Notes under the pieces: generated by a model
The model's database searches: none
The model's input: the letters and a program-made list of their open reading frames with translations, nothing else
What the model was told of the DNA's origin: nothing
From: an uncultured Nitrososphaerota archaeon
GTDB taxonomy: Archaea; Thermoproteota; Nitrososphaeria; Conexivisphaerales; DTJL01
DNA length: 64,000 nt
Assembly (NCBI GenBank): GCA_963842885.1
Contig: CAWJIE010000003.1
Span: forward strand, 1 to 64,000
Reading direction: 5' to 3'
Part shown: in pieces, positions 1-64,000 of the stretch
Layout of the letters: the number at the start of each line of letters is the position of its first letter
Numbering within the stretch: the stretch's first letter is position 1
Position numbers and translations under genes: made by a program

Positions 1-126
1 AAGATGAACTAAACTCGGGCCCTTTCGCAGGTCCAAGACTAGGCAGCCTATGCCACTGCTCTTGGAGGCACATCAGTCGCGACCATAACGATAATAGGCC
101 GAGTCAGGTGGCTTTAAGAGTCAGAC

Positions 127-548
127 ATGAAGCAAAAGAGGATAGTCCTTGTCAGCCATGAGCCAAGAAGGGAAGCATGGTCGAATGGGTGGCCTACAAC
201 AGGGAAACTTTGAAGGAGGCCGAAATATGGGCCACGGAAAGCACAGGCAAGATGGTCATGAAAGAATGTGGCTTGCCAGTGAACCTCCTCCTTTCTGGGC
301 CTCTAGGTGGCGACGCCCAGATAGGCACGATGACCGCCGAAGGAAAGGTCGACGTAATCATATTCTTCTGGGATCCACTGACCCCTCAACCTCACGACGT
401 GGATGTGAAGACCCTCTTGCGTCTCGCAGTGCTGTATGACGTTCCTATTGCCTGCAATCGGAGCACTGCCGATTTCCTCATTTCTTCTCCGATGTTCAAG
501 GATTGGAAGCGTCATGCAGATGAGCGCAAGGCACTGAAGACTCCATAG
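127..548 (+). CDS. mgsA: Methylglyoxal synthase (frameshift near 160)
   Basis: MKQKRIVLVSH(D)..K N-terminus in one frame; ATESTG, SGPLGGDAQIG and FFWDPLTPQPHDVDVKTLLR motifs in ORF 177..548. Confidence 0.92.
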
Positions 549-687
549 TCGACATACGACGAGAAGCTGTCAGCAGGCTGGTTGCAACCCCACCATCGAC
601 GTCAACAGGCCTTCTCCCAGGATACGCTAGGCGTCCATGTGGCAGTGATTTAAGCGGCTGACGGTTGGTCTTTGGCTGGTGAACTTG

Positions 688-882
688 ATGGGCAAAGGAG
701 GCCGTGGTCACGGAAGTCATCACCTGAGTCCGAACGACCAGCGTTCGAGTGCGAAGAACCCGACGAGCCATGAATACACAGCTGCCGTCGACAACAGAAG
801 CGCCCAGCTCAATCCGACCAGTCCAGAGTACAAGGGGCCCGCTCCCAAGAAGGGCGACGACCAAGGTAGCAGCGACGACTGA
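688..882 (+). CDS. Small hydrophilic protein with duplicated (N/D)xRSxxxNP motif
   Basis: GGTGA SD at 678; NDQRSSAKNPTSHEY / DNRSAQLNPTSPEY internal repeat. Confidence 0.6.
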   Translation: MGKGGRGHGSHHLSPNDQRSSAKNPTSHEYTAAVDNRSAQLNPTSPEYKGPAPKKGDDQGSSDD

Positions 883-946
883 CCTCGTGATTTTCTTCTC
901 CCTCCCTTACGCATGGTCTTTTTTTGATTGTCTTTCCCCAGCTTAG

Positions 947-1267
947 GGCTTAGTCCCATAATTGGGACTTTAGTCCGATTTAGTCTTGCTCATCTCCAGG
1001 AGCTTTGGTGAGGGCTTGTAGAGGACCTTGGGCCTGCCCACCCTCCCCTGGACCAGCTCCTCCTTCTCCACAAGGCCGTCTCCCTCCATATGTTTGAGGT
1101 GGGCCATCACCGTCGACCTTGCCAGGCCTGATTTCTCCACCACCTTGGTGAGGGTACGCGGCGTTGACATGCCTCCTTGACAGAGCAGGCCTGCCAGCCT
1201 CTTGCAGCACGAATCCAAGGACATGATGGACTAATTCGGACTTAATTAAGAGTTATGGGACTACGCC
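947..1267. mobile_element. Non-autonomous mini-element with 15-bp TIRs and 9-bp TSD carrying an HTH gene
   Basis: GGCTTAGTCCCATAA (947-961) vs TTATGGGACTACGCC (1253-1267), 14/15 inverted match; CCAGCTTAG flanks both sides (938-946, 1268-1276). Confidence 0.8.
970..1224 (-). CDS. Winged helix-turn-helix (ArsR-like) DNA-binding protein
   Basis: TLTKVVEKSGLARSTVMAHLKHMEGDGLVEK...GRVGRPKVLY; TTAATTAA TATA-like box at 1242-1249. Confidence 0.85.
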   Translation of the reverse strand: MSLDSCCKRLAGLLCQGGMSTPRTLTKVVEKSGLARSTVMAHLKHMEGDGLVEKEELVQGRVGRPKVLYKPSPKLLEMSKTKSD

Positions 1268-1294
1268 CCAGCTTAGCCAAGCTTTTAGGACATC

Positions 1295-1367
1295 GTGATT
1301 TCTTTTCCAGTAGCAAAAAGGCATCCGAATCGTCTCCCGTTGGCGGCCCATTCGCAGCTCCAAGCCC
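1295..1367 (+). repeat. Dispersed repeat copy (core plus CCCATTCGCAG motif)
   Basis: GATTTCTTTTCCAGTAGCAA...GGCCCATTCGCAGCTCCAAGCCC. Confidence 0.75.
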
Positions 1368-1476
1368 ACGTAGGGAATTAGCGGTTGAAATGGATATTGA
1401 TTTCCTTCTCCAGCACTCATGAAAGACGCCCTATGGGCGGGCTTCCTAAAGCCTGCCTTCCGCCAGCGACGCTGTG

Positions 1477-2524
1477 TCAGGCGTCCATGGATTTGAGCTT
1501 TGTCTTGTACCTCTCCCTGTTCGTGGACTCGTACTCCTCCCTTCTCGTGAGCATGAACCAGACGATCTTCAGCATCTTGTTGGCCACGGCTACTACGGCC
1601 TTCTGGTCGCCTCTCCTCTCCTTCACCCGCTCGTAGAAGGACCTCAGCCTCGGGTCGTGCATCGATGCAGACCTCGCCGCCTCCACCATGATCCATCGGA
1701 GCATCTTGGAGCCCTGCTTCGTTATGGCTCCGTGATACTCCACGGAGCCCGATTGGTGGAGAGAGGGCGCCAGCCCAGCCCAGGAAACGAGCTTCCTGTA
1801 GTTGGGGAACCTCTTGATGTCCCCTATCTCGGACCTTATGAGGAGGGCCGAGAAGACGTCCACCCCCGTCAGGCTCAGGAGCAGCCTCACGTCCTCGTCC
1901 TGTGACGCCCTCTCCGTGATCCTGTCGTCCACCCTGGAGATCTGTTCATTGAGGCTCTCCAGGTGGGCCAGGTGGTTGTCCAGAATGAGCCGTTCCATGG
2001 AGGGGAGCTCCAGCGACCTCAGCCACTCCACTCCTCCCTTCCCGAAGAGGTCGGAGAAGTCATGCTTCAGGCCGTTCCTGTCGACCATCGCGTGCACCCT
2101 GTTCTTCACCATGGTGCGCACCCTCACGATCGACGCCCTGTGCCTGATGAGCTCCCTCATCTCCCTGACATCCTTGGGAGGGACGTAGCTCTCGGGTATG
2201 AGATCGGCCCTCAGCAGATGCGCCAGTATCCTGGCGTCCACCCTGTCGCTCTTTCTTTATCCTCGCCCACGCTATGGCCTTGGTCTTCGAAGGGGAGGCC
2301 AACACGGTCGCGACGTGCATGGAATCGAGCCTCTCGTATATGCTTAGCCAGTATGCCCCCGTCGACTCCATCACCACCCTGTCGTCCATGGTGAGCGTCG
2401 CCGCTAGGGAGGATATCCCGTCGCCGTCGTTGTCGAAGCCGAACTCGTCCACTACGGCCCCACGCTCGTCCATCATGGAGACCCTGCACTTGGTCTTGCC
2501 CACGTCGATTCCCACGTATCTCAT
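1477..2524 (-). CDS. IS110 transposase/recombinase (frameshift near 2255)
   Basis: VGIDVGK, VMEST and KSDRVDA (DEDD) motifs; C-terminal WAGLAPSLHQSGS and AVVAVANKM; extra base(s) in ATAAAGAAAGAGC. Confidence 0.93.
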
Positions 2525-2554
2525 TCCACTATTCACTCTCCTTTTTGCAGCTGG

Positions 2555-2680
2555 CATCGGGCTGCATTCACTCATGCGGGCGCCAGGCCCACTTCCTTAG
2601 CAGCTCAGGATTCGCCCAGTCAGCAACACGGTCGCTAGGACCATGCTGGAAATCGGGCTTGCCAGCCCATACGGTATCAG
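2555..2680 (-). ncRNA. Putative bridge/seek RNA of the IS110 element
   Basis: Two stem-internal loop-stem modules; loop strands match target (2644-2652, 2621-2628) and donor junction (2569-2576, 2595-2599). Confidence 0.8.
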
Positions 2681-2861
2681 GGGGCGTCTTTCATAAGGTC
2701 AGCAATAGACAGCAGTGCCCATTTTCGCAGGTCCAAGCCTACGTCGAAGATTAGCGCTGAGTGAAACCCTTGTCATCTCGCGCAGCAAAACACAATCGCA
2801 AGTACCTAGGACTGAACAGCTTTGGGTCTGAGTTAGGCCTCTTCGGCGAATTTGAAAAAGG

Positions 2862-3436
2862 TCAATGCCACTTGCCCATCGTCCTTGACTGCTGCGCCGG
2901 TACGATGCGCGCTACGCTATTGGAAAGTCGACCCGCGACGATACAGGTCTGGACACCGGCTCCGCCCATCCACCAGTTGCCGGTGAAAGTGTGCCTTCCT
3001 GTCATCCCGGCTCCGAAGTTGGTTAGGCAAGTGCATGTACATAGCGCTCCAGACATGGTCGTACGTGGTGAACCCAAGCAGATTCTCATGGGCACGCCAT
3101 CGACGGACAAGACGAAGTAGTTGCTCGGGCTCTCTGCCGTCTTTCTTTGACTGGGCGACATGTCATGCGACATGGCACCCACCAATACCCGTGCATCACA
3201 TAGAAGGCGGAATTTGCCTGCCATGTGGTACTCCCTGTCCAGGCCGTGTTACCGTTACTCCCTGTGGAACCCTGATCGCAGAAGTCCGTGAACCACATAC
3301 GATCTCCGGTCATAGGTGGGGAAGCAGGGCCGTATTGACCCCCGAGCGCCGAGAACAGAATCACAAGCGAGGCGAAGACCATGAGCGCTTTACACTTCAA
3401 TTTTCTACCCTCCTGGGATGAGGAGTGACGTCCCAT
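2862..3436 (-). pseudogene. Frameshifted secreted hypothetical protein
   Basis: Signal peptide-like KCKALMVFASLVILFSALG in 3086..3436, continuing into overlapping ORF 2862..3224. Confidence 0.45.
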
Positions 3437-3729
3437 TAGAGAGAAAGTCGCCTCAACCCAATAAATTATTTCTAAGCATGAGAAATACTGCCCATAATAT
3501 ACATATTATACGTGCAATATTGAACGCCGTCCACAAATATCGGCGTTATATATGGATAACTTCATGCGCGCGTCATCCATATATAGAAAGAGGGATGAGA
3601 TGCTCTACAGATGAGATTGAACATGACATGTTACGCCCCCTCCGATGAAGGAACGGATGGGCGTTCGCTGCATTAGAACGGATGTTCGACTCATTGAGCT
3701 TTAATCCCCACACACCCGCACTTTAGCTC

Positions 3730-5651
3730 ATGCAGAAGTCTTCGAGGAACGACGCCTGGCGCAGGAATGCTGGATTCTCGTCATCGGGATAGTATGCACT
3801 GCGGGTCTGCTGGGGATGCTCTCCGTGCTGTCCCTGAACTATAACGTTCGCGCACCCTCCCGCAAGTGCGCTCGCGGAGGTGATCGGCTCGTTCCAGGAC
3901 TACTCTCGGCTTCGCGACTTCATCGCCGCGAACGCCAAGAGCGTGCAGAGGTACGGAATGGGCGGATTCGGTAGGATCTTCGTGGTCTGCCGGTACTTGG
4001 CAACCGCCGCCTTGGGACCTGCCGCTGAGTCACTTCGGCATCGACCCCCTCCTTCACGGGCACCAACGTCCAGGTCCAGGGCGTCGACGAGATAGACAGG
4101 GTGAAGACGGACGGAACGCACCTCTTCGTTTCGACGAACGACGCCGTGACGATAATGAACGCTTATCCGCCGAACTCGACGGCCGTTCTCTCGACGATCT
4201 CCTTCAAGGGCGCCAACGTGCTGGGGATAGAGGTCTATCAGGACCGCCTCTTCGTCATCAGCCAGCGGTACTCGGGCAACACGTACATCGACCTCCTCCT
4301 CTACAACGTCTCCAACCTCGCGTCGCCCAGGCTGATGGAGAACTCCAGCATCCGGGAGCTACGTGGCGGCGCGCATGGCCCAGGGCTACGCCTACGCCGT
4401 CGTCCAGCAGCCCTCCTACCAGTGGACGACGGCAACGCGACGGCCCTGATGCCAGAAGTGTACGAGAACGGCAAATGGTGGCCCTCCCGCCGTCCTCCGT
4501 AAACTACGCGCAGAACGTGACGCTCATCAGCTACTACACGATGATCGTAAGCATGAGCATGTCCACGGGGACGAACAACGTCACCACGGTCCTCACCGGA
4601 CCGTCCTCGACCGTCTACGTATCCACGGCGAACATCTACGTCGTTTACGCCAACTACCCGGTGTTCTACGCCGACGGCATCCCCGGGGACGTCTTCAACG
4701 GGGGCATCGCGACGCCGACCAGACGGTACAATCGCAGAACAGCACCATATTCCGCGCTTCGTATTCGAACGGCGCCGTCAGCGTGGCGGCGGTGGGCTCG
4801 GTGCCGGGGGCGGTCCTGAACCAGTTCTCGATGGACGAATACAACGGATACTTCAGGGTGGCCACGAGCGGCACGGCCGTCATCAACGGGGTAGGGACGA
4901 CGAGCGACGACGTCTACGTGCTCGACCAGAACATGAGCCAGGTCGCGGCCCTCAAGAACATCGCGCCGGGGAGAACATCTACGCCGTCCGCTTCGTGGGC
5001 GACATGGGGTACGTGGTGACATTCGAGCAGATCGACCCGCTGTTCGCCATCTCCTTCAAGGACGTGGCCAACCCGGTGATCCTCAGCGCCCTCAAGGTCA
5101 CCGGGTATTCGGACTACCTCCACCCGCTGCCGGGCGGCTACCTGATCGGCGTCGGGAAGGACGCGGTCCCGGCTTCGAACGGCGACTTCGCCTGGTACCT
5201 CGGGCTGAAGCTCTCCCTCTTCCAGGTCTTCGACAACGGGACGTCGAGCCAGGTCTCGAAGTACCTGATAGGGGACCGCGGGACAGACTCCCCCGTGCTC
5301 AGCGACCACCTGGCGTTCACCTTCGATTCGACCCGGAACATAACGGTGATCCCGGTCATGCTCGCGCAGGTGAGCGGAAGCCAGACCTACAACCCGAACA
5401 GCCCGCCGCCCTACGGCGACTACGTCTGGCAGGGGGTCTACGTCTTCAACGTGACGGAATCAGGCTTCACCCTCCTCGGAAAGGTGTCCCAGTACCCGCC
5501 GGGCCAGAACTTCGGCGACTCGCCAAACAGCAGCCTGCAGATAGACAGGAGCGTCATAATAGGGAACTACCTCTACACCATATCACAGAGCGAGGTCATG
5601 GTGAGCGACCTCTCCTCGTTCTCCACGCTCGCGACAGCTCCGCTGGCCTGA
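3730..5651 (+). pseudogene. Secreted beta-propeller domain protein (COG4880/Beta_propel type), multiply frameshifted
   Basis: TNVQVQGVDEIDRVKTDG, GAVLNQFSMDEYNGYFRVAT, YVVTFEQIDPLF and LKVTGYSDYLHP spread over several frames. Confidence 0.85.
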
Positions 5652-5659
5652 AGGAGTCA

Positions 5660-5772
5660 GCCAATTCGCAGACCCAAGCCCTCGCCCTAGCCTCTTATTT
5701 GATTAACCAATTGTTTTCAATATGATAAAGATGATTAAGCGATTGAGAAAGTCGTCGTCGGTCAGGCCTTGA
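5660..5772 (+). repeat. Dispersed repeat: 3' motif followed by 5' half of another copy
   Basis: GCCAATTCGCAGACCCAAGCCC then TTAACCAATTGTTTTCAATA...GATGATTAAGCGA...GTCGTCGGTCAGG. Confidence 0.7.
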
Positions 5773-5808
5773 AGTCACGTCGCTAATCCCAACCCGCTGA
5801 CGGGTTCG

Positions 5809-6240
5809 CTACGTCGATGCCTCTTCCGTATCCCGCAGCCGCCTGGCCAGCTCCCTGTCGATCACCATGGGCACGTCGGGGAAGAGGCGGACGAGGGCCT
5901 CGAAGGACCATCGGGAGAGTGCAAAACAACGGGTGGGCTCAATGGCGGTGACGTCGGTCGGTCGTGGCTGGCCTTCGAGCATGGCCATTTCGCCGAAGAG
6001 GTCTCCCCTGCCAAGCTCCGAGAGCAGCCTTCCCTCCCTCCTCATCTGGACCTTCCCCTCCAGTATCAGGTAGAGGGCGATGCCACTTTCGCCCGCCTCG
6101 CCGATCTTCTCGCCCGGCTGGAAGGACAACTCCTGGCCCAGCTTGACGACCGTCAGCAGGTCCTTCCGCCCCAAACCAGCGAACAACGCCGCCGAGCCCA
6201 GAGCATCTACCAGATCGCCTGGCGGGTCTACTTCCATCAT
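5809..6240 (-). CDS. Cyclic nucleotide-binding domain protein
   Basis: LYLILEGKV and GDLFGEMAMLEGQPRPTDV cNMP-binding signature. Confidence 0.9.
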   Translation of the reverse strand: MMEVDPPGDLVDALGSAALFAGLGRKDLLTVVKLGQELSFQPGEKIGEAGESGIALYLILEGKVQMRREGRLLSELGRGDLFGEMAMLEGQPRPTDVTAIEPTRCFALSRWSFEALVRLFPDVPMVIDRELARRLRDTEEAST

Positions 6241-6336
6241 TCTATATCACTTCGTGCGGAGACTTAAGTCTGCCGTAAATTGGTATGGGGAAACAAGGTC
6301 CGTGTCTTTGCGGGCGAGCGCTGGCACAGCTTCGAG

Positions 6337-6365
6337 GGTTTCTTTTCCAGCAGCAACAGATATTC
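6337..6365 (+). repeat. Dispersed repeat core (perfect match to IS guides)
   Basis: TTTCTTTTCCAGCAGCAACAGATAT. Confidence 0.75.
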
Positions 6366-6687
6366 GAGAATGCCGAGAGAGGCGGACTTGGACGGCTTGA
6401 AGTTCGCGGTGGAGGCGTCGGTAGGCATCGAACATCCGGGATTGATCCCCTTGCTCTTGTTCCGTCTGGACCCCACCCTTCTGAGCTTTTGCGGTGGCAT
6501 TGAATATGGAGAGGAGGAGCGTGTGCCTCCTCCCCCGGAAGAAGACGACGATTTGACTCCGGGGTAATTATGGCTTAAGGGGCCCCCCGAAGGCCTTGGT
6601 TAGGGTATAGTGTTTGCACTTCATATACTTTGTTAAGCTATAGTGTTTACCCATTGTGAACGATGTCGTGGATGAGGGCCACCTTCG

Positions 6688-6728
6688 GATATCGCAGAAC
6701 AGCGGCTCCCATTCGCAGGTCCAGGCCT
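6688..6728 (+). repeat. Dispersed repeat 3' motif
   Basis: GAACAGCGGCTCCCATTCGCAGGTCCAGGCC; same motif at 17-37, 2718-2740, 8690-8712, 25782-25802. Confidence 0.75.
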
Positions 6729-6766
6729 GCGTCTGAGATGGGCGCGGTGGGCTTGCCACGCCGAAC

Positions 6767-8110
6767 CTAATATGGAATCAGGGATAGGATCGTGGGAAGG
6801 AGCACCGAGGCGAGGATCACGGCGAGCATCACGACTGAGCAGATCGTGGTCAGGAGCTTCGCTCTCGCCTCGACCCGTTTCCTGCCGGAATGGTTGAGCC
6901 AGCCCAATAGGGCCTGACCTCCGTCGAGCGGATAGAGCGGTATCGCGTTGAAGAAGGCCAAGTTCACATTGATGAAGAATATCCAGAACAACGTCAGGGC
7001 GAGAGGGTACCATGAGCCTCCCAGGACAGGCGAAGAATAGTCTGAGTGAAGCGTATCGGAGAACGGAACGACGGTCTCAGCCTGGGAGACGAGCCCAGGA
7101 AGGACAATGTAGAGGAGCGGTTCATGGATGTATGCGGTTGCGTATGTATCCCTTATCGAGGATAGATTCTGGCTGCCTATGGTGACGCCGATGAATCCAA
7201 TGCTCTTGTTGTCTGGATTGGCGCCCAGCGTGATTGGATATGTGTGAATTACGCCCTGCTGGCCGATTGATACCGAGAGGGTCTCGTTCGGCATGGTGCC
7301 AGACATGAAAGTCGCCAGGCTCTCCTCGGAATAGACCTGCGTGCCATTGACTGCGGTTATGAGGTCGCCGGCCTGAAGGTGACCCTCGCTGTGCAGCTCG
7401 GAAGCTGGACTGGACGCGGAATACTGCGTGACCAGCGCGCCGCTGAACACCGGGACAAGACCCCCCAAGAGCAGGATCATCAGGATCAGGGCTGCCGCGG
7501 CGACGACGACGTTGCTTCCCGGCCCGCCCGCCAGGATTCTCCCCGAATCCCTCGCCCTCAGCTTCTGGATCAATCCCTCGTCCATCTCGACGAAGGCTCC
7601 GATCGGAACGAAGAGGAAGAACAGAAGGCCGGTCGATTTTACCGGTAGCTTCAGCCTCCGTGCGATGACTCCGTGGGTCCCTTCGTGGACGACGACCGCG
7701 ACGATTATTCCTATTATGCCGTAGAGGACCGGGATGTATCGGTTGATTCCGGGAAGCAGCAGGTACGAAGTTATCGCAGGCCGGCTTCCTGTGACAACGT
7801 TGTTGGCTTGGCACTGAGCGACCGGAGCGGCTCCGATCGCGCAACGGAAGGCGAGGGTCCCGCCTAGGACGAGGTACGTCTCGTCGAGCATCAGCCAGAT
7901 CATGAATGCGCCGGCCGCTATTGTGATGGCGATGTAGAGCCAACCGATGTCAGAGAAAATCCGATAGCGAGCCAGATCGTCGAGGAGGTTAAGCAGCCTC
8001 TTGGTCCGCACCATCACGATCCCCCAGCTGAAAGTCACGGACTTTGGTTCTTCTCCAGGTCTTTCAGGCTCGGCGCCTTTTTGTCCATCCTGTAAGTTTG
8101 GATCCGGCAA
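6767..8110 (-). CDS. Site-2 protease (M50) with PDZ domain
   Basis: HEGTH and NAIPLYPLDGG motifs; PDZ-like LQAGDLITAVNG. Confidence 0.93.
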   Translation of the reverse strand: MPDPNLQDGQKGAEPERPGEEPKSVTFSWGIVMVRTKRLLNLLDDLARYRIFSDIGWLYIAITIAAGAFMIWLMLDETYLVLGGTLAFRCAIGAAPVAQCQANNVVTGSRPAITSYLLLPGINRYIPVLYGIIGIIVAVVVHEGTHGVIARRLKLPVKSTGLLFFLFVPIGAFVEMDEGLIQKLRARDSGRILAGGPGSNVVVAAAALILMILLLGGLVPVFSGALVTQYSASSPASELHSEGHLQAGDLITAVNGTQVYSEESLATFMSGTMPNETLSVSIGQQGVIHTYPITLGANPDNKSIGFIGVTIGSQNLSSIRDTYATAYIHEPLLYIVLPGLVSQAETVVPFSDTLHSDYSSPVLGGSWYPLALTLFWIFFINVNLAFFNAIPLYPLDGGQALLGWLNHSGRKRVEARAKLLTTICSVVMLAVILASVLLPTILSLIPY

Positions 8111-8325
8111 GATTCGATCGGCAAATAGCGGATCGGCAGAAGAGCGCTAATAACTCTATGGGCGAGTCTGCTCCTCTATTTCGTGCGAAGGCATGTTGAC
8201 GATGGAGCTCCAGGAGGGTTAGCCCAGACCACCCTATCATCCCGTTCCAACCTTGATATGTCTGAACGATCCTGTGACTCGTATCAGAAAGACATAACTA
8301 TTGCGCTGCGAATTCATTACCGAAG

Positions 8326-8487
8326 TTGACCGATTACGCGCTGGAAGAGGAGAAACTGAAGAAGCTCTACGACCAAGCGCGCACACAGGGAAACAAGAAG
8401 AAGAAGAAGGAATACAAGGAGAAGATAGCCGAACTGAACCGACTCCGCAAGTCCGAGAAGCGAGAAAGCGTCAGATCGAAGAGCTAG
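8326..8487 (+). CDS. Small basic coiled-coil protein (53 aa)
   Basis: TTG start; TDYALEEEKLKKLYDQARTQGNKKKKKEYKEKIAELNRLRK. Confidence 0.5.
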   Translation: MTDYALEEEKLKKLYDQARTQGNKKKKKEYKEKIAELNRLRKSEKRESVRSKS

Positions 8488-9036
8488 GGTTTCCTAGTGC
8501 CTTTCTCCCTTGAGAAACAAGGTGCCGCAAAGTATGCGGCTGATGCAGGCATGAAGGAGGCGCTCGACCAACCGAAGGGGTTGAGTTTCGTTATTCCTTC
8601 CAACGGTAATTCTGAACGACCTTTTGACCCATGGAAGCGCAATTCCTGTTTGTCTTAGCCTAGAGGTTGGGCAAACTTGAACTAGACAAGGCCCATTCGC
8701 AGGTCCAAGCCCATGTCTAGGATTGGCGGTTGGCGACATCGCTGCTCTTTCCAACGGCAATAGATGTCCAGTTAGGCCGATGAAGAGGCCGGCTCTAAGC
8801 GACTTTGTGGTCAATGGTGGTCTTTGGCCTTATTCTGAAAGCCGTCATGCTCGCCGCCAGCAGGACAACAATTGGCCCCGCGGCCAACATGAATCTTCGC
8901 TGCTTGTTTCCCTTGGCACTTTAGGACATGTGCTTCCCAGTATCTGGACGCTCTGGAATCGTGGGCTCAAATGGGACTGGGCCGTTGGTTCCTGTCCCGG
9001 CCGGAGCATCATAATAAATGATGGCTAACGCAACCT

Positions 9037-9696
9037 CTACGCAACTAAACCCGAGTCCGAGTATCCCATACTCTCCATAGTACCTAGGAAGTTATAGTCG
9101 ACTAGGTTTATGTCGGATAGCTGGTATATCCATTTATAGCCCCATAATCCCGGCGTGACAAGGCGTAGCCCCTGTGTCAGCGGAACCCCGTTGTTCTCAA
9201 AGGCTACGACGATGTTATTCTGCATGCCAGTCGCCAATGTAAGGTCCGTAGAATAGTTATCGGTCGCGTAGAATGCGACCTTGATGGCTGTCGTTGATGC
9301 GTTAGCCCTCTGTAATATCGACGCCAAGCTCACTCCCGTCCAGTTACCTCCGGCAATCACGCCAGTTGGGGGGCCTATGCAATACATGGTGGCGTTAACA
9401 GTCGTCCACGGCATCGTGATAAGATCATAGAAAGTCAAGTTGAGAGGGTGTTGAACCAGCCCGGTCACTAGTAGGGAAATGCCGGAGTTCCTGCTCCAGC
9501 CTGTGGCGTTCAAGAGTTGCGATTGAAGGGTTGAAACCTGATAGTTCAACCCTGCTATTTGGTTTTGAAGGTCGGATTGTGTCTGCTGCAGCGAGTACGT
9601 CTGCAAGGTTCCGAATGCCGCGACAACCAGAATGCAGACTACCAAGAAAGCATAGCCATTTGATGGCTTCATTCTGTTAATGAGGTACTTCCACAC
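9037..9696 (-). CDS. Membrane-anchored molybdopterin-binding oxidoreductase (sulfite oxidase/MsrP-like domain)
   Basis: LLVTGLV, MYC Mo-ligand Cys, WTGVSL, LRLVTPGLWGYKWI. Confidence 0.85.
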   Translation of the reverse strand: MWKYLINRMKPSNGYAFLVVCILVVAAFGTLQTYSLQQTQSDLQNQIAGLNYQVSTLQSQLLNATGWSRNSGISLLVTGLVQHPLNLTFYDLITMPWTTVNATMYCIGPPTGVIAGGNWTGVSLASILQRANASTTAIKVAFYATDNYSTDLTLATGMQNNIVVAFENNGVPLTQGLRLVTPGLWGYKWIYQLSDINLVDYNFLGTMESMGYSDSGLVA

Positions 9697-9985
9697 CTAA
9701 AAGGATTTGAGGGTAGATAGAACTCAAGCTTTCGTGTTGACCTTTTTGGCGAGTTTCATCTGCGCTGGCTTCTAGTCTCCAGGACTACCTTGCAGAAACC
9801 CTCGATGGCGTTAGGCGACTCTTTGATAGGATCATACTTCCCGTTTACGGGAGCTTTCGTGCCTCCTTGACTGTCTCCCATCATCTGGTCATTGTTCTTC
9901 TGAACACGGGCACGGCGATCATGAGGTGGAAGAGGGCCGCGCAGAGGGCTCCATGGTGCCGTTGGCCGAGGGCATTGCTCTCACT

Positions 9986-10130
9986 CAATTAACCTATTGT
10001 TTTCAATAACATGAGGATGAATAAGTGAAAGTGTGGTCGGTCAGGTCGATGGCATTGATTTCTTTTCTAGCAGCAACGGATATCCAAGACTGTGACGAGA
10101 ACAGCGGCCACCTTCCCTTCAAGCCTTAGA
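9986..10130 (+). repeat. Near full-length copy of dispersed repeat
   Basis: CAATTAACCTATTGTTTTCAATAACATG...GTCGGTCAGGTCGATGGCATTGATTTCTTTTCTAGCAGCAACGGATATCCAAG. Confidence 0.85.
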
Positions 10131-10207
10131 GCCCTATAGGACTGGAGGGCCGTGGATGCCTACAAGGGATGAATGGAAGGAAGCGCTAGTTCAGACGTAG
10201 GCGTGGG

Positions 10208-11560
10208 TTGAACAGATCAAGGAGAATCCTCGTCGCTGGGATAACCGTAGCCGTGGCGGTGTTGGTGGTAGCGATGTTCGTCCCTGTCGTCCGCCTACTT
10301 GCGCGTATATACAGATTTAAGTATGTGAATACCATTAACGGTCCCGTGCGGTCCTCCCGTGCAACGATGGCAGGGGCGGTCACTCTGGCGCTCTGCCTTT
10401 GCGTTGTCCCCGTTCTGGTGACGGTGAGCCTACCATCTCCTGGGTTCAAGAACACTAGGCCGTTGAACTACGGGGTCCTTACGTCCGGCTCATGGAACGA
10501 CACGTCCCCCGCCTGGAGCCCGGACGGGACGCGGATAGCGTTCTCCTCTGACCGCAACGGAGGATGGGGGATTTACGTCATCACCCCCCAGGGCACGGGG
10601 GAGAAGCAGCTCACCCCGTCGGGCATGGTGGCGATGAATCCCTCTTGGAGCCCCGACTCGTCGCGCATCGCCTACTGGAGCCTGGAGGGCGACGTCTCCT
10701 CGATCAAGGTAGTGACAGTTTCCACTGACTCCGTAGTCACCGTGAGCGGCGTCGATAGCGCCGTCAACATGACCCCCGTGTGGAGCCCGGACGGTTCGCA
10801 CCTCCTCTTCTACGTGGAGGCGCCGACGTTGCAGCTAACGTGCGTGGACATGGGCACACACTCGGAGCGGGTCGTGGCGGCGGTGAACAGCCCCGACTTC
10901 AATCCCATCTGGGCCGGGAACGACCGGGTGATATACTCTGATACAGAGAGCGGGCTCTACATGATCAAGTGGACGAACCTGACTTCGGGCGAGACAGGGA
11001 TCCTGAGCGAAGGCGGAGCCAACTACTGGGCGGGGGCGATAAGCCCAGACGGCACCATGATATCCTACTATTCAAACGGGACTGGGTTGGCGCTGCAGCA
11101 AACGGCTGTTGGAGGCATTGGCCAGTGGGGGGGGACTGGGTCGCTGCTGCAACCGCCTCCCGAAGGCGTTAACGTCTGGGTCAACCTGCTGAACATAAGC
11201 GAGCTTGACGTCTGGACCGAAGGCCTGAGTGCCTACCATGCGTCGTACCTTTACCTTTTCACCACTCATGTTGATATGGTGCGTCCGGGGGAAGTCATCT
11301 CCGCGGATCCGCTACGTTGGAGCCCCGTTGGCGGCCTCGTGGCGTGCGTGCTCAACAGCTCGTCTTCCGGTCTGGGGGTCTACGTCTGGAACGTGAGCAA
11401 CAACGCCATAATGCAGATGGGTCCGCCGGAGGCACAATCGACGCAGCCCAGTTGGGACCCCGAAGGGACGGTCCTAGCCTTTAGCTCTAACTCCTCCGGC
11501 TTTTGGCATATCTGGATCGCGGAGTACATCGCACCTTACAATCCCGCGGCACCACCCTAA
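10208..11560 (+). CDS. TolB-like PD40 beta-propeller secreted protein (start may be 10346 or 10367)
   Basis: Repeated PAWSPDG / PSWSPDS / PVWSPDG / PSWDPEG motifs. Confidence 0.88.
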   Translation: MNRSRRILVAGITVAVAVLVVAMFVPVVRLLARIYRFKYVNTINGPVRSSRATMAGAVTLALCLCVVPVLVTVSLPSPGFKNTRPLNYGVLTSGSWNDTSPAWSPDGTRIAFSSDRNGGWGIYVITPQGTGEKQLTPSGMVAMNPSWSPDSSRIAYWSLEGDVSSIKVVTVSTDSVVTVSGVDSAVNMTPVWSPDGSHLLFYVEAPTLQLTCVDMGTHSERVVAAVNSPDFNPIWAGNDRVIYSDTESGLYMIKWTNLTSGETGILSEGGANYWAGAISPDGTMISYYSNGTGLALQQTAVGGIGQWGGTGSLLQPPPEGVNVWVNLLNISELDVWTEGLSAYHASYLYLFTTHVDMVRPGEVISADPLRWSPVGGLVACVLNSSSSGLGVYVWNVSNNAIMQMGPPEAQSTQPSWDPEGTVLAFSSNSSGFWHIWIAEYIAPYNPAAPP

Positions 11561-12013
11561 CTGGGTCAGCAGGATCGTTGACCGCGGCGCAATCCCATAA
11601 GTCGCAATTGAAGAGCATTTTTCTGTCACAATACTATTCATCTCGGCTCGGGCGCGGTGATCCCTGGTGGTCCGTCAGGCAACCTTCCTTTCACTGCGAC
11701 ACCGCCGACCCGCCAGTCAAAGTAGGTTCGCTCATGGGTGACCGACCCAGCATCCGCGGCGCCGGTCCCTTGTGGGGCGTTCCATATTCGATTGGTACGC
11801 CTTCCCCGCACCTCAGGCCGCACGTTCTCTGACCCTTCATTCAGGCCCAGCGTCTACGCGGACCGAACGGCCCTCAGGGCGTTTCAAATGCATATGTGAT
11901 TCGAAGGACAGTCGCCGTCACCGCGCCTAATGGGGCCAACTGGAGAAAAGGTGGACCTTCCAGGTAGTGAACACACATGCGTATTAGTCGCCGCCGACGA
12001 TAGAGTATTGTCG

Positions 12014-12418
12014 ATGAATTCTAGAACGACGGCGGCGATCTTGGCGGTAGTCATTATCGTGGTTACTGCAGCAGCCTTGCTGTACTTCGGCGCAGGCGTC
12101 GGTCAGAAATTTCAGGTAAGTGATTTGCAGATGAGAAGTACGGACCTCAACCTCCTCGGGTCGGTGTCATTCACGTTATCAAACCAGAATGACGTGCCCA
12201 TTTCCTCAGTCTATGTAATGGTGAATAGGACAAATCCTGCTTATTCCCCAAGTGATCTGAAGGTATCAAGTAGCGACCCGATTTCCCCAGGACAGTCGAG
12301 AGTACTTCAGTTCTTGTACCCGGATGTGACCCGAGGTCAGAGTTATTACATTACCATAACGGTTGACTTTGGAGACGGGAGTAGTGGCTCTTACAGCGCT
12401 ACCGTTCCAGGCGAGTAG
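12014..12418 (+). CDS. Membrane-anchored Ig-like hypothetical protein
   Basis: N-terminal TM segment, beta-rich body, ISPGQS motif. Confidence 0.65.
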   Translation: MNSRTTAAILAVVIIVVTAAALLYFGAGVGQKFQVSDLQMRSTDLNLLGSVSFTLSNQNDVPISSVYVMVNRTNPAYSPSDLKVSSSDPISPGQSRVLQFLYPDVTRGQSYYITITVDFGDGSSGSYSATVPGE

Positions 12419-12570
12419 AGTCACCTTTCCTTTAACGGTCCACCGCAAGGTTCCTCCGGGCTAGGGCCCGATTAGGTACGCTGGTGCCAACCCCCGAAGG
12501 ACGGAACTGGCACATCGGGCGGATTCTAGGAGAAAAGGGCGTGGAAGTTGACGCCGTGGTCCATCACAAC

Positions 12571-12650
12571 GGATATTGATTTCTTTTCCAGCGGCAGCAG
12601 ATATCCAAAAGATACAGAGGGACAAGCGGCCCCCTCGCCTCCAAACCTTA
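12571..12650 (+). repeat. Dispersed repeat copy
   Basis: GGATATTGATTTCTTTTCCAGCGGCAGCAGATATCCAA...AAGCGGCCC. Confidence 0.8.
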
Positions 12651-12819
12651 GCCGTGCAAGGAGTTCAGGCACAACCAGAAAGGCAGAAGCTCAATTACCT
12701 ATCGAGTCAAGTCTAAGATCGATGACCAGAGGGTTACCCGTACGTCTGGATAGCGGCCTTCCTTTCTGCTAGTCACTTGAGGAAGCTTCACTTCATCCTC
12801 CAACGAGAGCCTGGTCGAT

Positions 12820-12839
12820 CGCCGCCGCAGTCAGATTGT
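12820..12839 (+). repeat. 20-bp direct repeat (second copy 20922-20941)
   Basis: CGCCGCCGCAGTCAGATTGT identical at both sites. Confidence 0.8.
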
Positions 12840-13176
12840 CGTTGCTGAGCGACCGTTCCCTTCATGTGCGAATGCGCAATCACATGAACCCCGAAAAGGA
12901 ACACCTTTGAGCTCCAAGGTCTTCCTGATGAGTGATTTTCGCAGGTCTGGGAACCACGACCCATGGCTGAGGCAAACGGTCTAGCTTACCAGGGAAACGA
13001 CACGGTTTACCATAGACGGTCTACACAAACAGCGCGCTATATGTATAACTTTTGGTGCTTCAAATGCTTATTAGCTGCGAAGCCGCATCCAGCGTCCGGA
13101 GAGTGTATTACTCACGACCATGAATTTTCTCCTTACTAGAGGAAAACGATTTTGTCAACTAGGAGGTAGCTCCTAG

Positions 13177-14160
13177 ATGACAACAGAAACTACCGAAAAG
13201 AAGCAAACGACGAGAAGGGACTTCTTGAAGGGAGCAGGAGCAGGCGCAGTGGTGGGCGCCGTAGTTGTGGCAGGTGTCGAGGAAGGGATAAGGATACCGG
13301 GCCTGCCGTCAAAGACATCCACATCCACGTCGACTAAGACAATCACGGGTGGTACGACCACGGCAACGACCACGGCAACAACTACAGCAACGGCAACGAC
13401 CACGAAGACGGTGGTGCCACCGGCAGTCACCGTCGCACTGGCGGCCACTCCGGGCACCGTTTCAGCAGGTTCCTCCGTCACGCTCACCGCTACTCCAAGC
13501 GGTGGGACTTCTCCATACACCATAAGCATCGCATGCGGCGATGGAAGCACCTTGACTGCGAGCGGGTCTCACACGTATACGGCTGGCGGGAACTACACGG
13601 CCCTCGTGACCGTCACCGACAGCAACGGGATGCAGGGCTACGGCACTGCGACGGTGATGGTTACCGGCGCTCCGACGCCAGTTCCGCCGGCGACGTCCAA
13701 AGTAGTGACGCTCAATATCAACAACACGCCTTACACGCTAGAGGTGCAGAGCAACTGGACCCTTCTCGACACGATAAGGAACTCGCTACACATGTTCGCG
13801 ACGAAGGAGGGATGCTCAAGGGGCGAATGCGGAGCGTGCACCGTCATAGCTGACGGTAAAGCGATCTACTCATGTCAGGTGCTGGCTGTGGAGGCAGAAA
13901 AGATGCAGATAACCACCCTCGAAGGGCTGGGCGATTATGGCTCTGCCCTCACTGCGGTGCAGAAGGCCTTCATCCAGTACGAGGGGGCCCAGTGCGGGTA
14001 CTGCACTCCTGGCATGATAATGAGCGCCACTGCGCTCCTGAACGCCAATCCAACGCCGACGACGGACGAGATTCTGGCGGCCATGGCTGGGAACCTATGC
14101 ACGTGCGGCAACTACAACAAGATTCTACAGGCAATATCCTCGGTCGGAGGTGGATCCTAG
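13177..14160 (+). CDS. Mo-hydroxylase 2x[2Fe-2S] subunit with Tat signal, Thr-rich linker and PKD-like domain (PaoA/YagT-like)
   Basis: TRRDFLK; KEGCSRGECGAC; QCGYCTPG; NLCTCG; SHTYTAGGNYTALVTVTDS. Confidence 0.93.
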   Translation: MTTETTEKKQTTRRDFLKGAGAGAVVGAVVVAGVEEGIRIPGLPSKTSTSTSTKTITGGTTTATTTATTTATATTTKTVVPPAVTVALAATPGTVSAGSSVTLTATPSGGTSPYTISIACGDGSTLTASGSHTYTAGGNYTALVTVTDSNGMQGYGTATVMVTGAPTPVPPATSKVVTLNINNTPYTLEVQSNWTLLDTIRNSLHMFATKEGCSRGECGACTVIADGKAIYSCQVLAVEAEKMQITTLEGLGDYGSALTAVQKAFIQYEGAQCGYCTPGMIMSATALLNANPTPTTDEILAAMAGNLCTCGNYNKILQAISSVGGGS

Positions 14161-14161
14161 G

Positions 14162-16372
14162 ATGTCATTCAATGTGATCGGCGTCAAGACATCACCAGAC
14201 AAGCTCGCCACGCAGAAGGCCACAGGCAAACACGATTTCTCGACTGATCACGACTTCGAAGGGCTCCTGTACGCGAGGGCTCTGGGAAGCCCGTATCCCC
14301 ATGCGAAGATAACCGCCATAGACTCCAGCGCTGTGCTGGCGCTTCCTGGCGTCAAGGCAGTCACGACGTACCAGGACTGTCCGGTGCTGAGCCAAGAGCT
14401 GTTCTATGGTGGTCAGGAAGTGGCCCTGGTCGCCGCCACGGATCCACACATAGCTGACCAAGCCGTGGAGCTGTTCAACGTGACGTACCAGCAGCTCCCA
14501 TTCGTCACGGATGCCTTGGCAGCGGCTAAATCTGGCGCTCCGTTGGTGGGGGTCGTTCCGAACAGCAACATCATAGGGTCGCCGACGGTCATCAGTTGGG
14601 GCGACGCTGATGCCGGGCTCGCGGCGTCCGACGTGACGGTGACGGACACCGTCGGGTGGTCGGCCGGCTACCAGCATTCGACATTGCAAGCTCGAGCATG
14701 CATCGCCGTGTGGGACCAGAGCACGCAGGGCGGACTGACCATCTACACCAATTCACAGGATGTATTCTCCATGAGGGCGAACTTTGCGGGCGCCCTGGGG
14801 CTTCCGTTGACCAGCGTGACCGTCATAAGTCACGGAACGGGAGGCGCCCAGGGGGACCTTCAGACGCAAGGGGAGTGGTGCATAATGGCAGCCGTGTTGG
14901 CGAAGAAGGCGGGCGCTCCGGTAAAGTACAACCTTTCGCGAAGGGAGAACTACCTCAACGCCACTCACCAATACCCTGACTATGCCACGATATCGATCGG
15001 GGCTATGAACGACGGCACAATCAATGCGATTGAAGGAACGTTCTACAGCGACGTGGGCGCAATGGTGGCTCCTATGGTGGGAGACGCGATCTCTCCTCTC
15101 GAGCTGACATTCAACGTTCCTAACGCGAAATTCACCGGGTACTCTGTCGTCACCAACAAACCTCGTTGCTACGCTTGGAGGTGCGTCGGGGAGCCAGGAG
15201 GCCTCTTCGACATGGATCCCATCATCGAACAGCTGTGCACGAAGTTGAGCATGGACCCAGTGCAGTTCAGGGTGAAGAACGTCAAGACCATCAACGACAC
15301 GGACAACGGTACGGGGAAGAACTTCACGAGCATGGCATTGGCGGAATGCCTGAACACTGCTGCCACCACCATTGGTTGGTCGAGCAAGTGGCACAAACCG
15401 GGCACCAAGGTGCTCTCCGACGGCAGGTATCACGGAATCGGCGTCAGCGGATTCGTCTGCAACAAGGGAGCGTATTCGAGCGACAACAGCACCATGATAG
15501 TCACTAGCACCACGGGCGGCCAGTTCCTCGCGTTCATCGGTCATACCGGCATCCAGCAGTCACCATCGGCCCAGACGTCCATCGTAGCCGAGGCTCTGGG
15601 CGTGAACGAAGCCGATGTGCAGATTGGGGACTATGGAAACACGTCGACCACACAGAACTGTGGGAACCAGGGAGGAAGCACCAGGATAATCACGGCAGGC
15701 ACGGCCGGCATGAGGGCAGGGCAGGACCTCCTGTCGCAGTTATTCGCGCTAGCCGCACCGATGCTGAACACTACGGCCGACAAGCTTTCCGCCGCCAAAG
15801 GGCAGATCTACCTCACATCCGACCCGACGAAGTTCGTGACCCATGCGCAGGTCCTCGCCACGGCACCGCCGCTGGTGGGCATCGGACGCGCGACGCCATA
15901 CACCGACAAGGTCGTTCGGACCGACGTCGCCTGCTGCGCGGAGGTGGCGGTCGACACCGAAACGGGCGCTGTGGAGGTGCTGAACATCGTGGATGTTGAT
16001 GACCTAGGCAGGGCGATACACTGGATGGGAGCGGTTGGGCAGATAGATGGAGGCACGGTGTTCGATGTTGGGCAAGAGCTTTTCTGGAGCCAAATCACGG
16101 ACCCACAGACTGGCTTCGTAGTGAACCCAAGTTACCTAGACCAAAAGTTCCCCACCATTATGGACGTGCCTCTGGGCAGCAACTGCACCTCGATCCCATA
16201 CGAAGCGGTTGATTCGTTCGGCCCATACGGCGCGAAGGGCCTAGCCGAACCGTCGCTGGGGACCCAGCACGTCGCCATAAGCAACGCCATCTATAACGCG
16301 ACAGGCTTCTTCGTGAGGCAACAGCCTGCGGATCCACGGGCGGTGCTGAAGGCGTTGGGGAAGAGCATGTAG
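14162..16372 (+). CDS. Xanthine/aldehyde oxidoreductase family molybdopterin-binding subunit
   Basis: SPYPHAKI, GQIDGG, and GAKGLAEP with catalytic Glu. Confidence 0.95.
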   Translation: MSFNVIGVKTSPDKLATQKATGKHDFSTDHDFEGLLYARALGSPYPHAKITAIDSSAVLALPGVKAVTTYQDCPVLSQELFYGGQEVALVAATDPHIADQAVELFNVTYQQLPFVTDALAAAKSGAPLVGVVPNSNIIGSPTVISWGDADAGLAASDVTVTDTVGWSAGYQHSTLQARACIAVWDQSTQGGLTIYTNSQDVFSMRANFAGALGLPLTSVTVISHGTGGAQGDLQTQGEWCIMAAVLAKKAGAPVKYNLSRRENYLNATHQYPDYATISIGAMNDGTINAIEGTFYSDVGAMVAPMVGDAISPLELTFNVPNAKFTGYSVVTNKPRCYAWRCVGEPGGLFDMDPIIEQLCTKLSMDPVQFRVKNVKTINDTDNGTGKNFTSMALAECLNTAATTIGWSSKWHKPGTKVLSDGRYHGIGVSGFVCNKGAYSSDNSTMIVTSTTGGQFLAFIGHTGIQQSPSAQTSIVAEALGVNEADVQIGDYGNTSTTQNCGNQGGSTRIITAGTAGMRAGQDLLSQLFALAAPMLNTTADKLSAAKGQIYLTSDPTKFVTHAQVLATAPPLVGIGRATPYTDKVVRTDVACCAEVAVDTETGAVEVLNIVDVDDLGRAIHWMGAVGQIDGGTVFDVGQELFWSQITDPQTGFVVNPSYLDQKFPTIMDVPLGSNCTSIPYEAVDSFGPYGAKGLAEPSLGTQHVAISNAIYNATGFFVRQQPADPRAVLKALGKSM

Positions 16373-16382
16373 GTGAAATGGA

Positions 16383-17342
16383 ATGAAAGTCATCAACCAC
16401 TATGACGCGACATCGGTCTCTGACGCCGTTGCTATGCTGGACAAGTACGGAAGCGCAGCCAAGGTCATGGCCGGAGGTACGGAACTCCTCCACTCGATGA
16501 AGGGATTCATCAGGACGGATCTCCCCGACTACATCATCAACCTCAAGACCATTCCTGGTCTCGATGCGATAGCCGCGGGCTCGTCTGGGCTGACGGTGGG
16601 GCCGCTCGCAACGTTGAACAGCGTCGCTACGGACAGTAACGTCATCAGCACCTATCCCATGTTGGCGCAGGCCGCCAAGGCGGTCGCGACGAGCCAGACT
16701 AGGAACCTCGGGACCATAGGTGGAAACATCAGCCAGGAGGTGTGGTGTTGGTACTACCGCTGGGAGCACAACCAATTCAACTGCCTGCGGAAGGGAGGAA
16801 GCACCTGCTACGCGACGAGCGGCGACAACAGATACCACAGCATTTTCGGCGGCCCTGCAGGCTGCTATTCTGTGGCTCCGTCGGACACTGCCATCGCGCT
16901 GCTCGCCCTCGGGGCATCGGTCAAGACGAGCAAGCAGACCATACCGATCAGCCAGTTCTTCAAGGACCTCTCTCCGGGTCACGTCCTCGCCGCCGACGAA
17001 ATAATCACAGAGATCGACGTGCCGACTCCTCCGACGGGCAACAAGCAGGTCTTCAGCAAGTTCAGCCTCAGGCAAAGCTTCGACTTCGCCGTCGCAAGCG
17101 TGGGCCTGATGTGTGCGCCGGCGACATCGACCATCACCACGGCCAACATCTGGCTGGGTGGAGTCGCTCCGACTCCGATCGAGGCGACTGGAGCAGAGAC
17201 CGCCCTGAAAGGCAACGCCATCAGTTCCACAGTAGCAGCGGCCGCTGGAGCAGCCGCAGTAGCTAACGCCATTCCGATGAGCGGCAACGCATACAAGGTT
17301 AATATCGTCCAGACTCTAGTAAGCAGAGCGATACTGACGTAG
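16383..17342 (+). CDS. Mo-hydroxylase FAD subunit with [4Fe-4S] insert (PaoB/YagS-like)
   Basis: AGGTEL, RNLGTIGGNI, CWYYR..C..KGGSTC..C, PSD, LGGVAPTP. Confidence 0.95.
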   Translation: MKVINHYDATSVSDAVAMLDKYGSAAKVMAGGTELLHSMKGFIRTDLPDYIINLKTIPGLDAIAAGSSGLTVGPLATLNSVATDSNVISTYPMLAQAAKAVATSQTRNLGTIGGNISQEVWCWYYRWEHNQFNCLRKGGSTCYATSGDNRYHSIFGGPAGCYSVAPSDTAIALLALGASVKTSKQTIPISQFFKDLSPGHVLAADEIITEIDVPTPPTGNKQVFSKFSLRQSFDFAVASVGLMCAPATSTITTANIWLGGVAPTPIEATGAETALKGNAISSTVAAAAGAAAVANAIPMSGNAYKVNIVQTLVSRAILT

Positions 17343-17443
17343 GAAGTTGAGGATGGAGTTTGTCGCTTCATCCCCAACACCCCTTTTTCTTTGGCATGTA
17401 ACGCTTATGGTGAAATGGTTATGAAGACGAGTCGAATATCAGG

Positions 17444-17680
17444 GTGACGCACATGGAGAATGAAATGGACTTGACGCCGCTAGAGGCGCAATATGCGCCG
17501 TTGTGGGTGGCTGTCAAGGTCACCGCGAGGGACGGAATCGGTCAGCCCACAAGAGGTGTCTTGCTTTGCAAGCATTTGAGCAGACAGATGTTATCCCATG
17601 AACTTAATAATGTGACCGAGAAGGACGTCTGCATCTTCCAGGCGATGCAAGAAAGGAAAGGGTCTACGGTGGTCATATAA
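17444..17680 (+). CDS. Small protein, DUF5678-like
   Basis: YAPLWVAV motif; coupled (TAATG) to retropepsin gene. Confidence 0.55.
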   Translation: MTHMENEMDLTPLEAQYAPLWVAVKVTARDGIGQPTRGVLLCKHLSRQMLSHELNNVTEKDVCIFQAMQERKGSTVVI

Positions 17681-18102
17681 TGGGTCTGATCCTTCCTCTG
17701 CGCCGCGGCAAGCCGTTCTTCGTTAGGGTCCATGGGAGATACGGGATTCACGAGCTGCGCGCAGTCATCGACACGGCTTCCGAACTCTGTTTGATACAGA
17801 AGAAGGACGCGCTCGAGCTGGGTTACTCGCCGTTCTATTCTACCGGCTGGGCCAACGCCGGGCCAGGTACCACTGGCGTCACCCCCTTCAACATTATCGA
17901 GATGCCAACCTTGACCCTTGACAAGGTGGAGGTCGGCAGTGTGGTCTCGGAGAACGTACCGGCGGCTGCCTGCGACTTCATCGAGGACCTCGGGGTCGAC
18001 CTCATTCTGGGCCAGAGTTTCCTCAAGGGCTACGAGGCCTGTTTCGATTTTGCGAAGGAAAGGGTCGTGCTGACGAAGAAATCCGAAGGGGGATCGACTT
18101 GA
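17680..18102 (+). CDS. Retropepsin-like (clan AA) aspartic protease
   Basis: AVIDTASE and DLILGQSFL motifs. Confidence 0.85.
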   Translation: MGLILPLRRGKPFFVRVHGRYGIHELRAVIDTASELCLIQKKDALELGYSPFYSTGWANAGPGTTGVTPFNIIEMPTLTLDKVEVGSVVSENVPAAACDFIEDLGVDLILGQSFLKGYEACFDFAKERVVLTKKSEGGST

Positions 18103-18251
18103 GCCTCAAGCTTTCCTCCGTCCTCGCGGATGGCTGCTCAACGAAGCAGCGCATGGTGGATGTCTGGCGGCTCGAAAATCCATATGCTCTACCTTCGTGG
18201 CTTCTACGCCGGCCTCATCCTGCTTCCGGGTGGTGAACATCGAGTACCTTC

Positions 18252-18896
18252 TTGCGATGCTTGGCAGCGGGTAGCACGCTGCTTCTGGTCGTGGCGTTGA
18301 CTTCAGGGGCCTCTTGCGGGGCCGTCGTCCCATGGAAAGGCCCGTCCTTGGTGAGTCCGTTCTCCATTGCTGACCCTCAACAGGTTCAACCGGTCAATTA
18401 CACGCTAGAGCTTCGTACCGACAACACGACCTACTTTGTCGGCGACACTGCCACGTTCCAAGGACATCTGGGCCCCGGCCGCGTCGCCAGGATCCTGCTC
18501 ACGATAACGATAACAGATGGCAGCCAGGAGACGCGTTTCGTGTCCTCCAATAGCACTGGAGATTTCGACTTTGAGTATTATCTGGCTTCGGCGGGACCCT
18601 ACAGTGCCTACGCTCAACTCGTCGACCCGAGCATTAACAGCTCCATGACCAGCAATTCCGTCGGCTTTCTGGTTTCCTATCTCCCCATGACGAACACGAC
18701 GGTTACGTCTAGCACGACGGTTTCGTCCAGCACGACCTCGTCAGCTAACGGCACCAAAGCGGCGACTGCCGGCGGTCGACTGCCGAGTTGGTTGTTGCCG
18801 TTGCTCGCGCTGGTCATGGGGTTAATCTTGGCATTAGTAGTGCTGGTTCAAATCATTAAGAGGACCAAGCCTTTCGGCCGTCCTTCCTCGGAATAG
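18252..18896 (+). CDS. Secreted Ig-like protein with C-terminal membrane anchor
   Basis: Signal peptide, YFVGDTATFQG, S/T linker, C-terminal TM plus basic tail. Confidence 0.7.
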   Translation: MRCLAAGSTLLLVVALTSGASCGAVVPWKGPSLVSPFSIADPQQVQPVNYTLELRTDNTTYFVGDTATFQGHLGPGRVARILLTITITDGSQETRFVSSNSTGDFDFEYYLASAGPYSAYAQLVDPSINSSMTSNSVGFLVSYLPMTNTTVTSSTTVSSSTTSSANGTKAATAGGRLPSWLLPLLALVMGLILALVVLVQIIKRTKPFGRPSSE

Positions 18897-18934
18897 CGCA
18901 TGACGGGTCCGCTGCAAGGTTAATAACCGCCGCT

Positions 18935-19339
18935 GTGGTATTCATCCTGTTGCGCAAGGGTCGTAGAAAGTGGTTCCTGTCTGCGGCAATGGTCAGCATC
19001 GTCGTTGTGCTCATCGTGGCATATCAGGTTGCTGCAAGCCCCGTATCCCCGGGGTCCGCCAAGCCCCAGCCGACTCCAAGCGGGCAGACCTATTCCGTGG
19101 CCTTCCTTGAATACGGATTGTCAGCAGATTCCGCGTGGACTGTTACTTTCAATGGCACGACCTACCGAGGTCAATCTGCTTCGATAACCATCTACGGAGC
19201 CGCGGAAGGGAACTACTCGTACGCCATTGGTGACATTGAAGGCTACACCGCATCTCCGTCATCAGGTTTCGTCGCCGTCAATGGATCCAATGTGAATCAG
19301 GTCATAGCTTTCAGCCCGGCAAGTGTTCCATCGACGTAG
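18935..19339 (+). CDS. Membrane-anchored protein with archaeal surface repeat (Y.V.F.E.GL....W.V..NG)
   Basis: YSVAFLEYGLSADSAWTVTFNG...GNYSY. Confidence 0.7.
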   Translation: MVFILLRKGRRKWFLSAAMVSIVVVLIVAYQVAASPVSPGSAKPQPTPSGQTYSVAFLEYGLSADSAWTVTFNGTTYRGQSASITIYGAAEGNYSYAIGDIEGYTASPSSGFVAVNGSNVNQVIAFSPASVPST

Positions 19340-19835
19340 CGTCCCCTCGGGCAAGAAAACGAACAAGCTTAATACTTCAATTGACGCCAGGTCATATCGG
19401 TGGCGTTGGTCTTTGGATGAAACGACCGAGATACTTGAGCGGGTCATCTATGAGCGGCCGAGCAAGCTCCCTGTGGTTAGCCCGCAGGGCTCGTTCACGT
19501 GGCAGGTCCCAGTCTCCTTGGCTGTCCCCGAGGAGCTCAAGCCTGGGATGACGCTGGTTGTTAAGGTCACATCCGAGGTTGGTGTGGTTGCACAGCTCCT
19601 CAAGAGGGCGCCAGGCGGGGCGATGGGCGCGCTTGTTCTTAGCCCACCGCTATCGTCGAACCTGAATTTCGAATACCCAGTGGACGTTCCGGGGTTCTAT
19701 GAGCTGAAGCTGTCACAGGGCGAACTTTACCCGGTGGCGGACGCGACTGTGAGAATGGCAATAAGGGTCTCGAAGCCCAAGGACGACGGCGAGGAAGCTG
19801 CCAGTCGCGAGGACATGCCGGGCGAGCGAAGCTAG
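19323..19835 (+). CDS. Hypothetical protein (true start probably near 19413)
   Basis: Coding-like ORF downstream of TTAATA box. Confidence 0.5.
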   Translation: MFHRRSVPSGKKTNKLNTSIDARSYRWRWSLDETTEILERVIYERPSKLPVVSPQGSFTWQVPVSLAVPEELKPGMTLVVKVTSEVGVVAQLLKRAPGGAMGALVLSPPLSSNLNFEYPVDVPGFYELKLSQGELYPVADATVRMAIRVSKPKDDGEEAASREDMPGERS

Positions 19836-20406
19836 ATTCCGTTGGTATCTCCGGAAGCAATCTGCAAACCGGCGAACCCAAGGGGGGAGCATATGGCGAG
19901 GCCCAATCCATCTTAATAGGTGAGAGGATGGGTATTCACCGCTCCAGAGACAACCGCCATCCATGCGTGATAGCTGCCGGATGCGTCACAACATAAGGCA
20001 ACATTCATGCTATCGGGCCCCCATGTCGGCTCCGGGAATCGCCGACGGCTGATTCCACACGCACCATCGTCGTGTGTCTTTAGTTCCAGACATAGACATC
20101 GCGGCCCGGAAGGGGACTGTCCAACACGCAGGCCAGTGGGTTGCCATCTGGACTCCACCGAAGCTGACTTGTTATGACCACACGCTCCGGCCACTGCAGT
20201 CCAAAGGCCATTGATGCCGACAGGATCTCCGTCAAGCTCGGTCCTTGGCTCTTCATGGTGGGGAGGTTGGGTGTGGGTTATCGGTGAACTACCTCCTCTG
20301 GGTCCTAGATACTCAAGAGGGGACCAAGCATATGCAACGCGCAGACTCGAACTCCGAATTAGTGTCAATCACACTCACGGAAAATCAAGCGAGAATCTTG
20401 CTCAGC

Positions 20407-20910
20407 CTACTGGAGTATTTCGAAGAGATCGATGAGATAGGTTCGGTTGGCGGCGGTCGTTAGTGGCTCTTTCAGCTTCTTGAGTTCGCTCGGGCCTATC
20501 TGTCGTATCAGTTCCCTTATCTCGACCGTCTCGCCTGCCTGCTGTTTCAGAGCATCTATCCTGACCGCAGCCCTCACCAGGTCCTTGCGGGCCCGGGGTG
20601 AACCACACCTTCCGCAGCATCCCGTCCCCGGCGTGTTGTCGCTCCTGCATCGAGGGCACTTAATCGCCGTGAACTCTAGTTTCGGAGGCTCGAGCGTCTT
20701 TCCGGCGTGAACCTTGGTCAGTTTCTCGTCGAGGTCCCCGCTCGCCAGGTGGACGTACACGAGAGGCATACGTAAGGACATGGTCCAGCCATAGAAGACC
20801 GTCTGTTCGGAGTCGGTCGGGAGCTTCGCGTTGGCCGTGGCGCTTCCGTGGCGCAGCGTGTTGGAGTTGAACGCGAGCCCTTCCTTGCCTTTGGTCTCCG
20901 CTTGTGGCTT
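20407..20910 (-). pseudogene. C-terminal remnant of tyrosine recombinase/integrase with zinc ribbon
   Basis: In-frame NSNTLRHGSATANA..FYGWT..RMPLVYVHL..CPRC..CGRCG; no N-terminal catalytic Arg region; first His of HxLRH replaced by Asn. Confidence 0.85.
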
Positions 20911-21255
20911 GTGACCGATGACGCCGCCGCAGTCAGATTGTTCGGACCCTGGTTAACAGAGCGATAATGACGTAAGAAGTTGAGGAAGAGGATTGTCACT
21001 GCACCCCCCCCCCCAAGCAGCCCTCTTTGTATATTTTTGTCAGGCAGGTCTTATTCTGCTTATGGTAAGTTATCTATTAAGATAAGTCAAATATCATGGT
21101 GAGTATCACATGACATAAGACAATCGTGTGGAAATCGACTTGACCAACATAGAAGTCAAGTACGCACTTTTCGTAATCGGCCAAAGCCTCCTTGGCAGTT
21201 ACAAGCCCGTCTACGGTTTTCCACGGAGAATCATGGAGCAGGCGGAGGGATCAGC

Positions 21256-21801
21256 TTGAACCTCAAGCTTTTCTCGCTTTTCACGATAATTGCCATTATG
21301 ATATTGGTCCCGGCGGTCTACCCAGTGCAGTGCCCGGAGTGCCACGGGACAGGCGTAATAAACCTGAGCGTCGTGGGGATGGAGAACATCAGGCTCATGA
21401 ACTTCACCTCGCTGCTTGTGAACACCGTGCGACTGGCATGCGGCACGTATGCGATGTACTACGTCAACCTGACCTTCACCCTCTCCAATGCCGCCGCGGT
21501 CCCAATCAACGCGTCAATGCTTGTTAATGCCAGTGTGCTTGCTAATGCCAGTCTCACCGAGTCTGGACTACTTATCTCACAGACTCCCTATACCTTCGAA
21601 GTCCCGGCGAATGCTTCGAATTTCGTCGCCACTGCACAGCTCCCTGTCCAGGTTTCCGTTCAGAACGATCCCGTCCTCCCGACGCTGTCCGTCTCCGCTG
21701 CACTCTTCCAGGCCAGCAACACGACGGTGACACTCCCGTGCCCCAAATGCCACGGAAAGGGCACGATCTCGTTACTCCAGCTGCTAGCAGGGGGCGGTTG
21801 A
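21256..21801 (+). CDS. Exported protein with two CxxCxGxG motifs
   Basis: Signal peptide; CPECHGTG and CPKCHGKG. Confidence 0.75.
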   Translation: MNLKLFSLFTIIAIMILVPAVYPVQCPECHGTGVINLSVVGMENIRLMNFTSLLVNTVRLACGTYAMYYVNLTFTLSNAAAVPINASMLVNASVLANASLTESGLLISQTPYTFEVPANASNFVATAQLPVQVSVQNDPVLPTLSVSAALFQASNTTVTLPCPKCHGKGTISLLQLLAGGG

Positions 21802-22282
21802 GCTTTCGAAGCCCTTTAGGATCACCCCCCTGATTGCAGGCCTCGCCACCGGCCTCTGGGCCGCGATCGCGGTGGGGATCCTGGCGATGGACGTCCCCGA
21901 GGCCTTCGGCATCTGCGGCATATCTCACCCGAGGGACATGATCGACTTCGTCTTCAACAAGCTTTTCGGCACCAACTTCTTTCTCTCGAACTACTCCCTC
22001 GTCATCCCTGTGCTGACCTATGTTGGCATCGTGTTCGGGGCGGCCCTCTCGGCATACCAGAAGAAGGAGCTGCGGCTCAGGTCGGTCCCTGACCGCGCCT
22101 CTCCTGTGGTATACGGCTTCGCGGTAGCCAACTTCGGCATGCTCATGGGCTTCTGCTCGGTCAGGGCGATCATGTTGCTGGCGTACGGGAACCTCCTGGC
22201 CGTGCCCGGGCTGGTCGGGATCCTCATAGGGGTGGTCCTCGCCTGCCGCTATGTCAAATGGAGGGTGAAAGCACGGGACTAG
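21798..22282 (+). CDS. YeeE/YedE sulfur-compound transporter half (frameshift near 21805)
   Basis: AFGIC..SHPRD and GFCSVRA; TTG start overlapping upstream TGA. Confidence 0.8.
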
Positions 22283-22713
22283 AGATCAACGTCGCGACGC
22301 TGATCGCCGGCGGGATCATAGGCTACTTGTGGCAGCGCTCGAAGGCTTGCTCAATCTCCGGCTACAGGGACTTCTACCTCTTCAAGGACACCTACCTGCT
22401 GAAGACGGTCCTGGGGATGTTCGTGGGTGCCCTTATTGGGTTCGTCGTCCTGAAGTCCTTCAGCCCTAACGAAGGCAACTTCCTCTCACTGCTCAATACC
22501 CCGGGCCTCACGCTTGATACGATGTTACTGATCTTCATAGGCGGAATAGGCTTCGGGCTCTTCTCCGTCCTCGCCGGAGGGTGCCCGACCAAACAGCACG
22601 TGGCAGCTGCCAGCGGCTCCAAGACCTCCATGCTCTACCTTCTGGGTTTTTATGCCGGCCTGATCTACTTCCAAGTGGCAATCCTTGCATACCTTCTGTC
22701 GGTACTTAGCTAG
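22258..22713 (+). CDS. YeeE/YedE sulfur-compound transporter half
   Basis: QRSKACSISGYRD and SVLAGGCP motifs. Confidence 0.9.
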   Translation: MEGESTGLEINVATLIAGGIIGYLWQRSKACSISGYRDFYLFKDTYLLKTVLGMFVGALIGFVVLKSFSPNEGNFLSLLNTPGLTLDTMLLIFIGGIGFGLFSVLAGGCPTKQHVAAASGSKTSMLYLLGFYAGLIYFQVAILAYLLSVLS

Positions 22714-23148
22714 CGCCCTCTTCCTGATCGGAGGCGTTCTTGGCCAGCCGGGCCCCTTCGCCTCCAACCTTGGCGCCACCCGCGCAAGGATCCCAGCGGC
22801 GCTGTTCATGAGCCCGTCCTGAGCCCACCGCCAAATCCCAAGCCGCACTTCGTGTACCCCGTTGATGTTGCCGGGAGCTATCAACTGAAACTGTCCCAGT
22901 CCCAGGCGTACCCCATGGTGGAGGCAAAAGTCAAGATGGTCATCAAGAAACCCAAGCCCAAGGGCGAGCCTGGGGGCAGCGGAGACCAACCAGCAACCGG
23001 CGGGCAACAGAGCTAGAGCCGACCGCACTTGTGAAGGAGGCTGGACAGAGCTACGCTGACGAGATTTCCTTCGACAACATAGGCTCGTTCATCCTGGCCC
23101 AGGGGGAGAGAGCAGGAACAAAGGCAGCGAGTAGCCAACAAGGGACGG

Positions 23149-23711
23149 CTAGGAACCAAGGAGCAGCTTGTAGAGTCGAGCGGCTTCTTCAGGACCCAAG
23201 TGCGACACCCTTCTTGCAGACAAGTCTTCATGAGTCAAACCAACCTCCCTGAATGCGTGGGCCCTTGAGTAGCCTTCGCGGCCCAACCATCTCGACTTTT
23301 CTGGATCCCCAACGACGATCCCGTAGGGCCTAATGCCCTTAGTCCTCTCCTTGTCGCCCCTGAGATGACTTTTCAGGCTGCTACTGTATTTCCTCTTGTA
23401 TGCCTCCGAGAACCTGTTGTCCCTTTGCAGGGTCTGCTCACTGCCGATTATCTCTGCAACGAAGAGAACGCCTGTGCAGAAGTACCCCCTGTCACCCAGT
23501 CCCACTTCACGGAGCCCTCTCATCTTCGGGACGAAGAAGAGGATGTCGCCAGCTTGACCCTCCTCCTGACATAGGGCCCACATATCGCCCAAACGGGGAA
23601 ACCGTTCGTCGAAAAGTCGGGGTCCTCTAGCCCACACCCATTGTCAGCACCGTCTCTGAGGTCGCTCCATTTTGAAGGGTTAGCATCGTATTTGAATGTG
23701 ATTCCCTTCAA
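23149..23711 (-). CDS. Nucleotide-modification-associated (Nmad2-like) protein, frameshift near 23560
   Basis: YDAN..DPDF..WAICGPYVRRRVK joined to GDILFFV..FCTGVLFV across frames. Confidence 0.55.
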
Positions 23712-23864
23712 CGCATTGAGAGAATCGTTGGTGAACTAAATAGTCCTTTCCTCTACAGGAGCCACGAGATTCCATCGCCACCGGCTGACAAAGGATATCA
23801 TAACTCTTACCAGCAGTAACAGATGTCGATTGCTATCGTGAGCGCGTGCCAACTTTCATTCTCG

Positions 23865-23972
23865 TTGAACTGAGAGATTGCCTTCAATAACATAGAGATG
23901 ATTAAGCGAGAGTCGTCATTGTCGGTCAGCTCGATGATATTGATTTCTTCTCCACCAGCAACAGGCATCCAG
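23865..23972 (+). repeat. Near full-length copy of dispersed repeat
   Basis: TTGCCTTCAATAACATAGAGATGATTAAGCGAGAGTCGTCATTGTCGGTCAGCTCGATGATATTGATTTCTTCTCCACCAGCAACAGGCATCC. Confidence 0.85.
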
Positions 23973-24143
23973 AAGTACCCATGAAAGCGCAATTCGTGTT
24001 TGTCTAAGCTACAGGTTGGGCAGAATTAAGACCGTCCCATCGAAGAAGGGGTACTCTCCTGAGAGCTTGTATCCTTTTCCGGGCTACCACTACTTTGGTT
24101 AGGTGGCACTTGGCATCTCTCATCCGCCAATACAGGTCTTTCT

Positions 24144-24884
24144 CTAAGGGAGGGTGATGCTGCTGGTTACGGTCACGTTCACCAGCATCTCGAGCGGTTC
24201 AACTATGCCGCCGCATCCGGAATTCTCCCCTTCAAACCAGAGAACGTACTGTCCCTGGGGCAGGTCCACCGAGAAACTTGCGGCATTGACCGGCCCGCTC
24301 GAGTAGATCCATGAAGAAGGATGGCCCTGCACGACATCTCCGGCCTGCTGGGCCGTAGACACGTAAAGTGTTACGAAACCAGTGGCATTGAACCCGCCCT
24401 CGAGCGTGGAGGCCTTGACTACATCGAAGACCTCGGAATAATGCGTGGCCAAGCAATCCCAGCTGGATTGAACTGTGAACGAGGTTCCGGCTGCCATTAA
24501 GACCGCGGTCATGTGGGCTTCCGCAAGCAGGAAGTTCAGGTTGGCTATTGCGTCGGACTGGCGTCGGATCGTGTTCTGTTGCCAGACCGTCACGGACCCG
24601 AGCAGGATTACAGACGCGACAAGGACGACAAGGATGGCGCGGGTGACGGTTGCTCCATCCTTTCCTCTGCTAGTTTCCACTCCCCTTGATCCGGTTCCAT
24701 CAACGCTTGCCGAATAGGCCATTGCATTGGACAACGTGGCAGGCAGATATAGTTCTACGTCCGTGAACGAACCTCCGATCCCAGTCTGGGCGCCTAGCTG
24801 GCGAAGCTCGGTCACGATGCAGGCTCGGGCTTCCACGAGCCCGCTCCAGGTCTCGTGCATCGAGTGGCCCTGCAACGGACCCAC
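24144..24884 (-). CDS. Membrane-anchored hypothetical protein (true start likely near 24680-24720)
   Basis: TM segment then beta-sandwich-like domain (LPQGQYVLWF). Confidence 0.6.
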   Translation of the reverse strand: MGPLQGHSMHETWSGLVEARACIVTELRQLGAQTGIGGSFTDVELYLPATLSNAMAYSASVDGTGSRGVETSRGKDGATVTRAILVVLVASVILLGSVTVWQQNTIRRQSDAIANLNFLLAEAHMTAVLMAAGTSFTVQSSWDCLATHYSEVFDVVKASTLEGGFNATGFVTLYVSTAQQAGDVVQGHPSSWIYSSGPVNAASFSVDLPQGQYVLWFEGENSGCGGIVEPLEMLVNVTVTSSITLP

Positions 24885-24999
24885 CTAAACAATGGTGCCC
24901 TCCGATCAATTGCCGTCTGCTGAGTAGTATGGTGGTTTGACCCGCTGCCTTGACTGTCATGAAAGGCTTAAAGACAGGCACGGTTTTGTGAAAGGTCGT

Positions 25000-25596
25000 A
25001 TGACTCGGTCCCAGCTAAGTAGATCACAGAAGGACTTTGTGCTGAAGAGGCAGAACTACAAATGCGCGATGTGCGGCAAACAGCTAAGACCTCTCGGATC
25101 AGTGCGACCAGTATTCGGCTATGTGGAGCCTTTGGCTCTCGGTGGCCCTTCCAGGGCGGGCAACGCTCAGGCGCTCTGTCCTGATTGTAATGCCATCAAG
25201 ACTAAGAAGGACAAAGTCAGAATTGCCGATGAGAAGAAGCGAGCGAAAGCCAATGAGCAGAAGATTGACGAGTTCACGCCGACTTTGAGCGTTTTCAGAG
25301 CAGCTGCGAGGAGTGACCTGAAGATGTCTCCTTTGCCTGGGCATTTCTATTGGGACATCGTCGTCCACAATGTGGGACCAGGCAAGGCGGTTGCAGTGAA
25401 CGTGAGCGCCGCCAACAGTGGGGGGAAACAGGTGGCCTCTTCTTCCACACCACTATTGAAGGTTGACGAAGAGGTCAGGGTACCCGTTGTGTACGATCCG
25501 CTTGGGTCTGAATCTTGGAATGTGAAAGTCGGCTATTCTGACATGCGGAAGAGAAAATACGCCGACGTCGAAGTCTCATTCGACAATAGTCCTTGA
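25000..25596 (+). CDS. HNH endonuclease-like protein with C-terminal Ig-like domain
   Basis: CAMCG..PLALGG..NAQALCPDCN; C-terminal VHNVGPGKA. Confidence 0.8.
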   Translation: MTRSQLSRSQKDFVLKRQNYKCAMCGKQLRPLGSVRPVFGYVEPLALGGPSRAGNAQALCPDCNAIKTKKDKVRIADEKKRAKANEQKIDEFTPTLSVFRAAARSDLKMSPLPGHFYWDIVVHNVGPGKAVAVNVSAANSGGKQVASSSTPLLKVDEEVRVPVVYDPLGSESWNVKVGYSDMRKRKYADVEVSFDNSP

Positions 25597-25737
25597 ACAT
25601 CTGTGATCTCAGACATTGCGGGCTTGCCGAGTACACGAACACAGACTCGAGAGTTCATCTTCATCTCACGCATTTGTGAGGTCCGCACCTATTCGGGCAC
25701 TAATCCCACCGGGCCCGCTGCTCGGCCTGGCACTCCT

Positions 25738-25802
25738 TCAGTTAACCTATTGCCTTCAATAACTCAAAGAAAAATGAAGTCAGCCCATTCGCAGGTCCAA
25801 GC
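25738..25802 (+). repeat. Internally deleted dispersed repeat (5' end joined to 3' motif)
   Basis: TCAGTTAACCTATTGCCTTCAATAAC...GCCCATTCGCAGGTCCAAGC. Confidence 0.8.
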
Positions 25803-25864
25803 TCTTCGACTGTCCGCGATAATGGAGTGAAATCTCCGCTAACTCTACAAGAGGCCTCGAATCA

Positions 25865-26323
25865 TTATAGCTTGAATCGGGTCTCGATTTTTACAAGACC
25901 CGTCGCGGCCCAGACCGTGGCGTCCTCCACGCCGGGAATCATCTTGATCCTCCGTTTAAGTTCGTTCAAGTGTTTCATGTCTTTGGCGTGGACGACGGCT
26001 ATCGCATCATATTCCCCGGTCGTCTGGAAGACGTGATGTGATTCTTCGAAGGAGGCCAAGTGGCGTACCGCGTCGCTCAAGAGCATCGGGTTGGTCTTGA
26101 CCAGTACTACGGCGGTCACGTTCATTCCAATTCTCCTCGGGTCGAGCAGGGCCGTCATCCTGGTGATCACCTTGTCATCGGACAGACGTTTTAGCCTGTA
26201 TCTTACGGTCGACTCGGCAACCCCCGTCCGCTCTGCAATCTCCGCGGAAGAGATACGCGCATCATCCTGAAGCAGGTTCAGAATGCCCTTGTCGATTTCA
26301 TCGAGACCCTTCGGCAAATCCAT
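25865..26323 (-). CDS. Lrp/AsnC transcriptional regulator
   Basis: LDEIDKGIL..DARIS..EIA..STV..RLKRL; TTGEYD. Confidence 0.95.
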   Translation of the reverse strand: MDLPKGLDEIDKGILNLLQDDARISSAEIAERTGVAESTVRYRLKRLSDDKVITRMTALLDPRRIGMNVTAVVLVKTNPMLLSDAVRHLASFEESHHVFQTTGEYDAIAVVHAKDMKHLNELKRRIKMIPGVEDATVWAATGLVKIETRFKL

Positions 26324-26566
26324 TAGAGGTTGGTTGAATCGTGCTTATAATCGTAGGCCTGACAGGGTCCGCTAAGTTGTCGGTCGATGATGAGAGGTTT
26401 CGGTGTCCAGTCAGCAGCGTGTTGGAGGAGATTCGGGCCAGGCTTCGGACGCGTGATGACACGCGGGCCACCGAAGCCGATATCTGCGGAATACGCAATA
26501 ACAATAGATGAATTCAGCGAAAACAGCAGATTTATAAGGCCATCCACCCTAGCGTCCTGACTTGAA

Positions 26567-27280
26567 TTGGCCAACTACATCCCGCTGCTGACCACCGCAG
26601 TGGCTTTCGTCTTCTCCTTCCTCCTCGCCCGCCAGTACCTGCAGAGGCGCAGGGTTCACCAGCTCCTTTGGACGGTCGCCATGCTCTTCTACTCAATCTC
26701 GGCGTTCATGGAGTTCCTCATGAACCCCGACGTGATGGGGGCGAACCTCTCCCTGTTCAGGGTCTACTACATCCTGGCTGCGCCCCTGGTGGGCCTGCTG
26801 GGCGCGGGTGTGGTGTACCTCCTCTTGAAGAAGGGCGTGGCCAGGCTCTTCCTCGGTTTCGTGGTTGTGTTCTCCCTGGCCTTGGTAGCCACGGGCCTGA
26901 CCACGCCCCTCGATGCATCGACCTTCATCGGTGGCTTCGGCGGGGGGCTGGCGCAGGGCATCAGCGCCGCCTCTAGCCTCTATCCCATGACCGTGAGGGT
27001 CTTCGCCATCGTCCTGAACTCCGTCGGGGGCCTGGCCTTGATCGTTGGTGCCCTCTACAGCTTCCTGAGAGACATGAGCAGGACCTACAACCTCTTCATC
27101 GCCGTCGGGGGCGTGCTGCCGATGGCGGGGGGAGCCCTTCTGGGGTTCTTCGAAAGCAGTGACCTGTTCTTTGGGTTCGAGCTGGGAGGGACGGTCTTCC
27201 TCTTCCTGGGCTTCCTGTTGAGCGCGAGATACATCGCAAGGAGGGAGGCCGCGAGGCCGGCACCGACCTCCGACCCTTGA
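26567..27280 (+). CDS. Multi-pass membrane protein
   Basis: About 7 hydrophobic segments; TTTATAA box at 26531. Confidence 0.8.
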   Translation: MANYIPLLTTAVAFVFSFLLARQYLQRRRVHQLLWTVAMLFYSISAFMEFLMNPDVMGANLSLFRVYYILAAPLVGLLGAGVVYLLLKKGVARLFLGFVVVFSLALVATGLTTPLDASTFIGGFGGGLAQGISAASSLYPMTVRVFAIVLNSVGGLALIVGALYSFLRDMSRTYNLFIAVGGVLPMAGGALLGFFESSDLFFGFELGGTVFLFLGFLLSARYIARREAARPAPTSDP

Positions 27281-27400
27281 CCTATAGGGATGCTGCCAGC
27301 AGCGGCCTTCGATATCTCCTCTCAGGATTGAAGGGGTTCGGCCACCTAGAAACCTGACTGCAGAGACGGTGCGATCGGCGCTGAGGTTGGGGGATGGCGC

Positions 27401-28624
27401 TCATCTGGTCATTGTTCTTCTGAACACGGGCACGGCGATCGCGGTCATGACGATCCCGAACGCTATCATCACCGCAAGGTCAGTGGTCAAATCCGGTATC
27501 CCCGCTCCCAGCACCATGACCTTCCTCAGGGCATCGGACGCATAGGTCAGGGGTAGTACCTTCGAGATGTCCTGCATGTACCACGGCATCTCCTGTATGG
27601 GGAAGAATACGCCGCTGAGGAACATCATCGGGAAGATCAACGTGGTAACCATCATGGTCGCTGTCCCTTGGTCTTTCGCGAACGAAGTGATCACGATGCC
27701 CAGACCGACGAAGCTGAATACACCCAGCAGGAGCAGCCCAAAGACCAGGAAGATGTTTCCGTGAATCGTGACGCCAAACAGGCCAACTGCCAGCGCCAGG
27801 ATGATGACCCCTTGCAGTAAGCCCCTAGCGGTCTGGCCCAAGGACTTCCCCAGTATTATGGAGAGCCTGTTGATCGGCGCCACCATCATCCCGTCCATGG
27901 TGCCGACTTCCTTCTCCTGGGATATGGCCGCGGGCAACCCCGTCATGACGCTCATCATGACGGTCATGGCCATTATGCCAGGAGCTACGAAGTTGAAATA
28001 GTTGGTGCTTCCAGAGACGACACCCTGTGCCTGCACCTTGTAGGGCTCTACGATTGCCAGGGAGTTGCTTTCATTGACGGCCGGGCTGAGTAGCTGGACG
28101 TTCTGTTGAGCCAGCATGGTGCCCATCTGATTGAATACGCTGGAAAGGACCGTCTGGATGGTCGCGGATATCTGCGGATTGGACTGGTCCGTCACTATGG
28201 TAAGAGTCCCCTGTTCTCCACCAAGGATGCTGGCAGTGAAGTTGCTGGGGATGATGATCCCGCCTTCGATGTCACCCTTCTGGATCATGGTCTTGACGTC
28301 GCTCAAGCTTGACGCGTTGGAAAGGACCATCATGCCGGTCTTGTTGTTGATCTGCTGGAGTATCGCAATGAAAGTCCGGCTGGCGACGTACGAACCGTTG
28401 TACCCGACATCCTGATTCACAACGGCGATGGGAACGTTGCTCAAAGAGGCGGCGTTGGATGGAAATATGAAGCCAACCATGCCCATCATGAACAGAGGCA
28501 TTATGATGAGCAAGGCCAGCCCGAGCCTGTTTCTGAACAGCTCCAGCAGGTCCTTCCAAGCTATTCGCAGGCTATGTGAAAGCAGAGTCTTTGCGCCCAT
28601 CTCTCTCACCCATTCCTCCTTCAA
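27401..28624 (-). CDS. ABC-2 type exporter permease
   Basis: EKEVGT, FLSGVFFP, PLTYASDALR. Confidence 0.93.
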   Translation of the reverse strand: MKEEWVREMGAKTLLSHSLRIAWKDLLELFRNRLGLALLIIMPLFMMGMVGFIFPSNAASLSNVPIAVVNQDVGYNGSYVASRTFIAILQQINNKTGMMVLSNASSLSDVKTMIQKGDIEGGIIIPSNFTASILGGEQGTLTIVTDQSNPQISATIQTVLSSVFNQMGTMLAQQNVQLLSPAVNESNSLAIVEPYKVQAQGVVSGSTNYFNFVAPGIMAMTVMMSVMTGLPAAISQEKEVGTMDGMMVAPINRLSIILGKSLGQTARGLLQGVIILALAVGLFGVTIHGNIFLVFGLLLLGVFSFVGLGIVITSFAKDQGTATMMVTTLIFPMMFLSGVFFPIQEMPWYMQDISKVLPLTYASDALRKVMVLGAGIPDLTTDLAVMIAFGIVMTAIAVPVFRRTMTR

Positions 28625-29625
28625 GGCCTCATGAACCGTCGGTGCGGCGCGATCGATATCTTCTGGTCCGCAGCGTCTCTTACCTCATGACCGGTTATGT
28701 GCAGGAAGACATCCTCGAGGGTGGGCTGCAGGTTCTCCATCGATGCGATCTTGCCGCCTTTCGCTCTTATCGCGTCGACTACGCTGTCGAAGGCGTCGTC
28801 GCCGTGGGCAAGGACCTTGATATGAGTGGAGTTCTCTTGTGAGACGGAGCCCACACTCTCCAACGCCCTTAACCCGGCGAGGAGATCGGGTGTAACGTTC
28901 GAGATATCCAGTTTCAATACCGTAGTGTTCGCCCCTGTAATCATCTTCTTCAGGTTCGTCGACGTGTCGAGGGCCACGATCTTCCCGTGGTCCACGATGG
29001 CTATACGGTCACAGAGCATGTCGGCGTCGACCATCGTATGCGTCGTTATGATTACGGTGGCATGATTCTCTCTGTTGAGTTTCTTTATGAAGTCCCTGAT
29101 TTCGACGGAAGACTGAGGGTCCAAGCCTAGCGTCGGCTCGTCAAGGAAGAGAACCTGCGGCATGTTGAGCAACGCACGTATCACGTTCATCCTCTGTCGC
29201 ATGCCGGTCGAAAAGGTGCCTACCTGGGCGTTCTTCCACTTTGTCAGCTGAACCAGCTCAAGGAGCTCGTCAGTTCTCTTTGCTAGAACGTCTTTGGGAA
29301 TATCGAAGAGGCTCCCGAAGAACCAGAGGTTCTCTCTGGCCGTGAGCCGATCGTACATTATCATCTTCTCCGAGACGATGCCGATCAGCTTCCGCACTTC
29401 GGTGTCTTCCTTCACGATATCATAACCGCCGACCCTGGCAGTCCCCTTCGTGGGCCTTGCCAAGGTGGAGAGCATCCGGAGGGTCGTGCTCTTCCCTGCC
29501 CCGTTGGGTCCCAGCAGGCCGAACACCTCGCCCTTCTTGACGTCGAACGAAATGCCGTCAACCGCCACAAACTCGTCGAACATCTTCGTAAGGTTCTCAA
29601 CTTCGATTATTGGCTCGTTTTCCAA
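28621..29625 (-). CDS. ABC exporter ATP-binding protein (DrrA-like)
   Basis: GPNGAGKST, FSTGMRQR, FLDEPT, PTLEDVF. Confidence 0.96.
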   Translation of the reverse strand: MENEPIIEVENLTKMFDEFVAVDGISFDVKKGEVFGLLGPNGAGKSTTLRMLSTLARPTKGTARVGGYDIVKEDTEVRKLIGIVSEKMIMYDRLTARENLWFFGSLFDIPKDVLAKRTDELLELVQLTKWKNAQVGTFSTGMRQRMNVIRALLNMPQVLFLDEPTLGLDPQSSVEIRDFIKKLNRENHATVIITTHTMVDADMLCDRIAIVDHGKIVALDTSTNLKKMITGANTTVLKLDISNVTPDLLAGLRALESVGSVSQENSTHIKVLAHGDDAFDSVVDAIRAKGGKIASMENLQPTLEDVFLHITGHEVRDAADQKISIAPHRRFMRP

Positions 29626-29656
29626 GATGGATTCACCGGGATACTATGTCCGCTGC

Positions 29657-29687
29657 GATATATCCGAACGAGATATAAATATATCGA
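29657..29687. promoter_or_regulatory. Divergent promoter with inverted repeat, probable PadR operator
   Basis: CGATATAT...ATATATCG overlapping TATAAATA between ABC and padR genes. Confidence 0.5.
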
Positions 29688-29710
29688 TAGCATACTGTCG
29701 CAGGAAAGCC

Positions 29711-30286
29711 ATGCTCAGGCGTGATGAGGAGAAGACGGCCTCGAACTGGATCAAGGAGGCCTCAAAAGGGTACATTCGGGTCGCAGTGCTAATCCTCCTC
29801 AGCAAGCAGCCAGCTCACGGCTATGAAATCATGAAGGAGATCAAAGACAGGACCCAAGGCTCGTGGATGCCCACCCCTGGCGGCGTCTATCCCATACTTA
29901 GAGACCTGGAGAAGGCCGGATACATAAGGGGGAAATGGTCCACCCAGAAGAACAGGAAGATAAAGGTCTACGAAATCACCGAAGCAGGAAGGCTCATCTT
30001 CAAGCGGGCCATCGAAAAGCAGAGCGAGCTGGCCAACAGCATGAACGCCCTGTTCCGGGAGTTCGCGAAAGACGTCTTGAACATGGGGCCAACAACGCTG
30101 CCGATGCCCGCCATGCCAACCCCATTCTCGCCGTTCCTTGAGGAGAAGGAGCATAGAGGTAAGGGCGGATCAGAAGACCTGGTGCAGAAACAACGCTACC
30201 TGAAACGCACCATTGCAATGTTGAAGGAGGAGCTTCGAACGACGGACCATGAGCTGGCAAGAAAGCGTCCTGACTCAAGTGGGTAA
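29711..30286 (+). CDS. PadR family regulator
   Basis: HGYEIM..PGGVYPIL..YEITEAG. Confidence 0.93.
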   Translation: MLRRDEEKTASNWIKEASKGYIRVAVLILLSKQPAHGYEIMKEIKDRTQGSWMPTPGGVYPILRDLEKAGYIRGKWSTQKNRKIKVYEITEAGRLIFKRAIEKQSELANSMNALFREFAKDVLNMGPTTLPMPAMPTPFSPFLEEKEHRGKGGSEDLVQKQRYLKRTIAMLKEELRTTDHELARKRPDSSG

Positions 30287-30297
30287 GCGAAGCAGAA

Positions 30298-30930
30298 ATG
30301 AGGATCGCTATCTTTGGAGCGACCGGGGGGACGGGCAAGCAGCTCATTGAACAGGCGCTTGAAGCAGGATATGAAGTTGTAGCCTACGCGCGGAACCCAT
30401 CCAAGCTCGACATCCGCCATGAGCATCTGAAGGTCATCCAGGGCGAATTGGCCGATGCGGCGTTGATTGAAAGTGCAGTGAGCGGGGTAGACGTGGTGAT
30501 CAGCGCGCTGGGTCCACGGGGTGGCTCAAAGGGGAGGCCAGTCACGCAAGGGATGAAGAACATCATCGTCTCCATGAAGAAACAGGGCGTAAGCAGACTC
30601 ATCGTCACCTCGACTTTGAGCGCTAAGGACCCAAATGACAGGTCGGATTTCAAGACCCAGACTATGGTCGGACTTGTAAAGTTAACGATGCGCGACGCAT
30701 ACGAAGACATAGTCAGCGCTGCGGAAGCGGTCCGCAATTCCGATCTCGATTGGACGATCGTGCGCCTGTCAATGCTCAACAACAACGTCAAATCTGGAAA
30801 AGTCAGGGCTGGCTATGTAGGCACGGGTGAGGTGGGCACTTCCATCTCCCGCGCGGACGTCGCTTACTTCATGCTCAAACAAGTGGAAGACAGGAAGTTC
30901 TTGCGGCAAGCGCCTGCGATAAGCAACTAG
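30298..30930 (+). CDS. NAD(P)H-binding SDR / flavin reductase-like protein
   Basis: IFGATGGTG, LDWTIVR, ISRADVA. Confidence 0.93.
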   Translation: MRIAIFGATGGTGKQLIEQALEAGYEVVAYARNPSKLDIRHEHLKVIQGELADAALIESAVSGVDVVISALGPRGGSKGRPVTQGMKNIIVSMKKQGVSRLIVTSTLSAKDPNDRSDFKTQTMVGLVKLTMRDAYEDIVSAAEAVRNSDLDWTIVRLSMLNNNVKSGKVRAGYVGTGEVGTSISRADVAYFMLKQVEDRKFLRQAPAISN

Positions 30931-30971
30931 CATACGATACGAAGTGTGTGTTGTGGTTGAACCACCAGTTT

Positions 30972-31050
30972 CATGTATCAATGACGATGGAGTCGTCATC
31001 GTCGGTCAGGTTGATGATGTTGGTTTCTTCTCCAGCAGCAGGTATCCAAG
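30972..31050 (+). repeat. Dispersed repeat copy
   Basis: GAGTCGTCATCGTCGGTCAGGTTGATGATGTTGGTTTCTTCTCCAGCAGCAGGTATCCAAG. Confidence 0.8.
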
Positions 31051-31069
31051 AAGGCACCTTACGCTTGGG

Positions 31070-31822
31070 TCAGGCCTCGAACGTGGCGAATCTCTTCGAA
31101 ACGAGCCCATAGACGGGGACCGCTATGAGGACAGAAACGATGGTGAGGGAGATCCATTCGAAGGGGTAGACCAGGAATGTGAGCCTCCAGATGGCGGCCC
31201 AGTCGCCGGACGATATGGACCCCTCGTAGGCGCCGAGGATCCCCTCGTACAGGACGTATGAACCAACAAGCTGCTGGAGGAGGAGGCCGACGAAGGCGAT
31301 AGAGGCGGTCGTCAGGGTGAGCTGCCTCAACCCGGATGAAGGAGTGGGACGTGCCTTAGTCGCGAAGGTGTAGGCTATCAGCACCGCCAGGGCGATGAAG
31401 TGCAGCCAGGTCAGCGGGAAGGCGACCCTCACGACGGGGATGTAGATGAAGGGAAGGGTCATTGGAGAGAGGTTGAAGGCGACGAGCAGTGCTGCGAAGG
31501 CCACTATGATCACCCAGAGGTGTTTCCTCCGGGCCATGAGGCTCATGGCCAGCACGGCGGTCAGGGGCGTGAGGAAGTCCAGCCCGAGGAAGATTGGGGG
31601 GTTCCCGAAGGAATAGGCGATGATGGTGCCTAGGACTACGCTGATGGAGCCGGCGACGGGGCCCAGGAGGAGGGCGTAGGTGAGGGTGAGGGCGTTGCTC
31701 AGTGGTATGAAGCCGCTCGACCCGATGAGCATGGAGACGGGGACCACTCTGAATATGACGTATGGGGCAGCGAAGACCGCCGCGTAGGCGATCAGCCTCG
31801 TCCTGGACCTGCTGAGCGCCAT
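31070..31822 (-). CDS. ECF transporter S-component-like membrane protein
   Basis: IAYAAVFAA, LLLGPVAG and C-terminal YPFE motifs. Confidence 0.7.
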   Translation of the reverse strand: MALSRSRTRLIAYAAVFAAPYVIFRVVPVSMLIGSSGFIPLSNALTLTYALLLGPVAGSISVVLGTIIAYSFGNPPIFLGLDFLTPLTAVLAMSLMARRKHLWVIIVAFAALLVAFNLSPMTLPFIYIPVVRVAFPLTWLHFIALAVLIAYTFATKARPTPSSGLRQLTLTTASIAFVGLLLQQLVGSYVLYEGILGAYEGSISSGDWAAIWRLTFLVYPFEWISLTIVSVLIAVPVYGLVSKRFATFEA

Positions 31823-32010
31823 TCCAGAGTCAGAGGAGCCTTTCTCTGTGCCGATTAAAAGGCTACCTTCTTGACGAGGGACGGGTAGAGAGACCTCTTC
31901 TTCGTCCTGAGGGCGTCCCAGGAGGAGAGAATCGAGACGACCCCGTTGGCGACCTCGATGGCAGCATTAGGGAAAAAGGGGATTGGGGGCCGTCAGGCCG
32001 CCCCCGCAAT

Positions 32011-32652
32011 CTACTGTGAAGAGCTCTGGCCGGCTTCCCCGCCCAGACCTGGGAGCTCCGGGAACCTCTCCTTCATGCTCTGCTCCGCCACCGCCGATGC
32101 CTCTGCGATTATGTGCTCCGCGTCCTCGTTGGCAGCCTCGAAGTTGAGGGTCAGTCCGCCCAGCTGACCGGCGTCGACCAGTATGCTGCTGAGCACGTTG
32201 TTGATGTCGCCTATCTCCTGCTCGGCCTGAGGCATCACGCCGACCAGGCCAGACTTCACGTTCTTTATCACGGCCATGGCGGGAGCGAGGGTGACCACTA
32301 TATCACCCAGCTCCGTAGCCGTGCTGAGCCTGAGGACGATCTGCTCGAGCGCGATTTTGGCGGAGGTGACCATCTTGGCCATCTTCCTGACCTCGGCGAG
32401 CTCGTTGGAGTAAATCGAAGCGTGCTGCATGTCGTGCTTCTGGATGGAGGAGACCACCTTGCTGAAGAGCGCTCCGTCCCTCTCTGTCATCCTGTTGCTA
32501 GTGTTCTCGAGTTTGGAGACTTGGACTTGGATGTTGCGAACCGCGGCGTCGATGCGTGGCTTCAGAGGGCCCGAAGGCCTTACGGCTTCCTTGACCTTGT
32601 CGCCGACCCCTGTGGCGTCGGGGGCGACCCACTTCTTGCTGAATTCCGACAT
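32011..32652 (-). CDS. cdvB: ESCRT-III/Snf7 family cell division protein (CdvB paralog)
   Basis: ASIYSNELAEVRKM..ALEQIVLRLST..ELGDIVVTLAPA; EAS.VAEQ..KERFPELP. Confidence 0.9.
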   Translation of the reverse strand: MSEFSKKWVAPDATGVGDKVKEAVRPSGPLKPRIDAAVRNIQVQVSKLENTSNRMTERDGALFSKVVSSIQKHDMQHASIYSNELAEVRKMAKMVTSAKIALEQIVLRLSTATELGDIVVTLAPAMAVIKNVKSGLVGVMPQAEQEIGDINNVLSSILVDAGQLGGLTLNFEAANEDAEHIIAEASAVAEQSMKERFPELPGLGGEAGQSSSQ

Positions 32653-32849
32653 AGTGTACACTTCCTTGGTGGTTGGGGATTGAGGGACGGCTTTACGATG
32701 GCTGTAACCCGCGGTACCTGTCACCCGGGTGACGGCGTCGCCGGTGACAGATGCGATGCAGGAGAAGCTGGGTGTGGAGTTCAGATGTCTTACCTGGAAC
32801 CATGCGGCGCATTTTAATAGGCACCAGCGCCGCCGCCTCCCTGAGGCAT

Positions 32850-33134
32850 GTGAGCGAAGAGCAGTTCCGGAGTTGGGCAAGGGGAAGGGGACCTCGCGTT
32901 CCCCTGGCAGTGAAGGGGCACACCTTTGCTATTGAGAAGGAGAACATAGTCAAGGTGGACGGCGGAACGTTCGTGTATGAAGAGGCCCTGGACCTGGTCA
33001 GGTTACTCAATTCTTCGAACCCATTCGACCAGTTGACCGCCACCATCTCCATATGGGAGAGGAATGGCGCTATCCGCCTCATAATCCTGGCTCTGATAGC
33101 CGCTATCATCATCGCCGTGATCGCGTGGGCATGA
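32850..33134 (+). CDS. Hypothetical protein with C-terminal TM
   Basis: TTTTAA box at 32812; C-terminal hydrophobic helix. Confidence 0.6.
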   Translation: MSEEQFRSWARGRGPRVPLAVKGHTFAIEKENIVKVDGGTFVYEEALDLVRLLNSSNPFDQLTATISIWERNGAIRLIILALIAAIIIAVIAWA

Positions 33135-33683
33135 AGCTCAGAGGTCCAATCCCTTCGGCGAAGGTTGTGCAGCCGAGAGGATGGTCAGGATTCTGGAAGA
33201 GAAGCCTTCGTAAGAGTCACGCGCGCCCGCCAGATGGAGATTCGCCCTTCCTTCCTAGCAGGGCCCGTCAAACCATCATTCCACAGACGGTCGCACCTTG
33301 AATCGAAGAAGCATCTACTTCTTCCCACCCTTCTCCTTCGACTTCTGGTGTGAGATCTTCCGCCGCTTCTTTATTACTTCCCACTTCCTCGCACGCGCAA
33401 ATGTCATTGTTCCATCTGTCTCCTCCTCCCTCTTAAGCTAGACCCATCCTTTCATCTCCTTCCTCTCCTGCGTGTGAGAGGGCAAATGGGCTGGGCCTCG
33501 AACGGATGACTTCCTTGGACAATTCGAATTCGTTCGACAAGAAAGCCCTTTGAAAGTGAATACCGAAAGAAGCGCCACCGTCTGCCCTGCCATCTGTCTC
33601 CCCGACTGGGACGTCGCTTCCCACCGAGAAGAGGCGAGCGACCAGGGCAAAGAGTAAAGGCGCCGGTTGCGGAGCATAAGGTC

Positions 33684-35396
33684 GTGGAACCTAAGGCCGG
33701 AGCTGCGGGATCCCTGGGTGCGGTGGCGAAGGAGTACTGGGAGAAGCGCTTGGCGGACGACCCGCTGTTCGCCACCATGCTGGGGGATCGGCGATTCGAC
33801 GACCGGCTCCCCGACATCACCCCCGAAGGGCGTTCGCGGAGGGAGAGGGGGTACGAGTCCGTCGTCGACCGGTGCGATGCCATCCCAGAGAGGGAGCTAT
33901 CCGACGAAGACAGGTTGACCAGGACCGCCCTTCTCGTCGACGCGCAGTCGATGCTCGATTACTCCCTGTGCCGACTTGAGGAGTGGACCGTGGACCCGCT
34001 GAGTGGCCCGCAGGTCGAATTCGTCAACGTCGAGTCCTACCAGCCGGTGAGGAACCCCGCCGAGGGCCGAGCGATGACAAGGCGCTGGACCGCCATGGGC
34101 CGATACTTCGACGACCACATGGCGAACCTCAGGCGAGGGGCTGCCGAAGGCAGGCTGGCCGTCCGCGCCTGCGCGGAGAAGGCAGTCGATGAGGTCGATG
34201 AGCTGATTGCCAAGCCCGAGTCAGAATGGGCTCTCCTGCGCCCCCTCGCCATGCCGCACGATGACTGGTCGGAGGAGGAGCGGCGCGACTTCAGAGAGGG
34301 GTTGACCGGCGCGGTCCGGGATTCGATACGTCCCGCGCTCGTCCGATACATGGAGTTCCTGGAATCGGAGGTCCTGCCGAGGGCTCGCCCGCAGGAGCGC
34401 CCGGGCATCATCCACGTGCCAGGCGGCTCCGAGGCCTACGCACGGTTGATTCGGGTGCACACCTCCCTTGACCTGACCCCGGAGGAGCTCCATCAGACCG
34501 GCCTGAGGGAGGTGGCCAGGATCAACGCCGAGATGGAGGCGCTGGGCGGCAGGGTCCTTGGCGTTCGGGACAGAAAGGAGGTCCTCCACCGGCTCCGGAC
34601 GGACCCTAAGCTGTACTTCGCCAGCGGAGACGAGGTCGCGGAGAAGGCAGAGGGAGCCCTGTCGAGGGCGAAGGCCGCGATCGCGGATTGGTTCGGGCAG
34701 CTCCCTAGGGCCGACTGCGAGGTCGTGCGCATGGGGGAGCACGAAGAGAAACATTCGACGATAGCGTACTATCGCCAGCCCGCTGCCGACGGCTCGAGGC
34801 CTGGCAGGTACTGCATCAACACGTCCGCGCCGGCGACCAGGCCTCGCTATGAAGCCGAGGCCCTCGCCTACCACGAATCGATCCCCGGCCACCACCTCCA
34901 GATTGCGATAGCCCAGGAGCTGGAGGGGATCCCGGAGTTCAGGAGGAACAGCGGCGTGACGGCCTTCGTGGAGGGGTGGGGCCTGTACTCGGAGCGGCTC
35001 GCCGATGAAATGGGGCTCTACTCGTCGGACCTGGACAGGATGGGCATGCTTTCCTACGACGCCTGGCGGGCGTGTCGCCTGGTCGTGGACACCGGGATGC
35101 ATGCGATGCGGTGGACCCGCGCGAAGGCCATCGAGTTCATGCTGGAGAACACGGCCCTGGCGGAGAACAACATCGTGAACGAGGTCGACAGGTACATCGC
35201 ATGGCCGGGGCAGGCCCTCGCCTACAAGACGGGCCAGCTGGAGATGATCCGACTTCGTCAGGAGGTAAAGGGGCAGCTGGGCGAGAGGTTCGACATCAGG
35301 GAGTTCCACGACGCCCTGCTGGGTGACGGGGCGGTGCCGCTGAAGGCGCTCCGCGAGATCGTGGAGAGGTACACAGGAAAGAGCCGACTCGGATAG
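33684..35396 (+). CDS. DUF885 family protein
   Basis: HESIPGHHLQ, EGWGLYSE, RACRLVVDTGMH, EVDRY..PGQALAY. Confidence 0.95.
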   Translation: MEPKAGAAGSLGAVAKEYWEKRLADDPLFATMLGDRRFDDRLPDITPEGRSRRERGYESVVDRCDAIPERELSDEDRLTRTALLVDAQSMLDYSLCRLEEWTVDPLSGPQVEFVNVESYQPVRNPAEGRAMTRRWTAMGRYFDDHMANLRRGAAEGRLAVRACAEKAVDEVDELIAKPESEWALLRPLAMPHDDWSEEERRDFREGLTGAVRDSIRPALVRYMEFLESEVLPRARPQERPGIIHVPGGSEAYARLIRVHTSLDLTPEELHQTGLREVARINAEMEALGGRVLGVRDRKEVLHRLRTDPKLYFASGDEVAEKAEGALSRAKAAIADWFGQLPRADCEVVRMGEHEEKHSTIAYYRQPAADGSRPGRYCINTSAPATRPRYEAEALAYHESIPGHHLQIAIAQELEGIPEFRRNSGVTAFVEGWGLYSERLADEMGLYSSDLDRMGMLSYDAWRACRLVVDTGMHAMRWTRAKAIEFMLENTALAENNIVNEVDRYIAWPGQALAYKTGQLEMIRLRQEVKGQLGERFDIREFHDALLGDGAVPLKALREIVERYTGKSRLG

Positions 35397-35580
35397 TCCG
35401 GTCGTCGTCGACCAGGATTCACGCTTGGGACCTCCCAGCGCGACGCGGGATGTGAAGGGGGGGCGTTCTTGGTCGAATACGACCACCCCATCCACGAGAG
35501 TCGGCAGGATAAAAGGAGCGGCCCCTCCCGATGCTTCTGCTTAAATAGACTCTTCGGAAGGACGGTCCGTGTGTTGAGGG

Positions 35581-37555
35581 ATGGGACAGAATAGGGATTC
35601 AGCACATCGTACAGGCGCCAAACTACTCGCCTCTGCACTTATCGTGCTCATGGTCGCCACCGTCGTTTCGTCTTCTTACGTGGCGGCCGTCCACGCCGAT
35701 GGCAGCCCGACGTTTGTCTCCATACGCTACAGTGGCTCCCTGAGCGTTTCCACGGGCATGACCGCCGACGAGGAATTCGAGGGATCGCAAGCGGTTTCTT
35801 TCACGGAGACGCGCCAGTCCACGTACACTGCCTCCTTCGACAACCTCACCCTTGTGGGCATGATCGTCAACGGGAGCGAAGTGCTGGGTGGAGTGGCCAA
35901 CGCCACGTTCTCGTCGACGGACAGCTGGTCCCTTACACCCCACGCTTCGGGCAACCTTCAGGTCTCCCTCGACCCTCCTTCGGGGAACCCCTCCTGGAGC
36001 TCCACCGGCGTCGTCTTCGGAGCGATTAACGGCAGCCAGGCCTTCTTCCTCCTGGTGCCGTCCACGCTTCCACCGCTGATCAACGTGTCCATGACGATCA
36101 CCGACACCCAGGCGACCACGCTGCTTCCCCAAGTCTATCCGTTGCTCGTGACCCCGCCAGCCTTCGATGGATTCGGAGTCACGCTGTACGCCGCAATTGG
36201 GGGCCCGGCGTCGGCCCTGCCTACGGACCCTTCAGCCATCTTGGCGTACATACTCGCCTACGGGCAGCTCACCACGTCAGACCCGACCGAGGGCCACGAC
36301 ATACAATTCAGCGGCCACATGCCCTCCTCCCCCTCTTTCGGGGGGACGGCAGACGTCAGCTACAACGGCGACCTCTCGCTGACGGTTTTGAACGTGCTGT
36401 ATTCCACGCCCCGACCGTTTACACGCTCGACCTGGAACCCGGCTCGGGCGGAACCACGAACCCGCTGCCAGGGAACTACACGCAGGCCGCGGGGACGTCA
36501 CTGGACGTGACCGCGCCCCTAACTCCACCAGCTCGTTCAGCTATTGGCTTCTCGACGGAAACAAAGTGGGCAGCGCCAATCCCTATTCGGTATCGTTCGA
36601 CGGAGACCATGTGCTGCAGCCCGTCTTTGAAATTGGGCCAGGCGGCCAGTCAGGGAGGACGGTCGTGATCAACCCCAACAACTGGGCGGAGTACAGCGTG
36701 TCCGTAAGCACCAGCGGCTCAGGTCTTCCGGAGAACTTTACTGATCTGATGAATGTGACGAGCGTTAAGGGGACGGTCGTCGGCGTCCAAGGCTCCGTCG
36801 CGACGATCGGCGTCGAAGCCACGTTCGCAAACGGAACGACTCTATCTTTTGGCGATTTCACGATCGACGTGGACTCCGGATACACCAGCAGCAGCGGCTT
36901 CGGGGCCTTCATAATCGGGTCAGGTCTGGGGACCGGCGATCAGGTATTCACCTCCTCTCAGTCCAGCCTGCCGAACGCCGTAATCAATGAGACCACGACC
37001 TGGACGGAGAACGGTTTCGACCGGACGGCACTTCATCTCAACTCGGACGCGCTCGGAGAGTACTTCTGGGATCGGGGCACCGGCCTACTGCTCCATGCGG
37101 AGGTGCCAATCTACTCAGGGAACCAGGCGGCGCCTGTGGGTTCCGTGACGTATGCGCTCACCAGCACAAGCCTGTTCGCGGGCGGGTCTGGCCCCACGAC
37201 AGGGTCCCCCTGGTCCTTCCTCTTGTCGCCGAATTCGACGGCATCTTGGATTGAAATCATACTCGTCTTCGCTCTGATCATCTTGGCGCTCGTGGTGATT
37301 TCGCGTGCCCTGTCGAGACGGCGCAAGAAGGAGGGCGTGCCACCTGCCACGTTTTCAAAGAATCAGGCCAGGAAGGAAGAGGGGGGAATGGTTGCGCCTC
37401 CAAGGGCGCCCGCCGATTCCGTCACCGGCGCGCCTCCCCCAAAGTTCACCTTCTGTCCGAACTGCGGCCGAACTCTGCCCAGCCAGCTCTCAAAGTTCTG
37501 CCCGTTCTGCGGCTTCTCCCTGAGCGAGCAGGGAGCGAGCAAACCTAGCGGGTGA
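35581..37555 (+). CDS. Large surface protein with C-terminal TM and zinc ribbon (frameshifted near 36410-36520)
   Basis: Signal peptide in 35581 ORF; WDRGTGLLL, TM and CPNCG..FCPFCG in 36566 ORF. Confidence 0.75.
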
Positions 37556-37822
37556 CATGTGCGGGGACGCTGTGGCTCTCGACCCACGAACGCCTGAACG
37601 GTCTCTCCCCTCACGAAGCTTTATTGCTCTCTTGAGGCCATTTTATGAGTGTTGTCCGCCAGTCTGCAGGATCTTAGAAAGGCCGACCAACGGTCATGGT
37701 GCAGGTCTCCGAGTGGCACCCTTTGGTTATGTCAGAGTGCGACCATCAATCCTTCATGTCAATTCAGACGATCCCTGGCCCGAGGGACAAGTTTCAATGG
37801 TGAACTGGCGATTCTGAATCCC

Positions 37823-38218
37823 TCACGGCAAGCCGCTTCCCCAGTCCCTCGTCAGGCTGGTCTCATTGGTATAGAGGTCCAATGTGCCAGCAGCGTAGGG
37901 CCTTCCCGTGGGATACCCGATGAAGTACGCGATGATTGTAACCTTGTAGGAGTCTCTGTTGGGAAGGGAGATGTTATAAGCTTCAGAAAAGACCTGCGCC
38001 GAGTATGTCGTGTTGTCCCTCAGGCTCGTGAAGTTCACCCTCTCGTACGCGATCTCAGCCCCCGTCAGTCTGATCAGACCCGTGACAGTGACCATGCTTG
38101 GCTTGGTGGTTCCCGGGTTCTCCGCCTCAGTGGCTCCGTAGTAGATTGCTAGAAGAGCGATCAGGGCGAAGGCAGCCACGGCGAGCAGAAGCCATCTCCG
38201 TTTGGGCATGAGCATCAT
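37823..38218 (-). CDS. Membrane-anchored hypothetical protein
   Basis: N-terminal TM; start overlaps stop of NifX-like gene. Confidence 0.65.
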   Translation of the reverse strand: MMLMPKRRWLLLAVAAFALIALLAIYYGATEAENPGTTKPSMVTVTGLIRLTGAEIAYERVNFTSLRDNTTYSAQVFSEAYNISLPNRDSYKVTIIAYFIGYPTGRPYAAGTLDLYTNETSLTRDWGSGLP

Positions 38219-38628
38219 CAGTGGAGTCTCTCGACGTGGTCGTCGAGGCTTCCCTTGATATAGGCCTGAACGGCATCGTCGGCGTATACCGCTTCGGTGA
38301 TGAAAGGCTTGATGCCAGCCTGCCTCATCGCCTCGTATATCCCCCACCCCATCCCCCTCGCGATGAGCGCATCGCAGTCGCTGACGTTGGAGAGCATGCT
38401 CGCATGTGTAGAGGCCTCCTCAGGGCCCTGATTGTGGCCGGGGCCTTCGCCATGGTGCTCACCCTCGTGTTCCATCCCTCCATGGTGATGTCCTGCCTTG
38501 GGTCTGGTCTCCTTCCCCTTGACTACTCCGTCCTGTATGTCGTAGACCAGGTAGTGCTGGGCCATTCCGAAGTGCGGGGATATGGTCTGGCCGTCGTCGG
38601 TCACGACACCAACTTTCAAGACGTTCAC
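38218..38628 (-). CDS. NifB/NifX-family (FeMo-co-binding fold) protein, His-rich
   Basis: ISPHFGMA..CDALIARGMG. Confidence 0.9.
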   Translation of the reverse strand: MNVLKVGVVTDDGQTISPHFGMAQHYLVYDIQDGVVKGKETRPKAGHHHGGMEHEGEHHGEGPGHNQGPEEASTHASMLSNVSDCDALIARGMGWGIYEAMRQAGIKPFITEAVYADDAVQAYIKGSLDDHVERLH

Positions 38629-39048
38629 CTACGCGCTGCCGCCAGCTAGGTAGGGGTGTAAGAGCTGGTTGAGGTCTTCCTTCGGCAAAGCGCCCACTAT
38701 CTGGTTGAGTATCTTCCCGTTCTGTGCAATCATGATGGTAGGGATGCCCTGTATGCCGAAACGTTGTGACGTGAGGGGGTTCTCGTCCACGTTGAGCTTC
38801 CCCAGCACCAGCTTGCCCGCGTTCTCCTGCGCGATCTGTTCCAGGATGGGCGATACCCATCTGCATGGGCCGCACCAGGGCGCCCAGAAGTCCACCAGCA
38901 TCAACCTTTGGCTCCTGAGCGTCGAATCGAAGTTGGCGTCGGTGAGCTCGATTGATCCCGCTGAAGCCTGCCAGCTTGGACTGCGATGCCCTCTCCTGCT
39001 CCCATTCCTTTCTCCTTCGGTCGATGAGAGATTCGATGTCGTCGTCAC
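38629..39048 (-). CDS. trxA: Thioredoxin
   Basis: VDFWAPWCGPC, LNVDENP, GIPT. Confidence 0.95.
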   Translation of the reverse strand: MTTTSNLSSTEGERNGSRRGHRSPSWQASAGSIELTDANFDSTLRSQRLMLVDFWAPWCGPCRWVSPILEQIAQENAGKLVLGKLNVDENPLTSQRFGIQGIPTIMIAQNGKILNQIVGALPKEDLNQLLHPYLAGGSA

Positions 39049-39073
39049 CTGATTGGGTCAAGCCATTCATTTC

Positions 39074-39598
39074 CTATTCGTAGACCACGGCCGCGATCTT
39101 CTTCTTGGCGTCTCCGAGTATCTCCTGGATTCTCTCCATCTTCTTCTCGTCGACATATTCGTCGTTCATCATCACCAGTGCCTGGACTTCCCTGAGGTCC
39201 TTCAGGAATCCGAAGCGGCCCATCTTGTCCGCATACTCTCTGCCGGCCTTGAGCCTCTCTACGGTCTCCTTGTTTTCTTCAAGACATTTCTTTCCCTGCT
39301 CGGTGACGGAATACGTCCTCTTTCCCTCCTTCTCCTCAGCCGTCACGTAGCCCCTGTCCTCCAGCTCCTGAAGTGTCGGGTAAATCAGCCCGGCGCTCAC
39401 CGGCCTCTGGTAGGTCCTTCCCAGCTCCTGTATTAGCGCATAGCCATGCATGGGTTTCTCAGAAAGGGCCGTCAGTACGAGGAACCTGAAATCGCCTCTC
39501 CTCATTCCGAACATGGGCCCGCGGTGGCCCCACGCAGCAACGGGGTAATCGGGTTCGTCCCAGCATCCACGTCTTATGTATCGTCCATCTCTGCTCAA
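39074..39598 (-). CDS. PadR family regulator
   Basis: RRGDFRFLVL..PMHGY..SAGLIYPTL; upstream palindrome CCATATC-TACT-GATATGG (39611-39628). Confidence 0.93.
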   Translation of the reverse strand: MSRDGRYIRRGCWDEPDYPVAAWGHRGPMFGMRRGDFRFLVLTALSEKPMHGYALIQELGRTYQRPVSAGLIYPTLQELEDRGYVTAEEKEGKRTYSVTEQGKKCLEENKETVERLKAGREYADKMGRFGFLKDLREVQALVMMNDEYVDEKKMERIQEILGDAKKKIAAVVYE

Positions 39599-39829
39599 AT
39601 TCTATCGGTTGCCATATCTACTGATATGGTTATAAACATATCTCCTGCTACTGGTCAGTGCGACTCAGGCTGGCATTTCCAGTGAAACGCAAGTAGCCCA
39701 CTAAGGGCATGTGTAGGGACCGATATCAGACAAGATGGATTATGGGAAGCATGGGAGAACGGAATCCGGAATAGGAAGACTCTTGAGCCCGAAGGAGCAC
39801 TGAATGCACGGACTTCGTTTCTCTGCCAC

Positions 39830-40471
39830 CTACTTGCCGTTCGCTTTCTTCGCGTATTCGACAGCGCCAATCAGATCGATGAAGACGACAGGGTCTTCCC
39901 CGACCGTCCAAGCGTCATGGCCGGGTTGCACCTCAAAGGCATCGCCCGCTCCAACCTCCAGTCCCGTTCCGTCATCCATCGTGAAGGCCATTCGACCGGA
40001 GATTACGTATCCCAGGTGTTGCGTCATGCAGCTTTCAGTCTTGGCGATGGGCTTCACTTTGGTGGACCATCTCCACCCCGGTTGAAGCGTGCGTAGCCCG
40101 AAGGTGAAACCGCCCAGGGTGACGATCTGCAGGCTCCCCTTCGGGAAGCTCTTCCATTCGTCTGGTTCTCCTAGGTTCTTCTTAGAGGCCGACACTCTGG
40201 CTTTCATCCTTCCCCTCCGGGTGATCCTGACGACTATCTTTATGTATCCTTCCTCCTGCGCTGCTTCGATCACTTGGTTGCCGCTCTTCTTCGCCCACGC
40301 TCTAACGTCGCTCTCTATCGCCGGCTCGGTTGCCCAAAGCTCAAGTTCGTCACCGAAGCTGGCCGTGCGCCAGGCCTTGAAGAGGGCCGTCAAAGGCGTC
40401 GGAGGGCACCAGACGCCCCTTGAGTCGATGATCAGGCGATGCCTTGACTTCGCCATATTCCTATTCACCAT
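39830..40471 (-). CDS. TusA/SirA-like domain fused to cupin domain
   Basis: IDSRGVWCPPTP..ELWATEP..DVRAW; LQPGWRWS..HLGYVISG..PGHDAW. Confidence 0.85.
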   Translation of the reverse strand: MVNRNMAKSRHRLIIDSRGVWCPPTPLTALFKAWRTASFGDELELWATEPAIESDVRAWAKKSGNQVIEAAQEEGYIKIVVRITRRGRMKARVSASKKNLGEPDEWKSFPKGSLQIVTLGGFTFGLRTLQPGWRWSTKVKPIAKTESCMTQHLGYVISGRMAFTMDDGTGLEVGAGDAFEVQPGHDAWTVGEDPVVFIDLIGAVEYAKKANGK

Positions 40472-40917
40472 ACGATTCCTGGTTCTTGGGGCAAATCACC
40501 TTCGCCCGATATTTAACCCAGACCCATCGGAAGGCTCGCACGCGGTCCCGAAGGAGGTCATACGGTCGAAGATGAGGTCATATATCGGTGGAGGCACTTT
40601 GGCCTGCACATGACACATACGGGAGAGGAGATCAGTGGCTTCTGAGTCTCCCGAGATGGAGATGAGGGTTGTTGAGATCGTTCATACCGATGCGTCGCTC
40701 GACCGGTGAGTCAGTCGAGACCGAATTTTCGCTCTTGATTCTTCAAGCTTCTCATGGATCTCTCCCTGTCCCTGACTCCGCCGTTCATTCGTTCCATCCC
40801 GTTGTTATTCCTGTCGGCGTCAAGAGTGACTGGCGGCTTCTTGGGATTGGCTTCCTTCTTCTGAAGGACAGTCACACATAGAATACATATATAACAAGAA
40901 GTCAGAGCTTTGCCATC

Positions 40918-41454
40918 TTGGCAAAGCCGATTTCGAGACGCATCGGATTTGGCTTCATAGAGGGCTTTCAAGGAACGGCATTTGGCATAATGGACGGGAT
41001 GATTACCATCTTGGGCGTCGTCATTGGGATAAGCCAAGTGACAAGTAGTACAACTCTTGTCGTTGTGTCGGGCCTTGTGGCTGGCGTGGCCAACGCATTC
41101 GGGAACTCCATCGGCTTTTACGCTTCCGAATTGGCAGAAAGGGGAGAGCACATACGCGAAAAGGCACATGTCGCCCCTTCCACCGAGGTCTACATGAGCA
41201 CCATCAACTCTTTCATTTCGTCTTTGATTGCTATGCTTGTGCCCATCCTTCCATTCGTCTTCCTTCCCTCAATGCAAGCCATGACGGCAGCAGTTTCAAT
41301 CGCGATGGTGGTGCTGTTTGCCCTCGGGTCATACGTCGGACATCTGATCGGGCTTAGCCGCTTCAGGTTCGGTCTGCGCTACGTCATGCTGGGCCTCATA
41401 GGCTCTGGCCTCTCGTACTTGATAGGGAACCTGCTCAAGTCCTTGCTCATCTAA
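40918..41454 (+). CDS. VIT1/CCC1 family transporter (short form)
   Basis: FGIMDGMITILG motif. Confidence 0.85.
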   Translation: MAKPISRRIGFGFIEGFQGTAFGIMDGMITILGVVIGISQVTSSTTLVVVSGLVAGVANAFGNSIGFYASELAERGEHIREKAHVAPSTEVYMSTINSFISSLIAMLVPILPFVFLPSMQAMTAAVSIAMVVLFALGSYVGHLIGLSRFRFGLRYVMLGLIGSGLSYLIGNLLKSLLI

Positions 41455-41655
41455 CCGGTCTGCTCCGTCAACCAAATGGCAGCCGAGAGACCGTCGAGTG
41501 GTGGCATACCATAGAGGCCAGTGATGCGTAAGATGCCAGAAGAGTCGCCCTGCGCTCACGGTAGTTTTGGATATCTGTTTCCTTTGGAAAGGATTGCGCT
41601 ATCCGGGAACACTTCTATCTTCACGACCGTCAGTTGGTCCTAGATTACTTTGAGG

Positions 41656-42372
41656 TCATACGGGAAGGGCCCCAATGAGGTGTCCAATCAAGTAGCCCAA
41701 GAACCCGGCTGATAGTCCGATTAACGTCATCTCTAGGCCGCTCCACCACATCGAGCCGACCGTCGTTCTTGCTTCATAGGCACCGATGAAAAAGAGCAGC
41801 GCCCCACTCAGGATTGCCGAAGCGATCGCACCAGAAGATATCGTCGCCGCAGTGACGAAGAGGAACGGGATCAGCGGCACGATCGAGCCGAAAATCGTGG
41901 AGGACAGCACGACTGCGAAGCTACGCCTCGCTGCGCCCTTGTCAACCGGAGCGAGCCTGTGTTCGAAGGACATCATGATTTCTAGCATCGCTTTCGGGTT
42001 CGACGCGATGTGGTCGGCTACGTCATCGATGTCTTTGCCTTCGTAACCCCACCCCTTCAAGATACTTCGGACCTCCTCAAGCTCAGAGGCGGGAACCTCT
42101 TTCATCTCAAGTAGCTCCCGAGAGACTTTCCTCATGTAGTGTCGGCGCCTGGCTTCAGTGGAAGTGTAGGCGGCAGCGCCCATCGAAATCGATTCGGCAC
42201 AAAGAGCCGCGAGAGCTGCAACGTAGACTATCCTCACATCGCTCGTTGCCGCGGAGACCCCCAGTAGGACGCCTAGCAGGGCGACCAGCCCGTCCTGGCT
42301 TCCCAGGATGAACTCCGACAGATACGGGTGCGAAGAGTGAGGTTCCTTAAGCGGTGTTTCCGACTTGGCCGT
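41656..42372 (-). CDS. VIT1/CCC1 family transporter (apparent ACG start)
   Basis: FILGSQDGLV, ESISMGA; open frame extends to ACG at 42372. Confidence 0.88.
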   Translation of the reverse strand, partial: TAKSETPLKEPHSSHPYLSEFILGSQDGLVALLGVLLGVSAATSDVRIVYVAALAALCAESISMGAAAYTSTEARRRHYMRKVSRELLEMKEVPASELEEVRSILKGWGYEGKDIDDVADHIASNPKAMLEIMMSFEHRLAPVDKGAARRSFAVVLSSTIFGSIVPLIPFLFVTAATISSGAIASAILSGALLFFIGAYEARTTVGSMWWSGLEMTLIGLSAGFLGYLIGHLIGALPV

Positions 42373-42551
42373 CTCTTCTCCCCCCGGCTACGATTGGAAG
42401 ACAGAAAAAACGAACTCTAGTTGATCGATCAGCAGGGTGCTTGTTCGTGAAGCCATAACCCAGGGTGAGCATTGCGCTCGCTTTTAGGGGTTGCTGCGTC
42501 GCATCCGTAAAGCCTATATCTCCCGTCTCGTCTCTGGGCGGAGGACAGACA

Positions 42552-42866
42552 ATGTTCGTACCAATGCTGCTGCAAGGTTCGGAATGGCTGATAGTGATCG
42601 TCATCGTAGTCGTTCTGATCTTCGGCGCCGGCAAGATCCCCGACTTGGCGAAGTCCCTCGGACGCGCCCAGGGCGAGTTCCAGAAGGCGAAGGTCGAGTC
42701 CGAGCTGGAGGTCCAGAAACTCAAGGCTTCGGCGTCGACTAGTCCCAGCCAGCCTTCCTCCGACGCGCGCGTCAGGATGATCAAGGCCGCCAGCGAGCTC
42801 GGCATCTCCACCGACGGAAAGACTGATGCCGAGATTTCGGCAGAAATCAAGAAGGCCCTGGCCTGA
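42552..42866 (+). CDS. tatA: Twin-arginine translocase TatA
   Basis: EWLIV..LIFGAGKIPDLAKSLGRAQGEF. Confidence 0.92.
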   Translation: MFVPMLLQGSEWLIVIVIVVVLIFGAGKIPDLAKSLGRAQGEFQKAKVESELEVQKLKASASTSPSQPSSDARVRMIKAASELGISTDGKTDAEISAEIKKALA

Positions 42867-43112
42867 ATCACCACTTCTGACCCGCAGGCTCCACACTGCG
42901 AAATCGTGTGGACGGAGACAGCAGGAGTCAGGACCACTGTCTAGACGTTGGCTTCGACGGGCTATTCATGGTGTAGCACAACCACCTGGAACGGCACGAG
43001 GGGCTGGCTCATGTCCCCGTGAAGTGAGCCCATCTTGGCAGTATCCGGCCCCAAGGGGAGAAGGCTTTAGTACAGGGAAGGCGTCTCCGGGATATCTGCA
43101 GGTGATTGCGGA

Positions 43113-43462
43113 ACGGCGATAAAGGGGTCGGAATGGGTCGCAGTCGCCCTGATAGGGTGGGCGTTCATCTCGGACACTGACAAGCTCCCCGAGAAGATGC
43201 GGTCCCTGGCCAAGGCGAAGCAGCAGTTCGACCAGCTCAGCGCCCAGGCGAAGGACGCCCTGGACAGGGCCGTGAAGAACTTGGAAGCGGAGGGGGGGAC
43301 GCGAAGGCCTCTCCTGTTCCCCTCACCGAGTCCGAGACCAGTGGGCCGCGCTCACTGATCGACCTCGCTCGCAGGCTCGAGGTCCCCACCGAAGGAAGGA
43401 CCGCCGAGGAGATCGCCGACTCCATCGCGAGCCGTGCTATCCATGCGGCGCAGCAATCCTAG
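43113..43462 (+). CDS. Second TatA/TatB-like protein (ACG start, frameshift in G7 near 43295)
   Basis: GSEWVAVALIGWAF..KLPEKMRSLAKAKQQF; C-terminal LARRLEVPTEGRTAEEI parallels TatA ASELGISTDGKTDAEI. Confidence 0.65.
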
Positions 43463-43544
43463 GTCGAAGGGCAGCCCGCGGGCAGGGGGACCCGGCGGAG
43501 ATGCCGACGCCACTACGTCCAGTTGGGCCGGCATCTTCAGCGGG

Positions 43545-45020
43545 ATGAAGGAGAAGCTGATGCGTACCCTCCGGTCCCGGGAATTGCGGCTCTTCCTGTT
43601 GGTCTTTGTCTTGCTCTTTGTCTCCATCCTACCCCTCTCTGGAAGCAATGAGAAGAGCCACTTTGCGCTGACGGCAGCCATGGCGTCCAACCACACGTTC
43701 GTCATTACGGGCTATGAGTCGTTCGCGATGTTAGATGTCAGCAACTATTCGGGCGCGTCCTTCAGCGCCTTGGCTCCCGGATTGTCCGTCCTGCTCTTGG
43801 TGCCCTTCGCGATCGGGACCTTCTTGGGGCCGGCGATAAACCCCTTCCTCGGAAGCTTCGCTGTAGCTGGCTACGCGACCGGTGGTGAAGTCCTCCTGGT
43901 CCAGCTGTTCTCAGCTATCTGCACCGCGGTCTCCGCGGTCTACGTCTACAAGTTCTGTCTGGCATTGGGGTCGAAGAGGACCTCGGCCACAGCGACCGGT
44001 CTGACCTATGCCTTTGCGACCATAGTATGGGTGTATGGCAAAACCAGCTTCGCTCATACATATTCAGCCCTCTTCTTGGTCATAGCGTATTACTACCTTC
44101 TCAGGGGGGCCATTCCCCGCAGAAGGAACATGCTGTTCGCGGGGATCTCTGCGGCATTGGCCGTTTCCGTCGAATACACGAACCTCCTGCTGCTTCTCCC
44201 CGCCCTGGCGCTCTTGGCGACGAAGCGAGGAAAGAGCACAAAGGAGTACGTCGCGTTCCTCTCTCCCATCGTCGCGGGGGCCTCTCTTTTGCTCCTTTAC
44301 AACTACGTCTGCTTTGACAACCCCCTCGTCTTCCCCGAAAGCCACTGGGTCGGCTATGGAGCGCCGGTCTCCGACCTGCTGAAGGAGTTTTCGACGCCCC
44401 TCCTCGTGGGACTGCAGGACCTCCTGGTCTCGACGGCCCACGGACTGTTAATGTTCTCCCCCATTCTCGTCCTGGCTGTCCCTTCCTTCATCCTCCTGGC
44501 GAAGAGAAGGAGGAAGGAGGCCCTCGTCTTTGCAAGCGTATTCTTCATCAACCTCGTGGTCTACGCAACATGGCATGAGCCGTCGGGAGGAGGTTCATAC
44601 GGTCCAAGATTCCTCGTCGCGTCCCTTCCCTTTCTAGTCGTGCCGATGTCTCTCTTGATTGAATCGATATACCGCGCGCGATCCACCGTTCCAAGATGTG
44701 GAGGGGTCCTCTGTTTGACGGGGCTCTTCTCTGCCAGCGTCGTGATTTCGTCTTTGGGGGCGGTCACTTCCCCTACTGGCGATTTCACCATCGTCTTTCT
44801 CCAGATCTTGTCGGGTCACCCCCCCGCCCTGTTCGACCCGCGGGTCCCTCTTCTTAGCGACCTCACATATCCGGTATTCTTCAATCCGGCGAAATTGTTG
44901 AACGTCTCCGAGCCGGCCGCGGCGGTCGCATTTTGGCTGCTCTTGGCGGCGTGCGCCTGTGGCGCGTTCGTCCTGGCCCTCCGGGATGTCAGGATGGAAT
45001 TGGTTGCAAGTCCTACGTGA
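43545..45020 (+). CDS. GT-C membrane glycosyltransferase (PMT/ArnT-like)
   Basis: Many TM segments; GLLMFSP and GGGSYGPRFL. Confidence 0.8.
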   Translation: MKEKLMRTLRSRELRLFLLVFVLLFVSILPLSGSNEKSHFALTAAMASNHTFVITGYESFAMLDVSNYSGASFSALAPGLSVLLLVPFAIGTFLGPAINPFLGSFAVAGYATGGEVLLVQLFSAICTAVSAVYVYKFCLALGSKRTSATATGLTYAFATIVWVYGKTSFAHTYSALFLVIAYYYLLRGAIPRRRNMLFAGISAALAVSVEYTNLLLLLPALALLATKRGKSTKEYVAFLSPIVAGASLLLLYNYVCFDNPLVFPESHWVGYGAPVSDLLKEFSTPLLVGLQDLLVSTAHGLLMFSPILVLAVPSFILLAKRRRKEALVFASVFFINLVVYATWHEPSGGGSYGPRFLVASLPFLVVPMSLLIESIYRARSTVPRCGGVLCLTGLFSASVVISSLGAVTSPTGDFTIVFLQILSGHPPALFDPRVPLLSDLTYPVFFNPAKLLNVSEPAAAVAFWLLLAACACGAFVLALRDVRMELVASPT

Positions 45021-45087
45021 ACGATGCCCTATGTGCCCGTGAGCTTTGGATGCAACCTTATTAGCATGTGCGGTCGGAGCCTGAGAT

Positions 45088-46203
45088 ATGAACTGTGCTA
45101 ACTGCGGGGCGCCGCTTTCCGACGATGCGTCATTTTGTTCCAAGTGCGGAAGTCCTACCAATCAGGGGGCCGGCATGGACCAGCAGACTGGTGGCGGCTC
45201 CGCTGCTTCACAATATGGTGCGCCAACTCCAGTCGCTGCTTCCTCCCCGAAGCCAATCATCGCTCCTTCAGGAGTGACTTCGCTGAAGTGCCCCACCTGC
45301 GGCGCTCCGTTAGCTCCCAAATTCGGCGAGATGGTGATAACCTGCGAGTACTGCGGGGCCAGCGTCACTTTGGGAACCCAGGGATGGGCAGACATTCAGA
45401 AGCAGACGATGCTCGCCCTCAAGGTCGCCAGCTCTGACCAAGTGAACTCCATAATCAAGCCGCTGATGGACAAAGGTCTCCTGCACAGACACCTTCAGGA
45501 GAACTCCACTCTGGAGGAAATGAGCCTCTCGTACGTGCCCTACTGGATCGTCAGCGTTTCCGCCCGTACGACCATAATCTCCGTGAATACCGCCGCGCAG
45601 ATTGGACAGACTGCTACGACCGCCGCCCTGATGGGCATCATGTTCGGCGGGATGGGCGGTGGATTTGGAGGGGGCGGTCGCGGAGGAGGCCGCAGACGCG
45701 CTCTGGAGTACGGCGGAATAGGACCCTTTGGCTTGTTCAGCGGGGGCTTCATGTCAAGTCCGATCATGGCCTTCGGAATGGGGATGGGATACGGTGGCGG
45801 AGGAATGAGGAAGACCGAGCAGATGGATGCGAACTACAGTTTTCCTGTGGTTGCACTGAAAGCGCTTACGGAATATCAGCCGCGGAGCTATCAATTTGAT
45901 CTCCAAGGCAGAACGCTGTTCGACATCACCAAGCTGCCCAAGAACATCAAGGTCCTCAACGGAGACATCAGCGAAGACGTTGCGAAATCTCAGGCAAAGA
46001 CCTTGGTTGACCAGCTGCAATCAGAGAGTGCGCACGCGAAATATCACATGATTCAGCAGATAAACACCCAGTCGGACGTCGGGGATGCGGAGTTGCTTCA
46101 CGCTCCGATATGGTTCGCCAGATATGATCACAAGGGGAAGAAGGTCGTGCTGGTCATCGATGCAAACTCCGGCAGAGTAATCAACAGCTTGGGTTTGGAG
46201 TGA
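45088..46203 (+). CDS. Double zinc-ribbon protein with Gly-rich insert
   Basis: CANCG..FCSKCG; CPTCG..CEYCG; YVPYW; IDANSG. Confidence 0.85.
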   Translation: MNCANCGAPLSDDASFCSKCGSPTNQGAGMDQQTGGGSAASQYGAPTPVAASSPKPIIAPSGVTSLKCPTCGAPLAPKFGEMVITCEYCGASVTLGTQGWADIQKQTMLALKVASSDQVNSIIKPLMDKGLLHRHLQENSTLEEMSLSYVPYWIVSVSARTTIISVNTAAQIGQTATTAALMGIMFGGMGGGFGGGGRGGGRRRALEYGGIGPFGLFSGGFMSSPIMAFGMGMGYGGGGMRKTEQMDANYSFPVVALKALTEYQPRSYQFDLQGRTLFDITKLPKNIKVLNGDISEDVAKSQAKTLVDQLQSESAHAKYHMIQQINTQSDVGDAELLHAPIWFARYDHKGKKVVLVIDANSGRVINSLGLE

Positions 46204-46318
46204 CGAGCAATCACGATGGCGGCGATGCTGTTTGAGATCAGCATGTGAGAATGAGGCAGTCGTCGATGATTAGAGTCAGTTCAGCCCGCCCGCACTTGAT
46301 GGGAGGAGAAAAAGCGAA

Positions 46319-47417
46319 ATGAAGATTTCAAGGATGATCGTCATAGTTCTGGTGGTCGTCATAATCGCGATAGTCGGTCTCTACGCATATACGAACCTGT
46401 TCGCCCCTCGAAACGAGCAGTTCGCCATGGGATTCGGCACCTGGGTATCCCCTTCAGGTTGGCGGAACGTTCGGTGTGGCCGGGCAGCAGTGCGTCAGCA
46501 ACGGGCGTACATCTATTGCATCGGGGGACAGGATGCCAACGGGGGCCCGCGCAGCGAGGTATACTCCTCCTCGGCGATCTCTTCGTCTTCCGCTAACATC
46601 ACCAGCTGGACATCCGACTCCAATCAGTACCCCCAGACCATAAACGGCCAGGCATGCGTGGTCTATTCCGGCTATGTGTATTGCGTTGGAGGGAGCTACG
46701 ATGACGGCGGTGATGACATTGCTTCGAGTTACTTTGCGCCTCTGAGCAGTGGCGGCGTCGTAGGGAGCTGGAACGTCCACAACGGCGTATCCCATCTCGA
46801 TAGACAGCCAGTCTTGCGTGGCTTCATCCGGATACATTTACTGCGTGGGAGGGAATAATGAGACAGACGGTACCAACGCTGACTCCGTTGCGAGCAGCTC
46901 CGTCTGGTATGCCCAGCTCTCCCCTTCGGGCATCGGTCCCTGGAGCGCTTCGACGGCCTATCCCGAGAACCTCTATTATTCGAGCTGTTACGCGGCCAAC
47001 GGCTACATCTACTGCTTGGGGGGCGCTGACAGTGGCAGCAACCCCGCAAGCGCGGACTATTACGCACCTCTTTCTTCCGCTGGCGTGGGGACGTGGACAC
47101 AGACGACGGCTTATCCAGTTCAAGGAAGCGGTCTGGCCTGCGCAATCTCATCGGGTTACATCTACTGTGTCGGGGGACAGGGGCAACTGAACTTGTACAT
47201 AGACGCCATTTACTACGCGCCGATATCATCTGGAGGCATAGGGACCTGGGAAAAGGCGGCCAACTACCCCCTGAGCGTGGAGACGACCTGCGTCATCTCT
47301 TCGGGCGACTTGTATTGCATAGGAGGTTTCGACAGTAGCTCGGTAGGCGAGAACAACGCCGTCTACTACATCTCCCTCGCTTCGCTCTCTGGCGCGACCT
47401 CGTCCGGCCAGGGATGA
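46319..47417 (+). CDS. Membrane-anchored Kelch-like beta-propeller (frameshifts near 46430-46500 and 46780)
   Basis: Six C..SGYIYC(V/I/L)GG repeats across frames. Confidence 0.8.
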
Positions 47418-47579
47418 ACAAGATGGTCTTGCCCGCGTGATTTCTCAGCGCGTTGTGAAATCTGCAGGTGGCCGAGCATGAGGTTCCATCGCCGTCAGCC
47501 GCCAACTTCACGGTTCCGTCTGGGAATCTGAAGCCCGCGACACTGAGTGACACATTGCTGAAGTCCAGTGAATCAAGGC

Positions 47580-47622
47580 TTTGGATATCTATTGCTGCTG
47601 GAAAAGAAATTAATATCATCGG
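47580..47622 (-). repeat. Dispersed repeat copy (inverted orientation)
   Basis: TTGGATATCTATTGCTGCTGGAAAAGAAATTAATATCATC. Confidence 0.85.
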
Positions 47623-47897
47623 GGCGATGACCTACGGCCAAGTCACGTCGGCGTAGTAGCTGTTGCCGGCGACTGTCACGACATCGGCCCGCCAGATTGC
47701 CAAGATGATTCACTATGTGCTGTGCCTATTCCTCCGCGAGTTCAGGATTCGCCTCGTCGGGTTCTCCAATAGAACGGTTGACCAGGGGCCCGAAGAGACT
47801 CCACCCTTCACTTGCCTGCGGCGGAATCTTAGGTCTGCGAAGCTCAATTGCGGCGGCTGGAGAGCTGATATACGGGGAGGTCCGAAGCGAGTGACGC

Positions 47898-48560
47898 TTG
47901 AGCCCCACGGCCAAGGCGATCGCCTCCACACTACTTGTGCTGCTGGCGATCGCAGTCACAGCCGCCATCATCGAATCAGGATCTCAGTTGCAGACAGATA
48001 CGACCGCAAGGTCAGACGAACTCGTGCAAGCGTTGTTCATCGTCGCACTCGTTGTCGCGCTCTCGATCTTCCTTCCCGGTGCAATCGGGGCTCCCTGGGT
48101 CCCGACTTCGAGGGGCGTGGTAAGGCGCATGCTCGTCATGGCCGACGTCAGGCCTGAGGAAGTCCTCTATGACCTAGGCTCCGGTGACGGTAGGATCGTC
48201 ATAGCGGCGGCCAAGGAGTTCGGCGCGACCTCCATAGGAGTCGAAATAGACCCCTTCCGCTACCTCTTCTCTAGCATCAGGATACGCATCCTTGGACTTG
48301 GAGGCCGAGCCAGGATAGAGTGGAAGAGCTTCTACAATGTGGACCTTGGCAAAGCCGACGTTATAACACTTTACTTGGTGCAGGGGACGAATGACAAGCT
48401 GAAGCCCAAGCTCGAGAGGGAGCTGAAACCAACGTGCAGGGTGGTCTCCCATGTGTTCAAATTCAGCGGCTGGAAGCTGCTGAAGGCCGACGAGAAGGCA
48501 GCCATCTACGTGTACTCTCCTCTACCACCTGGTTCCGACAAGCAAAGACAGGGAAAATAG
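47898..48560 (+). CDS. Membrane-anchored class I SAM-dependent methyltransferase
   Basis: GAPWVPT, YDLGSGDGRIV, VVSHVF. Confidence 0.9.
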   Translation: MSPTAKAIASTLLVLLAIAVTAAIIESGSQLQTDTTARSDELVQALFIVALVVALSIFLPGAIGAPWVPTSRGVVRRMLVMADVRPEEVLYDLGSGDGRIVIAAAKEFGATSIGVEIDPFRYLFSSIRIRILGLGGRARIEWKSFYNVDLGKADVITLYLVQGTNDKLKPKLERELKPTCRVVSHVFKFSGWKLLKADEKAAIYVYSPLPPGSDKQRQGK

Positions 48561-48660
48561 GGGAAAGGATTACGATATCCTCAAGACCGCCAACTTAGCA
48601 GAACCCCGCCCCTGAATCATTAAATACCGGGCCGCTGGGAAATCGAACCGATTTGTATTG

Positions 48661-48819
48661 ATGAGAGACCCGGTATGCGGAATGATGGTTGACGAGAAGA
48701 AGACCAGACTAAAGTCTGAATACAGCGACCAGACCTTCTACTTCTGCAACGCCATCTGCAAGAATGCATTTGACAAAGACCCAGGCAAATACGCCCATAT
48801 GAAGCAAAGGTCGGGCTAG
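48661..48819 (+). CDS. YHS/TRASH domain metal-binding protein
   Basis: DPVCGMMVD..FYFCNAICKNAFDKDPGKY (below ORF-track cutoff). Confidence 0.92.
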   Translation: MRDPVCGMMVDEKKTRLKSEYSDQTFYFCNAICKNAFDKDPGKYAHMKQRSG

Positions 48820-48986
48820 CAATAGCCATTCCAATCGTCTTCTGAGGGCCGCCACCGCCTGATCCGTAACATATGTTGCGGTAAGCGTCGAAGACCCCAA
48901 AGTCCTGCGCACCGCCCAGGACTCTGGTTTGGTGAGAGCTATAATTCGATTCGGAGCACCCATGGAAGACTTGCAATGGGTGAATC

Positions 48987-49032
48987 TGGATGTCTGTTGC
49001 TGCTACAAAGGTTTGCGATATCCTCAAGGCCC
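48987..49032 (-). repeat. Dispersed repeat variant (inverted); related pieces at 48562-48586 and 41566-41605
   Basis: TGGATGTCTGTTGCTGCTACAAAGGTTTGCGATATCCTCAAGGCC. Confidence 0.65.
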
Positions 49033-49127
49033 GCTGGCGTGCGCGGGTCAGTCGAAGTCTTCGGACCGTCATTCCGAATGCAAAAGGAGATAAGGGGAGC
49101 GACGCCGGACCGAAGTGCTAGCACAAC

Positions 49128-49511
49128 ATGAGTCTACAGGCTCTGGAAGGCAAGAAATACATCAGCCTTGAGACCTATCGTCGCAACGGGGCAGGGGTTC
49201 CCACACCCGTCTGGTTCATTCTGCAGGAGAATCACGTCTTCGTCTGGACCATCTCCACCTCAGGAAAGGTGAAACGCATGCGAAACAACCCACACGTAGC
49301 AGTCGCCCCCTGTACCATGCGCGGGGAGCCCCAAGGGCCATACGTCGAGGGAGTTGCGACCATGTTTGACGATGACTCCTCTCAGGAGTTGCGCAAGGCG
49401 TTCAAATCGAAATACGGCCTGATGCTGCTCTTGGACAGGGCGGTGCCGCGGCTGGGGAAGAAGGAGAAGCGAGTCTTCGTCTCCATCACTCTGTCCGGCT
49501 CCCATGCATGA
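49128..49511 (+). CDS. PPOX-class F420-dependent oxidoreductase
   Basis: YISLETYRRNG..TPVWF..SGKVKRMRNNP.V.VAPC..RG. Confidence 0.92.
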   Translation: MSLQALEGKKYISLETYRRNGAGVPTPVWFILQENHVFVWTISTSGKVKRMRNNPHVAVAPCTMRGEPQGPYVEGVATMFDDDSSQELRKAFKSKYGLMLLLDRAVPRLGKKEKRVFVSITLSGSHA

Positions 49512-49523
49512 TCCTACGGCGAC

Positions 49524-49630
49524 GATATCAGTTGCTACTGGGAAGAAATCAATATCATTGACCTGATCGGTGATGACGCCTCTGTCGATTAGTCATCTTC
49601 ATGTTATTGAGAACAAATAGGCCAATTGAA
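49524..49630 (-). repeat. Near full-length dispersed repeat (inverted)
   Basis: GATATCAGTTGCTACTGGGAAGAAATCAATATCATTGACCTGATCGG..TCATCTTCATGTTATTGAGAAC. Confidence 0.85.
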
Positions 49631-49691
49631 CTAAAGAAGGGCCGCCCAGCGGTTGCCTTAGTTTTGGGCATCTACTTAGTGCTGGAAGAGA

Positions 49692-50534
49692 TCACAGCAC
49701 CCTCCCTGGCTCGGACGTCTTTCTGCAGACGATGAGCATATGATCGCTAGAACCGACGGCTCCTGGATGGGTGCAGTACCGCCGGTGGGCGTACATCCAG
49801 GCTTGCCACCTCTTAGGGTCCTTGGACAGCTTGTTGAGCTGTCTTTCGAGAGCCGACGGCACCCACTCGAGGGCAGCCATCTCAACTGTCTCCGCACCTG
49901 CTCCTTCGAAGAGGGCACGCAGTTCCTCAGGCAGGAAGAAGTGGCAGGCCGTGAATTCCCGCTCCCCCAAGTAGTCGCCGGCATCGCAGATGCGCCTGAA
50001 CATGGGAAGCCCGATTTCGTGCTGAAAGGACGCCAGTTCAATGTGGAACACCCCCAGCAAGCTCATAACGGAGACGAACACCGGAGCTTCCGGCTTGGCC
50101 ACACGGAGAAGCTCCCTGGCCGCTTCCTTTCTCCTCCTCTTGTTCAAGACGTGGGAGAGGGGCCCGCCCAAGCACAACACCGCGTCAAAGGAGCTGTCAG
50201 AGAATCTTGACATGTCGTCGATCGAGCCCTCCAGCACGCCGTCTACCATACGAGAGAGGCCCCTCCTCTTGATCATCCTCGAAGCGAATTCCAGGTTTGC
50301 CGATGCAATGTCCAGCAACGTGACCGTGTAGCCATCTTTCGCCAACTCCACCGTATACCTTCCAGGCCCGCCACCAGCGTCGAGGATGTGGCCGCGCCTC
50401 GGCAGGTACTTGTGCAGGAAGTAGAGAGTCGTCTCGAATTCAAGCCTTCGATAGGCCCCACGGGTGAGCCTCACCCATTCCCGCCTCACATTCTTCGTGT
50501 AGTACTCCTTGACGTCTCTCAAGTGTCGGTCCAT
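49692..50534 (-). CDS. Class I SAM-dependent methyltransferase
   Basis: ILDAGGGPGRY, FDAVLCLGGPLSH. Confidence 0.93.
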   Translation of the reverse strand: MDRHLRDVKEYYTKNVRREWVRLTRGAYRRLEFETTLYFLHKYLPRRGHILDAGGGPGRYTVELAKDGYTVTLLDIASANLEFASRMIKRRGLSRMVDGVLEGSIDDMSRFSDSSFDAVLCLGGPLSHVLNKRRRKEAARELLRVAKPEAPVFVSVMSLLGVFHIELASFQHEIGLPMFRRICDAGDYLGEREFTACHFFLPEELRALFEGAGAETVEMAALEWVPSALERQLNKLSKDPKRWQAWMYAHRRYCTHPGAVGSSDHMLIVCRKTSEPGRVL

Positions 50535-50795
50535 GCGAAGGCGGCGGCTTAAATCCGTTACCGCAGGACGGCTCTGGGACTCCTCCGGTTGCTGTCCGTA
50601 CTGGCGTCATCGCACAACAGCAGACAACGACACAGAGTATAAACCTGAGACCCGCAGACCGGGATTGGAGCCGCGGATGGCCGCTGCGGAAGGAAAGGCA
50701 ACGCTCTTTCCTCACAAGCGAAACCATCGACGGCGTGGGCAAGAGTGCTTCAAAAGAGGAATCCTAAAAGAGGGGTCCGCCATCACTTTGCAAAT

Positions 50796-51200
50796 GTGAA
50801 AGCCTCCGAAGTGATGAATGTGAACATAATCAAGATCCGACCCGACGCGTCCCTTTCCGAAGCCGCAAGGCTCATGCTGAGCCTCGACATCGGGAGCCTC
50901 CTCGTGGTCGAGGGGGCCAAGCTGAAGGGGATACTTACCAAGAGTGACTTCATCAGGCTCGTCGGCAAGAAGAAGGGGGCGAGATTTGTGAAGGACATCA
51001 TGTCCAGCCCGGTGACGACGGCTTCTCCAGACACGAACCTGATTGAGATAGCTAACATCATGAGGCTGAACCGAATAAGACACATACCCGTCGTCGAGAA
51101 AGGATCCGTGGTGGGGCTCGTCACGGACTTTGACATAGCATGTTTCGCAGCCTCCGACCTGGGCCGCATTCTGACCATGTTGAAGCCTCCCAAACTCTAG
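50796..51200 (+). CDS. CBS domain pair protein
   Basis: GILTKSD, VKDIMSSPV, IRHIPVV..GLVTDFD. Confidence 0.9.
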   Translation: MKASEVMNVNIIKIRPDASLSEAARLMLSLDIGSLLVVEGAKLKGILTKSDFIRLVGKKKGARFVKDIMSSPVTTASPDTNLIEIANIMRLNRIRHIPVVEKGSVVGLVTDFDIACFAASDLGRILTMLKPPKL

Positions 51201-51802
51201 TCGTGGGCCGGTCCCTCTTGGCGGCTAAGCACCAAATCAACACGCTCAAAAGGTCACAAGTCTGGAGCTAGGGTGTCCTCCTCCTGTCTGGCGAGCGCCT
51301 TATTGCCAAGTGATGGTGCTTTCGTAGCTGTTGCCGGCGGTGTTGCTTCAAGATCATCGCTAGGTCCGATACCGATGCGGGGAACAGACGACGTTCCCCG
51401 ACACCACGTCGACCAAGCAGCTGTCGCCTGTGCCCCGCGCCCGCAGTTCACTTCTCCTGTCCGTCATTAGCTTGGGTCTGGCCTCTGATGAGCTCGCTGC
51501 AGGCACATGGCAAGGGAAGTCGCCGCCATGCCAAGAGAACGTGGGGAACGTCGTGGTGTGGCGGAGAACAGGTCGGACTGAGCGTAGAACGCCCATGGAA
51601 CGAGCATAGAACGTGCGTGTAACGTAATGGGAACTTGGGAGAACGCTTGCAAATTCCAAGGGTCGCCTTGCCAACGCATGTCCGACTGCTCCGTCTGATT
51701 AGGCCGTGGACCTGAGCGGTGCTCATACCCAATTGGGTTCGGATACCGTCTATCAGGCCATTCGATCTGCTCCGTCACGCGACCTGGATATAGCGAAGCT
51801 GG

Positions 51803-52501
51803 CTAGGCACCGACCAGATGCCCCACCAGGAAGCCAGCCAGCCCAGCGGCCAAGCCAATCGCAGCCATCTGTAGCCCACTCTTCCATATCGACCCGACTG
51901 TTGTCCTTGCCTCGTAGTACCCAATAATGAAAAGGGCTACGCCGCTGACCGTCACCGAGCCAAGCGCGCCCAGGAGGACGTCCTTGCCCACCAGGAAGTA
52001 GGGCACCAGAGGGATGATCGAACCGAAGACGCTGGAGCCCAGCACGATCAAGAAGTTCCTCCTGGGTTCAGATTCGTCGACCTGCTCAAGCCGGAGCTCA
52101 TAGGACATCATGAACTCGAGCCAGGCCTTCGGCTTGGAGACAATCAAGTCGGTCGCACGCTCGAGCTCCTCGCCCTCGTACCCCCATTTCTGGAAGATTC
52201 CTCTCACCTCATCCCTTTCAAGCTGTGGCACCTCCCTCATCTCGGTTTCTTCGCGGCTGACCTCTTTCAGGTAATGCTTTCTCCTCGCAATGGTGGATGT
52301 GTAGGCCACCGCCCCCATTGAGATTGATTCAGCGCACAGTGCCGCAAGGGCTGCGACGAATATCAGTCGGATACCGCTCGAGGCGGCGGCCAATCCCAAC
52401 AAGACGCCGAGGACATTTACAAGTCCATCCTGACTTCCTAGGATGAAATTGGAGAGGAGACCGGAGCGCGCGTGCAGTTCAGTGGAAACCGCTGGGATCA
52501 A
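51803..52501 (-). CDS. VIT1/CCC1 family transporter
   Basis: FILGSQDGLVNVLG; paralog of 41656..42372. Confidence 0.92.
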   Translation of the reverse strand: MIPAVSTELHARSGLLSNFILGSQDGLVNVLGVLLGLAAASSGIRLIFVAALAALCAESISMGAVAYTSTIARRKHYLKEVSREETEMREVPQLERDEVRGIFQKWGYEGEELERATDLIVSKPKAWLEFMMSYELRLEQVDESEPRRNFLIVLGSSVFGSIIPLVPYFLVGKDVLLGALGSVTVSGVALFIIGYYEARTTVGSIWKSGLQMAAIGLAAGLAGFLVGHLVGA

Positions 52502-52835
52502 GATGGGCCTAACCTACCAGGGTCGCGATCCCTCTTGCTACGCCGTTTTCGACGTGTCGGGTTCTAAACATCTCAGGGACGCCCAAGGCCAAGAAGAGGG
52601 CGGACAGCAAAGTGCTTCCATCCGAAGCCATAATTCAAGGAGCCGACTGCGCCGCTTATAGAAGTTGCTTCGCTGGAGGTTCGAGACGTCTCTCTTTCGG
52701 CAGCAGGCCACCGCCAACCGACTGAAGGCGCTCACCCTGGCCGGGCGTCGCTCCCGCGGCGACTTCCCTTGATTGGTCCCTGTGCAAAGGAGGGACCTCC
52801 GCCGATGGTCCGAGGATATGCGGAGGTGGTCTGGA

Positions 52836-53093
52836 CTAGAACACGAGTGTCGACATGAGAAGGGCCGCCATCGTCAACGTCCCCAAGAGCAGCCAGGTCC
52901 TGCTCGTCGGCTCCCCGAGCCTCCTCCGGCCGTAGACGTAGGCCACCGCCGCGAACGCGAGGAGGTCGACGCCCAGGAACGTGGCGAACTTCGTCTCATC
53001 GGCGAGGCTGGTGGCACCCTGCGTCCAGACGTAAGCTGTAGCCAGCACCTGGAGCCCCAGCATCAGCGTGATGAGCAGCTTGAGCCTCTCCAT
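52836..53093 (-). CDS. Small 3-TM protein of the cytochrome b operon
   Basis: Abuts cytochrome b stop; three hydrophobic helices. Confidence 0.7.
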   Translation of the reverse strand: MERLKLLITLMLGLQVLATAYVWTQGATSLADETKFATFLGVDLLAFAAVAYVYGRRRLGEPTSRTWLLLGTLTMAALLMSTLVF

Positions 53094-54563
53094 CTATCTC
53101 CACCTCTCCTCCATCCATTTCACCCGCCTTCGCAGCGTGCCCGACGATCTCTCAAGGCCGTAGAGGAAGAACGTCGTCGCCAGCAGGACGACCGCCAGCG
53201 AGGCCCCCGCGAGGACCAGCTCGAGGGAGGAATACGAAGTCGAGCCCGCCAGAGCATTGGCGGCCCCGTCAATCACGCCGGCGAGCGACAGGGCTCCTAC
53301 CGCCAACAGCGAAGAGAAGGCCGCTATCGTCCACAGGCCCGCCGAGCGTGGCGCGTCCACCTTAGCCCTGGGCAACACTCGGCTCGCCCTCGAATAGACG
53401 AGGCGGAACGCCACCCATGACAGCAGTGCTATGACCAGGGCCGTCCCTCCCAAGACAAGAAGCCCCTCCTCGTTGGAGATCACCTGCCCCGGAGTCAGAT
53501 AGCCCCACACGGTGAGGACCGCCCACTCCCCGAGGAAGACCAGCCCCAACGTTACGTACCGTGCCCTCCTGGACACCTTCCGCGCACTCCTCCTATCGAT
53601 GAAAGGAAGGAGGAAGAAGGCCGCGAAGATGGCCGAGACAACCGTGAGCGCGACGGGCAGGCCTGCGGTCTCGAAGGCGGATATCTTGAGGATTTGGTAG
53701 ATCCAGAGGAAGTACCAGTCAGGTTGAGCGACGAAGCTTCCCGCCGCCTGAGCGGAGTACTGTGGAGGGAGGTTGAGCGGGGACAGGACGGAGATGACCA
53801 TCATGGCCGCCCCGAAGACCGCAGCCAGCTCGAAGAGGTAGACGGTGACGTCAGGGAAGATCGGGACGGGCCTTCGCTCCCTTTCACTTAGCTCTCCCGT
53901 CGCCGGCTCTGAGATCCCGTGAGCCTCCAGCATGTACATCTTGACGGCCAGGAGGACCAGAAGGACTGCCGGGAGGACCACGACGTGGAGCTCGTAGAAG
54001 CGAAGGATCTCGCCGGCGTCCCCCCCTGTGCCCACGATGAGGAAGCTGACGAAAGACGACAACTGCGTAGGGAGGACGAATATCATCCCCACGCCGACGT
54101 CCGTCGCCGCCTTCGACACTACGCTCCACGGCAGGAGGTATCCCGTGAATCCGAATCCCAGCGTGACGAATCCCATAAGCATCCCGATGACCCACATCAA
54201 CTCCCTAGGCTTCTTCTGAGCGGAGACGAAGTAGTTGCGCAGGAAATGCATGAAGGCGAGGAATATCATGGCGTAGGCAGTGTAGAGGTGGACAGTCTCA
54301 AGGAACCTCCCGTACGGAACGTTCTGAAAGATGTACTGTGTCGAGGCGTAGGCCTGTGTCGGCGAAGGTACATAGTACAGCATCATCGCCACTCCGGTCA
54401 CTCCCTGGACCACGAATGCCACGACGGTCAGCGCCCCCAGCCAATAGAATGGGTTTATCGCGTACCTGGGCACCGGCCTCAGAAGGGGTGCTGACAGGCC
54501 AAGTCGGTCATCCAGCCACTTCGAAGCCCTTTCGAGAACTCCGCTTCCGCTAGCCCCCGCCAA
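53094..54563 (-). CDS. Cytochrome b (bc complex, SoxN/PetB-like) with C-terminal extension
   Basis: QGVTG, heme-ligand His in VHLY..MHFLR and LHVV, TGYLLPW, QPDWYF. Confidence 0.95.
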   Translation of the reverse strand: MAGASGSGVLERASKWLDDRLGLSAPLLRPVPRYAINPFYWLGALTVVAFVVQGVTGVAMMLYYVPSPTQAYASTQYIFQNVPYGRFLETVHLYTAYAMIFLAFMHFLRNYFVSAQKKPRELMWVIGMLMGFVTLGFGFTGYLLPWSVVSKAATDVGVGMIFVLPTQLSSFVSFLIVGTGGDAGEILRFYELHVVVLPAVLLVLLAVKMYMLEAHGISEPATGELSERERRPVPIFPDVTVYLFELAAVFGAAMMVISVLSPLNLPPQYSAQAAGSFVAQPDWYFLWIYQILKISAFETAGLPVALTVVSAIFAAFFLLPFIDRRSARKVSRRARYVTLGLVFLGEWAVLTVWGYLTPGQVISNEEGLLVLGGTALVIALLSWVAFRLVYSRASRVLPRAKVDAPRSAGLWTIAAFSSLLAVGALSLAGVIDGAANALAGSTSYSSLELVLAGASLAVVLLATTFFLYGLERSSGTLRRRVKWMEERWR

Positions 54564-55211
54564 CTAGGTCACCAGTGTTCCGCCCTGAAGGTCGTTGGTC
54601 ACGTCGTCGGAGCCTGTGCTGTGACCAAAGACGGAGGGAGGTCCCATGGAGATTGCGAAGATGTTGCCCGAGCTGTCGACGTCGAGGATGACGTGAGGCA
54701 GGGGCCTCGGCGACGGGCCACCTATCACCTTCGCGTCGTTCAGAAGGTCATAGATGCTCCCATGGCAGCAACAGAACCCCACAGGCCGCGAGGCGCTGAA
54801 GGAATGCTTGCATGTTGGCGAAGAGCCTGGGGGTACGAAGCTGTATACACAGCCCAGGTGCTGGCAGAGCAAGCTGAAGGCCACGATGTCGCCGTCCGGC
54901 CCCACTCCCCCAGAAGCTTTCAGTCCCAGCTTGACGAGGACGTTGGGCTCGTCGTCGAGGGGGTAGTTGAAGAAGACGGGGACGTTGACCACGAGGTCGC
55001 CCAGGTTGGCGACCTCGACTCTGGGGAATGTCGTTGGCTGGCCAGATGTGGTGGCAGCCGTGCTCGAGATAGACCTTGAAACGGCCGCGATCCCTCCGAC
55101 AGCTAGAAGCGCGGAGAGGGACAAACCGACCTTCAGGAACTCCCTCTTGGATTCGTCTGTCTGGGAGCCGTCAGCAGCGGGAGGCTCCTCCGGCCGGCCT
55201 TCATCTTTCAA
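54564..55211 (-). CDS. Rieske [2Fe-2S] protein (SoxL/AioB-like), Tat signal
   Basis: KREFLK; GGVGPDGDIVAFS.LCQHLGC; CCCHGSIYD; GPSPRPLP. Confidence 0.95.
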   Translation of the reverse strand: MKDEGRPEEPPAADGSQTDESKREFLKVGLSLSALLAVGGIAAVSRSISSTAATTSGQPTTFPRVEVANLGDLVVNVPVFFNYPLDDEPNVLVKLGLKASGGVGPDGDIVAFSLLCQHLGCVYSFVPPGSSPTCKHSFSASRPVGFCCCHGSIYDLLNDAKVIGGPSPRPLPHVILDVDSSGNIFAISMGPPSVFGHSTGSDDVTNDLQGGTLVT

Positions 55212-56287
55212 CGGGCCACCCTCTTCTCTCCGGGTTTCAGGAGGACCCCGATAGCGACGCCGACGACCAGCAGCCCCATGCCGGCCGTCGCCGCAAGGAC
55301 TGGGCTTATGCCCCCGCTGGAAGACGCTCCTGAACCAGGAGGAGCCGCGTCGCTGATCGTGAGATTATACCACTGCGAAACGGACTTCATGTCGGCCGAC
55401 TCCCCCAGCTTCCCGTTCCAGACGGCGAAGGCCACGTAGTAGCTGGAGCCCATCGCCAGCTGGACCCTGTACTGCGCGGCGCTGGTCGTCGTGAAGCTTC
55501 TGACCATCTCCACGGTCCAGGTGCCGCTGGCGTTGTCGTAGAAGCTCGCCACCTTGATAATGAACGGATTAGCGAACGGGGCAAGGTTGGGTGAATCTGC
55601 CCCGAAGCTCCCGGGTATCACGAAGAAGCCCGTCGTGTTGGTGTAATCGTCTTCTGCGAAGGACAGGTTGTTGGCTGGGAAGATGGCGTTCCCCAGCGGA
55701 TCGGTATATCCCCCTGGGAAGTCGGCGTTGTTAGCAGAGTTATCCGTGGGGTCCGACTGCCAATGCCAGATCTCCGCCGCCCCGCCGGTTATCGCACCGT
55801 CTGAGCCCAACTGCATCGCGGGCGACTGCTGGACGCCCTGCGAGCCTGGTATGAACCACAGCGATGCCACTCGGTCCGGGTAGTGGTAGGTGGAGTTGTA
55901 GAAGAGCTGGGTCACGTTGGCGGTAGCGTCAGGCGTCAGAGGCAGCAGAGTGCCGTTCCCCGAATCATAGAGCTCGTTGTCGGATTGGAACGACGGTCCT
56001 CCCGGATCCGGCCACTTGAAAAGCAAGAAGACGTTGTATCCGTCGTTCGCCGACTTCACCAAGACGCATGGTGTGTGACCGCCGCCTGGGGTAACCGAAG
56101 CCGCCAGGGAGACATTCGTCCAGGATATCGCCGCCCAGAAGGATTCGTTGCCTGGGGCCGCATAGTCGGCCGACCCGCTGACAAGATATGACGTCAGGTT
56201 GGAAGATACCTGCTGGGCCAGAGCCGACCTGGAGAAGGCCGCAGGCGAAGCGACTCCCCCAATGAGAAGCGAAATGCAAAGTCCCAT
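55208..56287 (-). CDS. Heme b-binding DOMON-like (ethylbenzene dehydrogenase gamma / CbsA-like) protein
   Basis: LLFKWPD, YPDRVA, AEIWHW, WTVEMVR, VAFAVWNG, MKSVS.W; C-terminal TM. Confidence 0.85.
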   Translation of the reverse strand: MGLCISLLIGGVASPAAFSRSALAQQVSSNLTSYLVSGSADYAAPGNESFWAAISWTNVSLAASVTPGGGHTPCVLVKSANDGYNVFLLFKWPDPGGPSFQSDNELYDSGNGTLLPLTPDATANVTQLFYNSTYHYPDRVASLWFIPGSQGVQQSPAMQLGSDGAITGGAAEIWHWQSDPTDNSANNADFPGGYTDPLGNAIFPANNLSFAEDDYTNTTGFFVIPGSFGADSPNLAPFANPFIIKVASFYDNASGTWTVEMVRSFTTTSAAQYRVQLAMGSSYYVAFAVWNGKLGESADMKSVSQWYNLTISDAAPPGSGASSSGGISPVLAATAGMGLLVVGVAIGVLLKPGEKRVAR

Positions 56288-56435
56288 CCATAAGCATCGG
56301 ATGATGCGCCTTGTCAGAGAGAGACCACCGCCGGCGCGGAGAGGGGGCGTCCAACAGCCAACCAGTATTTCACGCCAAAAGGGCTAACGAAATAGTTCTT
56401 AAGACTTCAGGAAGATACGAATGTCGCATTCCGGA

Positions 56436-57197
56436 TTACTCGCACCTCCGCACCTGAGGGGTGTCATGGTTCAGAGTCAACGCACGTGCCGAAATATCAT
56501 GTTTGGCCTCGCCAAGGACCCTTCCCCAGTCGAACTTGAACAAGAAGATTCCGAGTACTATGAATGCGGCGGTCAACAGGAGCGAGAACTCGAGGGACGA
56601 GATGCGCAAGACATGTCTTGTGAAACTCGCAATCCTCAGTATCCCGAGGAACTCGAGCTCAATCTCGAACGCGCTCTTAACGAGCTTCGCCGCGACCGTC
56701 ACCGAGAGCATAGGGGTCAGCTTCGTTCTTGCGGCTCCTGCGCCGATGTAGATGTAGTCGTCCAACGGAAAGAAGGGTATCACGGCACTAATGAAGACCG
56801 CGACGAGAAACCTCCGGTCTTGCAGCCACCGCGCAAGTAGCTGGACGTTCCTGTTCTTCGATAGGCTACCCTTGAATGCCCTGCCGCCGCCGTAGATGAC
56901 GAGCTTTCCGGTCACCGCTCCTGCCGCAGTGATGAGCACGACGAGGATGAAGGCGTCCACCGAGAAACCGAAGGCTATCAGTTCAGCCGTGGCTACCAGC
57001 GTGTAAGACGCGCCAAAGAATGGAGTGGCATTCGAGACGAGCGAGATGACAAAGAGGCCTACAAGGCTGAGCATGAACGGGCTCGGGGGATGTAGGTGGT
57101 ACGAAAGCAGGGCTGCGCCACTCAAGAGGGCCGAAATGCCGTAGCCTGACGCTCCCACTGAATCCACCTGGCAGCCCTCCCGATGGTTTCGCATCAA
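56436..57197 (-). CDS. DedA/VTT (SNARE-associated) membrane protein
   Basis: NATPFFGASY, GAVTGKLVIY, P.PLDD. Confidence 0.75.
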   Translation of the reverse strand: MMRNHREGCQVDSVGASGYGISALLSGAALLSYHLHPPSPFMLSLVGLFVISLVSNATPFFGASYTLVATAELIAFGFSVDAFILVVLITAAGAVTGKLVIYGGGRAFKGSLSKNRNVQLLARWLQDRRFLVAVFISAVIPFFPLDDYIYIGAGAARTKLTPMLSVTVAAKLVKSAFEIELEFLGILRIASFTRHVLRISSLEFSLLLTAAFIVLGIFLFKFDWGRVLGEAKHDISARALTLNHDTPQVRRCE

Positions 57198-57539
57198 GAC
57201 CCACTTAAGTGATTTCTTGCCACTCTCTTAGGCCTGGCGTCCCTTGGACGGATCTTCTTGCTCCCCCCAAGGTCACAGGCATCTTTGACGAGGCGGAATT
57301 CGGAGAAAAGAAAGGTGGATGTGACGCTTAGGGCCCCGCGCGAAGGAGGAGGCCCTGTTCGATCATATTCTGGGAGACACAGCCTCCCTGTTCTACTCTT
57401 AAGACGCTTTGCCTGAGCAACGCGGCGAGCCTCTGCTCAATTGCAGGTATCGGCTCTCTGAGGTTGACAGGGCGACCTTCCAAGGTAAACCCGTGAACGA
57501 AGAGATTATAGTGGGGACGGAGCACGTTTACTGCAAAGC

Positions 57540-57962
57540 ATGACAATTGAGATGTTCACCGACGGTCTGGCCGAGCCACGCAATCCCGGCATCGGCACCT
57601 TCGCCTGCATCATATACAGAAACGGAGAGCTGCTCGCACAGGACAGCGGGTTCGTCGGCGACCCCATATCTAACAACGAAGCTGAATACGAGGCGCTCAT
57701 CCGAGGGCTGAAGGCGATACTCTCATACTCGGCCGAACAGGTGGTCGTGATGTCGGATTCCCAGCTCCTCGTGAACCAGATGAGTGGCAAGTGGAAGGTC
57801 AAGAAGGGAGCTTACAGGGAAAGATTTCTGAAGGCGAAGAAGCTCGCCGAGGGCTTCAAGTCGCTGAAGTTCATGTGGATTCCAAGAGAAATGAATGAGA
57901 AGGCCGACGCGCTCACGCGGGCGGCTTACCATGGATACCTACAGGAGAAGAGACCGAGATAG
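57540..57962 (+). CDS. rnhA: Ribonuclease HI
   Basis: FTDG, SNNEAEYEAL, SDSQLLVNQM, WIPREMNEKADAL. Confidence 0.95.
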   Translation: MTIEMFTDGLAEPRNPGIGTFACIIYRNGELLAQDSGFVGDPISNNEAEYEALIRGLKAILSYSAEQVVVMSDSQLLVNQMSGKWKVKKGAYRERFLKAKKLAEGFKSLKFMWIPREMNEKADALTRAAYHGYLQEKRPR

Positions 57963-58342
57963 GTCTTTCAAGGTTGCCTCTTTGGTCGCTCTGGACTAAG
58001 GACTGCGGCATCGCCGGTTCTACGAACTGTGTATGAAACACAATCGCGGCATCCGCTGGCACGATAGGAGCCGAATTTGGTTCATGATTGGGACTCGAGT
58101 GGTAGGATGATGGGACCTTAACTCGTGGAAAACCGTGGCATTAGAGAATCGGACGACTCTGCACGGAGCGGGGGAGCCGGTAAAGAGCATGGACCTGACT
58201 CATTACTTGGAGCCGCAGCCACATCTTCTGTGGTAAACAACATACGTACCTAGAATGGGAAGCACATCTCATCAGTTCAATGGAAGGTGGTTGTACGAGT
58301 GCTGGGTTTCGGAATGCCAGATTACGCTTTCTTTACCTGAAG

Positions 58343-58480
58343 TCACCGCCCAATCCATAGCCCTGCCCTCGGAACACACATCCCAGATTCTGGGTCATAG
58401 TGACAGTCTTTCGAGAACTCGCAGTCCTTGCAGTCGTCCGCAACGAGTCCACCAAGACGACACGTTTTCTCCTCGCCCAA
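58343..58480 (-). CDS. Small Cys-rich protein (45 aa)
   Basis: GEEKTCRLGGLVADDCKDCEFSKDCHYDPESGMCVPR. Confidence 0.5.
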   Translation of the reverse strand: MGEEKTCRLGGLVADDCKDCEFSKDCHYDPESGMCVPRAGLWIGR

Positions 58481-58789
58481 GTTGCAGTATCATCCCGCCT
58501 GGCTCAATGAATCGGGGGTCACCCGTCTAGTTGCATTTCTTGCCTTTATCCCTAGCGCTTCTAATAGTGCCTATCCGCCTAGGGCCGTGTGAGGTCCGGT
58601 GTAACTTGTCAATGGGTTCGCGCTGGCTCCGTGGTTTGGAGCCCGCTTTCTTGTGCAGGGCTGAAACCTGCCGCGGACATGTTCTGCAAGATTCTCTTGC
58701 TATCCTCGATTCCGTTCGGCTATATCTCCAAATGATGCGCTGCACCTATCTAGCCTCTATTCTGCCCTGTCCTCGCTGACGGACGATGC

Positions 58790-59951
58790 CTAATTCTCTA
58801 GCGCCAGACGCCGAAGCTCTTCGACCCTGTCGGTCCTCTCCCAAGTGAACTCCGGCTCGAGCCTTCCGAAATGCCCGTAGCAGGCAGTCTTCCTGTAGAT
58901 GGGCCTAAGGAGGTCCAGCTGTCTGATCATCATCCCCGGGCGAAGGTCGAAGGCCTTTTCCACGGCCTTCGCGATCTTCTCGTCAGGGACCTTCCCTGTG
59001 CCGAATGTGGTGACCATTAGGGAAACAGGCCGGGCGACGCCTATCGCGTAGGCTATCTGCACTTCGCACCTGTCCGCCAGACCAGCAGCGACGACGTTCT
59101 TGGCTACATACCTCGCCATGTAGCTGCCCGAGCGATCCACCTTCGTTGGGTCCTTCCCCGAGAAGCAACCTCCACCGTGAGAGCCCACGCCGCCGTATGT
59201 GTCCACGATGATCTTCCTTCCGGTGAGGCCCGAATCGGCCAAGGTGCCGCCGATGACGAACCTCCCTGTCTCGTTCACGTGGAACTTCGTGTTCTCGTCA
59301 ATCATGTCAGGCGGGACCACCTCCTTGATCACCTTCTCTATCACGTCCTTCTTAATCGTCTCCCTGTCCACGTGCTCCTCATGCTGGGCGGCCACCACGA
59401 CGGCCTCTACTCTCTTGGGGCTACCGTTCTCATATTCGACGGTGACCTGAGACTTCCCGTCGGGCCTGAGGTAGGGGAGGAGGCCTGACTTGCGTGTCTC
59501 CGCCAGACGCCTGACGATTCCGTGGGCCAGCATGATGGGGAGGGGCATGAGCTCTGGCGTCTCGTTGCAGGCGTAGCCGAACATGAGCCCTTGGTCCCCG
59601 GCCCCCATCTCCTCCGGAGGCCTGTTGACGCCCATGGCGATGTCGGGGGACTGCTCCTCGATCGAGACCATGATGCCGCAGGTCTCCCAGTCCAGGCCAT
59701 CCCTGGCGTTGTTCAGCCCGATTTCCTTCAACACTCCACGCACGATCTGCTTGTACCTCACGTTGGCCGTCGTCGTTATCTGCCCCGTGACTACGACCAT
59801 GCTCTCCATGACCAGCGTCTCGCAGTCCACCCTCGCGTTCTTGTCTTGGAGAGATTACGGCGTCGAGGATGGCATCCGAAACCTGGTCGGCCACTTTGTC
59901 GGGATGGCCTTCTGCGACTGATTCCGAGGTGAAGAAGTATCTGCTCGGCAT
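58790..59951 (-). CDS. metK: S-adenosylmethionine synthetase, bacterial/eukaryotic type (frameshift near 59850)
   Basis: [47 protein letters not shown]. Confidence 0.96.
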
Positions 59952-60287
59952 GGCACCATCCTCGCTGTCTAGTCGGACGAGCTTCTTAAAGTGTGGTCAC
60001 GATTCCGCGACGGCCTGCATTTCGAGCATCATGTAGGCCGACCTCAGCCTGCCGTGGAGCTTCGACATCTCGCCGAAGCCCGTCTCCGGGAATCCCCTCG
60101 AATGGAAGAGGGAAGGTGAGGCCACCCCGGGTAACAACAGGGCTGTTGCTCTCTGAAGTGCTACGCAAGAGAGTCAAGAAAACGCCACATGTATCGCGCT
60201 CGATACCAGAGGGCCAGATGGATGGACCCCAGCCACATGAAGAGTTTCTTCAGATATGAGAAGTCCTGGACCGGTGAGGAGCTGGGC

Positions 60288-60671
60288 CTACCCTACCAGC
60301 GTCGTGATTTCTCTCGCTATGCCGTGTTCTACGTGTTCGGTCCACAGCATCTCGGGGATGTCCACGGCCAAGAAGAGGGCAGACAGCAAGAGGGCTTCGA
60401 CCGCGGCGACCCCTATGTTCTGTATCCATTTCCCGATGCCGATGTGCACGGTGAAGTCGTCGGGCTGACCCGTCAGGAGGATCGAGAAAGCACGGTCAGC
60501 GGAGATCAGGTCCCTCAGAATCCCCGCCTTCTGGGCTTGGACGACGGTCCCAAGAGGAGGCGTCGCCATCTGCGTCTTGTACCCTTCAGACTGCAGCTGC
60601 TGCACTATCTGCTGGGCCAGCTGGTTCAGGTCCTTGTTCTTACCTTGAAAACGGAGCACTTTCTCTGGCAA
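60288..60671 (-). CDS. Conserved-looking hypothetical protein
   Basis: Coding-like 127 aa ORF with TAAATA box upstream. Confidence 0.7.
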   Translation of the reverse strand: MPEKVLRFQGKNKDLNQLAQQIVQQLQSEGYKTQMATPPLGTVVQAQKAGILRDLISADRAFSILLTGQPDDFTVHIGIGKWIQNIGVAAVEALLLSALFLAVDIPEMLWTEHVEHGIAREITTLVG

Positions 60672-61402
60672 ATGTAAATCAGCTTGTGTGTTTCGTTCGC
60701 CTATTTAGGCCTTACCGGCGAACCGGTGTTGCCCGTTAATCATCCTTGCCAAGCAGAGGGTTGGGAATAATCTCTCTTTCACAGATTTGTCTATGACAGG
60801 CTACACAGGTGAGTATTGGGTGACCTATCTTACAATTCCAGTTTTGGTGACAAAGCCTGAAGGCGGCTGAATCCTCCGTCTTGACAGAGCGCTTCTTCAG
60901 GCCTTCAGATAGAGGGCCATGATCGGGGGCGTTCCTCTTCGTCTGCAGGGCCCTCTGACGGCATAGGTGAGGGCCCACTTCAGTATCGTCTCTCCCTCCT
61001 TGGCGGGCCAAGATGCTGCCTCCTGAGAGAGTTGACGTACCTCTAGGATTCGGTGGCTGAATGAAGCTGTTCATCAGCGGGCAGGACGACTGCGATCGCC
61101 TCGCCGAGGTCGTCGGGTACCTGGCCACCTGCTACAGGAAGGTCACCAAGTGTGTCATCTTCCACGCCGCCTCCTTGCGCTCTTTCTGCTCGGGCCGCTC
61201 AAGGTGCAGCAGGGCAAGGATTCAGGACCAGTCCCTGCCTGAGCGCGGACCCATCTTCACCCCCATGAACAAAGGCGCATCGGTCGTCAGCGATTCATGA
61301 TATGATGGCCTTAGAGCCACTGCGAATACTGTCGCCCGCCCGCCAGAACCTCCGGGCAAGGCTTTTAAATGACGGTGAGAAGTCATTGCATCTGAACCAG
61401 AT

Positions 61403-61576
61403 TTGTCCTCAAAAAGGGAGAAGAAGAACAAAGCACCTCTTCCCGCCTCCAGCGCGGGCCTCCTGAGGTTCTTTGACGAAGACACGCCCGGTTTCAAGGT
61501 CGGACCGGAAGCCATCATAGGCGTCGGGGCAGTCCTGATCGTCGGGTCCCTCCTGCTGCTGGCGTTCCTCAAGTAG
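61403..61576 (+). CDS. secG: Preprotein translocase subunit Sec61beta/SecG
   Basis: KAPLPASSAGLLRFFDEDT..KVGP plus TM (below ORF-track cutoff). Confidence 0.93.
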   Translation: MSSKREKKNKAPLPASSAGLLRFFDEDTPGFKVGPEAIIGVGAVLIVGSLLLLAFLK

Positions 61577-61630
61577 GGCGGCCGCGCAATAAAGGAGATG
61601 CCTGATGAGGCGCATCCTCCGAAACCGCCC
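61576..61630 (+). ncRNA. Candidate type III hammerhead ribozyme (core variant)
   Basis: GGGCGG/CCGCCC stem III, CTGATGA (61602-61608), GAAA (61621-61624), loop I/II complementarity AGGA/TCCT. Confidence 0.55.
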
Positions 61631-61721
61631 GCCTTTCACCGAATTCGAAACCTAGTCCGTCCTTTCGTATCTCCACCATGCGAGGAGTCCGGGCAGCCTA
61701 TCGAGTGCCTGTCGCAATTGC

Positions 61722-62123
61722 CTAGAGGCGAGGGAAGAATGATGTGGGGACCACCAGGCCGAATAGGGCTCCGAGTATCACGCTCATCACGGCGAAGACG
61801 AGTATCGAGAGTATGGCTATTCCGATGCCTCCCATCCAACCCGTTCCGAAGCTTGACTTGTAGACCCATATCCAGGCTATGAAGGCCAGGAGCAGAGCGA
61901 TGACGAATGCTCCTGAGCCGATCAACGCTCCCAGAAAATAATCCACCGCGATCAAGGTCACGACGTAGACTACTGGGCCAAACAGGGTGGCAACCATGGC
62001 ATCGCCAAAAGTAGACTTTCCCCCAGTTATTGTCTTGCCCGCCACCCACGCCGGTATCGAGATGACTATCCACAGGATGGCCAAACCTATGATAGTCACA
62101 AGCAGGCTCATCCAGGCTGCCAA
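61722..62123 (-). CDS. 4-TM membrane protein
   Basis: Hydrophobic ORF with FGTGW motif. Confidence 0.7.
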   Translation of the reverse strand: MAAWMSLLVTIIGLAILWIVISIPAWVAGKTITGGKSTFGDAMVATLFGPVVYVVTLIAVDYFLGALIGSGAFVIALLLAFIAWIWVYKSSFGTGWMGGIGIAILSILVFAVMSVILGALFGLVVPTSFFPRL

Positions 62124-62667
62124 GGTTGGGAAGAGCCAGATCGCTCAAGACTCTTGCCGTTGTTGGTTCTGCTTATTCGTCATTATAAGGAATAGGGCAC
62201 TAGCTAGCAGTCGAGTAGGGTCTCACTTTGCTGCCTCCCGGGGGTGGCTTCTCTTGGGTGGCCCACGGGGAGGCCTTTTCGCTATCGGGCACCTCCTCGA
62301 GGCTTCACGATTATGTGGAATGCGGCAGTGCTCGTGGCATCATTTCAGGTACGAACTCGACTTCTCTGAGGAGGGACTCATCGAGGTGTTCGATGGAGTG
62401 GGCGATCCTCAGGTGCACCAGCGCCGCTTCTTTGTCCCTGAAGTAGATGCCGTCCAGTATGCAGCGATAGAGTCGGAGCGGCATCTCCTGAGACAATTCC
62501 CTCGGGGGAGGAGTGACGAGACATCTATTTGACTGGGAAATGCACTTCTCGATGACTCGCGCGTCTATTCTTTTCGCGGATGCGCCTCGCTGGTACCGCC
62601 CTTGACCCATCTGGCCCCGACGAAGAGGGCCAGAACCGACATGGCCTCTCCGTGCCCGGCCTAGCCT

Positions 62668-64000
62668 TCACGCTGATGCTGGAGGCTTCACCGTACGCGC
62701 CTCCTTCCCTCTAAGGATTGACAGGACAAGGGCGACCAGGAGCACTGATATGGAGCTGGCCAAGGCGACGTGCATCCCGTCCACGAAGGCCGAAGAGAGC
62801 TGGCCCTGAATCCTTCCCAGACCGAGGAAGATTTCGAAGGCCATCTGACGCGGTATCGACAGGGATGCGATCAGCAGGGCGACTGCGAAGCTGCAGACCA
62901 TGCCTATGTTGGAGAACGTTCGGAGCAGGCCGGAAACTACGCCGTACGCACGACTTGGCGCGCTCGACATGACGGCGCTGTTGTTGGCGGGGAAGAACGA
63001 GCTGCTGCCGGCTCCGTTTAGGACGGCGCCGACTATGACGACATAGGTCGAGGTTGTCAAGCCGAGTGTCGAGTAGACCAGGAAGCCGCAGATCTGCAGA
63101 GCGAGCCCGATCGATGCGATGACGCGGGCGCCCATGCTGTCGGACAGCCTGCCGGAGAACGGCGCGATAGCCCCGCCAAGTATGTAGCCCGGTATGAGCA
63201 ACAAGGAAGCGTCCCAAGGGGTCATATCGCGCGGTCCCTGCAGATACATGATCACAAGAAACAGCACGGCGAAACTGGCCAGGGACTGGAGGAAAGCCGC
63301 AAAGATAGATGCGGTCAGAACTCTCTCTTTCAGCAGGGAGAGGTCGAGCAGTGGAGAAGAGTATCGTCTCTCGAATGCGACGAAGGCCGGCAGAAGCAAA
63401 AGGCCTGCCGCAACTTCGGCGACGTACTCGGGAGCGAGACCCGACCCCGTGACATTGGTCATCCCGAAAAGCAGGAAGAAGAGCGAAGTGCCAAGAATGA
63501 CTTGCCCGCCGATGTCGAGCTTGGCCTTGATCTTCGGAGAGCGCTCCTTCAGCATCATGAAACCGACCACGGTTGCAATGATCCCGATGGGGAGGTTGAT
63601 GAAGAAGATGTAACGCCAGCTCAGGAAGGTGACGAAGGCGCCGCCGACAAGGATCCCCAGTATCGCGCCAAGCGACCAGCCCGTCCCGGTGATCCCGTAC
63701 GCCCTCCCTCTTTCCCTCTCCGGAAACGTATCTGCGATTATCGCCCCGCTGTTAGAGGAGATCAAGGCACCGCCCAGCCCCTGCACCGCTCGGAAGCCGA
63801 TGAGCTCGGGCCCGCTGGCCGAGAGGCCGCACAGCAGCGAGCCGAAGGTGAACAAGGCGAAGCCGAAGTTGTACATCCTGACCCTCCCGAACATGTCGCC
63901 CAGCTTCCCCACCTGGGTTCCGAGTATCGTAATCACGAAGAGATATGCCATAATTACCCATATCATGCTGACCAGGTCAGAGCGAAGGTCCTGCATCATG
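62668..64000 (-). CDS. MFS drug:H+ antiporter (DHA2, EmrB/QacA), 5' end outside window
   Basis: GKLGDMFGR, RAVQGLGGA, WRYIFFINLPIG. Confidence 0.95.
   Translation of the reverse strand, partial: MMQDLRSDLVSMIWVIMAYLFVITILGTQVGKLGDMFGRVRMYNFGFALFTFGSLLCGLSASGPELIGFRAVQGLGGALISSNSGAIIADTFPERERGRAYGITGTGWSLGAILGILVGGAFVTFLSWRYIFFINLPIGIIATVVGFMMLKERSPKIKAKLDIGGQVILGTSLFFLLFGMTNVTGSGLAPEYVAEVAAGLLLLPAFVAFERRYSSPLLDLSLLKERVLTASIFAAFLQSLASFAVLFLVIMYLQGPRDMTPWDASLLLIPGYILGGAIAPFSGRLSDSMGARVIASIGLALQICGFLVYSTLGLTTSTYVVIVGAVLNGAGSSSFFPANNSAVMSSAPSRAYGVVSGLLRTFSNIGMVCSFAVALLIASLSIPRQMAFEIFLGLGRIQGQLSSAFVDGMHVALASSISVLLVALVLSILRGKEARTVKPPASA

Follow-up and report, generated by a model that had tools for sequence, protein, structure and literature searches.

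In the pdif modules of Acinetobacter plasmids, discrete sets of genes lie between short recombination sites, namely 28-bp XerC/D sites of alternating orientation, and the modules are reshuffled without a module-encoded recombinase. In the neisserial NIME arrays, dRS3 repeats flank RS elements, and the phage enzyme that targets dRS3 is a member of the IS110/Piv family. According to the account given in PMC1797815, these arrays have been proposed as substrates of recombination that promote the exchange of adjacent genes, and a phage transposase has the dRS3 repeats as its target. REP elements are likewise described as specific targets of IS110-family, bridge-RNA-guided elements (PMC11208160; 10.64898/2026.03.19.712850), which insert into them (PMC11208160). 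Integrase-less arrays of integron type (CALINs) are, in the description of 10.1101/2022.02.06.479319, common in metagenome-assembled genomes. Here we describe a modular, almost entirely intergenic, co-oriented non-coding repeat family whose carriers all belong to a single genus of Nitrososphaeria-type archaea.

Repeat modules and their distribution

The host genome (G000) is a 2.03-Mb metagenome-assembled draft of a soil/peat archaeon, in 11 contigs. In the window, i.e., the whole stretch of 64,000 nucleotides that was analysed, the original prediction had recognised dispersed copies of a ~190-bp element, and an iterated nhmmer scan of the genome showed this repeat family to be real. The 119-nt A-mid-B model gave 70 matches in the genome (E<1e-3), while the profile models of modules C and E gave 53 and 22 genome-wide matches, respectively; all these matches form 130 blocks, which merge into 107 elements. 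Module A is AT-rich (~50 nt), module C (~30-55 nt) contains an invariant 16-mer and has a short deletion variant designated "mid", and modules B and E are of about 40 and 50 nt. Their usual order is [E]-[A]-C-B, and single modules also occur. The contiguous unit is shorter than predicted (113-119 nt for A-mid-B and 125-153 nt for A-C-B), and a total of ~190-230 nt is reached only with E. Sixteen of the 19 positions originally listed are supported by the A-mid-B, C or E model, with E<=0.01 in a genome-wide or a window-only search (Table 1); at two more, 5660 and 12936, a degenerate C motif is recognisable by eye only, and no copy was detected at 48562.

Table 1. Repeat modules and associated features in the window (AmB, A-mid-B).
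Feature	Position	Strand	Basis
Tail of module A and module C, truncated by window start	1..37	+	C-model match 20-37, E=6e-5; sequence read
Module B	1286..1328	+	AmB model positions 78-117, E=0.003 window-only; sequence read
Module C	1345..1387	+	Repeat family D2; C-model match 1347-1374
5' half of IS-split module B	1393..1415	+	Sequence read; junction aligned with two other IS copies
IS110/IS1111-like insertion sequence, 1286 bp	1416..2701	-	Pfam PF02371, PF01548; ends read
3' half of split module B	2702..2717	+	Sequence read; IS junction alignment
Module C	2718..2760	+	Repeat family D2; C-model match, E=4e-10
Degenerate module C, immediately behind Beta-propeller gene	5657..5691	+	By eye; core with 2 mismatches
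A-mid, element broken off after mid	5692..5774	+	AmB model positions 4-81, E=2.5e-12
cNMP-binding gene segment between A-mid and B	5765..6317	-	Pfam PF00027; alignment of four contexts
Module B	6331..6370	+	Repeat family D1; AmB model positions 87-118
Module C	6706..6748	+	Repeat family D2; C-model match
E-C-B	8629..8774	+	E-model 8629-8680; C 8692-8723; B = family D1; sequence read
Full A-mid-B	9971..10095	+	AmB model positions 3-119, E=1.6e-26; sequence read
mid-B	12552..12611	+	AmB model positions 59-118
Full A-mid-B, then E	23859..24029	+	AmB model positions 4-116, E=1.1e-26; E-model 23979-24029; sequence read
A-C	25724..25810	+	AmB model positions 3-73; C-model match 25784-25802
mid-B	30979..31052	+	AmB model; G002 homology begins within B, at 31012
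Weak module B	41566..41629	-	Repeat family D12; E=0.002 window-only
mid-B	47580..47646	-	AmB model positions 55-118, E=1.6e-10
Module B	48985..49028	-	AmB model positions 75-116
Full A-mid-B	49524..49637	-	AmB model positions 3-114, E=1.1e-20

The placement of the repeats is intergenic, as had been claimed: greedy ORFs of at least 150 aa cover 6.7% of element bases versus 74.8% of the genome. Of the 107 merged elements, 9 lie by more than 50% within such an ORF. The sites are distributed over at least 15 clusters, and the arrays lie inside hypervariable regions, the copies being placed between accessory genes. Neighbouring merged elements are co-oriented in 71 of 77 pairs (p=3e-15), and no periodic, CRISPR-like spacing was seen. 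The alleged pairing of complementary halves did not hold, since a 5' half is followed by a 3' half in four cases, with no excess over chance (permutation p=0.93). Reading frames are not the same from copy to copy, no 3-nt periodicity was found in the repeats, and RNAalifold indicated no consensus structure on either strand of 17 full copies; z-scores of 14 DNA folds ranged from -0.93 to +1.42. Within the window there was no Rfam match at gathering score, and a search of two repeat-bearing stretches at E<=1 gave one weak match (0.58), located outside the repeats. The repeats have neither TIRs nor an attC-like R''/R' pair or hairpin, and with no TIRs, fixed length or hairpin they are, as predicted, no ordinary MITE.

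In a GTDB-wide scan, multi-copy carriers were titled Conexivisphaerales; the element was found in two of four congeners and in none of 26 other relatives. The 16-mer of the C core (<=1 mismatch) occurs in 58, 60, 44, 24 and 1 copies in five members of the genus, with one chance match in the 26 genomes outside it and none for the reversed control. Modules and arrays were also found on contigs from four public runs (two studies). From species to species, most copies have the same 16-mer, while orthologous segments are just 75-92% identical; since passive homology tracts should decay, this invariance suggests that the core has spread recently, evolves in concert or is under selection for a bound factor. 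In its core, module A resembles BRE/TATA motifs upstream of tRNA genes of this genome, and the module is homologous to the region upstream of tRNA-Ser(GCT). One A copy precedes tRNA-Ser in the host genome and in genomes G003 and G004, and the putative promoter part of this copy recurs in G002, the sister genome closest to the host, and in another genus. Module A was probably derived from, or recruited as, the tRNA-Ser(GCT) promoter region, and the tRNA-Ser(GCT) locus appears to be a hot spot of rearrangement within the genus.

Insertion sequences and gene order

The copies reported at 1392 and 2700 are actually one module B split by an IS110-family element. This element has 13-bp subterminal inverted repeats and a frameshifted transposase spread over two frames, and is 94% identical to a copy on contig C7. 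Module B is its exact insertion site, with the same position in 3/3 copies, and its left end carries an 8-nt match to the target. A second IS110 lineage, of G002, is represented by two junctions at one position of the module A core. IS110-family (bridge-RNA type) elements insert specifically at the conserved B core in the host genome and at the A core in the sister genome. Highly similar IS110 elements occur in the host genome only, and the repeats in four genomes.

Repeat-rich regions are mosaics of 0.3-3.5 kb segments, 77-94% identical to their counterparts and arranged in another order or place in sister genomes; the window is such a mosaic relative to both G002 and G003. Consecutive segments of G002 contigs scatter over contigs C2, C3, C4, C5, C7, C8 and C10 of the host genome, with identities of 64-94%, mostly 77-94%. 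The repeats coincide with gene-order breakpoints between congeneric genomes, as had been proposed: in the first 50 kb of the window (1-50 kb), none of the 12 repeat-bearing gaps is collinear with G002, versus 16 of the 43 gaps without repeats (Fisher p=0.012). The fragmented G002 and G003 assemblies (~140 and ~90 contigs) tend to break at repeats, however, which makes the loss of collinearity look greater than it is. At one place G003 contains C-A, two genes, and C-A-tRNA-Ser, where the host genome has an empty site. Behind the Beta-propeller gene, a contig of public run X1 from a ~92%-identical relative has an unbroken A-mid-B, whereas the host genome holds the cNMP gene between mid and B; the segment with this gene is present in two copies in the host genome and three in G002. 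Shuffling extends to the 50-60 kb part of the window, in which no repeat modules were detected, and thus the repeats are not necessary for shuffling.

Discussion

The repeats, which serve as an IS110 target, may represent an archaeal counterpart of BIME/NIME mosaic repeats that acts as portable homology, and we give this reading slightly better than even chances. The repeats would supply portable stretches of homology, and DNA segments bounded by them could be excised, exchanged or inserted through general recombination, by Campbell-type insertion of circles or by replacement with incoming linear DNA. The outcome would be co-oriented repeat copies around unrelated genes and a build-up of arrays, as proposed for neisserial NIME arrays. 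The observed co-orientation (71/77 pairs) is as expected from repeated Campbell-type insertion, but strict local co-orientation would also be expected from a site-specific system. It also counts against the homology reading that repeats of 30-150 nt with 70-90% identity are poor substrates of general recombination, that the 16-mer of the C core is invariant, and that shuffling is seen where no modules were detected.

A dedicated integron analogue is possible but in our view doubtful. Here, crossover by a putative recombinase would take place at the ~30-nt module C, which holds the invariant 16-mer; cassettes of one to three genes would leave as circles and enter again at other C sites, with A, B and E as accessory arms. 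Such a system would account for the invariance of the core in four species, the solitary and sharp-edged character of 23 of the 38 C-only blocks, co-oriented arrays with a spacing of 0.4-4 kb in all four genomes, multi-copy cassettes, and empty and filled sites. Matches to the 5' part alone stop at model positions 59-83 in 23 of 25 cases, and those to the 3' part alone begin at positions 51-80 in 27 of 33, i.e., within C/mid, although these break positions are soft, conservation within the model being lowest in mid/C. One G003 array ends with a tyrosine recombinase gene, and in the host genome a broken gene of this kind adjoins an E-A copy, but the tyrosine recombinase family found mostly adjoins tRNA genes, and no recombinase is consistently linked to the arrays: Pfam searches of 179 of their ORFs (83 + 96) gave one Phage_integrase. 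The integron integrase (TIGR02249) was not found in the genome, which is 87% complete. Moreover, C is devoid of the inverted-repeat core that sites of tyrosine or serine recombinases typically have, junctions of one gene segment vary with context instead of falling at a fixed nucleotide, this segment lies either way round with respect to the repeats, and genes point both ways. Neither precise cassette junctions nor paired half-sites were found. The proposal that the copies are sites of gene capture and shuffling is partly supported, by the breakpoints, scattered segments and co-oriented arrays, but not as regards a dedicated recombinase, a fixed junction or one orientation, and no dedicated recombinase or reverse transcriptase beside a master copy was found.

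It is unlikely that the repeats are small expressed units, in which a short C-B transcript (sRNA or 5' leader) would start from the A promoter and end at the T-tract of B, and which would be regulatory or RNA genes merely accumulating in variable regions. In favour, A has a BRE/TATA-like motif that faces C-B, matches the genome's own tRNA promoters and serves tRNA-Ser; there is a T-rich tract in B, and the C core is strongly conserved. However, the repeats show no conserved secondary structure or Rfam match, A is absent from 23/38 C-only blocks and 33/70 element matches, repeat orientation is unrelated to flanking genes (6/11 window copies lie downstream of a co-oriented gene), and co-orientation and breakpoints would be left unexplained. 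Even less probable is a decayed non-autonomous transposable element (MITE/PATE-like) moved in trans, e.g., by an IS200/IS605 TnpA, or derived from IS110 ends. High copy number, intergenic placement and restriction to the genus would fit it, as would the one Y1 transposase and six TnpB-like genes of the genome and the ~10 nt that the E start and the IS110 end have in common. Against it stand the lack of TIRs, terminal hairpins and fixed length or ends, the mosaic nature of copies with modules in varying combinations, the location of Y1/TnpB genes away from the repeats, orientation independent of GC skew (contig C4 has both under one skew sign), and the occurrence of highly similar IS110 in one of the four repeat-bearing genomes. 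An assembly or binning artefact, with chimeric contigs joined at repeats, might be suspected in an 11-contig metagenome-assembled draft whose sister genomes break at repeats, but is highly improbable: four congeners, each assembled independently, have these modules and arrays, which are also found in the public runs, and window-identical contig pieces span several module sites (X1 record 6, 11494-12835; X2 record 12, 9891-10331).

Comparison with known systems

Like integrons and CALINs, including archaeal ones, as described in the literature cited, the archaeal repeats are co-oriented, separate unrelated small genes at intervals of less than 4 kb, resemble each other more within than between lineages, and flank shuffled cassettes. 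In contrast to them, the repeats have no R''/R' consensus or imperfect hairpin, IntI was not found, genes are in both orientations, junctions fall at no fixed nucleotide, and sites lie in at least 15 clusters. With pdif they have in common discrete gene modules between short sites that are reshuffled without a recombinase of their own, but the dif-like 11-6-11 palindrome was not seen in any archaeal module.

REPs are palindromic hairpins associated with a RAYT transposase, whereas the archaeal repeats have no hairpin and the sole Y1 transposase here is an IS605-type gene adjoining tnpB, away from the repeats. The likeness to REP/BIME of Enterobacteria and Pseudomonas, which are targets of IS621, ISPpu10 and others, consists, as these are portrayed in the sources above, in a high-copy, intergenic and specific target of IS110-family elements, and motifs are combined as mosaics in both. 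There is no sequence similarity between NIME and the archaeal repeats, and the host here is an archaeon. The 20-bp dRS3 unit has 6-bp terminal inverted repeats while the C core has none, and NIME arrays are mostly gene-free stacks, whereas archaeal modules lie singly between genes, co-oriented over tens of kb. In both, going by the published account of NIME, short non-coding modules occur in many combinations in intergenic DNA beside variable genes, arrays vary between strains, and a short conserved unit is the integration site for a mobile-element transposase or recombinase. The original prediction had supposed an undescribed system, but close analogues exist in bacteria, namely BIME/REP and NIME arrays, which are both targets of IS110-type recombinases.

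Modular Structure and Genomic Position of the Repeats

The repeat family that the original prediction described as a dispersed element of about 190 bp proved to be real: exact-seed repeat finding grouped its copies (groups D1, D2, D4-D6, and D12), and an nhmmer search with a single copy as the query gave dozens of matches in the whole 2.03-Mb, 11-contig genome that contains the window (G000). Iteration of the profile resulted in a 119-nt element, A-mid-B, with 70 matches in G000 at E<1e-3 (12 full, 25 5'-only, and 33 3'-only). Searches with separate profiles revealed 53 matches of module C (about 30-55 nt), the core of which is the 16-mer TTCGCAGGTCCAAGCC, and 22 matches of module E (about 50 nt) in the same genome. 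When 17 full copies taken from two genomes are aligned, "mid" corresponds to module C devoid of about 25-30 nt, and module B (about 40 nt) continues into E, which implies the usual order [E]-[A]-C-B, where A is an AT-rich module of about 50 nt. Each module can also be found on its own, outside this order.

Merging of 130 blocks of modules in G000 gave 107 elements, of whose sequence 6.7% is inside greedy ORFs of at least 150 aa, as compared to 74.8% for the genome. The elements occur in clusters that fall into 34 of 108 20-kb bins, the densest being at the start of the window and in contig C2. Of 77 pairs of neighbours no more than 10 kb apart, 71 are co-oriented (binomial p=3e-15). Spacings are irregular and vary between 5 nt and tens of kb, in agreement with the lack of CRISPR periodicity noted originally. 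Among the 19 positions originally listed, 16 were recovered by a profile and two could be recognized by eye as degenerate C motifs, while that at 48562 was not recovered. The pair listed as 1392/2700 is indeed repeat sequence, but represents one B module divided by an insertion sequence.

Several explanations of the sequence or polarity of the repeats were considered and rejected. The reverse strand is peptide-like with a stop, but its frame varies among copies; no long ORF terminates at the repeats, and column entropy has no 3-nt periodicity, which does not fit a coding remnant. Motifs resembling box C/C' (GATGA) can be seen by eye, yet the D/D' boxes (CUGA) of C/D-box sRNAs are absent. Orientation is not explained by replication, as GC skew is weak and contig C4 contains both orientations under one skew sign, nor, by our own reading, is it set by flanking genes, as 6 of 11 window copies are downstream of a co-oriented gene. 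An origin from tRNA- or tmRNA-derived att repeats was dismissed as well: the window contains no tRNA gene, the modules are unlike tRNA bodies, and only module A matches a tRNA flank, namely that upstream of tRNA-Ser.

Coordinates of features in the window, in G000, and in the congeneric genome G002
Feature	Position	Strand	Details
40-nt inverted repeats	window 946-985 / 1229-1268		80% complementary
ORF enclosed by these repeats	window 970-1224	minus	84 aa, no Pfam match
IS110-family element	window 1416-2701		1286 bp, 13-bp subterminal inverted repeats
Transposase ORF of this element	window 1477-2241		IS110/IS1111-type (PF02371, PF01548), frameshifted
Counterpart of a G003 insert gene	window 3635-5651		Beta-propeller gene
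Beta-propeller gene (PF09826)	window 4101-5651		divided into two ORFs
Insertions in contigs of four public runs	window 4353 to 4967		five, 1-2 nt each, relative to the window
cNMP-binding gene segment	window 5765-6317		enclosed by A-mid and B
Second conserved multi-copy segment	window 8227-8577
ORF of this segment	window 8301-8513		70 aa, lysine/glutamate-rich
Exact duplicate	window 9881-9920 / 27401-27440		40 nt; second copy at 3' end of ABC-2 permease gene
ABC-2 permease gene	window 27401-28624	minus
Repeat copy used as nhmmer query	window 9965-10125
Paralogous stretches	window 17304-17375 / 20937-21008; 18103-18219 / 22550-22665		72-78% identical
Direct repeat	window 52501-52610 / 60280-60389		110 nt, 81% identical, unlike A, B, C, or E
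Y1 transposase gene (PF01797)	G000 C5:213342-213695		beside TnpB-like gene
Tyrosine recombinase family	G000 C4:76.5-77.8 kb, C5:293.4-294.5 kb; G002 C132, C75, C90		copies 81-91% identical, several broken or at contig ends
NHL/beta-propeller-like paralogues	G000 C2:101.6 kb, C2:135.4 kb, C5:99.8 kb, C7:14.8 kb		four, 380-600 aa
Second IS110/IS1111-like lineage	G002:C52 (L073 1427-1560); G002:C88 (L070 1780-2060)		left junction in C52, right junction in C88

Distribution among Related Genomes

Pfam matches in the repeat arrays include TBP, a thermosome subunit, and archaeal HTH families, in agreement with an archaeal genome. A-mid-B was found in two of four congeneric genomes (G001-G004) and in none of the 26 other relatives among the 30 scanned. 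Counts of the C-core 16-mer with at most one mismatch were 58 in G000, 60 in G002, 44 in G003, 24 in the 59% complete G001, and one in G004; the other 26 genomes gave one chance match, and a reversed-pattern control gave none. In one genome per GTDB species, a multi-copy C core occurred, among the matches listed, only under titles of Conexivisphaerales or Nitrososphaerota archaea, with single chance matches in many bacteria. The 16-mer is identical in most copies, while orthologous genes of the species that carry it are only about 75-92% identical. Arrays of sister genomes are co-oriented too (contig C58 of G002 all minus, C59 of G003 all plus). A viral origin was rejected: the 16-mer occurs at 21 IMG/VR loci, with one match at each and no module A, B, or E, which is about the chance number by a rough estimate. 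Full-text searches of the literature on Nitrososphaeria, Thaumarchaeota, and Conexivisphaerales, covering parts of a few papers, gave no description of such repeats.

Shuffled Gene Segments and Their Junctions

Successive segments of 0.3-3.5 kb in repeat-rich contigs of G002 match seven different contigs of G000, mostly at 77-94% identity, and modules are found at the seams of these segments. The window itself, when compared to G002, breaks up into more than 30 patchwork segments. The expectation that repeats mark synteny breaks was borne out: among gaps between ORFs of at least 100 aa in window 1-50 kb, a collinear G002 match crosses none of 12 module-bearing but 16 of 43 module-free ones (Fisher p=0.012), the sister assemblies being fragmented drafts that are broken at repeats. 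The idea that the repeats partition shuffled genes thus largely holds, except for the 50-60 kb part of the window, which is equally shuffled while being module-free as far as detectable. This part contains the 110-nt direct repeat, and other repeat families may fill the same role there.

The cNMP-binding gene segment occurs twice in G000 and three times in G002, in unrelated contexts. An uninterrupted A-mid-B is located behind the same Beta-propeller gene in a contig of X1, one of four public DNA runs compared with the window, from a relative about 92% identical. A second split case, with a gene between A and mid-B, is in contig C62 of G002. The junctions of the cNMP segment vary by context, and the segment can have either orientation relative to the modules. 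Despite these two clear split cases, pairs of a 5' half and a following 3' half, as originally proposed, are not enriched genome-wide (4 pairs, p=0.93), and the model of an element split by cargo was rejected. More commonly, partial copies follow others of their own type (3'-only after 3'-only 10 times, 5'-only after 5'-only 6 times). Apparent joints in contigs of the four runs were discarded as junction evidence, as they were mostly cross-mapping among repeat copies with short sides.

The Beta-propeller gene of the window may be frameshifted, or the public runs may carry a divergent allele. Genes of the NHL/beta-propeller-like family adjoin repeat arrays, and one member has internal tandem repeats. 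The 40-nt duplicate of the permease gene end precedes a full A-mid-B element by about 50 nt and may be the trace of an earlier rearrangement; position 27401 is also a synteny boundary relative to G002. The second conserved multi-copy segment has matches in all four congeners, including several G002 contig ends, and its contig depth is raised in X1 and in another run, X2. The paralogous stretches indicate duplication of a gene block within the window, the 17.8-21.2 kb copy of which is missing from G002.

IS110-Family Insertions in Modules B and A

G000 contains three copies of the IS110-family element; along about 1.3 kb, they are 93-94% identical to that in contig C7. Each of them interrupts a module B at one common site and with the same polarity, between ...TTCCAGCA and GCAAYAGAT..., and among 10 genomes this IS was found only in G000. 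The 126-nt left end of the IS includes 8 nt, TGTTGCTG, that match the target in the same sense; this is compatible with a bridge-RNA guide, although it is no proof of one. G002 contains a different IS110 lineage (protein identity of 31-48%) with subterminal inverted repeats ATGTGGGC/GCCCACAT, both junctions of which are at one position of the A core, between ...CAATAACATA and AAAGATGATTAA... One copy of this lineage, a remnant, directly precedes tRNA-Ser(GCT) and has left no more of the promoter than its TATA part. In B of G000 as in A of G002, independent insertions are at one nucleotide position, as is characteristic of a specific IS110-family target site. These are two natural examples of IS110-family elements in archaea for which a multi-copy target is defined, and they can be useful for studies of bridge-RNA targeting. 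In the window, beside the cluster of repeats and the IS, the 40-nt inverted repeats between 946 and 1268 and the ORF that they enclose look like a tiny TIR-bounded element with one small gene.

Module A and tRNA-Ser(GCT)

Upstream regions of 31 aragorn-predicted tRNA genes (three without an assigned amino acid) contain a recurrent BRE/TATA-like motif of the AAAG-CTTTAAT type about 25-45 nt before the mature tRNA 5' end. In front of tRNA-Ser(GCT), the sole such motif belongs to an A module: its conserved core, which resembles the other tRNA promoters, precedes the mature tRNA by about 30-45 nt. A was thus probably derived from this promoter region, or recruited as one. G000, G003, and G004 share the position of this A copy, and its promoter part is also found in G002, so that a BRE/TATA at canonical distance from a gene is conserved in four congeners for this one copy; another genus keeps the promoter part as AAAGGTAATTAAT before tRNA-Ser. 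The dispersed A copies, which are directed towards C-B, are promoter-like by motif.

The tRNA-Ser locus itself is unstable in the genus. In G003 it has the arrangement C-A, two genes (one of them a Beta-propeller gene), and C-A-tRNA-Ser, where G000 has a 540 nt spacer. In G004 an inversion ends at this locus, and in G002 an IS sits there.

Origin of the Arrays

No master copy beside a recombinase or reverse transcriptase, as envisaged in the original prediction, emerged from the arrays scanned, and no fitting recombinase was found in them. Pfam scans of 83 ORFs from G000 arrays and 96 ORFs from G002 and G003 arrays identified transporters, methyltransferases, acetyltransferases, regulators, surface-type proteins, and toxin-antitoxin parts; the sole Phage_integrase is located where a G003 array ends. 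Large Pfam-less array ORFs, considered as DNA-transfer enzymes, are instead surface- or membrane-like (PKD, NHL, zinc-ribbon). A frameshifted tyrosine recombinase in contig C5 of G000 adjoins an E-A copy, but its multi-copy family otherwise adjoins tRNA genes, including tRNA-Arg(TCT) and another one, as ordinary integrative elements do, and its members are probably integrative elements of the genus. Six TnpB-like genes and the single Y1 transposase gene of G000 are all far from repeats.

As the mechanism we favour, with moderate confidence, recombination between repeat copies, in which those on the chromosome would recombine with those on excised or incoming DNA. Campbell-type events of this kind would leave co-oriented copies around unrelated genes. 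General recombination does not explain well the invariance of the C core and the sharp edges across species, nor the strict polarity of arrays, and these features keep alive a dedicated cassette system specific to the C core, which we nevertheless regard as rather unlikely. Such a platform, to which we give an equally low probability in its full form, would employ a non-IntI recombinase acting at the invariant, non-palindromic C core, cassettes of 1-3 genes, and A as a portable promoter. Cassettes would be transferred from one co-oriented site to another, in the same archaeon or among related ones, by means of a novel enzyme or of a host or IS110-type RNA-guided one. If true, this would be a functional integron analogue of independent origin in Nitrososphaeria. 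Even less probable is an expressed C-B RNA transcribed from A: the motif and direction of A would fit it, but RNAalifold gave no consensus structure on either strand, and Rfam gave no match at the gathering score across the window and none on repeats at E<=1 in two repeat-bearing stretches.

In this uncultured and little-known genus of archaea, the repeats mark out the flexible part of the genome and account for the fragmented assemblies. The invariant 16-mer, co-oriented in arrays across species, is a testable candidate for a protein- or RNA-recognized recombination site.

Comparison with Known Repeat Systems

Mosaic intergenic repeat arrays that organize gene exchange are textbook knowledge for a few bacteria, for instance the BIMEs of E. 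coli and the NIMEs of Neisseria. The family described here is not a strict integron, MITE, REP, or NIME, since it lacks at least one defining feature of each class. With integron arrays it shares co-oriented sites spaced by less than 4 kb. In contrast to attC/CALIN sites, it has no R'' (RYYYAAC) and R' (GTTRRRY) end pair, the only look-alikes being AATTAAC in A and GTTGATG before B, with one mismatch each and not in the required inverted arrangement; nor does it form the whole-site imperfect single-stranded hairpin (z-scores of -0.93 to +1.42 for 7 copies on both strands, n=14). The integron integrase IntI (TIGR02249) has no match in the 87% complete G000. The terminal inverted repeats and fixed ends of MITEs are missing, as originally noted for the former; alignments reveal no conserved flanking duplication, the element ends being too ill-defined for a strict TSD test. 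Neither a conserved secondary structure nor Rfam membership, which would characterize a structured ncRNA family, is present.

The family resembles REP/BIME elements in being intergenic, mosaic, high-copy, and an IS target, and the insertion of IS110-family elements into high-copy intergenic REP elements is established (PMC11208160). It differs from them in having no stable palindromic hairpin and no RAYT (Y1) transposase framed by repeats, the closest repeat to the only Y1 gene being about 50 kb away. Like NIMEs, it forms dynamic arrays beside variable genes, but no short inverted-repeat delimiter similar to dRS3 is found in the C core or other modules. In 2007, these repeats were proposed to drive the exchange of flanking genes, possibly by a recombinase that recognizes a short conserved unit (PMC1797815), which is the same idea as the gene-capture and shuffling system of the original prediction. 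With its modules, mosaics, intergenic location, restriction to one genus, dynamic arrays, and use by IS110 elements, the anatomy of the family matches that of bacterial intergenic mosaic repeats, and we file it as their archaeal variant.

Follow-up and report, generated by a model that had tools for sequence, protein, structure and literature searches.

The window, i.e. the whole stretch of 64,000 nt that was analysed, contains an insertion sequence (IS) of the IS110 family of about 1.28 kb (1416-2701), which is one of three copies in its own genome. Both the recombinase gene and the RNA of this element are carried on the minus strand (Table 1), and the non-coding ends comprise 175 nt upstream of the gene and 61 nt downstream. 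On the plus strand, the order is TCTCCAG (1407-1413), CA (1414-1415), the IS body (1416-2699), CA (2700-2701) and GCAATAGA (2702-2709). An archaeal host, proposed earlier in a sequence-only reading of this DNA, was confirmed by an archaeal SRP RNA (127.1 bits, cut-off 96.5) and a full-length archaeal SSU rRNA.

Table 1. Features of the element and of its target repeat in the window.
Feature	Position	Strand	Basis or remark
7-nt left half of the split target, with core dinucleotide CA	1407..1415	+	sequence read directly
IS body, 1284 bp	1416..2699	-	ends common to the three genome copies
13-bp subterminal inverted repeat, arm at the gene-downstream end (RE)	1419..1431	.	read directly; conserved in homologues
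Recombinase frame, C-terminal portion, 254 aa (remainder of the DEDD domain, Transposase_20)	1477..2241	-	PF02371, E 2.1e-24
CTTT/CTTT tandem duplication	2251..2258	.	alignment of the copies; gap of 4 at 2250 in contigs
Recombinase frame, N-terminal portion (MRYVGIDVGK...; with the first Asp and the Glu of DEDD)	2259..2524	-	PF01548, E 2.2e-12
Bridge RNA core (predicted), 117 nt	2550..2666	-	comparative structure; model R1, 125.1 bits at 2547-2670
Loop 2 3' strand CAUGAGUG	2569..2576	-	last 6 nt of the far end and core
Loop 2 5' strand UAAGGAAGU	2591..2599	-	first 5 nt complement positions 2-6 at the RNA-coding end
Loop 1 3' strand UGUUGCUG (2628-2621) and AC	2619..2628	-	strand equals upstream flank and core
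Inner hairpin of the target-binding module	2629..2643	-	comparative structure
Loop 1 5' strand UUUCCAGCA	2644..2652	-	complementary to core and downstream flank (top = recombinase-sense strand)
LE arm of the 13-bp subterminal inverted repeat, on the RNA-coding side	2682..2694	.	read directly; conserved in homologues
TTATGAAAG within the inverted repeat	2688..2696	-	conserved in homologues; about 26 nt upstream of P1
Second core copy CA and right half of the split target (GCAATA)	2700..2707	+	sequence read directly
Unoccupied repeat copy, perfect for both guides (14/14)	6344..6357	+	sequence comparison

Besides the window copy, full-length copies are located at C3:189230-190510 (96% identity) and C7:19002-20285 (94% identity). 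All three share the flanks ..TCCAG-CA and CA-GCAATAGA and lie at the same position of one dispersed non-coding repeat of about 50 nt. Their flanks are otherwise unrelated; thus, the copies represent three independent insertions. No target duplication is present, the 2-nt overlap (CA on the plus strand) being the sole ambiguity at both junctions of each of the three copies, and the empty copies of the repeat have a single CA at the position of insertion. Removal of the IS restores the core of the repeat, and the sequence reads as the earlier reading had given it. Its further claim, that the dispersed repeat is the target, also held: all three copies are inside the repeat and none of them was found at an unrelated site.

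The recombinase matches PF01548 and PF02371, which lie in two separate frames in the window copy, and one of the two intact copies (copy B) scored 271.9 bits for NF033542 (‘IS110 family RNA-guided transposase’) where the cut-off is 140; the proposed IS110-family recombinase was verified by these matches. In an alignment to the IS621 recombinase of known structure (8wt6; two stretches, E 5.8e-13), Asp7, Glu53, Asp92, Asp95 and Ser257 are placed opposite D11, E60, D102, D105 and S241, which are named as the catalytic residues of IS621 in PMC11208158. The five residues are invariant across eight homologues, and the motif GL-P----S(t)G is present as GLAPSLHQSG. The loci L013 and L021 were omitted from the protein alignment due to frameshifts and were retained in the DNA analyses. 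In the window copy, the 4-nt duplication shifts the frame between E53 and D92, just ahead of the third and fourth catalytic Asp, and this copy therefore has no full-length recombinase. Copies B and C and the contigs of four public runs lack the CTTT duplication, and the recombinase of both copies is intact (347 aa) with all catalytic residues present. The window IS, read earlier as an RNA-guided recombinase element, is therefore itself frameshifted and non-autonomous. Since RNA and ends are intact, it could be mobile only with the enzyme of the two intact copies.

Comparative folding of the 175-nt end upstream of the gene gave two stem/internal-loop/stem modules, which are closed by an outer helix. 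With 73 sequences, RNAalifold predicted both modules independently and left the guide strands unpaired. The outer helix P1 (2666-2661 with 2555-2550) encloses a target-binding and a donor-binding module; when P1 was added, 98.4% of the cells pair, compared to 21-41% when the partners were slid. Double-change (compensatory) cells numbered 51, whereas 12.7 ± 3.1 were obtained in shuffles, and the stems frequently contain G-U-type pairs, for example 48 G-U at one pair and 72 U-G for two further pairs. As a single sequence, the window RNA was not significantly stable (MFE -55.3 kcal/mol, z -1.72), and the single-sequence MFE structure pairs the loop 1 strands with each other because the target is quasi-palindromic. 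As the single-sequence fold is weak, the structure rests on the comparative data. A search of the genome with model R1 returned exactly three RNAs, each inside one of the three elements. Rfam gave no match at gathering threshold in the whole window, and at E ≤ 10 the region 2480-2760 had two chance-level matches only (mir-338 and sR30; E 7-10). The sequence TTATGAAAG is possibly an archaeal TATA-like element for the RNA, judging from its position and conservation.

Both strands of loop 1 match the halves of the repeat, as had been read before. The 5' strand agrees with the left target half plus core at 8 of 9 positions, and the AC which follows the 3' strand is identical to the first 2 nt of the element. 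The second module had been matched to the circle junction with 8/8 on one side and 5 nt on the other, and exactly this was found: CAUGAGUG corresponds at 8/8 positions to the final 6 nt of the far end followed by the core, and UAAGG is complementary to positions 2-6 of the near end. In loop 2, the 3' strand equals far end and core in all elements and follows the switch of the core from TG to AG. For the first 5 nt of the loop 2 5' strand, covariation is weak (on average 3.98 Watson-Crick pairs with the own near end versus 3.54 with other end types), and no match accounts for its core-proximal 4 nt.

Covariation of the loop strands with the insertion sites, which the earlier reading had named as a check, was determined in a small and a large set of homologues. 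The small set contains eight distinct elements from 13 genome loci. Here, the loop 1 3' strand agrees with the upstream flank at 7/8 positions in seven elements and at 6/8 in L020, and agreement of the 5' strand with the downstream flank amounts to 7-8 of 8 positions, except in L019 (3/8). The true pairing is the only one among 40,320 permutations which reaches the observed sum. The large set comprises 94 elements, i.e. the three own copies, 11 loci from genomes and 80 metagenome loci, the latter selected out of 241 relatives; 85 were parsed and nine were not (truncated or no anchor), and 75, of which 72 are unique, had both flanks. In 69 of the 72, the 3' strand equals upstream flank plus core at 6/7 positions or more, and in 62 of the 72 the 5' strand equals the reverse complement of core plus downstream flank at 6/8 or more. 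For the 40 distinct guide pairs, true pairings reached a mean of 6.6/7 and 6.55/8, mismatched pairings 3.49 and 3.30. The observed sum of 526 was reached in none of 100,000 re-pairings of these guide pairs (maximum 343). Concerning the ten of 72 elements below 6/8 on the 5' strand, an alternative downstream flank (first CATGAG) fits the guides of L030 and L057, and L074 reaches 6/8 by eye; L019 and others among the low scorers stay without explanation. The core switch from TG to AG is also seen in the 3' strand of loop 1 and in that of loop 2 (AG/AG/AG in 8 and TG/TG/TG in 28 of 42 unique rows), and the loop 1 5' strand of the 13 AG-core elements ends with CT in nine cases and with CC or CA in four. 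The outcome was strongly positive in both sets, and the proposal of a bispecific guide RNA was thereby corroborated.

It could be argued that loop strands of 7-9 nt are short enough to match the flanks by chance, the target being selected through protein-DNA contacts only, and that the window RNA alone folds not significantly better than shuffles. After the two re-pairing tests, which were conducted on independent sets, this reading is effectively refuted and its probability is negligible. Covariation with the flanks reflects base-pairing potential, which is the same for RNA and DNA; the conserved loops might thus act as DNA, either protein-bound or as single-stranded hairpins pairing with the target, and no RNA would be involved. 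We consider this very unlikely, as homologous recombinases were purified with RNA from the non-coding region and need this RNA in trans, according to the descriptions in PMC11208160 and PMC11187229. Furthermore, the G-U-type pairs common in the stems and the wobble-compatible mismatches between guide and target fit RNA better than DNA.

The target repeat of about 50 nt is present in about 41 copies and is confined to part of the genus. Searching the 2.03-Mb genome with an 18-mer of the repeat core and allowing ≤ 3 mismatches gave 41 matches, compared to two for the reversed pattern; seven of the 41 are in the window, in addition to the copy occupied by the element. At ≤ 1 substitution, 25 sites were counted for the 14-nt target, but only 0-2 for each of 20 shuffled 14-mers. 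Unoccupied 14-mer sites in the genome include four perfect ones and 15 with one wobble, and about 19 to 25 further target sites are still available. The occupied site in the window differs from the perfect 14-mer at 6344-6357 by two positions, both G-U/G-T compatible, in agreement with the previous statement that the guides fit the consensus copy better than the site actually used.

In a Bathyarchaeota MAG, the guides of a relative of the element are set to codons of C-terminal membrane anchors. A coding function of this kind was considered for the repeat and rejected, the median open length through it being 74-81 aa; repeat copies are within frames of ≥ 150 aa in 4/41 cases on the same strand and in 5/41 on the opposite strand. 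A C/D-box sRNA was dropped as well, since inspection by eye revealed no D box; Rfam gave no such sRNA either. Five copies were folded in search of a stable REP-like palindrome, which gave z values of -0.39 to +1.72 and only a weak GATAT/ATATC stem.

Repeat and element occur together in the genome, and the window is rich in both. The repeat might have arisen from the element, as footprints or solo ends, and not be an independent host repeat. This is highly improbable: the repeat is without any sequence of the element's ends, insertion by the IS110 family is described as scarless (PMC11208160), and a genome of the same genus contains 23 copies of the repeat by 22-mer search (≤ 2 mismatches), and no copy of the element was found in it, although this assembly consists of 140 contigs and the element could therefore be unassembled.

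Regarding mobility, and with it the previously suggested rearrangement among the repeats, the contigs of the four public DNA runs contained no precise-excision or circle joint over 1200-2900; since contigs drop rare forms, the absence of both joints is weak evidence. Two ‘skips’ (from 1316 or 1344 to 2724) were rejected as empty site, because other letters are found between the sides and two copies of a second flanking repeat motif are joined. The element was not found in four other genomes of the genus and one of the family, hence, its activity in the lineage cannot be followed. With the window copy frameshifted and the copies differing by 4-6%, these results might indicate a decaying relic: the insertions would be old and immobile, the guide/target match a fossil, and the repeats would be neither parasitised nor rearranged today. 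We hold this to be unlikely. Two copies retain intact frames of 347 aa with every catalytic residue, the guide strands and RNA stems are kept among the three copies except for one guide base and one to three hairpin-loop bases, and the 4-nt duplication is missing from the contigs of all four runs. In addition, further insertions in related populations are suggested by public contigs, whose loose ends at the element borders pass into different repeat variants (e.g. one with a CAACAGGTATCC-type right flank).

Taken together, the element is with high confidence an archaeal IS110-family IS built on the IS1111 plan, which has a DEDD/Ser recombinase and a bridge (seek) RNA of about 117 nt from the 175-nt upstream end. 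By homology with IS621, ISEc11 and ISEc21, the guide is expected to act as RNA, and a circular intermediate and the strand-exchange chemistry of these elements are assumed. The predicted RNA would read the target with its first internal loop, here set to a 14-nt site inside the repeat, and the joined ends of the element itself with the second loop in the same manner. The recombinase would then exchange strands at the 2-nt core (TG in recombinase orientation), and the excised circle would insert without target duplication.

Members of the clade were found in Bathyarchaeia and Nitrososphaerales MAGs, in many metagenome contigs from sediment, peat and freshwater, and in the genome containing the window. 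It is conceivable, though we lean against it, that this archaeal clade is a third, distinct layout of the IS110 family. Such a layout may combine IS1111-type guide order and inverted repeats with a crossover site shifted to the other side of the RNA, and the two guide modules may be closed into a three-way junction. A 2-nt extension of the bottom-strand guide may track the first 2 nt of the element, which would be the mirror image of the handshake guides of IS621, and possibly the TATA-like box inside the inverted repeat drives the RNA. The at least 40 natural guide pairs of the clade may indicate frequent retargeting to multi-copy sequences, such as the non-coding repeat here and the membrane-anchor codons in the Bathyarchaeota MAG. 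If this is true, the clade is a natural library of programmable recombinases which work in archaea.

Bridge- and seek-RNA recombinases are under active development for programmable genome writing. The characterised examples in the main descriptions (PMC11208160, PMC11208158 and PMC11187229) are, as far as these were available, all bacterial. The locus and its 90-odd relatives form a clean, internally validated archaeal set including 40 distinct natural guide pairs with targets. On sequence grounds, this set indicates that the guide logic also applies to archaea and that the position of the RNA can be separated from the order of the guides, and it could supply enzymes for archaeal hosts. The supplements to Durrant et al. 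and Siddiquee et al. may already include archaeal elements of the clade in their tables. For the organism, a genus-restricted non-coding repeat is the landing pad of its only IS110-family element.

Concerning the group within the family, protein similarity did not separate IS1111 from IS110, with 25-28% identity to IS5075, ISEc11, IS1618, IS5708 and ISKpn2 alike (full-length tblastn); over its full length, the recombinase is about 25% identical to ISEc11 and IS5075, no closer to these than to other family members. The IS1111 group is defined by subterminal inverted repeats of 7-17 bp in the text of PMC11208160, and PMC11187229 describes for it a top-strand-complementary guide 5' of the bottom-strand-complementary guide, the GL-P----S(t)G motif and a recombinase of 330-350 aa. 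These traits are present here (13-bp subterminal repeats, top-strand guide first, GLAPSLHQSG, 347 aa), but the long non-coding region downstream of the gene, also given for this group, is missing. Traits of the IS110 group (IS621/ISEc21 type), i.e. bottom-strand guide first and no or very short subterminal repeats, are missing as well. In correction of the sequence-only reading, both the order of the guides and the inverted repeats thus belong to the IS1111 type and not to the IS621/IS110 type.

The closest annotated relatives in the plasmid collection are ‘IS110 family transposase’ genes of haloarchaeal megaplasmids (Halanaeroarchaeum, Natrinema, Haloarcula), sharing 41-45% identical residues across 95% of the protein. 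Model R1 matched only weakly ahead of the gene in Halanaeroarchaeum (10.6 bits, E 0.0085). For a copy on a Sphingobium plasmid (L121), the sole R1 match at E ≤ 0.01 covers the arms of the outer helix only and is inside the annotated gene.

Compared with IS621 of Escherichia coli (IS110 group), as far as described by Durrant et al. 2024 (PMC11208160) and Hiraizumi et al. 2024 (PMC11208158), a DEDD and Ser recombinase with the same two Pfam domains, an RNA encoded at the gene-upstream end, two internal loops, of which one serves the target and the other would serve the joined ends, a 2-nt core that the four guide strands would all recognise, and scarless insertion are shared. A dispersed intergenic repeat is the natural target in both cases, with 144 of 173 mapped IS621 insertion sites in REP elements (PMC11208160). 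Unlike IS621, the element has 13-bp subterminal inverted repeats, an outer helix closing both modules and an archaeal host. The guide order per loop is reversed, the top-strand-complementary strand being 5' here; the core is TG/AG instead of CT, the recombinases are distant, and the target repeat is not a stable palindrome. The seekRNA elements ISEc11, ISKpn4 and ISPa11, as presented by Siddiquee et al. 2024 (PMC11187229), likewise have subterminal inverted repeats, this guide order and a GL-P----SG motif, but their long non-coding region is downstream of the gene. The same article mentions ISMtsp17 of the IS1111 cluster, in which the non-coding region is upstream, as an exception, and the archaeal ISHvo10 with long regions on both sides; the likeness of these two to the present element is taken from their published description. 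Since an upstream RNA in an IS1111-type element is a documented exception, the element adds an archaeal member to a kind that was already known. In the published accounts of ISPpu9 and ISPpu10 of Pseudomonas putida (PMC12288879; bioRxiv 10.64898/2026.03.19.712850), all insertions of these IS110-family elements are in copies of one repeated intergenic sequence; they are bacterial, unlike the element described here, and have the targeting of a single repeat in common with it. Targeting of dispersed repeats is the norm for the IS110 family and is shared with its best-studied bacterial members; the view of the mechanism is unchanged by this element, the biology of which is known from the targeting of REP repeats by IS621.

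The genome that holds the window (2.03 Mb, 11 contigs, 87% complete; the window is C3:1-64000) was searched at the DNA level, which gave three full-length copies of the IS110-family element. The host is archaeal, with an archaeal SRP RNA at 127.1 bits (cut-off 96.5) and a full-length archaeal SSU rRNA at 1483 bits. On the + strand, all three copies share the left flank ..TCCAG-CA and the right flank CA-GCAATAGA. The flanks are unrelated beyond ~20 nt, and hence one repeat has been hit independently in three of its copies. Assignment to left or right is ambiguous for the dinucleotide CA alone; therefore, the core has 2 nt and a target duplication is absent. The non-coding ends of the element comprise 175 nt upstream and 61 nt downstream of the gene.

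Coordinates of the element, its copies, the guide strands, further dispersed motifs and selected genes (window positions unless a contig is named)
Feature	Position	Strand	Remark
IS body	1416-2699	genes on minus	1.28-kb insertion sequence
Extra copy of the 2-nt core CA	2700-2701
Subterminal inverted repeat	1419-1431 and 2682-2694		13 bp
Copy A			window copy
Copy B	C3:189230-190510		96% identical to window copy
Copy C	C7:19002-20285		94% identical to window copy
Module 1 loop strands	2652-2644; 2628-2619	minus	UUUCCAGCA; UGUUGCUG-AC
Module 2 loop strands	2599-2591; 2576-2569	minus	UAAGGAAGU; CAUGAGUG
Motif 2	24, 1351, 2724, 5665, 6712, 8696		~21 nt, TTCGCAGGTCCAAGCC-type; 63 matches genome-wide
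Motif 3	5716, 10002, 23883, 49593		~19 nt, TTCAATAACATAAAGATGA-type; 31 matches genome-wide
SoxC-like cytochrome b	53094-54563	-
Molybdopterin dehydrogenase pair	13177-16372	+	glyceraldehyde/xanthine dehydrogenase type

The recombinase reading frame of 347 aa is intact in copies B and C. In copy A it is split into 2259-2524 and 1477-2241 by a 4-nt tandem duplication (CTTT/CTTT at 2251-2258), and the extra 4 nt are absent from the contigs of four public metagenome runs. The protein contains both Pfam domains of IS110-family recombinases and scores 271.9 bits against NCBIfam NF033542 'IS110 family RNA-guided transposase' (cut-off 140). When aligned with the solved IS621 recombinase (E 5.8e-13), D7, E53, D92, D95 and S257 lie opposite its catalytic residues. 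The nearest annotated genes are haloarchaeal (41-45% identity). Identity is 25-28% alike to IS5075, ISEc11, IS1618, IS5708 and ISKpn2, and protein similarity does not settle between the IS1111 and the IS110 branch.

On the minus strand, 2666-2550 is predicted to form an outer helix (P1) around two modules, each consisting of a stem, an internal loop and a hairpin; the loop strands of both modules are the same strings as in the sequence-only reading. Folded alone, the window RNA gives an unconvincing z-score of -1.72, and the loop-1 strands pair with each other because the target is quasi-palindromic. RNAalifold, applied to 73 non-identical sequences, predicted both modules unprompted and left the four guide strands unpaired. 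With P1 included, standard pairs were present in 98.4% of 1886 cells, compared to 21-41% when the partners were slid by 1-3 columns, and 51 cells were changed on both sides versus 12.7 ± 3.1 in column shuffles. In module 2, the outer stem shows no variation and is, thus, neutral as evidence. Comparative support for the predicted structure is strong. A search of the own genome with R1, a model of the putative bridge RNA, found exactly three predicted RNAs, each within an element copy; hence, orphan guides are absent from this genome. In other genomes sampled from the phylum, R1 matches occurred in 5 of 150.

The guides define a site of 14 nt (7 nt, core CA, 5 nt). Four unoccupied perfect sites exist in the genome, including window 6344-6357, while 15 further unoccupied sites need one G-U/G-T wobble and seven need two or three. 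Allowing at most one substitution from the 14-mer, 25 sites were found versus 0-2 for each of 20 shuffled 14-mers. Each occupied site differs from the perfect site at two positions, both wobble-compatible, and the earlier statement is correct in that the occupied site fits the guides less well than the consensus. The site lies inside a conserved core of ~50 nt, located mostly outside long reading frames, for which an 18-mer at ≤ 3 mismatches gave 41 matches versus 2 for the reversed control. The target repeat forms no stable hairpin. It is frequent in the window, whose 64 kb (of 2.03 Mb) contain seven of the 41 matches in addition to the occupied copy; the + strand carries this copy and the first five matches (6344-23807), and the - strand the later ones.

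Searched as a 22-mer with ≤ 2 mismatches, the repeat has 26 copies here, 23 in one genome of the same genus and two in a further one of that genus, and gave no match in the other 18 relatives searched. Five related genomes, among them the one with 23 repeats, gave no match to the element; the assembly of that genome is fragmented, so that absence there is weak evidence. From this distribution, we take the repeat to be a host, or at least an independent, sequence exploited by the element, and reject an origin as a by-product.

Relatives of the recombinase came from genomes and metagenomes. Species-representative genomes contributed 13 loci, from Bathyarchaeia and Nitrososphaerales MAGs, one unclassified archaeon and, as a distant match, one bacterium (60-74% identity for the close ones); metagenomes contributed 80 loci, the best 80 of 241 relatives. 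All covariation results are given in recombinase orientation. For a small set of eight distinct elements, the 3' loop strand was defined as the 8 nt preceding the outer stem. It matches the upstream flank plus core at 7/8 positions in seven elements and at 6/8 in locus L020. In seven of the eight elements, the 5' loop strand, once reverse-complemented, agrees with the core and downstream flank at 7-8 of 8 positions; it fails in L019, with 3/8 at the adjacent flank. By eye, the 5' guide of L019 (about 1322-1479 and 2598) fits 7/8 positions of a site located 5 nt beyond. In the larger set described below, L056 and L058 carry an extra TGAG between element end and expected target. Among the 40,320 guide-flank pairings of the eight elements, the observed sum was reached by the true pairing alone.

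The large set comprised 94 element sequences, of which 85 were parsed and nine left out (incomplete or without anchor); both flanks were available for 75 elements, 72 of them unique. The 3' strand matches at ≥ 6/7 positions in 69/72 and the 5' strand at ≥ 6/8 in 62/72, the latter count being conservative because a later CATGAG was taken as the element end in L030 and L057. With an alternative parse, the flanks of these two fit their guides, and that of L074 gives 6/8 by eye. Means over 40 distinct guide pairs are 6.6/7 and 6.55/8 for true pairs compared to 3.49 and 3.30 for mismatched ones. The observed total of 526 was never approached in 100,000 random re-pairings (maximum 343). Thus, the loop strands covary with the insertion sites among homologues, which was the check proposed in the sequence-only reading.

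When the core is AG rather than TG, both 3' loop strands differ accordingly in their core-reading bases (8 AG/AG/AG and 28 TG/TG/TG among 42 unique rows). In 13 AG-core elements, the loop 1 5' strand ends with CT in nine, and with CC or CA in the other four. The two bases after the 3' guide track the first two of the element (AC/AC 26, AT/AT 4, TC/TC 2, discordant 10; n = 42), which may recall the handshake guides of IS621, although here on the bottom-strand guide. In every element, the loop 2 3' strand is identical to the terminal 6 nt of the far end followed by the core. Of the loop 2 5' strand, the first 5 nt are complementary to nt 2-6 of the near end, and the four core-proximal bases lie outside this pairing; covariation is weak (3.98 vs 3.54 Watson-Crick pairs of 5), with little to test since the element ends barely vary.

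G088, a closed genome of the same class, contains two copies of a more distant relative (L110, L116) with differing 3' guide strands, each matching its own upstream flank by eye, which looks like natural retargeting within one genome. A Bathyarchaeota MAG (L014, L015, L017; boundary about 1332-1336 in each locus) carries a relative of the element whose guide pair differs. Three of the four copies of this relative lie in the last codons of long open frames (at least 341, 443 and 415 aa), which end in a hydrophobic helix ...LLLF followed by basic codons in the downstream flank; apparently, the multi-copy target of this relative encodes a C-terminal membrane anchor.

In contigs of four public runs, which drop rare forms, neither a joined-ends circle nor a precise-excision joint was seen. 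Loose contig ends at element borders run on into other variants of the target repeat, a hint that related populations carry further insertions. As the source of this assembly may be among the samples, this evidence is not independent.

Besides the target repeat, two further dispersed motifs occur genome-wide (motifs 2 and 3; 0 matches each for reversed controls). Copies up to 200 nt from the target repeat invariably share its strand, and most of them lie at recurrent distances: for motif 2 about -50 and +35 to +50, with one at +96, and for motif 3 -81 to -62 and about +76. The three sequences form mosaic intergenic repeats. According to an alignment, two copies of motif 3 apparently lie just upstream of tRNA-like 3' ends, a position which hints at a promoter. 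Among the window genes, the cytochrome b and the molybdopterin dehydrogenase pair suggest an aerobic heterotrophic archaeon.

With the covariation and all three copies in the repeat, both the observation and the interpretation of the sequence-only reading, an archaeal IS110 element with guides set to a dispersed repeat, hold. IS110 recombinases have already been recorded in archaea (662 in 2,835 genomes; bioRxiv 10.1101/2024.06.21.599552). An archaeal bridge RNA with its targets was not found in titles and abstracts of the bridge RNA and seekRNA papers searched, whose supplementary tables may already list such elements. By analogy, mechanism and lifestyle are those already described for the IS110 family: 144 of 173 mapped insertion sites of IS621 are in REP elements (PMC11208160), and ISPpu9 and ISPpu10 of Pseudomonas have the same repeat-targeting habit (PMC12288879; bioRxiv 10.64898/2026.03.19.712850). 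The IS110 group (IS621, ISEc21) has its RNA upstream of the gene and places the bottom-strand guide first, whereas the IS1111 group has the top-strand guide first, the RNA downstream and subterminal inverted repeats of 7-17 bp (PMC11208160, PMC11187229). The element combines traits of both: guide order, inverted repeat, a GL-P----SG motif and protein length resemble the IS1111 group, and the RNA upstream of the gene resembles the IS110 group. On the circular form, this mixed layout amounts to a crossover site moved to the other side of the RNA, and such exceptions have already been reported for ISMtsp17 and, in an archaeon, ISHvo10 (PMC11187229).
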